Shown: positions 1-35,049 of the stretch, in pieces
Layout of the letters: each line of letters opens with the position of its first letter
Numbering within the stretch: position 1 is the stretch's first letter
IMG/VR virus record: IMGVR_UViG_3300010362_000058
Coordinates: 1-35,049 of that record
Source of the DNA: a virus
Lineage: Duplodnaviria; Caudoviricetes
DNA: 35,049 nt
Strand: one strand, 5' to 3'
Position numbers and translations under genes: made by a program
The notes under the pieces: generated by a model
What the model was told of the DNA's origin: nothing
What the model saw: only the letters and a program-made list of their open reading frames with translations
Database searches by the model: none

Positions 1-1
1 G

Positions 2-808
2 ATGCTCGGGCTTCGGCTCGGCGATCTGCCCCGCGTCCTGGTGGCGACGACGCCGCGGCCGACGCCGTTCATGAAGAAGCTGGTCGCAATGTCGGACCTG
101 CGGATCACCACCGGGTCGACCTACGACAACGCGGCCAACCTGTCGCCGGCGTTCATCCAGCGCATCCGCGAGCTTTACGAGGGGACGCGGCTCGGGCGCC
201 AGGAATTGCACGGGGCCATGATCCTCGACCCGCCCAACGCGCTGTTCAAGGACGAATGGCTCCAGCACGACGACGTCGCCGAGGACGAGATCGAGCAGGC
301 GACCGTCGGCGTCGACCCGTCCGGCGGATCGGACGAAATCGGCATCGTGGTGTCGGCGCTGCTGCGCGACGGCGGCTTTGCGGTGCTCGCGGACCGCACC
401 ATCGCCGGCTCGCCGGCGAAATGGGGCGACGCGGTCGTCCGCGCGCACGACGATTTCGACGCCGACGACGTCGTGGTTGAGAAGAACTTCGGCGGCGATA
501 TGGCGACCGACGTCGTGCAGCAGGCGGCGGAGCGCGCGGTGCAGGCCGGGCGCCGGCCCGACAATCTGATCCGCATCAAGCCGGTGGTGGCGTCGCGCGG
601 CAAGGCGATGCGCGCCGAGCCGGTCTCGCTGCTCTACGAGAAGGGCCGCGTCCGCCACCGTCGCGGCCTCGACCAGCTAGAGGCTGAAATGCTGGCGTTC
701 TCGCGCGAATGGGATCGCGCCGTCGACGGCTCGCCCAACCGGCTCGACGCCATGGTGTGGGGCGTGACCCGGCTGTCGCGCGTCGTCATGGAAATTCCGA
801 TGGCATAG
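2..808 (+). CDS. terL: Phage terminase large subunit, C-terminal part (5'-truncated by the window edge)
   Basis: ATTP coupling motif, STYDN..NL, RQEL, RNase-H-like nuclease motifs VGVDP, VVEKNFGG and SPNRLDA; lies upstream of the portal. Confidence 0.92.
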   Translation: MLGLRLGDLPRVLVATTPRPTPFMKKLVAMSDLRITTGSTYDNAANLSPAFIQRIRELYEGTRLGRQELHGAMILDPPNALFKDEWLQHDDVAEDEIEQATVGVDPSGGSDEIGIVVSALLRDGGFAVLADRTIAGSPAKWGDAVVRAHDDFDADDVVVEKNFGGDMATDVVQQAAERAVQAGRRPDNLIRIKPVVASRGKAMRAEPVSLLYEKGRVRHRRGLDQLEAEMLAFSREWDRAVDGSPNRLDAMVWGVTRLSRVVMEIPMA

Positions 809-817
809 GGGGCGGAC

Positions 818-991
818 ATGCCACGCGGCGGCAAATTTGGCGGACGGCACGGCCCGTCGATCAAGAACCCGGCGACCTACGAGGCGCTGCGGCGGACGAT
901 GTCGAAGGCCCGCGCGGCGGCGATCTCGAATGCGGCGCTCAACAAGGGCTATCGGCGCGGCGTCCACGGACGCAGTCGGCGCCGGCGATAG
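818..991 (+). CDS. Small basic protein, 57 aa (MPRGGKFGGRHGPSIKNPATYEALRRTMSKARAAAISNA...RSRRRR)
   Basis: Translated by hand (below the ORF-track cutoff); GGGGG RBS before ATG 818; GPSIK..YEALR..MSK..AA.ISNA resembles a known small conserved protein family; fills the gap after terL. Confidence 0.7.
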   Translation: MPRGGKFGGRHGPSIKNPATYEALRRTMSKARAAAISNAALNKGYRRGVHGRSRRRR

Positions 992-1001
992 GAGGGAACC
1001 G

Positions 1002-1136
1002 ATGCTGCACGCAACCTGCACCTACACCTGCCCGCCGGACGTGCCGTGCCAATTGCCGACGCCATGGCCGCCGGCGCCGGTGCCGACCGCCCCGGAGCCG
1101 CTTTCGCCGCGCGCGGCGACGACAAGGGGGAGATAG
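1002..1136 (+). CDS. Small Cys/Pro-rich hypothetical protein, 44 aa (MLHATCTYTCPPDVPC...)
   Basis: GGAGGG RBS before ATG 1002; its stop abuts the next ATG at 1137. Confidence 0.55.
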   Translation: MLHATCTYTCPPDVPCQLPTPWPPAPVPTAPEPLSPRAATTRGR

Positions 1137-1352
1137 ATGGCCTGCTACCCATGCCAGCAGCAGCGGCAGGCGTTCGTCCGCGCCGCGCGCACGTTCGATC
1201 TGCGCGGCGCCGCGCGCGCCGTCGGGACCGCGGCCGCCATCAACTACGACAAGGTCCGCGGTCTGTCGCAGGCGGAGGTTGACGCCAAGTATGGCGGGCG
1301 CCCGGTCGTCCGGGCGACGCCGTATCGCCGCCCGCCCGACCGCACGGTTTAG
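1137..1352 (+). CDS. Hypothetical protein with N-terminal CxxC (MACYPC)
   Basis: GGGGAG RBS; tight packing between neighbouring genes. Confidence 0.65.
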   Translation: MACYPCQQQRQAFVRAARTFDLRGAARAVGTAAAINYDKVRGLSQAEVDAKYGGRPVVRATPYRRPPDRTV

Positions 1353-1355
1353 CCC

Positions 1356-2648
1356 ATGCGCTGGTTCCCCGCCGCCGTCTTTCGCAAGCAGACGCCGACG
1401 TCGCCAATAACGTCGCCGTCCCCGCCGCCGTCCGGGCCGCCCGTCGAGTCGGCCGGGGGGCCATTGATCGGCTTCAACCGCACCAACGAGGTGATGCTGC
1501 GCGAATACACCCGCAGCATCTACCTCTGGCGCTGCGTCGACATGATCGCGCAGATGTCGTCGTCCATCGTCCTCGACGTCATGGCGAAGGAAAACCGCCC
1601 GCTCACCGACGACGAGCGCCAGATCGACGATCTGGTGAAGCACCCGAACCCGCAATGGACGGCGGCGCAATTGCAATACTTCATCGCCGCGTCGCTCGGC
1701 GTTGCCAATCGGGCGTTTTTGAAGCGCGTCCGGTCGGCGGTCGACGGCGCCACGCTGGAGCTCTGGCCGATCCCGGCAAACGAGGTTCAACCCCGCTTCT
1801 ACCCGAACTCGCAGGTGATCGAGGCCTGGGAGCGCGTGACCGCGTCCGGCAAGGAGGAATATCCGATTGACGAGACCGGCGACAGCGATCTGATCTGCGT
1901 CCGCCGGCCGGCGCTCAACGAGGCAACCGACAGATCGCCGGCGGTCGTCGCGCTGGCGCCGGCGGAGGTGTTCACCCGCATCCTCCAGCGCTGCTACGAC
2001 ATCGTCAGCAACGCGTCGAACATCACCGGCATGCTGTCGACCGAGACCGAGATCGGCAAGACCGCGGTCCGGGAAATCAAGGACACGCTGCTGAAATATC
2101 GGACCGGCGGCGGCGATTCGGGCGGCGTGCTCGTCACCGCCAACGCCAAGTGGGATCTGACGCGGCTGTCGGAGGACCCGTCGCAGGCGCTGTCGGTGTC
2201 GATCAAGGACTCGCTCGCCCGCGACGTTTGCATGACCTTCGGCGTGCCGACGCAACTGGTCGGCATTCCGGGGACCGACACCTACAACAACCTCGCGCTC
2301 GCCCGCGTCGGCCTGCTCACCGACACGGTGCTGCCCGGCTACATCAACCTCTATGTGTCGGCGCTAAATCATGCGCTGATGCAGGGCGAGCTAGGCGCCG
2401 CCCGGATCGTCCCCAATGTCGCGGCGATCCCGTCGATGGCCGCGTCCCGCCTGCAACTGGTCGACACCGCCAGCAAGGCGACGATGCTGTCCGTCAACGA
2501 GCAGCGCGGGCTGCTCGGCTACCCGCCCTATGACGACGACGAGATGGCCGACGTCCCGGTGCTGCTGGAGCAGATGCGGCGCCTGCGCCTCCAGGTCGAG
2601 CTGGCGGGCGGCGGCGCGGCGATCCCGCTCGACGACGAGCCCACCTAG
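1356..2648 (+). CDS. Phage portal protein (HK97-like)
   Basis: RCVDMIAQ, HPNP, ELWPIP, DVCMTFGVP..LVG, TYNN and SVNEQR.LLGYPP motifs; position after terminase. Confidence 0.9.
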   Translation: MRWFPAAVFRKQTPTSPITSPSPPPSGPPVESAGGPLIGFNRTNEVMLREYTRSIYLWRCVDMIAQMSSSIVLDVMAKENRPLTDDERQIDDLVKHPNPQWTAAQLQYFIAASLGVANRAFLKRVRSAVDGATLELWPIPANEVQPRFYPNSQVIEAWERVTASGKEEYPIDETGDSDLICVRRPALNEATDRSPAVVALAPAEVFTRILQRCYDIVSNASNITGMLSTETEIGKTAVREIKDTLLKYRTGGGDSGGVLVTANAKWDLTRLSEDPSQALSVSIKDSLARDVCMTFGVPTQLVGIPGTDTYNNLALARVGLLTDTVLPGYINLYVSALNHALMQGELGAARIVPNVAAIPSMAASRLQLVDTASKATMLSVNEQRGLLGYPPYDDDEMADVPVLLEQMRRLRLQVELAGGGAAIPLDDEPT

Positions 2649-3368
2649 ATGCTGGTCGACGTCGAATCGGACCGCGAATTTCAGGCCTATTGCGACCGGG
2701 TCGAGCGGCGGCTCTATGCCGACATGGTGCCGGTGCTCGTCGCCGGCGTCCGGCTCCAGGTCGCCCGCACCGGCGTCCGCGCCCAGGACTACGTCGAGGC
2801 GCGCGGCGCCCCGATCCTGCTGCGCTACTACCGGCGCATCTATCGCGATCAATTCCGCGCGGTCGGCGCGGCGCTGGCCGAGGAAAAGGCCGAGACGCTC
2901 ACCGGGTTCATGGCCGAGCAGCTGCGCTGGCTCGCCCGGACCGCCGGGGCGCAAATCCGGCGGATCGCGGAATCGCTGCGCCGGGACGTCGCCGACCTTG
3001 TGATGGCGCGGGTCCGGGCGGGGAAATCCAACGACGTCATCGCCCGCGAAATCGCCCGCATGGCGCCCGAGATCGCGCGGCCGCGCGCCGCCGCCATCGC
3101 CCGCACAGAGACCCACAACAGCGCAGTCGCCGCGGTCGACGCGACGCTGCAATACAAGCGGATCACCGTCCGCACCAAGACCTGGTGGAGCGCACAGGAT
3201 CGCCGCGTCCGGCCGAGCCATCAGGAGGCGCATGGCCAGACCGTGGCCCATGATCAGGCGTTTACGGTCGGCGGCGCCGCCATGATGCGCCCGGGCGACT
3301 CCAGCATGGGCGCCGGCCCGGAGGAGATCATCAACTGCCGCTGCGCCGTGCTGTTCAATACGGCATAG
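2649..3368 (+). CDS. Head morphogenesis protein (Mu gpF / SPP1 gp7-like)
   Basis: RA..IARTET, KTW....DRRVRPSH, HGQ, MMRPGD and EIINCRC signature motifs. Confidence 0.92.
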   Translation: MLVDVESDREFQAYCDRVERRLYADMVPVLVAGVRLQVARTGVRAQDYVEARGAPILLRYYRRIYRDQFRAVGAALAEEKAETLTGFMAEQLRWLARTAGAQIRRIAESLRRDVADLVMARVRAGKSNDVIAREIARMAPEIARPRAAAIARTETHNSAVAAVDATLQYKRITVRTKTWWSAQDRRVRPSHQEAHGQTVAHDQAFTVGGAAMMRPGDSSMGAGPEEIINCRCAVLFNTA

Positions 3369-3559
3369 ATTGTCGCAGGGGTAAGTCATTGACGGACCGG
3401 GGGCGGGGGCCCGGCCGCGGTCCGATCCGCGCGCAAGATGTCCGCTGTTCATCGGGTCAAGCGATTCCGGAAATTATTTTCGGGCTTTGATCCGCAAAGC
3501 AAAACGAGCAAGAAACCCCGATAAAACGGGCACTTCTCGCAAAGTCGCTGAGGCGCATT

Positions 3560-3619
3560 TGCTATAATAGCTGCACGTTCGGTCGGGGGGCGTTCCCCCG
3601 CCGGGCGGGCTATTTGACA
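3560..3619 (+). promoter_or_regulatory. Extended -10 promoter (TGcTATAAT) within palindrome GCTATAATAGC, followed by a GC hairpin (3584-3600) and boxA-like GCTATTTGACA
   Basis: Motifs read directly, in an AT-richer intergenic region upstream of ORF 3636. Confidence 0.55.
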
Positions 3620-3635
3620 TTGTGGAGAAACGAAG

Positions 3636-3914
3636 ATGACGACGACGCAAAACGGCGGCGCGCACGAGTGCGCCGACTGCACTCACTTCCTCGCGCTGAC
3701 GGCAAGTTGGCCGGGCGGGTGGGCGCGGTCAACGACAGCGGAAAAGGCGCTCGCGGCCCTCCGGGCCGACTGGGGGCCGACCGTCCGGACGCACGGATAC
3801 ATGCTCTACCGCGTGCATCCCGAGACGGAGATGGATGAGCTTGCCTCATTCGTCTTCCCGCGCGGCCATGCCCCGACGCTGGTCGAGGACAAATCCAAGC
3901 GCGGCCGCCGCTGA
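3636..3914 (+). CDS. Hypothetical accessory protein
   Basis: GGAG RBS, promoter upstream, hairpin downstream. Confidence 0.65.
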   Translation: MTTTQNGGAHECADCTHFLALTASWPGGWARSTTAEKALAALRADWGPTVRTHGYMLYRVHPETEMDELASFVFPRGHAPTLVEDKSKRGRR

Positions 3915-3947
3915 AAAAAAGCCGCCGGGGGGATCGGCCCCGGCGGC
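3914..3947 (-). terminator. Intrinsic terminator-like hairpin with the U-tract on the minus strand
   Basis: AAAAAAA GCCGCCGGGG-ggatcgg-CCCCGGCGGC. Confidence 0.55.
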
Positions 3948-3978
3948 CCACCAACCAACAGAAAGGAAGTGACGAACG

Positions 3979-4422
3979 ATGCCCAATCCTATCACGATCA
4001 CGCTCCGCGCGGAAGACGCGGAGCCCATCCTCCGCGAGGAAGCCCGCAAGGCCGCGTTCTATGGCGCGCTAGGGGACTACATCACCAAGCGCACCTGGGA
4101 CACGCCCGGCGGGCGGAGCCTAGCGGACGACCGGCAATGCTGGCAGCGGGAATTCCTGCGGGCGAAGCGGATCGTCGAATCCTTCGGCGTCGAATACGAG
4201 CCGACGTCGGAGGAGGAGACAATGACCGTCCAATTCCCGATGAAAAACGAGAAGCGGACGCCGGTCGTCGTCGCCGGCCTGATCAAATACACGCGGGTCG
4301 AGGGCGGCGAGCCCGACTACAAGAAACCGGAGCCGCGCTACCGCCGCGGCGTCCATGCCGAGGCCTGCATTCAGGCCGCCGACCGGGTCGTCCGCCGCTG
4401 GCGGGCGACGCTAGGCGACTAG
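3979..4422 (+). CDS. Hypothetical accessory protein; possible second in-frame start at 4222
   Basis: AAGGAAG RBS before 3979; internal GGAGGAG-aca-ATG at 4222. Confidence 0.65.
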   Translation: MPNPITITLRAEDAEPILREEARKAAFYGALGDYITKRTWDTPGGRSLADDRQCWQREFLRAKRIVESFGVEYEPTSEEETMTVQFPMKNEKRTPVVVAGLIKYTRVEGGEPDYKKPEPRYRRGVHAEACIQAADRVVRRWRATLGD

Positions 4423-4524
4423 GCGGCGGGGGCCGCCCCCGGGCGGCCCCCCCTTCCCGGATCGGCGGGGCCACTTTACCGCTTCCGGGAATAGGACTAT
4501 CGTCTGCACCCATCTCCGTCGGGG

Positions 4525-5238
4525 ATGGGCGCGATGCTGTTTTCCGACATGACGCTGGGCCGGTTGGAGACCAAGGCCGTCGCCGACGGTGACGAGGTCG
4601 CGCACTTTGCCGGCGTCGCGTCGACGTCCGACATCGACCTAGTCGACGACATCATCGAGCCCGGCGCGTTCGGCAAGATCGTCCCCAAGGACGTCGCGCT
4701 GCTGCGCGATCATGTCGGCACCCAATGCATCGGCGGCTGGACCGGATTCGAGCAGGACGGCAAGCACCTGCGCGTCGAGGGCGACATTTCGCTCGCGATC
4801 CCGCTCGGCCGCGAAACCTACACGCTGATGAAGCAGGGATTTCTATCCGGGATCAGCGTCGGCTACCGCATCCGCAAGGGCGGGATGGCCTTCGACGAGG
4901 CCAGCGGCGTCCGCCGGATCAAGAAGGCGACGCTGGTCGAGTGCTCCATCGTCGCGGTCCCGGCCAATCGCGGGGCGCGCGTCCGCTCGGTCAAATCGCT
5001 GCTCGGGTCGCCGGCCGAATTGCACGAATGGCTGGCGGACGCCGGGTTTGACGACCGCGAGATCGACGTCGTGATCAGCCGGGGATTTGACGCGCTGCGG
5101 CGCGACGAGCGCGGCGCCCTCCGCATCCATGGGGTCGACGGGTTCGGCCGATTGCCGACCGACGACCAGTGTTCCGCTTTGGCAGAGGCCGTCCGCGGCC
5201 TCGTTAACGACGTGAGGCAGCCCAATGTCCACAGTTGA
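4525..5238 (+). CDS. HK97-family prohead protease
   Basis: D...DIIEPGAF, LLRDH, IGGW, GISVGY and ECSIVAVPAN catalytic His/Ser motifs; directly before the capsid gene. Confidence 0.93.
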   Translation: MGAMLFSDMTLGRLETKAVADGDEVAHFAGVASTSDIDLVDDIIEPGAFGKIVPKDVALLRDHVGTQCIGGWTGFEQDGKHLRVEGDISLAIPLGRETYTLMKQGFLSGISVGYRIRKGGMAFDEASGVRRIKKATLVECSIVAVPANRGARVRSVKSLLGSPAELHEWLADAGFDDREIDVVISRGFDALRRDERGALRIHGVDGFGRLPTDDQCSALAEAVRGLVNDVRQPNVHS

Positions 5239-6580
5239 GGACCGCATCGCCGAACTGCTCAAGGAGATTCAAACCGCCCGGACCGATCTGGCCAAGGGCG
5301 ACGACGCGCGGATGGCTGCCCTCGCCGAGCTTCGCGCCGACGTCGAGAAGGGGTCGAAATCGGTCGGCGAGGTCACGGCCAAAATCGACCGGATCAGCGC
5401 CGATATGGCGGCGCAGGCGACCCGGGCGCAGACGCTAGAGGCGGCAATCGAGACGCTGTCGAAGAAGGTCGGCCGGCCGGGCGGTCCGGAATTTTCCGAC
5501 GAGGTCAATCGCAAGGCCGCGCTCGGCCTGCTCGAATTGCGGCATCTCGCGCGGGTCCCGAAGCGGGACGCCGAGCACCCGTTCAAGCCGACCGAGGAGC
5601 AGATCGCCGAGGCGGCGACCGCCATCAAGGGCGTGCGCGGTCTGCTCAAGACGACCGACATCGGCAACCTCCCCGAGGATTGCCGCAAGGCGCTGACGTC
5701 GTTCAATCTCGGCTCGTCCGGCTTCATTTTGCCGCCGGAAATGTCGTCGCGCGTGCTCTCCTGCCTGGAGGACATCACCGACGTCGCCGGGCTCATGCAG
5801 AACATCACCATTAGCGGCCCGTCGATCAAATTCATGGTGGACGACGCGCGGCTCATGGAGGCGGCATGGGCGTGCCAGACCGATTGCTTCGCCAACAACC
5901 CGGCCGGCGATCTGACCCGCGGGCTCGGCGAGCTAGAGCTTAGGCCGGAGACGCTCCGCTTCATCGTGTGCACGTCGCGCGACATTTTGGAGGACGCCTC
6001 GGTCGACATGGAAACCTGGATGCTCGGCAAGGTGAACTGGGCATTCCGCAACACGATCAGCACGGCGATCATTTCCGGCGACGGGATCGGGAAGCCCATC
6101 GGCATTCTCAACCCGGCGTCGGGCATCCCCATCTGCGACGTCTCGGCGTCGACGCCCGCCGGTCAATTCACGTGGCAGGATTTGGTGCTGCTCAAGTGGC
6201 AGGTGCCGATGCAATTCCATGGCGGCGGCGGCGCCGGCGGGGGCCGCTATCTCATGAACCAGAACACCTTCGGCCTGGTGTTGACGATGTCCGACGCCAT
6301 GGGCCGGCCGATCATGATCGCGACGCCGACCGAGGCCGGGGTATTCACCATCGCCGGCTCGCCGGTGCAGATCGTCACGCAGATGCCGGACGTCGCGCCG
6401 GGATCGACCCCGGTCGCCTTCGGCAACTGGAACATCGCCTACATGGTGGTGAACCGCCGAGCCGTCACCATGCAACAGGACCCATACAGCGCCGGCTTCT
6501 GCGTGCTCTACAAGTTCGAGGCGCGCGTCGGCGGCGGGATCATTTGCGCCAACGCGGCGCGGCTGATGCGCATCCGCTAG
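5225..6580 (+). CDS. HK97-fold major capsid protein with N-terminal coiled-coil (delta/scaffold) domain
   Basis: GFILPPE, GDG.GKPIGIL, YLMN..T, G.PV, VAFGNW and RVGG motifs; helical N-terminus. Confidence 0.95.
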   Translation: MSTVEDRIAELLKEIQTARTDLAKGDDARMAALAELRADVEKGSKSVGEVTAKIDRISADMAAQATRAQTLEAAIETLSKKVGRPGGPEFSDEVNRKAALGLLELRHLARVPKRDAEHPFKPTEEQIAEAATAIKGVRGLLKTTDIGNLPEDCRKALTSFNLGSSGFILPPEMSSRVLSCLEDITDVAGLMQNITISGPSIKFMVDDARLMEAAWACQTDCFANNPAGDLTRGLGELELRPETLRFIVCTSRDILEDASVDMETWMLGKVNWAFRNTISTAIISGDGIGKPIGILNPASGIPICDVSASTPAGQFTWQDLVLLKWQVPMQFHGGGGAGGGRYLMNQNTFGLVLTMSDAMGRPIMIATPTEAGVFTIAGSPVQIVTQMPDVAPGSTPVAFGNWNIAYMVVNRRAVTMQQDPYSAGFCVLYKFEARVGGGIICANAARLMRIR

Positions 6581-6605
6581 GCCCGCGGGAGAGGAGAACC
6601 AACAC

Positions 6606-7019
6606 ATGACTTTTTCAGCGGCCGGCCAGCTTCTGGTTTTCGACGGCAAGTCGCCGAACTGGGCCGACATCAGTCCCGGCTATGCCTACGCGGTGGTGCT
6701 CGCCAACCAAACGAACGCCGACATTACCAGCGGCACGTTCACGATCCAGAGCGCGCCGGCCGATCCCGACGACCGCTGCGCGCCCGACGCCACCAAGTGG
6801 GCGGACGTCGAGGTCCAGCCGCAATGCGACGAGCATCCGCAGACGGTTGCCGGTCCGGCGACGATCACGCTCAGCACCGAGGCGCCGCTCAAGGCGCACT
6901 CGCAATGCCAATATGCGGTGCCCTGCGTTGCGCAATTCCTGCGCGTCGTCGCCGGGACCGGCGGCGCCGGCGTCGGGGTCTTTATCGTGGTGACGCGGCT
7001 GCGGCGTGTCTCCTGGTGA
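6606..7019 (+). CDS. Putative capsid decoration / head-associated protein (4 Cys)
   Basis: GAGGAG RBS; beta-rich sequence immediately after the capsid gene; function inferred from position only. Confidence 0.55.
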   Translation: MTFSAAGQLLVFDGKSPNWADISPGYAYAVVLANQTNADITSGTFTIQSAPADPDDRCAPDATKWADVEVQPQCDEHPQTVAGPATITLSTEAPLKAHSQCQYAVPCVAQFLRVVAGTGGAGVGVFIVVTRLRRVSW

Positions 7020-7029
7020 CGGGGGCGCC

Positions 7030-7389
7030 ATGCGGCTCGGCGAGGCGCAGCGCATAACGGGCGACGCCCGCATCGCCTTCCGCGGCGCCGGTCCGGCGCG
7101 CTTCCGTCTTGAGCACGCCCGCGACCGCAACGGCGAGCCCGACAGCCTGTCATGGTGCGAGGTGTCGCGGGTGAGCAACGGCGCGGCGGCGGCGCCGACG
7201 GCGGAGGGCCTCGGTCACGGCCGCATCCTCGACGGCGTGCTGGTCGACGTCGTCGACGGCAACACGGACGTTTTCTACCGCCGGCATAATGCCGGCTGGC
7301 TGCGGGTCGTCCCGCATGACCCGGACGACGCGGAGGAGACGGAGCGATGCGCCGCGTACTCGGTAACGGTGACGGGGACGACGACGTGA
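7030..7389 (+). CDS. Hypothetical protein
   Basis: GGGGG RBS before ATG 7030; overlaps the next gene's start. Confidence 0.6.
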   Translation: MRLGEAQRITGDARIAFRGAGPARFRLEHARDRNGEPDSLSWCEVSRVSNGAAAAPTAEGLGHGRILDGVLVDVVDGNTDVFYRRHNAGWLRVVPHDPDDAEETERCAAYSVTVTGTTT

Positions 7390-7634
7390 GCATGGTGGTG
7401 CATATGCGCCAGGACGCGCGCTATTCGACCGACAACGGCATCACGCTCACCGAATATGCGAGCGGCGAATTCTACGAGGTCCCTGACCACGTCGCCGCCG
7501 GCATGATTGCGCGCGGGTGGGCGGTGCCCGCCCGCTTCGACGTCGACGCGCCGCGCCCGGGCGATTCCCCGGCGGCGGCGGACGACGACGCCGGACCGCC
7601 GCCGAAGATCAAACTCAGAGGAGGCTCGTCATGA
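7386..7634 (+). CDS. Small head-associated hypothetical protein
   Basis: GTGA and ATGA overlaps at both ends; G..YEVPD..A..MI..GWA pattern typical of small post-capsid genes. Confidence 0.65.
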   Translation: MSMVVHMRQDARYSTDNGITLTEYASGEFYEVPDHVAAGMIARGWAVPARFDVDAPRPGDSPAAADDDAGPPPKIKLRGGSS

Positions 7635-7816
7635 TGGCGATGTCTATGAAGCAGCAGTGCATCTCGATTTGCGCCCCGGGCCCGACATGCGAGCTTGGCT
7701 GGTTCGCCTCGCCGTGCATGTGCACGACGTCGACGCAAGTCACGGAGCCGGCGGCGCTGCAGGCGCAGGCAACCACGGCGGGCCGGTCGCGCCGCGGTCG
7801 CGGCATTGAGGAGTAG
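7631..7816 (+). CDS. Small Cys-rich hypothetical protein (5 Cys)
   Basis: GAGGAGG RBS and ATGA overlap; MMAMSMKQQCISICAPGPTCELGWFASPCMC. Confidence 0.55.
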   Translation: MMAMSMKQQCISICAPGPTCELGWFASPCMCTTSTQVTEPAALQAQATTAGRSRRGRGIEE

Positions 7817-7820
7817 GAGC

Positions 7821-8033
7821 ATGACCCCGGCGGGACCGCCGCGAGCGATGCCGCAACAGCGGCCCTCGTTGGGCGCGGCCGTGCCGCGGTGCCAGGGCGG
7901 GCTGCTGAATGCCTCGCCTCGCGCCGCCGGGGTCGTCGCGCGCCCGCGCGCCGGCGGGATCGTCGCCGGCCCGCGGGTGGCGCGGATCGTCGCCCACAAG
8001 CGGGTCGGCCGGATCGTCGCGTGTCCATGGTGA
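7821..8033 (+). CDS. Small basic protein with four ~9-aa repeats
   Basis: AGGAG RBS; SPRAAGVVA/RPRAGGIVA/GPRVARIVA/HKRVGRIVA. Confidence 0.55.
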   Translation: MTPAGPPRAMPQQRPSLGAAVPRCQGGLLNASPRAAGVVARPRAGGIVAGPRVARIVAHKRVGRIVACPW

Positions 8034-8042
8034 GGTGCTGTC

Positions 8043-8453
8043 GTGGGAATTCCGTGCGCGCCGATCAATCCCTGCCCGTGCCATCCATGGACAATCGCGC
8101 CGGGCGACACGCAGCCGCTGTTCATTGACTGGGGCGGGTGGCTGGCGTCGGTCCCCGGCTATTCGCTCAACGCCATCGAGTCGGCCGCGCTAACCGACCT
8201 GAACGTCAACCCGCCGGCGCCGGCCGATCCGGACGAGATGGCGCTCGTGTCGGGGATGGACATTGACCCGCCGGCGTCGCAGCCGGGCTTCACCAACATC
8301 GTCGGCACCGCCACCGAGAACATCGTCAAGGCCGGGGCGGACGTCCCGGTCGGCCGCGCCTATCGCCTCGACATTGCGGTGGCGGCGCGCGATTGCAACG
8401 GGCGGAAGATCGTCGCCCACGATTGCGTCTTCATCACCACGTCGCTGATCTGA
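8043..8453 (+). CDS. Virion-associated hypothetical protein (possible fibre/adaptor), Cys-containing
   Basis: GAGGTG RBS, GTG start, TGATG overlap with next gene; PGD...IDW..WL motif. Confidence 0.6.
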   Translation: MGIPCAPINPCPCHPWTIAPGDTQPLFIDWGGWLASVPGYSLNAIESAALTDLNVNPPAPADPDEMALVSGMDIDPPASQPGFTNIVGTATENIVKAGADVPVGRAYRLDIAVAARDCNGRKIVAHDCVFITTSLI

Positions 8454-9019
8454 TGGCCGATTCCCTGGACGCCGCGGACCCCGTCGTCGCCGCCTACGAG
8501 ATCGCCAAGCTGCACGCGGCGGTTGACGGCGCCTTTGACGAGCGGCTGATGCGCCACTGGTTCGAGGCGGCATGGGATTTGTGCGCCGCCATGGTCGGGC
8601 TGGTGTTCCCGCCGCTGCCGGTCGACGAGATTGTGACCGTCGCCCCCGACGGCGCCATCCTGCTGTCGTCGCCCCCGGCCGGCGACGTGCGCTTCTTCAG
8701 CGGGCCGAATCTCGTCGCGGTGCTGCCGCCGAATTCGCCATGCTTCGGGCCCCGGCCCGGCTCGCTATTCGACGACGAGTCGGGCGTCGGTCTGCGCTGC
8801 CCGGACCTGTGCTGCTATTGCAATGTGAGGGCGATTTACATCACCGACGGCGGGCTTGGGATCGAATGCGACGAGGTCCCGCCGTGGTTCGTCCAGGCGG
8901 TCGCCCGCCTATTCACCTATATCGCCGAGAACCGGGGCGACACCGAGATGGACGAGCGCGTCCTGGCAAAATCCGGCGCGAAGGCCTTCCTCGGCCCGCA
9001 CCTTTCATACGCGTTGTGA
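8453..9019 (+). CDS. Head-tail connector (HK97 gp6 / SPP1 gp15-like) with Cys-rich insert
   Basis: AKLHAAVD...D..L....AA N-terminus, VP....QAV..L..Y.ENRG C-terminus; CPDLCCYC insert. Confidence 0.8.
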   Translation: MADSLDAADPVVAAYEIAKLHAAVDGAFDERLMRHWFEAAWDLCAAMVGLVFPPLPVDEIVTVAPDGAILLSSPPAGDVRFFSGPNLVAVLPPNSPCFGPRPGSLFDDESGVGLRCPDLCCYCNVRAIYITDGGLGIECDEVPPWFVQAVARLFTYIAENRGDTEMDERVLAKSGAKAFLGPHLSYAL

Positions 9020-9021
9020 CC

Positions 9022-9945
9022 ATGGCGGCGCCGTCGCTCCAGATCGAATATTGGCCGACGGATCGGCTGCTGCCCTATGCCGCCAACGCCCGCACGCATC
9101 CGGAGGCGCAGGTGTCGCAGATCGCGGCGTCAATTCGCGAATTCGGGTTCAACGTGCCGTGCCTCGTCAACGACGCCGGCGAGCTTGCCGCCGGCCACGG
9201 CCGCGTCCTGGCGGCGAAGCGCCTCGGCCTCGTCGACGTCCCGGTCATCCGCCTATCCCACCTGACGGAGGCGCAGCTGCGCGCGTTCCGTCTCGCGGAC
9301 AATCGGATCGCGCTCAATTCGGACTGGGACCTTGCAATCCTGTCCGGCGAGCTAGCGCGCATCGTGAAGGAGGACGCGCTCGACCCGGCGCTGCTCGGCT
9401 TCGGGGACGACGAAATCGCGGCGCTGCTCAAGGCGCCGACCGCCGGCGACGGGGACGCCGGCGCCGCGGCCGCCGCGGCCGAGGTCAAATTGGCCGACCG
9501 CTTCGGGGCGGTCCCGTTCTCGGTGTTCAATGCGCGGGAGGGCTGGTGGCAGGACCGCAAGCGGGCCTGGATCGCGCTCGGCATTCAATCCGAGCTAGGC
9601 CGCGGCGAAAACCTGATCGGCCGGTCGCTGCATGATCGCCTGTCGATGATCCTCGGCGTTCATTACCGCGACGTCGTTCGCTTCATCGAGGAGCACCGGG
9701 CGCGCGGGCTCGACGACGCCGCCATCGAGGCCGAGGCGCAGCGCGTCGCCGGCGCCCCGGCCGGCCATGACGCGCTCGCGGTCGCCCGCGGCGTCGGGTG
9801 GACCGGCGGCGTGGCGCGCCACGATCCCGCCTTTTACGAGGAGAAGCGGGCGTGGGAGCGCGCCAACGGGCGGACAATCGACACCACCGAATTCCGGCTC
9901 CATCACTATTCCCACCGACCGCGCGGGGCGGCGAATGGCGCCTAG
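9022..9945 (+). CDS. ParB/Srx N-terminal domain protein carrying the N-terminal segment usually found in phage ParB-DNA methylase fusions
   Basis: L.PY..NARTH...QV.QIAASIREFGFN.P, AGHGR and FRLADNR motifs; then FSVFNAREGWWQDRKRAW. Confidence 0.88.
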   Translation: MAAPSLQIEYWPTDRLLPYAANARTHPEAQVSQIAASIREFGFNVPCLVNDAGELAAGHGRVLAAKRLGLVDVPVIRLSHLTEAQLRAFRLADNRIALNSDWDLAILSGELARIVKEDALDPALLGFGDDEIAALLKAPTAGDGDAGAAAAAAEVKLADRFGAVPFSVFNAREGWWQDRKRAWIALGIQSELGRGENLIGRSLHDRLSMILGVHYRDVVRFIEEHRARGLDDAAIEAEAQRVAGAPAGHDALAVARGVGWTGGVARHDPAFYEEKRAWERANGRTIDTTEFRLHHYSHRPRGAANGA

Positions 9946-12157
9946 TCCCGCGCCGCAGCGCACGGTGATCCCGGCCGGCCTCGTCTATGGCCGGATGGAG
10001 GTCGAATCCAACACCGGCCTGACCGGGACGTCGATCTTCGATCCGGTCCTTTGCGAGCTAGCCTATCGGTGGTTCTGCCCGCCGGGCGGGCTCGTGCTCG
10101 ACCCGTTCGCCGGCGGGTCGGTGCGCGGGATCGTCGCGTCGCGCCTCGGCCGGCGCTACCTCGGGATCGACCTGTCGGCGCGGCAGATCGCGGCCAACGA
10201 GGAGCAGGCGCGCCGGATCTGTCGACCGCCGGCGCCGGCGCCGGAATGGCGGGCCGGCGACGCCCGCGACCTGCGCGAAATCGCCGCCGGCGTCGAGGCC
10301 GACTTCGTGTTCTCGTGCCCGCCCTATTGGAACCTGGAACGCTACAGCGACGACGACCGGGACCTGTCGACACTCGACGACTTCGACGAATTCTTTGCGG
10401 ACTACTGTGGGATCGTCGCCGCGGCGGCGGCGCTGCTGCGGCCGGATCGGTTCGCCTGCTTCGTCGTCGGCGACGTCCGTGACGCGCGCGGCTTCTATTG
10501 CGGCCTGCCATGGCGCACCGTCGAGGCATTCCGCCGCGCCGGGCTCGAGCTTTACAACGAGGCGGTGCTGATCACCGCGGCGGGGTCGCTCCCGATCCGG
10601 GCGGCGAAACAATTCGAGACGTCGCGCAAGCTTGGCAAGACTCACCAGAACTGCTTGTTGTTTTGCAAGGGCGATCCGCGCGCCGCGACGACGGCGGTTG
10701 GTCCGGTCGAATTCGGCGAGTTATTTGACGACGCGCTGGCCGACGCGCTAGCCGACGAGCGAACGCCGGCGTCAACGCCACCGCCCACGTTCACGCCAAC
10801 GCCGTCGCCTTCGCCATCGCCTTCGCCAACGGCCCCCCTGCCTGGCGTGGCCCCCTCGCGGTGGAAGGTGTCGGCCGCCTGGGGCCGCCGGGCGCATGAG
10901 TGCTCGCTGGCCGGAATCCTGCGCCGGTGTCATGGCGGCTGCTGCCGGACGGCGTCGTTCTGGCCGCCGTCGGCGTTCCAGCGGCCGGACGCGGACCCGG
11001 TTCCATGCGGGCGCCTCGGGGCGGGCGGCTGCACGTTCGCCGCCGACGACAAGCCGGTGACGTGCCACCTCTATCCGCTGATGCTCAATGAGAACGGGAC
11101 CCTGATCCTACACCACCGGACGACGTTCCAGAACGGCGTGTGCAAGGGCAATCACGGCGAGGGGCCGCCGATCATCGTCGCGCTCGCCGATAATCTCGTT
11201 CACCTATTCGGCCGCGACCAATACGAGCGGGTGCGCACCGACGTCCTCGCCGGCCGGGACTCCTTCTTCGACCCGCCGCCGGCGGTCGTCGCCGCGCTCG
11301 TCCGGGAGCATGCCTGGGCCGCGACCAACGCGCCGCCCGAGCCGCGCAGCGCCTTTTCGCCACCGCCGACGCCCGCGCCATCGCCACCGCCCACGCCGTC
11401 GCCAACGCCTACGACCGACGCGCCGACCCCAATCGAGGCGCATGGGGAATTCTGGCTTAAGCGCGACGACCTGTACGAATTCGCCGGCGTCCGCGGCGGC
11501 AAGGTGCGGACATGTCGGGCGCTCGCCGCCGGCGCGCCCGGGCTCGTCACCGCCGGGTCGCGGGCGAGCCCGCAGGTGAATATCGTCGCCCACGTCGCGC
11601 GTGCCCTCGGCGTGCCCTGTCGCGTCCATGTCCCGACCGGCGCGCTCGCCCCGGAGGTCGCGGCGGCCGCGGAATGCGGCGCCGAAATCGTCCGGCATTC
11701 GCCCGGCTACAACACGGTGATCATTGCCCGGGCGCGGGAGGACGCGGCGGCCCGCGGCTGGCGCGAGATTCCCTTCGGCATGGAATGCGAGGAGGCGGTC
11801 CGGCAGACGGCGGCGCAGGTGGGCGATTGGCCGGACGGCGTCCGGCGCGTCGTCGTTCCGGTCGGGTCGGGGATGTCGCTCGCCGGCGTGCTCGCCGGGC
11901 TCGCCCGGGCCGGTCGCGACATGCCGGTGCTTGGCGTCGCGGTCGGCGCCGATCCGACGAAGCGGCTGGACCGATTCGCTCCGGGCTGGCGCTCGCGGTG
12001 CTCGCTGGTCCGGTCGCGGCTCGACTATCACGCCGCGGCGCCGGTCGACCGGCTCGGCGACGTGGTCCTCGATCCGATATACGAGGCGAAGTGTCTGCCG
12101 TTCCTAGTCGCCGGCGATCTGCTTTGGTGCGTCGGCATTCGGCAGACGGCAACGTAG
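9935..12157 (+). CDS. Tri-domain fusion: amino-DNA methyltransferase + Cys-cluster (YkgJ/DUF3109-like) domain + PLP-dependent fold-II (ACC deaminase / D-cysteine desulfhydrase-like) domain
   Basis: DPFAGG (motif I) and SCPPY (motif IV); CHGGCC...C...C...KPVTCHLYP; LKRDD...GGK, VPVGSGMS and LDPIYEAK; two P/T/S-rich linkers. Confidence 0.85.
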   Translation: MAPSPAPQRTVIPAGLVYGRMEVESNTGLTGTSIFDPVLCELAYRWFCPPGGLVLDPFAGGSVRGIVASRLGRRYLGIDLSARQIAANEEQARRICRPPAPAPEWRAGDARDLREIAAGVEADFVFSCPPYWNLERYSDDDRDLSTLDDFDEFFADYCGIVAAAAALLRPDRFACFVVGDVRDARGFYCGLPWRTVEAFRRAGLELYNEAVLITAAGSLPIRAAKQFETSRKLGKTHQNCLLFCKGDPRAATTAVGPVEFGELFDDALADALADERTPASTPPPTFTPTPSPSPSPSPTAPLPGVAPSRWKVSAAWGRRAHECSLAGILRRCHGGCCRTASFWPPSAFQRPDADPVPCGRLGAGGCTFAADDKPVTCHLYPLMLNENGTLILHHRTTFQNGVCKGNHGEGPPIIVALADNLVHLFGRDQYERVRTDVLAGRDSFFDPPPAVVAALVREHAWAATNAPPEPRSAFSPPPTPAPSPPPTPSPTPTTDAPTPIEAHGEFWLKRDDLYEFAGVRGGKVRTCRALAAGAPGLVTAGSRASPQVNIVAHVARALGVPCRVHVPTGALAPEVAAAAECGAEIVRHSPGYNTVIIARAREDAAARGWREIPFGMECEEAVRQTAAQVGDWPDGVRRVVVPVGSGMSLAGVLAGLARAGRDMPVLGVAVGADPTKRLDRFAPGWRSRCSLVRSRLDYHAAAPVDRLGDVVLDPIYEAKCLPFLVAGDLLWCVGIRQTAT

Positions 12158-12168
12158 GGAGAAAGACA

Positions 12169-12336
12169 ATGGCAAGAAAACGAGGCGACCGGGTGCGGGC
12201 CTCGCAGCGCGCCCTGGCGGCAATGCCGCCCCGCGCGGCGAAGCGCGCGCTAGCGAAGGCGCGGGCGCAGGGCCGGACCTATCCGACGTCGGGGCAGCGC
12301 GCGCGGGCAATGCGCGGCAAGGGCAAGCGGCGCTGA
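12169..12336 (+). CDS. Small highly basic Arg/Lys/Ala-rich protein, 55 aa
   Basis: AGGGAG RBS; MARKRGDRVRASQRALAAMPPRAAKRALAKARAQGR... Confidence 0.6.
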   Translation: MARKRGDRVRASQRALAAMPPRAAKRALAKARAQGRTYPTSGQRARAMRGKGKRR

Positions 12337-12345
12337 TCGCCAACG

Positions 12346-12375
12346 AAAAAGCCCCGGGCGACGGGCGCCCGGGGC
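12346..12375 (-). terminator. Rho-independent terminator for the minus-strand gene
   Basis: AAAAA GCCCCGGGCG-acggg-CGCCCGGGGC, between convergent genes. Confidence 0.7.
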
Positions 12376-12415
12376 AAGGTGGCCGGGTGGGACCCTAGGC
12401 GGATTCCCCGGCGAA

Positions 12416-13393
12416 TTAGGCGGCGGCCTGCGCCGTCAGGGCGACGATGCAAAGCTTCCGGTAGCGGTCGAGCGCGACGAAGCCCGAGTCGTAGGTCTTC
12501 AGGGCGAAGGCCCGCAGGCCGTCGACGTCCCCCGCGGTCGCGAGGTCGATCAGCGCCTGCCGCGGCTTGGTGTAGGGCGGCGTGTAGGACGGCGCGCTGA
12601 AGTCCGGGGGCTCCGGGAGCGTGCCGGTTTTCGCCGCCTCAAGCGCCGCAAGCTGCTTGGGCGTGACGCGCTGCGATCCGGTGAAGACGTCCCGCGCCTC
12701 CGCGACCTGCTCGGGCGTGGCGTTCTTCGCGGTTGCGACGGGCGCCTTGGCGGCGGCCTTCTTCTTCGCGGGCGCCTTCTTGGCGCGCTTCGGCTTCGGC
12801 GCCGCCTCGGCGGGCGCGGGCTCGGGCGTCGGCTCGGCGGTCGCGTCGACCGGCGCCGGCTCGGCGAAGGCCTCGCGGCCGTGCTGCCAATCGGCGGCGG
12901 TGTCGGACGTGATCGTCTCGGCGCTGCCGGCATAAGGCATGTTCGTCTCGCTCGTCTCGTGGCCGGCGCTTGCGGCGATTTTCGACAAGACGTCGACGGC
13001 GTCGGCCTCCAGGCCGGCCATGATCGCCTCGGCGTCGGTGGTCGGGGCCTCGGTCCGGACGTCGGTGTTCTTCCGGCCGCGGCCCTTGCGGGCGCGGGCG
13101 GGCGGGCCGGGCAGTCGCGTGGTCTTCTTCGTCATGTCAGTCTCCGTTGGTTGGCGGTGGTCGCTGCTATTGAGGCGGAATTTCCTCGCCATGGCGGCGA
13201 GGGCGTCGGCGACGATTGCCTCGGGGTCGCGCCGTAGCTGCCGATAGAAATCCGGATTCGAGTGGGCGTCCCAGCCGCGCTGGAATGCCTTCGTCTCCGG
13301 GGATCGGTCCGAAAAGCGCGAGGCGATGCGCAGGGCGCCGATTTGGTCGCCCGCCGCCCAGGCCTCGCGCAATTGGGTGAGTTTGGCCTTCAT
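12416..13393 (-). CDS. Hypothetical protein, apparently two small-gene modules in one frame (internal start 13135), with a Lys/Ala-rich linker
   Basis: GGGGAG RBS at the start, GGAG RBS before MTKKTT; KPKRAKKAPAKKKAAAK; C-terminal LPEPPDFSA...RYRKLC.AL domain. Confidence 0.75.
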   Translation of the reverse strand: MKAKLTQLREAWAAGDQIGALRIASRFSDRSPETKAFQRGWDAHSNPDFYRQLRRDPEAIVADALAAMARKFRLNSSDHRQPTETDMTKKTTRLPGPPARARKGRGRKNTDVRTEAPTTDAEAIMAGLEADAVDVLSKIAASAGHETSETNMPYAGSAETITSDTAADWQHGREAFAEPAPVDATAEPTPEPAPAEAAPKPKRAKKAPAKKKAAAKAPVATAKNATPEQVAEARDVFTGSQRVTPKQLAALEAAKTGTLPEPPDFSAPSYTPPYTKPRQALIDLATAGDVDGLRAFALKTYDSGFVALDRYRKLCIVALTAQAAA

Positions 13394-13404
13394 GTTGGTC
13401 TCCC

Positions 13405-13421
13405 CGCCATGCCATTATGGC
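13405..13421 (-). promoter_or_regulatory. Palindromic operator / -10 element (CATAAT on minus strand) for gene 13393
   Basis: cgccatGCCATTATGGC, 16/17 identical to 13926-13942. Confidence 0.55.
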
Positions 13422-13454
13422 GGCGCCCCCCTCAACTGGCCCACGCACGCTCCG

Positions 13455-13589
13455 GTTGCAAGCCCAGGGGGCACCTCTTTATTTTTGCCGCAGGGCATGT
13501 CGCAGGCTTTGCGCCCCGCCATTTTGGCATATATCCCGGAACGAGAGCGGCGGGGGAATTCGCCCCCGCGCACAACACGGGAGACGACG
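13455..13589 (+). promoter_or_regulatory. Repeated leader cassette, copy A
   Basis: gttgcaag...tctttatttttgc...ctttgc...GCCATTTTGGCATAT...CGGGGGAATTCGCCCCCG...aacacgggag. Confidence 0.7.
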
Positions 13590-13844
13590 ATGAAAGTCGC
13601 CGATCTGATAGCCGAGCTTCAGGAATTCGACCCGGAGCAGGAAGTCCACTTCGCCTACCCCGCCGGCGACTATTGGCGCACCACGGTCGCACCGAAGGTC
13701 GCCAGCGTCGAGCCGGGATGGGTCAAGCGCAGCGAATATCACCGGATGCCAGCCGTCGTCCCGCTCTACCTGGAGGACGAGACGGAGGCACCGAATCCCG
13801 ACGTCGAGGGCGCCGACAGCGTCTGCTTGATCCGCGCCCGCTAA
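13590..13844 (+). CDS. Small phage hypothetical protein (MKVADLIAELQEFDPEQEV...)
   Basis: RBS; the M.V.eLI..L..fdp..eV N-terminus is common in small phage accessory proteins. Confidence 0.75.
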   Translation: MKVADLIAELQEFDPEQEVHFAYPAGDYWRTTVAPKVASVEPGWVKRSEYHRMPAVVPLYLEDETEAPNPDVEGADSVCLIRAR

Positions 13845-13855
13845 AGCCACCGGAG

Positions 13856-13884
13856 GGCCGGGGGGCTCTGCCCCCGGCCTTTTC
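13856..13884 (+). terminator. Rho-independent terminator
   Basis: GGCCGGGGG-gctctg-CCCCCGGCC followed by TTTT. Confidence 0.75.
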
Positions 13885-13885
13885 T

Positions 13886-14000
13886 GTTGCAAGGGGGAGG
13901 GTTCTTTATTTTTGCAGGACTTTGCCGCCATGCCATAATGGCATATGTCACAGGGCGAGACGGCGGGGGGAATTCGCCCCCCGATAACACGGAGAGAACA
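13886..14000 (+). promoter_or_regulatory. Repeated leader cassette, copy B: TTGCAG-16-CATAAT promoter inside the perfect palindrome ATGCCATAATGGCAT
   Basis: Same blocks as copy A; hairpin CGGGGGGAATTCGCCCCCCG at 13964-13983. Confidence 0.7.
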
Positions 14001-14189
14001 ATGACCGTCCGCAAGCCCGCCCGCGAAATGACCCGCGGCGAGATCGAGCGCGAAATGGCGCGCATCCCCTACGCGCGTCGGCATGGCGCCCGCTGGGACG
14101 CGCTCGTCAAGGTCCACAAGGAGCACGTCCGGCTCGACGAATGGGCGCGCGCCTACGACATCTGGACGCGCGGCCTCCCGACCGAATGA
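14001..14189 (+). CDS. Small hypothetical protein
   Basis: GGAGAG RBS directly after cassette B. Confidence 0.7.
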   Translation: MTVRKPAREMTRGEIEREMARIPYARRHGARWDALVKVHKEHVRLDEWARAYDIWTRGLPTE

Positions 14190-14202
14190 CCGAGGACGCC
14201 CG

Positions 14203-14412
14203 ATGAATCGCACATTTTCCACTCGCTCGGCGGCCATCCGCGCGGCTCGCAACGAATGCCGCAAACTGATCGGCCCGCTATATCAGGCTTTCGAGGGGCC
14301 GGATTTTTTCATCCATCCCGTCCCGCGCCCCTTCGAGATTCGCGACCGATATAAATTCGAGCTAAGCCCGAGCGCGCTGGCGATCATCGCCGAAAAGGCG
14401 GGCCGCCCATAG
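14203..14412 (+). CDS. Small hypothetical protein
   Basis: GAGGA RBS before ATG 14203. Confidence 0.65.
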   Translation: MNRTFSTRSAAIRAARNECRKLIGPLYQAFEGPDFFIHPVPRPFEIRDRYKFELSPSALAIIAEKAGRP

Positions 14413-14464
14413 GCGCGCCGGCGCCCGCCCCCCCGGGCCGGGCCGGTCGGGAAATCGCACACAC

Positions 14465-14497
14465 GGGCCGCGCTGGCGCAGCGCGGCCCTATTTTGT
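14465..14497 (+). terminator. Terminator closing the accessory island
   Basis: GGGCCGCGCTG-gcg-CAGCGCGGCCC followed by TATTTTGT. Confidence 0.65.
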
Positions 14498-14533
14498 GGT
14501 AGGGTCGGGTCTAGCCGATCCGGGAAACCGACC

Positions 14534-15031
14534 ATGCCGAGGATCGACGCCCTTCGCCGCGCCGACCGGCGCCGCGCGCCGCAGGTCGGGGCGCTGCGCA
14601 GCCGGGTCACCGTCTGCACCACGGTGGAGCGGCCGGACGGCGACGTCTCGACCATCGTCGACCGGCCGGGCGTGATCCAGGTTCACGCCTCGGTCCGCCC
14701 GCTGCGCGGCGTCGAGATTTTGAATTGGAAGGCCGTCTATGGCGTGTTCACCTCGGCCACGGCGGCGCCGACCCCGTCGCATGAAATCGTCCTGCGCGAC
14801 CCGCCGGACGTGAAGATCGACATCAACCACTGGGTCTTCTGCCGCGACCGCTTTTCCGAGACCTGGTACAAGGTCCGCACCGTCGAGGATATGGGCGGCG
14901 TGCATCGCTTCCTCGTGCTGATGTGCACCGTCGAGACGATCAACGACCGGCGGTCCGACCCGGCGACGCAGCCGCCGCCGCCGGTGTGGGAGCGGCCGGA
15001 CGACGGGGAGCCGATCCCGGACCGCATATGA
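14534..15031 (+). CDS. Head-closure / head-tail adaptor (SPP1 gp16-like)
   Basis: GALRSRVTV, V.ASVRPLRG.E, SHEIVLR and Y.V..V.D.....FL.L.C pattern. Confidence 0.78.
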   Translation: MPRIDALRRADRRRAPQVGALRSRVTVCTTVERPDGDVSTIVDRPGVIQVHASVRPLRGVEILNWKAVYGVFTSATAAPTPSHEIVLRDPPDVKIDINHWVFCRDRFSETWYKVRTVEDMGGVHRFLVLMCTVETINDRRSDPATQPPPPVWERPDDGEPIPDRI

Positions 15032-15444
15032 CCGCGCTCATCGTCACCGTCACAGTCACCGGCGATATCCGCCCGCGGATCGACGACTCGGTCATTGCCG
15101 AATGGATCGACGCGCGCCTGAACGACGGGCGCAACACCTTCATTACCAACGCCAGCCGGGGCGGGGGCGGGGGGCGGACCTATGGCCGGCACACGGCGTC
15201 GGCGCCGGGCGAATATCCGGCGACCGATTCGGGGCGGCTGGTGGGCTCGGTCGACACGCAGATGAACAGCGACCGCGAGGGCGAGCTATTCAGCGACGTG
15301 GAATACGCCCGCTATCTCGCCGGCGGGACGTCGCGGATGGCGCCGCGCAAGATGGTTTACGAGGCGCTGACCGAGGCGCTCGACGCGCGGCCGGATTTCG
15401 AGGCGCTCGCCGCGGCGGTGAAATTCGACGGGGGCGGCGCATGA
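15028..15444 (+). CDS. Neck / tail-completion protein (HK97 gp10-like)
   Basis: HTASAPGEYPATDSGRL..S and YA.YL..GTSRMAPR motifs. Confidence 0.8.
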   Translation: MTALIVTVTVTGDIRPRIDDSVIAEWIDARLNDGRNTFITNASRGGGGGRTYGRHTASAPGEYPATDSGRLVGSVDTQMNSDREGELFSDVEYARYLAGGTSRMAPRKMVYEALTEALDARPDFEALAAAVKFDGGGA

Positions 15445-16199
15445 CGACGCGCCGCAATGGGGCGGCCAACGGGACCGCCAACGGCGCGCCGCCGCGGGCG
15501 CCGGGCGCGACGGTCCCGGGCGGTCCGCCGGTCGTCGACAGCCTCTACAACCGGGTCACGCGGCGGGTCCGCGGCGCCCGGACGCTATTCGGCGACAATG
15601 TCAAGCTGGTGATGCGGCAACTCGACCAGGAGCACTGGTCGCTGCTGCAACTGCCCTACTGCCTCGTCGTCCCGACGGTCACGCGCCCGCAGCATCTGCG
15701 GCCCCAGGACGCGGACTATGATTCGATCATCAACCCGCGGTCGATCACGTTCATTGCGCAGCTAGACGGGCGGGGATCGGAGGCCGAGCACCTCGCGGCC
15801 AACGACGTCGAGCTAGCCGAGAAGCAATTGATCGGCGCGCTGGTCAATTGGCGACCGGAGCGGCATTACCGGCCGACCACCTACGGCGGGATGCGGCTGA
15901 TTGCGTCGCGCGCGCCGGACGTCAAGGTGTCGTTCGTTTTCATATTCTACGAGGAGCTGGTCATGCCGGACGAGGAGATCGGCGCCGACGACGTCGCGGT
16001 GCTCGGCGACATCACGGTCCACGTCGTCGATCCGTGCTGCGCATGTCCGCCGCCGGAACCCGAGTGTGTCCCGACGCCGAGCATTTATGTTACAGGTGGC
16101 GGCTGCGCGGTCGACGATCCGTGCTGCCGGCCCGAGCCGTGCATTTCGCCGTTAGAGGCCGCGCGTGGTGGAGGAGCCAATGAAAGCGACGACGTTTGA
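15441..16199 (+). CDS. Tail terminator (Mu gp37-like) with Cys-rich C-terminal extension
   Basis: LPYCLVVP, L..ALVNWRP and Y.G motifs; synteny before the sheath; DPCC...PEP.C twice. Confidence 0.65.
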   Translation: MTTRRNGAANGTANGAPPRAPGATVPGGPPVVDSLYNRVTRRVRGARTLFGDNVKLVMRQLDQEHWSLLQLPYCLVVPTVTRPQHLRPQDADYDSIINPRSITFIAQLDGRGSEAEHLAANDVELAEKQLIGALVNWRPERHYRPTTYGGMRLIASRAPDVKVSFVFIFYEELVMPDEEIGADDVAVLGDITVHVVDPCCACPPPEPECVPTPSIYVTGGGCAVDDPCCRPEPCISPLEAARGGGANESDDV

Positions 16200-16464
16200 C
16201 CAGGAAGTCGACTTGAAGCGCGGTCCGCGCCTGGGCGGCCCGCCGGTCCTGCCGATTCGCTACATAACCGTCCGCGCCCGCAATGGCGCGCTCGTCTACA
16301 GCGCCGACGACGTCCCGATCCCGGGCGACGACTGGGTCCGGGTCCCGCTATCTGCCGGCATTGTGCAGGCGATCAAGTATGGCGACCTGGAGCAAGGCGA
16401 GCCAGCCGGCGAACACGCCGCCGCGCAGCACCGCCACCGGCGCCGCCACGCCGAAGCCGAATAA
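16180..16464 (+). CDS. Small pre-sheath protein (Mu gp38 / DUF2635-like)
   Basis: GAGGAG RBS; V.....IP.....VP.....I..GDL pattern; position immediately before the sheath. Confidence 0.6.
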   Translation: MKATTFDQEVDLKRGPRLGGPPVLPIRYITVRARNGALVYSADDVPIPGDDWVRVPLSAGIVQAIKYGDLEQGEPAGEHAAAQHRHRRRHAEAE

Positions 16465-16539
16465 TGCCGCGCCGGCGGCGCTTCGAGGTCGCCCGCCACT
16501 GGCCGGGGCGCCGCGCCCGGACCCGTCCGCGCTGGTCGC

Positions 16540-16553
16540 GTTTCACGTGAAAC
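16540..16553. other. parS-type palindrome GTTTCACGTGAAAC
   Basis: Exact match to the 14-bp core of the bacterial chromosomal parS consensus, intergenic. Confidence 0.7.
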
Positions 16554-16635
16554 CGGATCGTATGGACGCGGCGTACCTGAAGCGGTAGAGTTGCCCCCGC
16601 CGACGCCCCCCGCACGGCGTCGGGGGAGGGCCGCC

Positions 16636-18174
16636 ATGGCGCAAAACGGAATTTCCCTAGCCGCCGCGCGCGGCAACTTCCTGACGTGGTGCATCTCCGG
16701 CTATTTGCCGCTTCAGGAACTATGCCGCCCGCTGTTCATCGGACAGCAACTTGACGGCGCCGAGGGCGTCCCGGGCGAATACTACATTCTCTATTCGGCC
16801 AACGAGGCGCGCGCCAAGTTTGGCATGGGTTCGATTCTGGCCTGGATGGCCAAGCAGCACTTCGACTGCTGTCCGGAATTGCCGCTCTATGCCGCGCCGG
16901 TCGCCGACCCGACGACGGGCGCCACCGCCGCGGTCAACACCATCACGATCACCGGGCCGGCGACGGACAACGGGGCGCTGTCGGTTTCGATCCTGGACGA
17001 AATGTTCGCCGTGGGCGTGATCGCCGGCGCGACCGCCGACAACATGGCCGCGGCGCTCGCGGCCGAATTGCAGAAGAACGCCGATTTGCCGTTCACCGTC
17101 ACGGTTGCGGCCGGCGTTATTACGCTGACGGCGAAGAACAAGGGGCCGGCGGGCTCCTGGTTCTCGCCGATTTGGAACCCGAATTTCGGCGACGCCTTCC
17201 CGGCCGGCGTCACCGTCGTGTCCGCGCAGACGACGCCGGGCACCGGCGTGCTCGACGTCGACGCCGCGATCCCGGCAATGGCGTGTCCCTGGGATTGCAT
17301 CGCCCTCGGCACCGAGGACGAGATCGCGGTCAACACCTTCGTCCTATTGGTCCGGCAGAACTGGCGCTGCGGCGTCCAAGGGAATTTCAAGGACGGGCAT
17401 CTGTTCCATAGCCGGACCGACAGCGCCGGGCAGATCGCCGCCTATGGGCGCGACCGCAACAATCCGGAGGAGTGCGTCGTTCCCGTCCGGACCGGCTACA
17501 AGTATCCGGGCTATATCATGGCGGCAGCGTTCGCCTCGCGCGTCTGCTGTACGGCATGCGTCGACCCGTCCCGCCCGGTCCAATACGACAACGGCGTCCT
17601 CTGCCTGCTGTACGATTCGCGGGTCTGTGCCAGCATTTGGACGACGGAGGAAAAGCGCGCATTTTACGACGCCGGCATCGCCAACTGGGACGTCGCCTAC
17701 TCGCGCGGCGTGCGCCAGACCGCGCTATGGATCGAGGAGCCGCTGACGACGTACAAATATGACCCCATGACCGGCGCGCCCGACGGCGCCTGGCAGCGGG
17801 TCGAAAGTCGCTACACGACGGCGAAATTCGTCCGCGACCTGGGCAACTGGTATCGCCGTAACTATGCGTCCGTCAGCCTGGTCAGCGACGGAACGCGCAT
17901 CCCGCAGGGCAAGCGCGCGGTATCGCCGCGTATTCTGCAAGCGTCGATCCTGGCCTGGTTGCGCGGGACGCAAATCGGCTGGACCGCCGAGGACCCCGGC
18001 CAGCTTGAGCGCATGGTCCGGGTCGAGCGGACGAACACGCCGAACAATTGCGACCCGAACCGGGTCAACGTGCTGATCGACCTGGATCTGGTCAACCAGC
18101 TAGCGCGCATCGCAACCAGCATCGACGTGTCGCCGGAATTCGCCTGCATTCCGCCGATAGCCGTCGCGGCCTAA
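16636..18174 (+). CDS. Contractile tail sheath protein (Mu gpL-like), 15 Cys
   Basis: GGGAGGG RBS; FGMGS.LA.M, ITLTAKNKG..G, DPSRP, TTYK and DPNRVNV...DLVNQL motifs. Confidence 0.93.
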   Translation: MAQNGISLAAARGNFLTWCISGYLPLQELCRPLFIGQQLDGAEGVPGEYYILYSANEARAKFGMGSILAWMAKQHFDCCPELPLYAAPVADPTTGATAAVNTITITGPATDNGALSVSILDEMFAVGVIAGATADNMAAALAAELQKNADLPFTVTVAAGVITLTAKNKGPAGSWFSPIWNPNFGDAFPAGVTVVSAQTTPGTGVLDVDAAIPAMACPWDCIALGTEDEIAVNTFVLLVRQNWRCGVQGNFKDGHLFHSRTDSAGQIAAYGRDRNNPEECVVPVRTGYKYPGYIMAAAFASRVCCTACVDPSRPVQYDNGVLCLLYDSRVCASIWTTEEKRAFYDAGIANWDVAYSRGVRQTALWIEEPLTTYKYDPMTGAPDGAWQRVESRYTTAKFVRDLGNWYRRNYASVSLVSDGTRIPQGKRAVSPRILQASILAWLRGTQIGWTAEDPGQLERMVRVERTNTPNNCDPNRVNVLIDLDLVNQLARIATSIDVSPEFACIPPIAVAA

Positions 18175-18186
18175 TAGGGGGACCCC

Positions 18187-18561
18187 ATGGCGACCTGCAT
18201 CAAGTGCAAGGGCGTTCTGAATTTTGTCGTGAGCGGCCGGACGATCCGCCTCCAGTCCGACGGCGACGTCACCGTGCTGGTGTCGAACCAGAATCGCACG
18301 GAGACCTACGACGGCGAATTCACCATGGAGGACCGCAATCCGAAGATCATCGCGACGGTCGTCGTCCCCATCGACCTGTACGTCCGTTATTTCCAGGAAC
18401 TCTGCAACGTGCCGGTGGTCCTCGAGCTATGCGACGGGCGGACGTTTTCGGCCGAGGGCATGTCCAACATTTCGCAGGATCCCTACGACGCTAAAAACAA
18501 CACCCAGCCCATGGAATTGATCACGGACGAGATCGTCGAATTGCTGCCGCAGGCGGCATGA
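18187..18561 (+). CDS. Tail tube protein (Mu gpM-like)
   Basis: Size, position after the sheath, V.LELCDGRTF pattern. Confidence 0.85.
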   Translation: MATCIKCKGVLNFVVSGRTIRLQSDGDVTVLVSNQNRTETYDGEFTMEDRNPKIIATVVVPIDLYVRYFQELCNVPVVLELCDGRTFSAEGMSNISQDPYDAKNNTQPMELITDEIVELLPQAA

Positions 18562-18586
18562 TCGGCGCCGCCGACTAGGGGGTCCA

Positions 18587-19192
18587 ATGCCGTCGCGCGA
18601 ATACGCGCACCTCGAATTGCGCCAGAGCATCACCACCAAGGCCGGGCAGGAAACCCGCGACATCGTCGTCATGCGGCCGACGACCCGCGACATGATGGAG
18701 ATTCTCGACACCAAGGGGCTCATGGCGCAGACGGGTCGCTTCGTCGAGCGCCTGGTGCGCGCCCGCGCCAATGGTCACGCGCCGGCCGAATTCGACGCCG
18801 ACCAGATCGACACCGCCGACGCCAGCGAATTGAACGCGCTGCTCGTCGAGATGCTGGCCGACGGCGACGGCGTCCCGGTCGGGTCGGGCGACGGGATCAA
18901 TGAGCCGATCACCTACACGCTTCAGCGGCCGATCACCTTGAACGACGCCGGCGATACGATTTCGCAGATTCAATTCCAGGCGCGGCGCATGCGCGACGTG
19001 ACCGACTATCTCGACGCGCCGGCGGGCCAGGACTTCCTGGCATTCATGCGGGGATTTGGGCAGCTGCTCGGGACCAAGCTGCCGATGTCGGACTCGATCA
19101 TCAACGCGCTCGACTATGTCGACTACCTCACGATCCGGAGAAAAATCGTGGGAAAGCTCACGGGGCCGCGGCGGAAATGGACAAGGCTGTGA
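18587..19192 (+). CDS. Tail assembly chaperone (short form) with tandem domain
   Basis: Between tube and tape measure; two L..PIT...G...I..R....D units. Confidence 0.85.
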   Translation: MPSREYAHLELRQSITTKAGQETRDIVVMRPTTRDMMEILDTKGLMAQTGRFVERLVRARANGHAPAEFDADQIDTADASELNALLVEMLADGDGVPVGSGDGINEPITYTLQRPITLNDAGDTISQIQFQARRMRDVTDYLDAPAGQDFLAFMRGFGQLLGTKLPMSDSIINALDYVDYLTIRRKIVGKLTGPRRKWTRL

Positions 19193-19320
19193 GCATGATT
19201 GCGATTCAGCTTCGCTGGCCGCCGGGCTCGTGGGACGACCTGCCGCTCACCCGCATCCTGCGCCTTGTGAACGCGGCGTCGGAATTGGCGCGGGATCGCC
19301 GGCTGCCATTTATTGAATAG
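19150..19320 (+). CDS. -1 programmed-frameshift extension of the tail chaperone (gpG/GT or P2 E/E' type)
   Basis: Slippery G GGA AAG at 19150-19156; the -1 frame reads KAHGAAAEMDKAVSMIAIQLRWPPGSWDDLPLTRIL...FIE* to TAG 19320. Confidence 0.85.
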   Translation, partial: GKAHGAAAEMDKAVSMIAIQLRWPPGSWDDLPLTRILRLVNAASELARDRRLPFIE

Positions 19321-19331
19321 GCGGGGCCGCC

Positions 19332-21479
19332 ATGGCGGACTCCCACGCCGTCACCGTCACGCTCGGGCTCGAAACCAGGGGCGAGGAAAAGTTCGACGCC
19401 GTCTCGGACAAAATCGCCAACATCAAGGCCCAGGCGGGCGAGGCGACGGCGGCAATCCAGGAGTCGATGCCGAAGGCCGCCAAGGCCATCGAGGACGTCG
19501 GCGCCAAGACCAGCAAGGCCGTCGACGATTTGCGCGCCAAGCTGCCGGGCGTCGAAATGCCGAATCGGCAATGGGAGTGGCTGAAGCCGGGCGGGCAATA
19601 TATCGGCAAGGGCTCGGAGGCGGCAGCGGCCGAGGCGAAGGCTACGACCGAGACGGCGGCGCTCGCCGCGTCGGTAGGCGGGCTCGGGATTGCCGCCGCC
19701 GCGGCGACCGGGCTCCTGATCTCGCTGGCGGGCACGATCAAGGTGATGAGTGCCGCGGTCGACGCCGCGCAGCAGAGCGCGGCGAACGTCACCAAGGACT
19801 GGGGGCGGGCGCAGCGCAGCGGCGAAGAACTGAGCAAGTCGCAGGTCGAGGCGTCGACCGGGGCGCAATTCTTCGGCCGGCAATTGGACCTCGTCCAGTC
19901 GCAACTTCAGAAGCGGGTCACCGAGGCCCGGATCGAGAAGAAGCCGGGCCTATTCGAGCAGGTCGGCATCACGCCGGACGTCCTCCAGCAGATGCAGCAG
20001 GCGGGCCGGTTCACGCCCACCGGCGTCCTCGAATTCCTGACGTCGATGAAGGAGGCCAACCAGGCCGCGCTGGAGGCGGCCAAGACGACCGGCAAGCCGG
20101 AGGCTATCGCGGCGGCCACCGAGCAGGTGACGAAGTTCAGCCAGAACGTCGCCAACCTATTCGGCCGGGCAATGGAAACGGCCATGCAGGAGACGTCGAC
20201 GCAGGCCATAGCCGACGCGCGCGCCCGCCAAGAACGGGCACAGGGCTTGTTTGAGGCGACGCAGACGACCGTCGACAATGCGCTCGCCCTGAAAAACGCC
20301 TTCGGCGAATTGGACACCACGATGAGCAGCCTCCGCGACCGCTTCGGCGCGGGGGCGACCGAGTCCATTACCGGGTTCATCGACTCGTACACGCAAAAGA
20401 TTCAGCAGTCCGGCGCCGGCGTGTCCGACGCGCTATCGCGGCTAGCCAGCGAGGGGTTCAACCAGCTGAAGGCGGCGGTCGACGGGATCGACGCCAACGC
20501 GATGGCGTTCACCATCAAGGACGTGGTCGAGCAATTGCGCGGCGGCATCGAGACGCTCGGCTCCGTCCTGCAGGGCCTCGTCACGACAATCAACGCGCTC
20601 AATCAGGCCGGCCAATACCTGAGCAATTTCCAAAGCGCCGTGCAGGAATTCGCCCGCGATTTCGGCCTGCGCGGCCTGACCAAGGCGATGCTCGGCGAGG
20701 AGACGGCCAGCAAGATATTCGGCAAAATGGAATCGGCGCGCGAGAAGCAGGCGCGCGAGGAGGCCGAGGCCCGCGAAAAGGCCAGCGCCGAGGCGGCGAA
20801 GAAGGCGGCGGCCGAGCCAATAACCCCGGCGGCGAAGCCGGCGGCGGCGGCCGCGGCCGAGGCCGAGGTCGCCAAGGCCAAGGCGAAGGCGCCGCCCATC
20901 GACCTGACCGGAATTGATTTGACGCCCGCCGCCGCGGCGTTCGCGGGGGCGCTCGCCAGCCAGATCGACCTCACGCCGGCCGCCGGTCCGCTCGCGGCGG
21001 CGATCAACAGCCAGATCGACCTGACGTCCAAGGCCGCCGGCATTGGGGAGGCGATCACCGCCGGGATCGACCTCACGTCGAAGGCCGCCGGCGTCGGCGA
21101 GGCGATTGCCGCCGGGATCGACCTCACGTCGAAGGCCGCCGGCGTCGGCGAGGCGATCACCGCCGGGATTGATATTGCCTCCAAGGCGGTCGGCGTCGGG
21201 GAGCAGATCAGCGCCGGCGTCGACTTCACGTCGGCGGCGTCGACCGTCGCCTCAACGATCAATTCCGGCGTGAATTTCACCGGCGCGGCCCAGGCCGCCG
21301 TCGCCACGCTTAGCGCGGTCAACTGGAATGCCGCGGCATCGGCCGCCGGCGCGACTATCGCGGCGGCGATCAGCGGCGCGGCGGCCGGGATCAGGGTGCA
21401 GGTGACCGGGTCGGTGGCCGGCGCCTCGGTCAGCAGCGGCGGCAAGCCGACCGGCCGCGACGTCCCGGCGGGAGATTGA
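19332..21479 (+). CDS. Tape measure protein
   Basis: Long Ala/Gly-rich helical ORF after the chaperone; hydrophobic segment; C-terminal repeats. Confidence 0.85.
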   Translation: MADSHAVTVTLGLETRGEEKFDAVSDKIANIKAQAGEATAAIQESMPKAAKAIEDVGAKTSKAVDDLRAKLPGVEMPNRQWEWLKPGGQYIGKGSEAAAAEAKATTETAALAASVGGLGIAAAAATGLLISLAGTIKVMSAAVDAAQQSAANVTKDWGRAQRSGEELSKSQVEASTGAQFFGRQLDLVQSQLQKRVTEARIEKKPGLFEQVGITPDVLQQMQQAGRFTPTGVLEFLTSMKEANQAALEAAKTTGKPEAIAAATEQVTKFSQNVANLFGRAMETAMQETSTQAIADARARQERAQGLFEATQTTVDNALALKNAFGELDTTMSSLRDRFGAGATESITGFIDSYTQKIQQSGAGVSDALSRLASEGFNQLKAAVDGIDANAMAFTIKDVVEQLRGGIETLGSVLQGLVTTINALNQAGQYLSNFQSAVQEFARDFGLRGLTKAMLGEETASKIFGKMESAREKQAREEAEAREKASAEAAKKAAAEPITPAAKPAAAAAAEAEVAKAKAKAPPIDLTGIDLTPAAAAFAGALASQIDLTPAAGPLAAAINSQIDLTSKAAGIGEAITAGIDLTSKAAGVGEAIAAGIDLTSKAAGVGEAITAGIDIASKAVGVGEQISAGVDFTSAASTVASTINSGVNFTGAAQAAVATLSAVNWNAAASAAGATIAAAISGAAAGIRVQVTGSVAGASVSSGGKPTGRDVPAGD
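20913..21370 (+). repeat. About nine 17-aa (51-nt) tandem repeats in the tape measure C-terminus
   Basis: IDLTSKAAGVGEAITAG and degenerate copies. Confidence 0.9.
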
Positions 21480-21483
21480 TCTC

Positions 21484-22704
21484 ATGGCGACCGATTGCCT
21501 CGTCCCCGGGTTCATGGAGGCTAGCTGGAAGGGCGTTCCCTTCCATGTCGAGTCGTCGTCCGACGATTTCGGCCGGCGCGGCGACCTCTACGAGTATCCG
21601 CTATCGGAGCAGACCGGATACAAGGATCTCGGTCGGAAGGCCCGGCGCTTCAACGTCGAGGGCTATCTGATCGGCGGCAACCAGGTGGCGCTGACCGTCG
21701 CCATGGCGACGGCGGCCGAATCGCCCGAGCCCGGGATGCTGATGCACCCGATCTATGGGCCGCAGCTGGTCGCCTGCGTGAAGCTGACGACGTCGGCGGA
21801 ATATCGCGCCAAGAAACGGCTGACCAAGCTGTCCTTCGACTTCGTCGAGGGGACGGCGTCGATGGCGCCGTACATGATCGGCGCCGCCGTCTCGGCGCTG
21901 TTCGCGTCCGGCTCCAGCGCCGTGGCGGCGTCGAAGCCGCAGGCGATATGGGTCCCGACGGCGACGACCGACGCCGCCGCACGCGACATCAGCGACGCGC
22001 TCGCGCGCCAGATCGCGCCGGCGGTAGACGAGGACTCCTACGACGCGATTTCGCGGCTAGAGCGCGGCGACCCGCTGACGATCTTCCATTCCGTCGAGGA
22101 GATCGTCCCAGTGGCGCGGATCGGCGCGCCCCGCGCGGCGGCGCCGCCGTCGACCGTCATGCTGCCGCGGCCATACCCGACCTTCGCCGACGTCGTCGAC
22201 CCGATAGACGACGGCACCGCGACGGTCCGGCGCATCCATGCGGACGCGCTCCGCCGGCTGCGGGAATTCAACGCCTATGTGGTCGACCGTCAGGAGGGGT
22301 CGCCGTCCGTGCAATCGCTGGTGCTTTCCACGCGTCTCGCCATGATCCGGGATTATGCGCTGACCGCGGCGCAATCGACCTACCAGACCGTGACCGCCGC
22401 CGTCGCCGATCTGGACTTCGTCATGGCGGTTTATGACGACGAGGAGCGGGCGGCGGCCGACCGCTGCGACGACGCGCTGGTGACGGCGATCCGGGCGGCG
22501 CGCGCGGACGCGGCCAGCACGATCCTGGCGCAGAACGTCCGCCTCCCCGGCGTGACGGAATCGTCCGCCGACGGCGTCTGGCCGTCGGTCGTCGTCGCCC
22601 ACAAGCTCTACGGCGACGGCAAGCGATACGGCGACGTCGAGTCCTACAACCCGCAGATGCCGCCGTTTTTTATCGGGCGCGCGGTGGTCGCGCCGTCGGC
22701 ATGA
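21484..22704 (+). CDS. Mu gpN-like DNA circularisation / tail protein
   Basis: ASWKGVPFHV, GRR...YEYP, DLGR, PG.L.HP.YG and PS.V.A..LYGD motifs. Confidence 0.9.
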   Translation: MATDCLVPGFMEASWKGVPFHVESSSDDFGRRGDLYEYPLSEQTGYKDLGRKARRFNVEGYLIGGNQVALTVAMATAAESPEPGMLMHPIYGPQLVACVKLTTSAEYRAKKRLTKLSFDFVEGTASMAPYMIGAAVSALFASGSSAVAASKPQAIWVPTATTDAAARDISDALARQIAPAVDEDSYDAISRLERGDPLTIFHSVEEIVPVARIGAPRAAAPPSTVMLPRPYPTFADVVDPIDDGTATVRRIHADALRRLREFNAYVVDRQEGSPSVQSLVLSTRLAMIRDYALTAAQSTYQTVTAAVADLDFVMAVYDDEERAAADRCDDALVTAIRAARADAASTILAQNVRLPGVTESSADGVWPSVVVAHKLYGDGKRYGDVESYNPQMPPFFIGRAVVAPSA

Positions 22705-22710
22705 TCGACC

Positions 22711-23838
22711 ATGGCAAACGAGTGGCTAGGCAGCGCGTATGTGGAAATCGGCGGGCAACGCTACGACAAGTTCGTGGCGCTGGAGGTCTCGCGCGACAAG
22801 CAGGACGCGACGTGCAGCGGGTCAATGACGCTATCATGGCCGGGGGCGGAGCAATTCAATGCGTCGAGCCCGCCGGCCCAGGAGCTGGTCGACGGCGCCC
22901 GGGGGACCGTCTATCTCGACGGCCAGCTAGCCGGGACCTTTCGCGTCGACTCGCGGACGTCGCACGGGTCGCCGACGCAATTCCGGCTTGAGCTATCGTT
23001 CCGCGGATTGGCGGCGGCGCTCGTCGACTCGCACAGCGACCATGAGAGCGGCCAGGAGAACAAGAAATCCCCGGCCGACATCTGCAAAAAGCTGATGGAG
23101 GGATATGAGCCGAAGCTGATCGACAAATCCGGATTTAGCCGGCAGCTAGAGCGGTTCATCCTCGACGAGGGCGAGTCGGTCGAGCGCGCCATGCGGCGCG
23201 CCACCCGGGAATTCGGCCTGATCTTCACCGAAAACGAGGAGGGCGACGTCGTCCTGCAAAAGAAGGGCTCCGACGAGGGGCAGGGCCACGCACTCGTCCT
23301 CGGGCGAAATTTCGTCGACTGGTCGGTGAAGCGGGACATCGCCCCCCGCATGTCCAAAATCAAAACGAAGGGAAATGCGGTCCCGACCGACGAAAAATAC
23401 GGCAAGGACGCCGAGGAGCTAGCCGGCGAGTCCATCGACGAGTACGTGAAATTCAAGCGGCTGCACCGGACCCTGATCGACTCGGACCATGACAAGGAGA
23501 CGCTGAAAAAGCGCGCCGTATCGGAGGCAAAGCGGCGCAAGGCGCAGGGGCTCAACGTCACGCTCACCATGTCGACGTGGTCGGACGACGGCGGTCGGCT
23601 CTGGAAGGTCGGGCGCATGCACCATGTGTCGATCCCGGTCGACCAGGTGAACGAGTCGCTCCAGATTTCGTCGGTTAAATTCAACCTGACCGACGACGAG
23701 CGGCGGGCGACGGTCACGCTGGTGCCGAAGGAATCGTTCGGCGACGAGGCCGGCGGCGGGGGCGGGTCCGGCGCGGCGGCGGGCGGGGCGGGCGGCCCGT
23801 TTTCAAGCGGCGGGATCAGCGGCGGGGGCGGCGGGTGA
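22711..23838 (+). CDS. Baseplate hub (Mu gpP/gp44-like)
   Basis: LVDS, GESV, LVLGRN and G.LWK.G motifs; synteny; Gly-rich tail. Confidence 0.85.
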
Positions 23839-26009
23839 GCCAGCGGAATTGGGAACATTGGCTATTCTTGCAGCACAAAGTCCGCAACGTGCTGCGGCGC
23901 GGCTACCTGCTGAAAACCTACTACGACAAGAAGATCATGCAGGGCCGGATCAAAACCGGCGTTGAGATCGAGAACGATCGGCTCGACTGGCTGCACCCGG
24001 TCGGCTTCCTCGGCCGCGTCAAGCCCGGCGACAAGGTTGAGATCCTGACCATGGACGTCGGCGCCGACCCGTCGCGCCGGGTCATCGCCTGGGTCCTCGG
24101 CGACCGCGAGCACCATCCGAAGATCGAGGAGGGCGAGTCGATTCTCTATTCGCCCGGCGACAAAAAGAAATTTGTCAGGGTGTACAAAAAGCCGCAGCAG
24201 GATCAGGGCGGCGGCGGCGGGGGCGGGGGCCGCGCCGACGGCGGCGGCGACGGCCAGCAGAGCGAAAGCAAGGAGGGCATTCACACCAACGCCGACGATC
24301 TGCCGATTTCGTCGCAAACCAAGGACACATATCAATCGAACGCCGACAAGGGTCAGGGCTTCAGCACCCAGGCGAATTTCGACATCAAGGCGGGCCAGAA
24401 CACCCAATTCGAGGCGGCGAAGCACGTCCGCAAGGGGACCACCTATCGCGACGGCGACACCTACACCAACGGCGTCGAGCACGCGACCGATCACGTCGCC
24501 GGCGGCGGGGCGACCGTATCGCCGCCCGGGGCGCGCGCCGGCACGGCCGAACACCCGGACGGCTCGCAGACGTGGGGCGCGAGCGGAAAGCCGGGGACGA
24601 CGTCGCTGCTGGATATTGGGGCGCGGGTCGCGGCGCTCGAGGAAGGCGGCGGCGGCGGCCAGCCCGGACCGCCCGGTCCGCCGGGACCCCAGGGGCCGGC
24701 GGGGCCGCCCGGCGCGACCGGGCCGCAGGGAGCACAGGGGCCCAAGGGCGACAAGGGCGATCCGGGTCCGACGGGACCGCAGGGCAATCCGGGGGCGACC
24801 GGCGCCCAGGGACCGAAGGGCGACACCGGCGCCCAGGGACCAAAGGGCGATACCGGCGCGACCGGCGCCCAGGGGCCACAGGGCGCCCCGGGGGCGACCG
24901 GCCCGCAGGGACCGAAGGGCGACACCGGCGCCCAGGGACCGACGGGGCCGCCGGGGCCGGGCATTTCCGACGGCGACAAGGGCGACATCACCGTCAGCGG
25001 CGGCGGCACGGTCTGGACGATTGACCCGCAGGCGGTGACGTACCCCAAAATTCAGAACGTCACCGCCACCGACCGCATCCTCGGCCGCGCGTCGGCCGGC
25101 GCCGGGACGGTCGAGGAAATCGTCTGCACGCCGGCGGGACGGGCGCTGCTCGACGACGTCGACGCGGCGGCGCAGCGGACGACGCTGGGGCTGGGCAATG
25201 TCACCAACACCAGCGACGCGCAGAAGCCGGCCTATGGCCCATGCGGGCGGCTGGTCTTCGTCGGCCCGACGCAAATCAATTTCCGGCCGTACAACGGCGA
25301 CCGGGTGCGCATCAACGGCGCATGGGTTGCAATCCCGGCGGCCGGCGTGACGGCGGCCAACACCGGCGTAACCGTCGACGGGGCGACCGGCAATCTCGTG
25401 GGCAATGTGACCTATCTCGTCGGCGCCCAGCTTTCCGGCGGCAATATCGTCCTGTCGTTTTGGTCGGGCGTCGCGCACGCGCCGTCGCAAACCGCCGGCA
25501 ACGTCGGCACCGAAATTATCGCCAACAACGACGTGTTCACCCTTGTCGGCCTGGTGCGCGCGGACGCGTCCGGACAATTTTTCGACATTGGCACGCTGTC
25601 GTGGTTCAACCGGGGCGGCAAGTTGCAGCGGCGGGCTATTACCGCCGTTGCCACGGTCACGACGACGGCCGAGACGGAGGTGTCCGCCGATTTCCGCATC
25701 CCGTTCGCCACGTGGGCCGACGAGGTGGTGATGCTCATGCTCGGCGGCGCCGCCTATCCGTCCGCGGTCGCCGGGGCGCGCATCGTCGCCGGCGTTAGCC
25801 TCGACGGCGCGGCCTCGGAAACCCCCCGGGCCACGATTCAGGGCGAGACGACCTTTGGGGCCTACGGGAGCCTGTCGGCCAGCGTCATGAGGCGGCTGGC
25901 GGAGGGCGGGCATTCCGCTACGGTGGTGGCGCGCGTCGGCGGGGCCGGGCAGGTCGGGACGTTCGATCTCGACAACCCGGCGATCCTCCAGGTGTCCGTG
26001 CGAGGCTAA
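23835..26009 (+). CDS. Baseplate spike (Mu gp45-like) fused to collagen and tail-fibre-like domains
   Basis: N-terminal HPVGF...PG.....VG.D....I...DR......GES.LY; 34 Gly-X-Y triplets; fibre motif [18 protein letters not shown]. Confidence 0.85.
24657..24962 (+). repeat. Collagen triple-helix repeat (34 G-X-Y triplets)
   Basis: [12 protein letters not shown]...GPKGDTGAQ...GPPGPG. Confidence 0.95.
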
Positions 26010-26014
26010 AGGCC

Positions 26015-26608
26015 ATGCCAACCATTGATCCGCTGGTGAATCCCTGCGCGCCGCCGCCGCCGCGCTGCAAGTCGCCCATCGGGCCGCTATTCCGGCCGGG
26101 CATATCGGCGCGCCAGATCCCCGATTGCGGTCCCGACTATTGCGGCCTGCTCGGCTGCGGATCGCCGAATTGGCGCGTGACGAATGCCGGGACGCTGGAT
26201 CGCTCCCGCTGGGTCGAGGGCTGGGTCGCAACCCAGCTGTTCACGCGCGGCGAGGTGTCGTGCGAGGAGCATCCGCTCGGCCGGCGCGCCGGCGGCTGGT
26301 GGGCGGACGCCTTTCGCCGCGACCGCTTCAAATCCGGGTCCAAGCTGTGGTCGCTCAAGTGGGCGCCGGTGACGAATGACACCCTCATCATCGCCAAGCA
26401 ATTCGCCCTGGAGGCGCTCCAATACCTCCTCACCTGGGGGATTGCGTCGCGGCTGACGGTCGACGCGCGCTACATCAGCCGACATGTTATAGGCTTGCAG
26501 GTGACGGTCGCCGGTCCGGGCGTGTCGGCATCGCTCGCGTTCGAGGGACAGGTAACGCCGAACGCCGGCTGGCTCTGGCAGGAATACCGGGGGACGCCAT
26601 GGCGCTAA
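26015..26608 (+). CDS. Baseplate wedge protein (Mu gp46-like) with Cys-rich N-terminal arm
   Basis: LFT, GWWAD, GSKLW.L and A..AL..L motifs. Confidence 0.88.
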   Translation: MPTIDPLVNPCAPPPPRCKSPIGPLFRPGISARQIPDCGPDYCGLLGCGSPNWRVTNAGTLDRSRWVEGWVATQLFTRGEVSCEEHPLGRRAGGWWADAFRRDRFKSGSKLWSLKWAPVTNDTLIIAKQFALEALQYLLTWGIASRLTVDARYISRHVIGLQVTVAGPGVSASLAFEGQVTPNAGWLWQEYRGTPWR

Positions 26609-27792
26609 TCACCTCGATTGATTGCGTTCTGCCGCGGCCCGACATCGGCGTGCTTCAGGAGCAGGTGCGCACCGAGCTATCGGACCGGCTGCTAGGCGGG
26701 GCGCCGGTCCTCCCGATGTCGTCGGAGGACGTCCTCGCCTTCGTCATGGCCGGCGTGGCCAATCTGATGCACGGCTTCGTCACGCAGGCGCTCAAGGAAA
26801 ATGACCCGGCGACGATGTGCTGCGACAACCTCATCACCTATGGGGCGCGGCGCGGGATCGACCTGCGCGCCTCGACGCGCGCCAAGGGCTATGTCGCGAT
26901 CACGGGCACGCCCGGCGCGGCGATCCCGGCGACCATCCGCTTCGTTGGCGAGTCGTCGCGCGAGTACAAGCTCGATCCGGCGGTCACCTTCAACCCGACG
27001 GCGCTCGACGCCGCCGGCGGGGCGGTCCTGCGCGTCGCCGCGACGCTAGGCGGAACGGCGTTCAACCTCGACGCCGGCGCCGCCCTTGTCGTCTCGACCA
27101 CGTTCCCCGGGATCGACCTCGCGGCGACGGTCGTCGGCAATGGAATTATCGGCGGGACCGACAACGAGACGTGCGAGCAGCTGCGCGCCCGGGTCGTCGC
27201 CGACGAGGCCGCCGGCGTCGTCACCACCAACGGCAAATGGTATTTGCAGCAGGCGGGGCGCTATCCCGGCGTGACCCGCGCCTGCTTCGACGAATGCGAG
27301 GGCTGCTGCGATCCGCAGCACGTCGTCATTTACCCGTTCATGGAGGGCGTTTATGGCGACGCCACCCACGCGCCCTATGGCGTCCCGCCCGGCGAGGTTC
27401 TGTGCGAGATGTCCGAGTGGATGTTCGGCCATGCCCGGGCGCACGGCGAGGGACTCGCGCCGATTGGGATCACCGGCCAATTCGCCCAGGCGCTGCCGAC
27501 GCACATGGTATTGCGGGTCTTTTGCTTCCGCGGCTGTCCGGCCGGGGCGGAGGCGCGCATCCTGACGGCGGTCCAGGCGCTGGTCCGCGCGACGACCTGC
27601 GTCGGATCGAAAATCTGCAAGGAGCAGGTTCGCGCCGCCGCCTATGCCGCGGTTGGTCCCGACATCTGCTTTTCGACAATCTATCTTGCGTTCGATCCGA
27701 CCCTATGGCGGCAGGACGACGCCTACGCCTATCTCGCGTGCGGGCACTTCCTGGTCGTCGACGGCGTCGAACTAGTTGACACATTCGCATGA
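26599..27792 (+). CDS. Baseplate J / Mu gp47-like protein, 15 Cys
   Basis: A.GYV.ITG.PG..IP, GG.D.E..EQLRARV and PGVTRA motifs. Confidence 0.9.
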   Translation: MALITSIDCVLPRPDIGVLQEQVRTELSDRLLGGAPVLPMSSEDVLAFVMAGVANLMHGFVTQALKENDPATMCCDNLITYGARRGIDLRASTRAKGYVAITGTPGAAIPATIRFVGESSREYKLDPAVTFNPTALDAAGGAVLRVAATLGGTAFNLDAGAALVVSTTFPGIDLAATVVGNGIIGGTDNETCEQLRARVVADEAAGVVTTNGKWYLQQAGRYPGVTRACFDECEGCCDPQHVVIYPFMEGVYGDATHAPYGVPPGEVLCEMSEWMFGHARAHGEGLAPIGITGQFAQALPTHMVLRVFCFRGCPAGAEARILTAVQALVRATTCVGSKICKEQVRAAAYAAVGPDICFSTIYLAFDPTLWRQDDAYAYLACGHFLVVDGVELVDTFA

Positions 27793-28685
27793 CGACCGGC
27801 CCCGACGTCCCCGCGATCCTCTGCTATGCGCCCGACGCCTGCTGCGGCGCGTCGCCGTGCGCGGTCGACGAGGACGAGTTCGTTTGTCAGGTCAGGTCGT
27901 TGCTGCCCGAGGGCGAGCCGTGGAACAACACGCGCCCGTCCGCCGCGACGCCGGCGGTAAACGAGGGCGCCATTACCGTCGGGTGCGCCCGCGTCGGGTG
28001 CGAGCAGCTTGTTCTCGGCGGCTGCTGCGCCGACAACATCCCGTGCGAGGACGTCCCGGTCGCCCCGCAATTGGCGGTAGTCGACGCATTTTCCGCCGTC
28101 GGCCACGGCGCGGTGATCGCCCTATGCCGGGCGCTGCGCGAGCTGGACCCGTGCACCGCCGACGCGACCATCCGCCATTGGGCCGACCGCTTCGGGATCG
28201 GACGACCGGACCCATGCGGGCCACCGTTCCCCGACGCGGTCCTCGCGGTGCTGGTGTGCCTGTTCGTGCGACTGCGCCGGGAGGTTATCAACCTCGCGTT
28301 CCTCCACGAGCTTGCCGCCGCCTTCGGCGCCGACCTCGTCGTCCGCGACGCCGGCGACATGAACTGCGGCCCGCTCGGATGGTGGACCATGGCGCGGACG
28401 CGTCCGGCCTGTCCGGAGACCGCGCTGTGCCCGCCGGCCCCGCCGGACAATGTGCCGTTTGTCCGCATGGTGGCGTGCAGCCCGACGCTGCCGCCGTCGC
28501 TCAACTTCGTGCTGTCGCCGGCCGACATCAACCTCCCGCCGAATTGCAACCTGCCGCCTAATCCGGCGACGCGACCGCATGATCCGGACCTCTACCAGGC
28601 CTTCAAATGGCTGCTGCCGCAAATCCTGCCGCAAAGCATCCTCGCCTGCGTCTATGAGCGGGACCCGGCTAACTGCATCGTTTGA
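27789..28685 (+). CDS. Baseplate protein (Mu gp48 / YmfQ-like), 21 Cys
   Basis: LLPEGEPW, ELDP.TA...I..W...FG...C and LAAAFG motifs. Confidence 0.82.
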   Translation: MTTGPDVPAILCYAPDACCGASPCAVDEDEFVCQVRSLLPEGEPWNNTRPSAATPAVNEGAITVGCARVGCEQLVLGGCCADNIPCEDVPVAPQLAVVDAFSAVGHGAVIALCRALRELDPCTADATIRHWADRFGIGRPDPCGPPFPDAVLAVLVCLFVRLRREVINLAFLHELAAAFGADLVVRDAGDMNCGPLGWWTMARTRPACPETALCPPAPPDNVPFVRMVACSPTLPPSLNFVLSPADINLPPNCNLPPNPATRPHDPDLYQAFKWLLPQILPQSILACVYERDPANCIV

Positions 28686-28754
28686 CGTCCGGACTACCGC
28701 CCGTCCACCGCATCCGGTATGCTCGCCCCCACCCGAACCGGGGAGGGGGCCGAT

Positions 28755-30587
28755 ATGGCCGCGATCTTTCCCCCCGCGTCGAAGGGGGGCGTGCCGCCCG
28801 GCCCGAACGTCTGCAACGGCTATACGCCCGAGCGCGGCGTCGCGGGCGAGGGACCGCTCTACGTCGCGCACGATTGCACGACGGTCCTGACCGACTGCCA
28901 ATTGAACGCCATCTCCAGCGAAATTCTCGCCGCCGTCGACCGCCTCGGCTTCGTCTACGATTCCGGCCGGATCACCAATCTGGCCGACTCGCTCGCCGCG
29001 CTGTTCAGCAGCCTGTCGACCGGCAAGCTCAGCATCAGCGGCGGGACCATGACCGGCCCGCTGATCCTGGCCGGTCCGCCGACGGTTCCGCTCGGCGCCG
29101 CGACGAAGCAATACGTGGACGACGCGCAGGCCGATATCGCCGCCGACCTAGCGGCCAAGGTTAACCGGACCGGCGACACGATGACCGGCTTTCTTACGCT
29201 GGTCGGACCGCCCACCGCCGCGCTCCATGCCGCCACGCGCGCCTATGTCGACGCCGGCGACGCCACCACGCAGCAGATGTTCAACAACAAGGTGAACCGG
29301 GCCGGCGACACCATGACCGGCATGCTGTCGCTCGCCGGTCCGCCGACGCAGCCGCAGCACGCCGTGACGCTCCAATATTTGCAGACCGCCATGGGGGCCG
29401 CGGGCAATTTCCCCGACGCCCCGGACGACGGTTTCGCCTACGGGCGGCGGTCGCTTGCGTGGGAGCGGATTGTCCGCCTCGGCGGGAGCACCATGACGGG
29501 ATTGCTGACGCTCTCCGGCAATCCCACCAGCGGGCTGCACGCCGCCACCAAGCAGTATGTCGACGCGCAGGTGGCGGCGAACATCGGCGACAAGGTCAGC
29601 CGGTCCGGCGATACCATGACCGGATTTCTCACGCTGTCGGGCGCGCCGACCGCCGCGCTGCACGCGGCGACGCGCGGCTACGTGGACGCGCAGGTCACCG
29701 CCAATCTGGCGGACAAGGTGAACCGGGTCGGCGACACCATGACCGGCGTGCTCAACATCAACGTCGCCGCCGCAACCAATGCCTGGAGCGTCAACGCCGG
29801 GGCGGCGCTGGCGCGGGGCGACGGTACCGGGCTGTTCACCTCGCCGTTCGACGTCCGCGGGGGCGGGGCCTCGCCCAATCCGCACCTGCGCTTTCTGGAT
29901 ACAAACGGTACTACCACCGCAGATATTTGGAGCAACGTTGCAGCGGCTACGCTGAATGTTCGCATCGGCGGCACCGATCGTGTGATGCTTCAGGGCAGCG
30001 GAATCTTTTTGGGGAATCCGCCGGACCCGCTGAACTGCGGCATGTTCATTGAGCCGGGCGGGGTCGGCGCCGACGTCTATATCCGGGCGAATTCGCAATA
30101 CTATTTTCGCTACAACACCGGGAATCTCTATTGGATCACGCCGGCCGGCAACGGGTTCTCGTGTGACGTCAACCGCAACGTTGCGGTCGGGCGCGATCTT
30201 GTCATCGGACTCAATGGCTACAAGCCGGGCGGCGGCCCATGGCTCGACGTGTCCGACGCGCGCATCAAGGACCGCGTCGTCGACTATGCCGCCGGGCTCG
30301 ACGCGGTCCGCGCGCTGCGGCCGGTCCGCTATCATTTCGGGACGGCGACCGGGCGCGACGCCGAGCGCGAGCACATCGGGCTCGTTGCGCAGGACGTCGA
30401 GCCGATCATGCCGGAATGCGTGACGCAGCAGGCGGTCACGCTAGGCGAGCTCCAGATTGACGACATGCGGGTCCTCGACACCGGCCCGATCATCTTCGCC
30501 CTCATCAACGCCGTGCGCGAGCTGGCCGCCGCCAATGACGAATTGCGCGACCGCCTGGCCGCGCTGGAGAAGGGGAGAAAACGCTGA
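28755..30587 (+). CDS. Tail fibre with repeated shaft units and C-terminal intramolecular chaperone (Peptidase S74-like)
   Basis: GGAGGG RBS; ~6 repeats K..R.GDTMTG.L.L.G.PT...HAATK.YVD; SDARIK..V...GL..V..L.PV.Y...G..AQDV followed by a coiled coil. Confidence 0.9.
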   Translation: MAAIFPPASKGGVPPGPNVCNGYTPERGVAGEGPLYVAHDCTTVLTDCQLNAISSEILAAVDRLGFVYDSGRITNLADSLAALFSSLSTGKLSISGGTMTGPLILAGPPTVPLGAATKQYVDDAQADIAADLAAKVNRTGDTMTGFLTLVGPPTAALHAATRAYVDAGDATTQQMFNNKVNRAGDTMTGMLSLAGPPTQPQHAVTLQYLQTAMGAAGNFPDAPDDGFAYGRRSLAWERIVRLGGSTMTGLLTLSGNPTSGLHAATKQYVDAQVAANIGDKVSRSGDTMTGFLTLSGAPTAALHAATRGYVDAQVTANLADKVNRVGDTMTGVLNINVAAATNAWSVNAGAALARGDGTGLFTSPFDVRGGGASPNPHLRFLDTNGTTTADIWSNVAAATLNVRIGGTDRVMLQGSGIFLGNPPDPLNCGMFIEPGGVGADVYIRANSQYYFRYNTGNLYWITPAGNGFSCDVNRNVAVGRDLVIGLNGYKPGGGPWLDVSDARIKDRVVDYAAGLDAVRALRPVRYHFGTATGRDAEREHIGLVAQDVEPIMPECVTQQAVTLGELQIDDMRVLDTGPIIFALINAVRELAAANDELRDRLAALEKGRKR

Positions 30588-31291
30588 TGCCGACCACCCG
30601 GGTGATTGATCTGTCCCACCACAATACCGTCCCGTCGTCGCTCCAGCCGGCGCGCGACGCCGGCGTCTGGGGCGTCATCCACAAGCTCACCGAGGGGACC
30701 GGGTTCACCGACAGCAAGGTGGGCGCGCGCTATTTCCTCGCCCGCGACGCCGGCCTGCTATGGGGCGTCTATCATTTCATCCGCCCCGGCAAGATCGAGC
30801 AGCAGGCGGAGTATTTCGTCGGCCGGGCCGACGCGCTGGAGGTCGCCGACGACGACACGCTCTACGTCCTCGACTACGAGGACGCCGGCGTCTCGCTCGA
30901 CGACGCGCTGACCTTCATGCGCCGGGTCGAGGCGCTGACCGGGCGCCCGCCGGCGCTCTATTCCGGCCATGTGCTCAAGGAGGCGCTGGGCGGCAAGCCC
31001 AACGCCGAGATTTCCGGATACCGCCTGTGGCTGGCGCAGTATTCGTCGGCGCCGACGCTGCCGCCGGGGTTCGACGACTATTGGCTCTGGCAATTTTCCG
31101 AATCCGGCAGCGTCCCCGGGATCAATCCGCCGGTGGACGTCAACGCCTATGACGGCGACGAGACGGACCTCCGCGCCGAATGGTCGGGCGGGGCGCCGGA
31201 GCCCGGTCCCGAGCCCGAGGCCGTCGTCACCGTCACCATCGAAGCCCCGCCCGGCGTCCGGGTCGTGGTCAATACCGAGGAGTCGTCATGA
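30587..31291 (+). CDS. GH25 muramidase (endolysin)
   Basis: IDLSHHN, KLTEG, GVYHF, LDYE, LWLAQY, WQFS and VDVN motifs. Confidence 0.92.
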   Translation: MPTTRVIDLSHHNTVPSSLQPARDAGVWGVIHKLTEGTGFTDSKVGARYFLARDAGLLWGVYHFIRPGKIEQQAEYFVGRADALEVADDDTLYVLDYEDAGVSLDDALTFMRRVEALTGRPPALYSGHVLKEALGGKPNAEISGYRLWLAQYSSAPTLPPGFDDYWLWQFSESGSVPGINPPVDVNAYDGDETDLRAEWSGGAPEPGPEPEAVVTVTIEAPPGVRVVVNTEESS

Positions 31292-31521
31292 ATGACGGCC
31301 CGGTCACGGAGGGCGTCCGCGGATTTTTCGACGCGCTGAAGGGGCAGCCGCTATCGCTCGCGCTGGTGCTGATGAATCTCGGCCTGCTCGGATTTCTCTA
31401 CTACACCGCGGTCGAGGCGGCCAAGGAGCGCCACGTCGAAATGCAGCTGATGTACCAAAACCGACTCGACGTCGCGAAGCTGCTGGCGAGTTGCTACCCG
31501 GCGCGCGACGGCGCGCAGTGA
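31288..31521 (+). CDS. Single-TM membrane protein (holin/antiholin candidate), paralogue 1
   Basis: GAGGAG RBS, ATGA overlap; LKGQPLSLALVLMNLGLLGFL. Confidence 0.7.
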   Translation: MNDGPVTEGVRGFFDALKGQPLSLALVLMNLGLLGFLYYTAVEAAKERHVEMQLMYQNRLDVAKLLASCYPARDGAQ

Positions 31522-31530
31522 GGTCGGCCT

Positions 31531-31806
31531 ATGGGCGCAATCGAGGAAGGCGGCAAGGTCGCGACGTCGGTCGTCGAGTCGATGAAGGCGCAACCGCTGG
31601 CGCTGGCGGTCATCGTCGTCAACGTGCTGTTCCTGGCGTTCCTGGTTTACGTCTTTCACGCGATCTCCACCACCAACCGGATTGAGCGCGAGCGGCGCGC
31701 CGAAATGTTCCAGGAATTGCGCAAGACCTGCGAGACATGCCGGGCGCGGCTTGATCCGCAGTACCGATTGCAAAGCGACGATCCGACCGGGACCGGGCAC
31801 CAATAG
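31531..31806 (+). CDS. Single-TM membrane protein (holin/antiholin candidate), paralogue 2
   Basis: MKAQPLALAVIVVNVLFLAFL; C-terminal CxxC. Confidence 0.7.
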   Translation: MGAIEEGGKVATSVVESMKAQPLALAVIVVNVLFLAFLVYVFHAISTTNRIERERRAEMFQELRKTCETCRARLDPQYRLQSDDPTGTGHQ

Positions 31807-31817
31807 AGGGCAAGGCG

Positions 31818-33179
31818 ATGTCTGGATGGCACCCTAACAGCAGCGACGGCGGCCTGCCCCCGAACCCATCCAGCCCCAATAATCCGGCCGCCGCCTTCGA
31901 TCCGGTGTTTGATCCGGTCGGCACGTCGGCACTCTACTATGGCAACGGCTGCGACGTCCGGCTCCGCCCCGAGGTCGTCAATTCGCTCATCTCGGAAAAC
32001 CTGGCGCTCGTTGACGCCGCCGAGGTCCATTACGATCCGGCCCGGCTCACCAATCTCCTGCTAGGCGTTCAATATCTGGTCCAGCGCGGCCTGATGTCGG
32101 GCGCCGATATGGTCGGCGGCCCGAATGCCTACGCCACCACGTTGACCCCGCCGGCGACCCGCTACAACGATTTCATGACGCTGCGGCTGGTGCCGATTGT
32201 CGCCAACGCGGGCGCGGTCACGCTCAATGTAAACGGCCTTGGCTCGGTGCCGGTGCTGCGGAACGACGGCGAGCAACTGGTCGACGGCGACCTGCGCGGC
32301 GGCGTCCCGGTCATCCTGATCTATCGCGCGCCGGTGTTTTTCGTGCCCTACCTCGTCATGTCGCAGGTGCCGAAAATCATATCCGGCGCCGTCGACGGGT
32401 GGGTCCGCACCGACGGCAACGACGCGACCGGCGACGGGACCGCCAACACGCCCGACCGGGCCTTCCGCACAATCAACGGGGCATTCGAGGCGCTCGGCGC
32501 GCGCTTTTCGCAGTCGCCGCGCTTCACCATGAACATCCGCCTCGGCATCCCCGGCACGTATGACGCGTGCCAGCTATCAACATTCGGCGGCGAGGTGAAC
32601 ATTATCGGCGACCGCGCCAATCCGAACCTCTATCGGATCGCCGGCATGGGGGCAGGGGGGTACGGCCACGCCGTCCTGATATCCGGGACGACGTGCACGC
32701 TGACGGGCCTGACCCTGCTGCTCGATTATCCGGCGCCGACGATTTTCTGGGCGCTGGCCGTGACCGGCAATGCGGTCGTGATGCTGGACGAGATTCGGTT
32801 TCTCGCGCTCACCAGCAATTCGCAGGCCAGCTTCATCACGGTGTCGGGCAATGCGGTGATGCGCATCCGCAACCGCGTGGAATTCGAGGGCGGCGGCGGA
32901 TCATTTCGGACGATCATTTGGGTGCAGGGCGCGCAATTCAACGGCGCCGGGGCCGGCGAAAACGGCAGCATGGGATTCAGCAACATCAACGCCGCGCGCG
33001 CCAGCGTCGCGGTCGACTATCTCGGGACATGCTCGTTCGCCGCGATCACGCCGACCATCAGCGGGTGCACCGGCAAGCAACATGAGGTCACCGCCAACTC
33101 GGTGCTGTCGACGCCCTGGACATTGCCCGGCAACATTCCGGGGACGGAATCCAGCGGCGGCCAATTCATGGGACCCTAG
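31818..33179 (+). CDS. Second tail fibre / receptor-binding protein with probable beta-helical C-terminus
   Basis: N-terminus resembles the 28755 fibre; N.GAVTLNVNGLG..P; VRTDGND..G.G.....AFRTI..A beta-helix lead-in. Confidence 0.8.
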   Translation: MSGWHPNSSDGGLPPNPSSPNNPAAAFDPVFDPVGTSALYYGNGCDVRLRPEVVNSLISENLALVDAAEVHYDPARLTNLLLGVQYLVQRGLMSGADMVGGPNAYATTLTPPATRYNDFMTLRLVPIVANAGAVTLNVNGLGSVPVLRNDGEQLVDGDLRGGVPVILIYRAPVFFVPYLVMSQVPKIISGAVDGWVRTDGNDATGDGTANTPDRAFRTINGAFEALGARFSQSPRFTMNIRLGIPGTYDACQLSTFGGEVNIIGDRANPNLYRIAGMGAGGYGHAVLISGTTCTLTGLTLLLDYPAPTIFWALAVTGNAVVMLDEIRFLALTSNSQASFITVSGNAVMRIRNRVEFEGGGGSFRTIIWVQGAQFNGAGAGENGSMGFSNINAARASVAVDYLGTCSFAAITPTISGCTGKQHEVTANSVLSTPWTLPGNIPGTESSGGQFMGP

Positions 33180-33199
33180 CGGGCTAGCGGGAGGGACGA

Positions 33200-33418
33200 A
33201 TGATTGAGCTTGCGATTTCGATCCTGTGGCTGGCCATCGGCATCCTCGTCCTGCTCGGCGTCGTCTGGCTGGTGCTCTACGGCATCAAGATATTCGCCCC
33301 GATCCCGCCGCGCATCGAGCAGCTGGTGTGGGTGGTGGTGCTGATCCTCTGCCTGATCGGCATCCTCTCGCTGCTGTCGGGGAGCGGGGACGCGATCCGC
33401 GTCCCGCGCTTTCGATAG
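33200..33418 (+). CDS. Small two-TM membrane protein (holin candidate)
   Basis: GGAGGG RBS; two hydrophobic helices separated by PIPP; precedes the second hydrolase. Confidence 0.7.
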   Translation: MIELAISILWLAIGILVLLGVVWLVLYGIKIFAPIPPRIEQLVWVVVLILCLIGILSLLSGSGDAIRVPRFR

Positions 33419-33484
33419 GTCGCGCGTCGATCCGCTGCCGCCATATCCGCCGCCGCCGCCGCCGATTTGCGATAGGTGTTGAAG

Positions 33485-34105
33485 ATGTCCAAGCTCCCGC
33501 TATCGCGGACCCAGGTGCTGAAGGGCACGCGTTGGCTGATGGGGAATTTCGGCGACGACATCGCGCGGGCGGTCGCCGGCAAGCCCTACGGCGCCGAGAT
33601 CCTGTGCGCTATCGCGTGCAAGGAGACCGGGTTCATCTGGATCGCGCGCAGCGACAAGATGGCGGCGGACGCGCTGCTGCCGCTGCTGATCGGCGACGCC
33701 AGCGGCGACGTCCCCGGACATGGACGCCGGGCGTTCCCGCGCAACACCGCGGCCTTCCGCGCCGCCTATGGCGACGCCTTCGCCGACATGCTCATCGCCG
33801 AGACAAACAAGGCGCGCGCGCTGCGCGGGCTATCGCCGGCGCGCATCCTCTACAAGGGGTTCGGAATTTTTCAGTACGACCTGCAACACGTCCAAACCGA
33901 CCGGGAGTTTTTCGAGCGGCGCATGTGGCATCGCATGGCGCCGTGTCTTGAGCGGGCGACGCGCGAGCTAGATCGCACCTTCCGGGCGGCGGGGGGCGAT
34001 CCCCGCGACGCGGTCCGTCGCTACAACGGCGCCGGGACAGCCGCGCAAATCTATGCCGGGCATGTGATGGCGTTCGCCGACATTGCGCGGCCGGTCGTCG
34101 TCTAA
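33485..34105 (+). CDS. Lysozyme-like / lytic transglycosylase-fold peptidoglycan hydrolase
   Basis: AIA.KETG (catalytic Glu), GFGIFQYD, AVRRYNG and Y...V motifs. Confidence 0.78.
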   Translation: MSKLPLSRTQVLKGTRWLMGNFGDDIARAVAGKPYGAEILCAIACKETGFIWIARSDKMAADALLPLLIGDASGDVPGHGRRAFPRNTAAFRAAYGDAFADMLIAETNKARALRGLSPARILYKGFGIFQYDLQHVQTDREFFERRMWHRMAPCLERATRELDRTFRAAGGDPRDAVRRYNGAGTAAQIYAGHVMAFADIARPVVV

Positions 34106-34120
34106 ATAGGAGGGTTCTCC

Positions 34121-34414
34121 ATGTCCCGATCATTCGCCAATCTCACGCGGGCCGCGGCGCTCGCGCTCGCGCTCGTCGGCTGCGCCGGCGGGACCAACGC
34201 TACCGTGCAGCAGATCATCGACGCGACCCGGGCCGCCTGCTCGTTCGTCCCGACGGTCGAAACAATCCTCGAGCTGCTGAACCAGTCGGGACCGTTCGCC
34301 GACGTCCTCGGCATCGCCAACGCCATCTGCGGCGCGGTCACGCAGCCGCGGGCGCGCGACGCCGGCCCGCCGACGGTCAACGGCGTGGTTATTCGCGGTC
34401 GGTTTGTGCGGTAA
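34121..34414 (+). CDS. Lipoprotein (spanin candidate)
   Basis: AGGAGG RBS; signal peptide with lipobox LVGC; two further Cys; last gene of the lysis cluster. Confidence 0.72.
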   Translation: MSRSFANLTRAAALALALVGCAGGTNATVQQIIDATRAACSFVPTVETILELLNQSGPFADVLGIANAICGAVTQPRARDAGPPTVNGVVIRGRFVR

Positions 34415-34451
34415 TTTTCAGCGCGGGTATAGGACGAAGTTGGAGTCGGGC

Positions 34452-34471
34452 CGCGCCCGGTCGGGCGCGGT
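34452..34471. terminator. Hairpin between convergent genes
   Basis: CCGCGCCCG-gt-CGGGCGCGG; no clear U-tract. Confidence 0.35.
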
Positions 34472-34563
34472 GACGGTCCAGGCCTGGATTATTGCATAGG
34501 TGGCGGCAACGGCGAGGATTGCGACCAGCATCCGGACGGCTATCCGGCGCGCGATTTGATTTG

Positions 34564-34989
34564 TCATTGCGTCACCCTTTCAATTTTGACCCGGTCGCCC
34601 GTGATAATATTGGCGTAGTCGTCGCCGGCAAACATGACGGACAGGGTGCTCACGAGGACTCCCGGCCATGCCTCGACCTCGATCACGAGGCTGATCCCAT
34701 TGGCCGACGCCTGGACGACCTGCCCGGCGGCGGTCTCGTCGTTCATGGTCACGCGCACCCGCTCGCCCCGCGCAAAAATCGCCGGTGGCCAGACCGCGTC
34801 GCGGCCGATCCGCTCGGCCATGACCACCTGGTCGTGCAACCGGCCGACGTTGAAGCGGTTGCCGCAGCCGCGGCACTCCACGTTCTCGGAATTGCCACCG
34901 CGCGGGCCGGGGCGCCAATCCGTCCCGCCGCAATCGGGGCAGCGCCCGGCCTGCAGGTCGTCGACGAGGGTCGAGCCGCTCGCGCTCAT
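34564..34989 (-). CDS. Zinc-ribbon hypothetical protein (start 34989 or 35004)
   Basis: CPDCGG...GPRGG.S.N..CRGCG.RFN. Confidence 0.65.
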   Translation of the reverse strand: MSASGSTLVDDLQAGRCPDCGGTDWRPGPRGGNSENVECRGCGNRFNVGRLHDQVVMAERIGRDAVWPPAIFARGERVRVTMNDETAAGQVVQASANGISLVIEVEAWPGVLVSTLSVMFAGDDYANIITGDRVKIERVTQ

Positions 34990-35049
34990 TGCAGTGCCAC
35001 CCATAAAATCGCAATACCCACAGCGGCCTCAAGGTAGGCGAGCACGACA

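Follow-up and report, generated by a model that had tools for sequence, protein, structure and literature searches.

Structural genes of the window

Gene order and protein similarity show the window, by which we mean the whole 35,049-nt stretch of DNA that was analysed, to be the structural operon of a phage distantly related to the Agrobacterium phages Milano and 7-7-1. The structural gene order is shared with Milano, as are the HK97-type head, the Mu-type contractile tail, the cement protein, a small linker and a collar. The genus-level threshold lies at about 70% nucleotide identity. With main proteins 22–31% identical to those of Milano (MK637516), and a sheath tree that puts it on a long separate branch, the window falls outside the similarity expected within Milano's genus, Schmittlotzvirus (PMC10811340, PMC10491603). 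Two scans of prokaryote genomes for relatives found none. The structural genes described below lie on the plus strand.

The head is encoded first. The major capsid protein (5225..6580; 8 Cys) has an HK97 fold, recognised by Pfam PF05065, an alignment with four relatives, and PDB matches to the capsids of RcGTA (E = 2e-24), 7-7-1 (E = 3e-15), and Milano (E = 8e-14). In the alignment, its C180, C217, C221, C249, C426, and C441 correspond to C186, C223, C227, C252, C440, and C455 of Milano gp9; of the remaining two, C304 is invariant with no assigned counterpart, and C153 is not conserved. The minor capsid, or cement, protein (6606..7019) gave nothing significant in a single-sequence PDB search, while a profile search recovered Milano gp10 (E = 1.3e-4) and the top three Foldseek matches are Milano and 7-7-1 proteins. 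Its cysteines 58, 74, 101, and 107 fall on gp10 C60, C74, C99, and C105, all four coinciding even with cysteines masked. A small linking protein (7634..7816) is, by synteny and unmasked alignment, the likely equivalent of Milano LP2 (gp128); its CxxxC...C...PCxC pattern recurs in 5/5 related loci read, and the masked control gave no coincidence. Next to it lies a 70-aa ORF with two cysteines (7821..8033), a candidate extra linker for which no family match or Milano counterpart was found. No homologue of LP1 (Milano gp16) was found in the window or in the complete relative G002. Both partners are kept for all four capsid–cement and cement–linker bonds of Milano, the linker match coming from the unmasked alignment only. 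By this correspondence, capsid subunits would be tied to one another through C180–C441 and C221–C426, capsid to cement through C217–C107 and C249–C74, and cement to linker through C101–C9 and C58–C13.

The collar protein (8043..8453; five invariant cysteines) comprises the wall domain of Milano gp13 only: the profile match (E = 7.9e-6) falls in two pieces, residues 21–72 and 197–227, and the gp13 decorating domain (70–166) is missing. In Milano a disulfide-linked collar connects neck 1 with the sheath; here its C22–C211 pair is kept, and equivalents of C19, C23, and C229 were not found. Neck 1, the head–tail connector (8453..9019; 7 Cys), resembles gp14 (BLAST E = 3e-6); four of its seven cysteines are invariant and their residue-level match to Milano is uncertain. 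The same ORF was also delimited as 8393-9019 in the cysteine count. In neck 2, the gp15-like head closure protein (14534..15031), two of three cysteines match Milano C13 and C112. The probable tail terminator (15441..16199) is assigned by its gp18 position and by alignment; its Cys/Pro-rich C-terminal extension holds eight poorly conserved cysteines, and one of its nine cysteines is invariant.

The tail sheath (16636..18174; 15 Cys) finds its best match in both sequence and fold in Milano gp20 (E = 1e-35, TM 0.87); it is also ~30% identical to the SfII/SfV sheaths and matches the Mu fold with a TM of 0.83. It is followed by the tail tube (18187..18561), for which single-sequence and profile PDB searches gave no significant match, and by the tape measure protein (19332..21479). 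The baseplate centrepiece (21484..22704), equivalent to Mu N and Milano gp25, carries C5, C98, and C328 at the positions of gp25 C5, C100, and C318. Three wedge proteins complete the baseplate. Wedge 1 (26015..26608; gp46-like, Milano gp28) has six cysteines, four of them aligned to Milano C3, C22, C32, and C74; wedge 2 (26599..27792; J-like, gp29) has 15, of which 14 are invariant in 12 relatives and eight align to Milano cysteines. Wedge 3 (27789..28685; gp48-like) has 21, against 14 in Milano, and 19 are invariant in 11 relatives; its resemblance to gp30 is weak and falls mostly at the N-terminus (hhalign E = 6e-4, probability 29%), with no match in the PDB by single-sequence or profile search or in annotated phage records. 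Many wedge cysteines have no Milano counterpart; metal binding, or an alternative sheath lock made with C280 or other proteins, is conceivable for them. Downstream, a tail fibre (28755..30587) and a second fibre-like protein (31818..33179) share the gp31-type baseplate-anchoring N-terminus of Milano, with C41 (11/11 relatives) and C45 (9/9 relatives), respectively, matching the anchoring gp31 C38.

Cysteine content of the virion proteins

The original prediction proposed a systematically cysteine-armoured virion, stapled by inter-subunit disulfides or metal sites. Its hand counts are all reproduced: capsid 8, neck 1 7, sheath 15, tube 4, the gp46-like protein 6, baseplate J 15, and the gp48-like protein 21 in 298 aa, with none in the terminase fragment, tail chaperone, tape measure (715 aa), or GH25 lysin. 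The comparison with homologues that it proposed bears out an enrichment in core proteins. Seven of these contain 76/2167 cysteines (3.51%), close to the 71/2166 (3.28%) of Milano, whereas SfV, a Mu-type myophage, has 18/1819 (0.99%) (window vs. SfV, Fisher p = 8e-8); cysteine enrichment thus exceeds chance. The tape measure without cysteine is ordinary, its counterparts in SfV (0/611) and Milano (0/778) being equally devoid of it.

The broader contrast did not survive. Cysteine is not absent from non-virion proteins, 14 such ORFs having 46/3163 (1.45%) against 127/7007 (1.81%) for all virion proteins (p = 0.21), and restriction to external virion proteins reaches p = 0.06 only. A methylase–PLP fusion (9935-12157), omitted from the earlier counts, supplies 24 of the 46 non-virion cysteines, and leaving it out lowers the non-virion figure to 0.91%. 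Nor is the armour systematic, for little cysteine is found in the hub (2/375), spike-fibre (2/724), fibre (6/610), or portal (4/430). The signal is limited to 12 proteins of the shell, neck, sheath, tube, and wedges (102/2917, 3.5%), whose p = 3e-7 is not a clean test since the set was picked with the counts known.

When cysteines were masked before alignment, 32 of the 91 aligned window cysteines still coincided with Milano cysteines, where 2.75 are expected. No coincidence was obtained in this control for tube, neck 1, linker, terminator, or hub, so that residue assignments there derive from cysteine-driven alignments. Of 37 inter-chain Milano bonds listed, 17 keep both partners, 12 keep one, and 8 keep none; for intra-chain or other bonds, both partners are kept in 7/17. 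Conservation among relatives is pronounced: across 13 proteins, 67/90 cysteine positions are invariant compared with 1121/3365 for other residues.

Predicted sheath bonds and the Milano contraction lock

Ten sheath cysteines are invariant in all 52–58 close relatives covering the respective column; all ten align to Milano cysteines, and together they complete five bonds reported for Milano. The predicted sheath bonds are C19–C245, C217–C331, C472–C504, C30–C308, C79–C305, C78–C323, and C221–C304, leaving C280 unpaired. Two of them, C19–C245 and C217–C331, whose residues do not vary among close relatives, correspond to the inter-subunit pairs C14–C244 and C216–C327 of Milano, which persist in the contracted sheath (PMC10811340, PMC10491603). 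The 217/331 pair is present in 32/32 distant Cys-rich clusters.

Further evidence for pairing comes from columns that vary. Across 54 sheaths, the 77/324 pair, equivalent to the Milano C73–C320 bond, is complete in 24 and wholly absent in 30; 78/323 is complete in 6 and absent in 48; and 221/304 is complete in 44 and absent in 10, with not a single sheath retaining one partner alone. These patterns entail 7, 3, and 2 changes on the sheath tree, and their 5, 3, and 2 independent contrasts are all concordant, none of them significant (p = 0.06, 0.25, and 0.5). Two other co-variation candidates, 86/300 and 280/323, failed across the 54 sheaths and the tree.

In Milano, contraction breaks only one sheath bond, C47–C182 (PMC10811340, PMC10491603). 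The window has I51 and F184 at these positions, and the pair is present in 0/54 clade sheaths, which, the window included, also have no cysteine within 5 columns of C47 or 8 of C182; the window sheath has none between residues 80 and 216. The 7-7-1 sheath, in contrast, retains the lock cysteines by alignment. The suggestion that redox gates the sheath is consequently unsupported; without a contraction-blocking pair, the sheath would contract with its cross-links intact. The companion suggestion for the baseplate is plausible, as Milano C318 and C3 have their counterparts in centrepiece C328 and wedge-2 C9, and any redox-sensitive trigger would reside in this contact. Part of Milano's baseplate and fibre network is recovered: both partners are present for nine bonds, among them centrepiece–wedge 2 and three fibre anchors, and the wedge-2 C234/C282/C395 set is absent. 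Milano also has a tail spike (gp124) linked by disulfides to sheath and wedges; the Milano stretch compared here ends short of gp124–127. The fibres would hang from the wedges through their cysteine anchor.

The tube appears to be wired differently. Milano's tube bonds are C3–C19 and C43–C82 (PMC10811340, PMC10491603); in the window C4 is kept, C73 lies one column off Milano C82, and partners C19 and C43 are absent, leaving both bonds incomplete. All four tube cysteines (C4, C7, C73, and C82) occur in 21/21 distinct full-length relatives, C4 and C7 having been partly selected by the search pattern, and the invariant C7 and C82 suggest bonds other than those of Milano.

A probably cross-linked particle and its relatives

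Taken together, the shell, collar, sheath, tube, and wedge cysteines very probably form a particle-wide disulfide net, with a sheath devoid of the Milano contraction lock. Inter-subunit stapling of capsid, sheath, and baseplate, as originally predicted, is favoured by cysteines at bonded positions of Milano and 7-7-1 that are conserved and co-vary in pairs. Such a net would strengthen the virion. Its thiols would be oxidised without a phage-encoded oxidase, at lysis or later, on contact with air or with oxidants from the host periplasm. Thioredoxin (PF00085) was found in 0/5 related records, four of them at least 90% complete (controls positive in 13/14), and screening 38 predicted G002 proteins against Pfam (35 of the 50 called from the terminase on, and three small tail-region ORFs) found no thiol oxidoreductase; in an Erv1/Alr search no control matched.

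Could the same net still lock the sheath by redox, through a substitute bond that escapes sequence mapping, either one formed by the variable C280 or one that reaches the sheath from the collar, the terminator extension, or the wedges? C280 has no assigned partner, the terminator has its 8-Cys tail, and wedge 3 exceeds its Milano counterpart in cysteine. Yet C280 occurs in only 20/54 sheaths, with 12 changes on the tree and co-variation with no other column, the remaining 14 sheath cysteines are accounted for, and the extension domain, where Milano carries C182, is Cys-free in the window and in 52/54 clade sheaths, making such a lock unlikely. That the cysteines serve mainly as structural Zn or Fe ligands is less probable still. 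The CxxC and CC motifs of the tube (C4–C7, invariant), sheath (C305–C308), and wedge 2 (C233–C236–C237) would suit metal binding, but Milano equivalents of the sheath CxxC, C300 and C303, bond to the distant C75 and C26, strict two-residue co-variation fits disulfides rather than sites of three or four ligands, and the matched positions are S–S bonds in two cryo-EM studies; the metal sites offered in the original prediction are not supported as a general explanation. Least credible of all is that the cysteines stay reduced, being either relics of descent or noise from the composition of a GC-rich genome. The cysteine content of non-virion ORFs, 1.45% in the window and 1.41% in the complete relative, leans that way, against which cysteines are invariant more than twice as often as other residues, are kept at 22–31% identity, and are lost in pairs.

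The disulfide net, by far the favoured reading, is not confined to close kin. Of 137 distant full-length sheaths chosen as representatives, 105 carry fewer than 7 cysteines (median 2) and none of the ten core ones, and the other 32 clusters have core cysteines, so that the net extends far beyond Agrobacterium phages; the C47–C182 lock occurs in one of those 32. The sheath tree, built by a quick method from 80 rows with cysteines masked (rows of ≤450 aa and P0085–P0106 left out), joins the window clade, P0060/61, a Cys-poor group, and the Milano group at an open node under a long-branch warning, and hence gives no verdict on an ancestral origin of the net. Tentatively, and with slightly more doubt than confidence, whole-virion disulfide welding may date far back and be widespread across a large radiation of uncultured myophages rather than an Agrobacterium or flagellum adaptation, with contraction-compatible sheath bonds, the Milano lock a recent add-on, and a redox firing switch in the baseplate (C328 to wedge-2 C9) above a tube with new C4/C7/C73/C82 cross-links. 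In a lineage that keeps contraction-compatible sheath bonds without the lock, armour and trigger come apart, and the baseplate becomes the place to look for redox gating; paired gains and losses provide a bond map for a clade of >50 uncultured sheaths.

Known systems frame these proposals. Mu/SfV-type myophage tails share the sheath family and baseplate gene set with the window and are Cys-poor. In Milano and 7-7-1, cryo-EM, mass spectrometry, and DTT tests established disulfide-cross-linked virions (PMC10811340, PMC10491603, PMC12796354). A disulfide-stapled virion is accordingly no novelty, having been published for Milano in 2023–24 (PMC10811340, PMC10491603); the core idea is established for both phages, and the added value here is comparative. 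The Milano authors connected the net with the Agrobacterium host, leaving open how its bonds come to be reduced during infection (PMC10811340, PMC10491603). Milano's spike has 188 aa; that of the window carries fused collagen and fibre domains and reaches 724 aa. 7-7-1 has the same capsid–cement–linker disulfide scheme as that proposed for the window, and both partners of its capsid–capsid bonds, C444–C227 and C186–C459, are present here if its C-terminal numbering is taken, by inference rather than alignment, as Milano's plus four; partners of its two intra-capsid bonds were not found at the aligned positions (PMC12796354). In cyanophage Pam3, disulfides tie tail fibres to Cys-rich wedge regions, and DTT triggers fibre release and contraction; the bonds described there concern wedge and fibres, and the likeness to the window is one of description (PMC9942802).

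A Milano-like structural operon

This 35 kb virus fragment (68% GC) opens partway through the terminase, followed by portal, protease, HK97-type capsid and neck, then by Mu-type sheath and tube, tape measure, baseplate, fibres and a lysin of the GH25 family. The gene order parallels that of Agrobacterium phage Milano, and the main proteins share 22–31% identity. Its nearest relatives are uncultured viral contigs, four of them near-complete at 62–68 kb; no relative turned up when prokaryote genomes were scanned twice. Among solved structures, Milano gp20 matches the sheath best in both sequence and fold (model pLDDT 84; TM 0.87), with Mu a close second. Baseplate J is matched at near full length in just 6 of 105 records, those of OLIVR4, Milano, 7-7-1 and two phages labelled as Synechococcus phages.

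Several parts that the original prediction had not named can be placed: the cement protein, Milano gp10 (6606–7019), by profile and fold; the collar, Milano gp13 without its decorating domain (8043–8453), by profile; and, likely, the small linker, Milano gp128 (7634–7816), by alignment and the pattern in related loci. Two small basic plus-strand ORFs (7821–8033 and 1137–1352), each with two Cys, no family match and homologues in related contigs, are candidate extra disulfide linkers. The complete relative G002 carries a 4-Cys cement protein gene in two tandem copies (22753–23793; L030:6753–7793, minus strand). The baseplate spike position is occupied by a 724-aa protein (23835–26009, plus strand) that combines collagen repeats with a fibre-like C-terminus and, in relatives, ranges from 274 to 968 aa. 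Downstream of the lysin, beyond the span originally considered, lies a second fibre-like gene with a Milano gp31 anchor (31818–33179, plus strand).

Between neck 1 and neck 2, a ParB-N-domain gene precedes a 740-aa fusion of methyltransferase-like, Cys-rich DUF3109-like and PLP-dependent enzyme domains (9022–12157, plus strand), possibly a DNA- or metabolite-modifying cassette; relatives L007 and L012 have no space for it at this position. The structural operon also contains, in the opposite orientation, an ORF of 325 aa rich in Ala, Lys and Pro (12416–13393, minus strand) that matched nothing in Pfam or NCBIfam. Near the lysis genes, a 206-aa ORF (33485–34105, plus strand), conserved at 88–95% in three relatives, had no match in Pfam, PHROGs or NCBIfam.

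Cysteine content and correspondence to Milano

The per-protein Cys counts of the original prediction were all reproduced from the translations, and comparison with homologues bears out the enrichment: Cys makes up 3.51% of seven core proteins in the window, 3.28% in Milano and 0.99% in the Mu-type myophage SfV (window vs. SfV, p = 8e-8). The proposed absence of Cys from non-virion proteins did not hold, as Cys accounts for 1.45% of 14 non-virion ORFs and for 1.81% of the virion proteins taken together (p = 0.21); the former value is 0.91% without the 24-Cys methylase–PLP fusion. Cys is scarce in portal, hub, spike and fibres. Tape measure and chaperone do lack Cys, an ordinary feature because their SfV equivalents are likewise Cys-free. 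In G002, Cys amounts to 1.41% over the 50 genes predicted downstream from and including the terminase.

Most Cys residues are conserved among relatives: across 13 proteins (2–13 relatives each), 67 of 90 are invariant, against 33% of other residues. In the sheath, 10 of 15 are invariant in all 52–58 close relatives covering the column (55–88% identity); each of the ten is aligned with a Milano Cys (C14, 26, 75, 216, 244, 300, 303, 327, 467 and 501), and together they make up five complete Milano bonds. Because alignments favour Cys–Cys matches, 15 protein families were realigned with all Cys masked. Under this control, 32 of the 91 window Cys in aligned columns coincide with Milano Cys, where 2.75 were expected (sheath 8; wedge 2, the baseplate J-like protein, 5; capsid and cement 4 each; two apiece in collar, neck 2, centrepiece, wedge 1 and wedge 3; one in portal). 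There was no coincidence in tube, neck 1, linker, terminator or hub. In the unmasked alignments, 37 Milano inter-chain bonds have both partners kept in 17 cases, one in 12 and none in 8, and 17 intra-chain or other bonds in 7, 3 and 7. These counts omit bonds made with gp124 (tail spike) or gp16 (linker), inner/outer duplicates and two distal fibre bonds. Among the 17 kept inter-chain bonds, one that involves C48 of the gp46-like wedge 1 is retained in only 4 of 13 relatives.

Sheath pairs and the contraction lock

Of three inter-subunit bonds described for the Milano sheath, C14–C244 and C216–C327 survive contraction, and C47–C182, the lock, breaks (PMC10811340, PMC10491603). At the lock columns the window sheath has I51 and F184, its residues 80–216 contain no Cys, and across 54 full-length clade sheaths no Cys lies close to either column; among 109 aligned sheaths, only Milano bears the lock. 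A sheath profile search yielded 150 representatives (148 new), 137 of them full-length: 105 lack all ten core Cys, and the other 32 carry between four and ten, with 217/331 kept in every one. Among 32 sheaths with seven or more Cys, a near-completely overlapping set, the lock occurs only in P0112, 70% identical to Milano. A sheath labelled Bradyrhizobium elkanii by its source is Milano-type, with 20 Cys and no lock, and phage Ssp-JY38 shows the same pattern (records P0063 and L002); even among named records, the net is thus not confined to Agrobacterium phages.

Three Cys pairs are all-or-none in the clade sheaths: 77/324 (24 both, 30 neither), 78/323 (6 and 48) and 221/304 (44 and 10). The first equals Milano intra-chain C73–C320 and acts as a positive control; the window sheath bears the alternative pairs 78/323 and 221/304. 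On a Cys-masked sheath tree, which does not root the Cys-net trait, changes are always joint (seven, three and two, respectively), and in independent contrasts none of the three pairs alone reaches p < 0.05. This assignment would pair 14 of the 15 window sheath Cys, leaving C280 single.

Proposed oxidation and triggering, and known disulfide virions

Most likely, reasoning from Milano, the virion proteins would come together inside the reducing cytoplasm, their thiols already in place. Oxidation during lysis or later would then join them covalently in a net that extends from the capsid, by way of cement, linker and collar, to sheath, tube, wedges and fibre anchors. No phage-encoded oxidase was found by a thioredoxin family search of five related records or a Pfam scan of 38 predicted proteins of G002; according to PMC13576161, on siphovirus tubes, none has been described in phages. 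Redox gating at the sheath, suggested originally, is disfavoured: the contraction lock is absent, and since the kept bonds are those compatible with contraction, the sheath would need no reduction. A gate at the baseplate is possible, because the window retains the centrepiece–wedge 2 pair (C328 present in 10 of 12 relatives, C9 in 12 of 12), whose rupture must precede firing according to the argument of the Milano authors.

The disulfide-cross-linked virion as a kind is already known. In Milano, cryo-EM and mass spectrometry show disulfide links in the capsid, collar, neck, sheath, tube and baseplate; with DTT the virion loses its resistance to heat and sonication, and guanidine plus DTT was needed for contraction. 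The Milano authors tie the net to the Agrobacterium host and offer redox triggering as speculation (PMC10811340, PMC10491603). In Pam3, disulfides anchor the fibres and DTT induces contraction (PMC9942802); another virion-wide case, PD491P1, is cited in PMC13576161. Within the open-licence literature, we found no report of the net's spread beyond Agrobacterium phages or of the lock's restricted range.

Relative to Milano, the window capsid has equivalents of C186 and C455 but lacks C302 and C456. Its pairing may lie closer to the 7-7-1 scheme, whose capsid bonds are listed in PMC12796354, than to the Milano table, a likeness that is only suggestive because the invariant C304 could replace C302. 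The tube likewise departs from Milano, retaining C4 but lacking C19 and C43. As all 21 distinct full-length relatives have C4, C7, C73 and C82 (C4 and C7 were part of one of the two search patterns), the tube would be joined by bonds other than Milano's.

Follow-up and report, generated by a model that had tools for sequence, protein, structure and literature searches.

A three-domain phage protein belongs to a widespread ParB-linked module predicted to modify DNA with the amino-acid arm of SAM

Several described systems come close to parts of the locus analysed here. As far as the available parts of the cited articles state, the fold-type-II PLP enzymes gp226 of phage ViI and gp52 of phage M6 remove the carboxyl from amino acids attached to DNA, for which a free primary amine is required (PMC8989533); the DUF3109-type protein DpdM adds a methyl to the dPreQ1 amine in DNA (PMC10516641); CmoX, a homolog of DNA methylases, uses a modified SAM as donor of a group other than methyl (PMC12783734); and in spermidine synthase Asp101 excludes the SAM carboxyl (PMC1282579). 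Transfer of the SAM arm is known for tRNA and polyamines; in the literature searched we found neither a DNA modification to which SAM gives its amino-acid arm nor a description of the ParB-methylase-PLP/SAM decarboxylase (SAMDC) module reported below, the neighbourhood of which Iyer et al. 2013 or its supplement may list.

Within the window, i.e. the whole stretch of 35,049 nucleotides of soil phage DNA analysed, the single open reading frame P0001 carries an amino-methylase-fold domain, a YkgJ/DUF3109-like domain and a PLP domain (Table 1), in good agreement with an earlier note on this DNA, and both Pro/Thr/Ser linkers, the diagnostic motifs and the predicted Schiff-base Lys described there were found in place. 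Pfam gave N6_N4_Mtase at E 5e-10 and PALP at E 4e-16, together with DUF3109 at E 9e-5, which is below the curated cut-off of that family. The reading frame is already open from 9767. The same order of domains is kept in six relatives (P0004-P0009) that are 58-79% identical. One Logan contig, from run X1, which may be the source sample, covers 9000-12300 unbroken with 3 substitutions and 0 gaps, and a contig from a different sample shows 43 substitutions and 0 gaps over 9000-10354; the assembly artefact that the earlier note gave as a possible refutation is thus ruled out by separate gap-free contigs. In the comparison of P0001 with its relative L002, the changes are mostly at third positions in all three domains.

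Table 1. Positions of the unit, its domains and motifs, and the terminase in the window
Feature	Coordinates	Strand	Remarks
Terminase	2-808		
ParB-N domain protein	9022-9945	+	Pfam ParB_N E 0.005; PHROG 15396 E 5e-65; PHROG 498 E 2e-50
Triple-fusion ORF P0001	9935-12157	+	740 aa; ATG 9935 to stop 12157
Class I SAM-dependent amino-methylase-fold domain	10010-10720	+	PHROG 12517 E 3e-96; model pLDDT 93.5
DPFAGG of motif I (DPFAGGSVRG)	10100-10117		Gly61 10115-10117; Arg64 10124-10126
Motif IV SCPPY	10313-10327		
Acidic and Pro/Thr/Ser linker	10721-10849	+	
DUF3109/YkgJ-like domain	10850-11344	+	eight conserved Cys; model pLDDT 90.6
CHGGCC	10928-10945		
KPVTCHLYP	11051-11077		
Pro/Thr/Ser linker	11345-11419	+	
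Fold-type-II PLP domain	11420-12154	+	Pfam PALP 59.8 bits, cut-off 35
LKRDD	11456-11470		
Lys523 of GGK	11501-11503		predicted Schiff base
VPVGSG loop	11855-11872		
DPIYEAK	12071-12091		

Because the N-terminal segment of the methylase family is encoded in the upstream ParB protein (about aa 151-200, LADRFG...GIQSELGRG) and the two genes overlap by 11 nt, we regard the ParB gene as part of one unit with P0001. ParB is fused to the methylase in many relatives; a frameshift between the two is ruled out, since L002 and many other loci are split likewise. The unit lies between head genes and tail genes; the terminase precedes it by about 8 kb and is hence not adjacent. In many relatives the terminase adjoins the module, and some loci stand beside a DNA polymerase. 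Among the window ORFs scanned (33 with Pfam and 30 with PHROG, of 169), none encoded a thymidine hypermodification enzyme (5-hmU kinase, aGPT-Pplase or dUMP hydroxymethylase) or a deazaguanine enzyme, and no SAM decarboxylase was detected in this record, which is about 55% complete.

The methylase-fold domain has the class I Rossmann fold, motif I and the PP(Y/F) motif IV, and the order of motif I then IV is circularly permuted relative to beta-class DNA methylases, so that PDB 2ZIE aligns to it as two swapped pieces. The best sequence matches are DNA amino-methylases, and the nearest folds to the model are TrmN, Trm11 and Trm14 (Z 17-18), tRNA m2G methyltransferases being at the top of the structural list; no aminopropyl- or acp-transferase was among the best 50 structural matches listed. 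The canon of amino-methyltransferases, as seen in PDB alignments, is FxGxG and (D/N/S)PP(Y/F), from which the window domain departs with FAGGS and CPPY. Its Cys128 is kept in 102 of 106 PLP-linked methylase sequences.

In the PLP domain, K523, G644-S645-G646 and Y716-E717-A718-K719 are each conserved in at least 95% of 119 sequences. Direct scores of this domain are level for ViI gp226 (41.8 bits) and E. coli DcyD (41.5 bits), the tree does not decide between them, and the 136 bits against PHROG 3650, which contains gp226, are possibly circular, as gp2 of phage Vincenzo matches PHROG 3650 at 1e-106; gp226 is therefore unconfirmed as the nearest studied relative. CysK and CysM scored at background, and the top NCBIfam matches, all far below cut-off, were of the DcyD/ACC-deaminase group.

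Across 136 sequences, each of the eight cysteines of the middle domain (323, 332, 336, 337, 358, 366, 377 and 403) is conserved to 97% or more. Of 66 stand-alone homologs, 47 match DUF3109 at E<=0.1, and Foldseek gave a match to a viral Zn/Fe-chelating protein at E 5e-8. No PDB match was found by Foldseek or VIA-align, which is not proof of a new fold. The domain is predicted to be a metal-binding tailoring enzyme. Membership in the DpdM family is not supported: DpdM of phiSM was not detected with the Cys-domain profiles (hhalign, 0.6% and 4.8%), its score of 0.5 bits is below the 6.3 bits of the best of 500 shuffles, and the DpdM motif CxxxCxxCC is absent from the window domain. The Cys domain is present in only 23 of 120 methylase-PLP proteins, and it also occurs in a SAMDC-linked lineage (L451/L452) without a PLP gene in the fetched DNA, so that it accompanies either decarboxylase.

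Judged from the loci collected, the triple fusion belongs to a widespread phage module in which ParB and a CPPY methylase-fold enzyme are joined by a partner of decarboxylase type. The three-way fusion, which the earlier note did not recognise, is real but not a one-off: it is one of five arrangements of the domains in a common module. Two family searches returned 4852 and 3935 protein matches, not all of which are family members. Methylase and PLP pieces were found together in all 120 homologs listed, and the PLP domain was inserted within the methylase, between motifs I and IV, in 83 of these, in a search whose query favours such fusions. With the methylase only as anchor, a PLP gene was identified at 73 of 80 viral loci and 50 of 80 genome loci; the coupling of methylase and PLP enzyme appears to be tight. 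In the cultured phages P2559S and ZRG1, a SAM decarboxylase adjoins the same methylase, as it does in 76 of 80 ZRG1-anchored loci.

The exchange of partner is accompanied by a change in the cofactor loop. Among 401 loci whose methylase domain is whole, 191 combine a PLP enzyme with a Gly/Arg loop, 153 combine a SAM decarboxylase with an Asp/Phe loop, and none carries both partners (L080 and L062, too divergent, were omitted from residue and locus counts). After dereplication at 90%, position 64 is Arg or Lys in all 106 PLP-linked sequences and Phe in all 32 SAMDC-linked ones, and position 61 is Gly in 102 of the 106 and Asp in all 32. The Asp/SAMDC clade nests among PLP-linked methylases in the tree; since it is a single clade that stands apart at 24 further columns as well, the Asp/Phe loop counts as one event. 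By motif register this Asp corresponds to Asp101 of spermidine synthase, which suggests a spermidine-synthase-like loop; hhalign of the Asp clade against E. coli SpeE was not significant and gave no residue-level match. L451/L452, which are identical proteins of a second, distant SAMDC lineage, are also without Arg at the loop, and a tree joining both lineages was rejected (p-AU 0.002, with a long branch).

The association is not without exceptions. A decarboxylase was absent within 3 kb at 44 of 235 Gly/Arg loci (18 of them near a contig edge), and Pfam PALP was found in none of five records of such partnerless loci, two of which are complete. Conversely, the methylase was absent from the fetched flank at 13 of 80 PLP-anchored loci; one of three whole records searched for it carried the methylase about 7 kb off. 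Enzymes of the phiCTP1 type have Glu at 61, yet Lys at 64. Other neighbours include GNAT fused to the methylase (L217, P0175), SAM synthetase near 25 SAMDC loci, amidoligase-like tails and QueC-like ATPases, all of which would fit an amine or carboxyl handle. QueC-like ATPases are not exclusive replacements of the decarboxylase, as they co-occur with PLP genes (L096, L426), and P0239, an apparent methylase-SAMDC fusion from a single contig without the first SAMDC residues, was given no weight. Cultured carriers of the module, with a PLP or SAMDC partner, include Pseudanabaena phage Pam4 (gp70), Erythrobacter phage ZS04 (gp7), Mycobacterium phage Vincenzo (gp1-2), Microcystis phage Mae-JY30, Clostridium phage phiCTP1 (gp50-52), Croceibacter phage P2559S (gp66-67) and phage ZRG1; phiCTP1 also has a Cys gene (hhalign 98%), its third gene being PLP-like by motif only (hhalign 2.3%). 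Pam4, ZS04, Vincenzo and Mae-JY30 are of the PLP type, as is R6L, and P2559S and ZRG1 are of the SAMDC type.

Taking the sequence evidence together, we consider it about evenly balanced that the methylase fold attaches the aminocarboxypropyl arm of SAM to a base, that the PLP domain strips this arm of its carboxyl and that the DUF3109-like domain modifies the amine. The methylase-fold domain would transfer the 3-amino-3-carboxypropyl arm, and not the methyl, to an exocyclic amino group on a base of the phage DNA (C-N4, A-N6 or G-N2 being candidates), and removal of the carboxyl by the PLP domain would leave a positively charged 3-aminopropyl arm. Such an arm would suit decarboxylation of the gp226 type, because a free primary amine is present. 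The eight-cysteine domain would then tailor this amine, possibly by N-methylation, which is the weakest step. The ParB protein, which contributes the N-terminal segment typical of these methylases, is probably also what brings the enzyme onto DNA, and the modification may serve in restriction protection or as a packaging aid. Of the multi-step hypermodification proposed in the earlier note, SAM-derived group transfer followed by PLP decarboxylation is favoured, because related phages have a SAM decarboxylase where this one has the PLP enzyme, with a concomitant change in the cofactor loop.

Its alternative of Cys-derived sulfur chemistry, in which sulfide released by the PLP enzyme would go into an Fe-S cluster or a thio-modification, is very improbable: DcyD scores level with gp226 and the Cys domain could hold Fe-S, but a SAM decarboxylase could neither replace a desulfhydrase nor supply sulfide, CysK and CysM are at background, and the Cys domain is both infrequent in methylase-PLP proteins and paired with SAM decarboxylase elsewhere. 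Plain m6A/m4C methylation, with the PLP or pyruvoyl decarboxylase draining or altering host SAM against SAM-dependent defences and the Asp clade retuned to decarboxylated SAM as methyl donor, is rather unlikely. All sequence and fold matches are methyltransferases, many Gly/Arg loci are partnerless, as plain methylation plus SAM diversion would have it, and T3 SAMase is a precedent for SAM depletion as anti-restriction; such diversion leaves unexplained the insertion of PLP and Cys domains in the methylase, the amine-tailoring fusions and the SAM synthetase beside 25 SAMDC loci.

The same product might be reached in reversed order, PLP decarboxylating free SAM and the methylase fold transferring aminopropyl from decarboxylated SAM, which is the simplest one-for-one reading of the SAM decarboxylase swap. 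We hold this order to be improbable, as the Gly61 and Arg64 kept in PLP-linked enzymes make a loop that fits intact SAM, and those phage fold-II enzymes that have been studied work on DNA. It is comparably doubtful that the arm goes to a capsid or host protein, RNA or polyamine, or that PLP performs deamination or elimination on it. The tRNA m2G methylases among the best folds would agree with a non-DNA target, against which stand the ParB coupling, the terminase/DNA polymerase neighbourhood and the sequence matches to DNA amino-methylases; for the other PLP reactions speak the top NCBIfam group, far below cut-off as it is, and the Glu of DPIYEAK, which we take to resemble the Tyr-Glu pair of ACC deaminase, but gp226, a decarboxylase, carries the equivalent YEGK motif.

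Extending the preferred reading of arm transfer followed by decarboxylation, we tentatively suggest, with somewhat more doubt than conviction, that the family is the first DNA aminocarboxypropyl/aminopropyl transferase, making one polyamine-like base by two routes, with PLP acting on DNA or SAM decarboxylase acting beforehand, and that the fusion adds a metal-dependent N-methylation step, so that SAM by itself, without any modified nucleotide pool, would suffice for an N-methyl-aminopropyl base. If this holds, thousands of 'DNA methylases' in phages and prophages are misannotated, a single gene installs an amine handle on DNA after replication, and a testable activity is gained for the DUF3109 domain, no solved fold of which came to light; the test is cheap because cultured phages carry the module. 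These phage genes are annotated merely as methylase, ParB or PLP enzyme, and none has the three-domain fusion of the window.

Among the described systems, the ParB-terminase (ParB-Tls) amino-methylases resemble the window unit in ParB coupling and amino-methylase fold and, being terminase-adjacent, resemble many of its relatives; the window module differs in its CPPY motif and in having PLP, Cys or SAMDC partners, of which PLP and SAMDC go unmentioned in the available part of PMC4738411. ViI gp226 and M6 gp52 are likewise phage fold-II PLP enzymes, gp226 having the GYN, YE(A/G)K and W.VG motifs in common with the window domain, which is predicted also to act on a DNA-borne free alpha-amino acid; they receive their substrates from 5-hmU kinase and aGPT-Pplase, and not from a SAM enzyme, in the portion available of PMC8989533. 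DpdM, of a phage DNA-modification cluster, and the window Cys domain are both of DUF3109/YkgJ type with eight Cys, spaced C-x3-C-x2-CC in the former and C-x8-C-x3-CC in the latter. SpeE/SpeD and tRNA acp transferases such as TapT (PMC12630136, as far as available) carry out aminopropyl and aminocarboxypropyl transfer as predicted here, but act on polyamines or RNA, whereas DNA is the predicted substrate of the window enzyme; the motif-I Asp of SpeE has its counterpart, by motif register only, in the SAMDC-linked clade, the window enzyme having Gly61. The CmoA-CmoX-CmoY system for carboxymethylcytosine, in the accessible text of PMC12783734, shares non-methyl transfer, a partner that modifies SAM, later tailoring steps and a link to ParB, and combines a C5-methylase fold with carboxy-SAM where the window would combine an amino-methylase fold with the amino-acid arm of SAM.

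By its Pfam and PHROG gene content, the 35-kb window comes from a contractile-tailed phage; its record is a linear virus of about 55% completeness, and the runs containing it, among those listed, are soil metagenomes. The motif positions previously read from the sequence of the fusion protein were confirmed in full, including the predicted Schiff-base Lys523 at 11501, and the possibility of an assembly artefact, raised in the earlier note, was checked: the locus was recovered without a gap in a separate assembly, and a variant found in a different sample extends over part of it. The domain order is common to six relatives (58-79% identity), and between the window and one relative, L002, third codon positions take most of the divergence in each of the three domains. 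The N-terminal segment of the methylase family sits in the upstream ParB protein, and is fused to the methylase in many relatives.

Positions of features in the window and in related loci
Feature	Sequence	Positions (strand)	Remarks
Terminase, portal, protease, capsid	window	2-6580	
ParB gene	window	9022-9945	between head and tail genes
740-aa triple-fusion ORF	window	9935-12157 (+)	between head and tail genes
55-aa Arg/Lys/Ala-rich ORF	window	12169-12336 (+)	immediately after fusion; purine-rich leader
GC-rich inverted repeat	window	~12351-12373	3' of 55-aa ORF; by eye
Two-part ORF	window	12416-13393 (-)	
Sheath, baseplate, fibres, lysin	window	16591-31291	
PLP enzyme annotated 'DNA modification methylase'	L101 (Microcystis phage Mae-JY30)	5750-6460	
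Cys gene, methylase, 171-aa protein	L082 (Clostridium phage phiCTP1 gp50-52)	5956-7964	just after DNA polymerase
PLP enzyme, QueC-like gene, different methylase	L096 (Staphylococcus phage Alsa_1)	2834-5594	
QueC-like ATPase	L426	3338-5800	
QueC-like ATPase	L175	4728-5774	
QueC-like ATPase	L096	4172-4870	
QueC-like ATPase	P0312 (protein)		

The methylase-PLP module is real and recurrent. A homolog search with the fusion protein gave 4852 proteins, and all 120 listed carried both methylase and PLP pieces, with the PLP domain inside the methylase in 83 and the Cys domain additionally present, in five orders, in 23 (one being the window's own protein). When the methylase alone was used as anchor, 73 of the 80 viral and 50 of the 80 genome loci carried a PLP gene; among the other genome loci, 17 showed no such gene in flanks of 1.5 kb or longer, and the flank was short in 13. 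Six loci (L066-L069, L071 and L076), several of them from large phage contigs, showed a PLP gene with the methylase absent from the fetched flank. In record G002 (L439/L440), a degenerate Cys domain, which has lost several of its Cys, is inserted between motifs I and IV of a ParB-methylase, and the PLP gene is some 7 kb distant.

The Cys domain, which resembles DUF3109/YkgJ and whose model is confidently folded, matched 405 cluster representatives in a profile search (E<=0.001), and eight Cys are each at least 97% conserved among 136 sequences. For 38 listed Cys-domain proteins of at least 245 aa, several being fragments, the partners were methylase plus PLP in 15, methylase only in 8, PLP only in 7 and neither in 8. 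A PLP or PLP-like gene was present in 18 of 19 loci with Cys and whole methylase domains, some repeating a contig, and the remaining one is cut by a contig end. DpdM methylates a primary amine on DNA (PMC10516641); by analogy the Cys domain may work likewise. Direct homology to DpdM was not detectable, and the parts of the literature searched gave no second studied phage enzyme of DUF3109 type.

The methylase partner differs among the 27 cultured-phage records with the same methylase: Pam4, ZS04, Vincenzo and Mae-JY30 pair it with a PLP enzyme, P2559S and ZRG1 with SAM decarboxylase (SAMDC), HCTV-2 with a second methylase-like gene, and phiCTP1 with a Cys gene plus a small PLP-like gene. The Mae-JY30 enzyme matches Pfam PALP (E 5e-12) and PHROG 7093 (E 4e-55). 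The phiCTP1 methylase has the motifs FGGE...K and SPPY, and the 171-aa protein, putatively PLP-like by motif, has no Pfam or PHROG match. SAMDC was found in 76 of 80 ZRG1-anchored loci, and the methylase in all 79 new SAMDC-anchored loci, a set overlapping the former and not independent of it. Across 401 pooled loci in which the methylase domain is complete, repeated contigs and partner-anchored loci included, the residues at cofactor-loop positions 61/64 were Gly/Arg in 191 loci with PLP and 44 with methylase alone (18 near an edge), Asp/Phe in 153 with SAMDC and 3 alone, and Glu/Lys in 8 with a small PLP-like gene, with 2 others; PLP and SAMDC never occurred together. After 75% dereplication (108 rows) these classes numbered 65, 21, 14, 1, 5 and 2, respectively.

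Among representatives, Gly61 is replaced by Asp and Arg64 by Phe in 32/32 SAMDC-linked enzymes, while position 64 is Arg or Lys in 106/106 PLP-linked ones. The distant PLP-linked enzymes L062, L080 and L457 have Arg there. The Asp group forms a single clade (support 100/100) that nests within the PLP-linked enzymes and differs in 24 further columns, so the Asp/Phe change counts as one event; L232, inside this clade, has Gly and no decarboxylase. A second SAMDC lineage, L451/L452 (identical proteins), came from a Cys-anchored metagenome scan and carries Cys-ParB, a divergent methylase in which position 64 is Gln, and SAMDC (Pfam E 7e-28); a tree uniting it with the first was rejected (p-AU 0.002, with a long-branch caveat). 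The Alsa_1 methylase, of a different lineage (DPCCGWGMR, SPPY), retains Arg at the equivalent place in the loop. The methylase-domain model predicts a class I Rossmann fold (pLDDT 93.5) closest to tRNA m2G methylases (Z 18.2, rmsd 2.2, 164 aligned), and the closest sequences are DNA amino-methylases with swapped motif order.

The PLP domain retains the fold II Lys and phosphate loop. The window scored 136 bits against PHROG 3650, which holds ViI gp226, and 48 bits against PHROG 7093, which holds M6 gp52. A profile from 119 window-like domains gave 41.8 bits for gp226, 41.5 for DcyD, 30.8 for gp52, 30.1 for TdcB and less than 3 for CysK/CysM; the direct gp226 and DcyD scores are level, and the tree does not single out either as the nearest studied relative. 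Mainly from the SAMDC/PLP swap, we infer that this domain is a decarboxylase.

We give about an even chance to transfer of the SAM arm to a base followed by PLP decarboxylation on DNA. The methylase-fold domain would transfer aminocarboxypropyl to the base, decarboxylation presumably following in PLP-type loci and preceding transfer in SAMDC-type loci; loci without decarboxylase would end at the aminocarboxypropyl base. SAMDC and a PLP enzyme can be interchangeable if their shared job is carboxyl loss from SAM's amino-acid arm, a loss that matters most if the arm stays on the product. Plain methylation as the product is unlikely, and the loci without decarboxylase fit it as well as they fit arrest at the aminocarboxypropyl base. 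That the same product arises by another order of steps seems quite unlikely, another target or reaction has a slim chance, and the sulfur chemistry suggested in the earlier note is very improbable.

Several neighbouring genes were also observed. The 55-aa ORF, 91% identical to L002 over 43 aa and with no Pfam match, possibly encodes a DNA-condensing peptide. The N- and C-terminal parts of the two-part ORF, the former matched by PHROG 18237, recur as separate small genes beside the module in many loci, including L008, L108, L116, L352, L368 and L373. A QueC-like PP-loop ATPase, which could amidate a carboxyl, recurs fused to or beside the methylase, PLP or Cys domain. In P0031, P0051, P0064 and L050, a methylase-PLP fusion or a PLP gene bears an extra C-terminal domain that we take by motif to be amidoligase-like, with no Pfam match.

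As for known systems, Asp101 of spermidine synthase, in the corresponding loop, excludes the SAM carboxyl (PMC1282579); E. coli SpeE (VLIIGGGDG) and the SAMDC-linked enzymes (AFDCFAGDT) match at Asp by motif register only, hhalign not confirming it. Phage fold-II PLP enzymes decarboxylate DNA-borne amino acids and require a free primary amine (PMC8989533). No description of the module, or of an aminopropyl or aminocarboxypropyl DNA base, was found in the parts of the literature searched. As far as these searches reach, this is an undescribed candidate DNA-modification module, belonging to phage DNA hypermodification as its parent category, with a chemistry predicted to be new.
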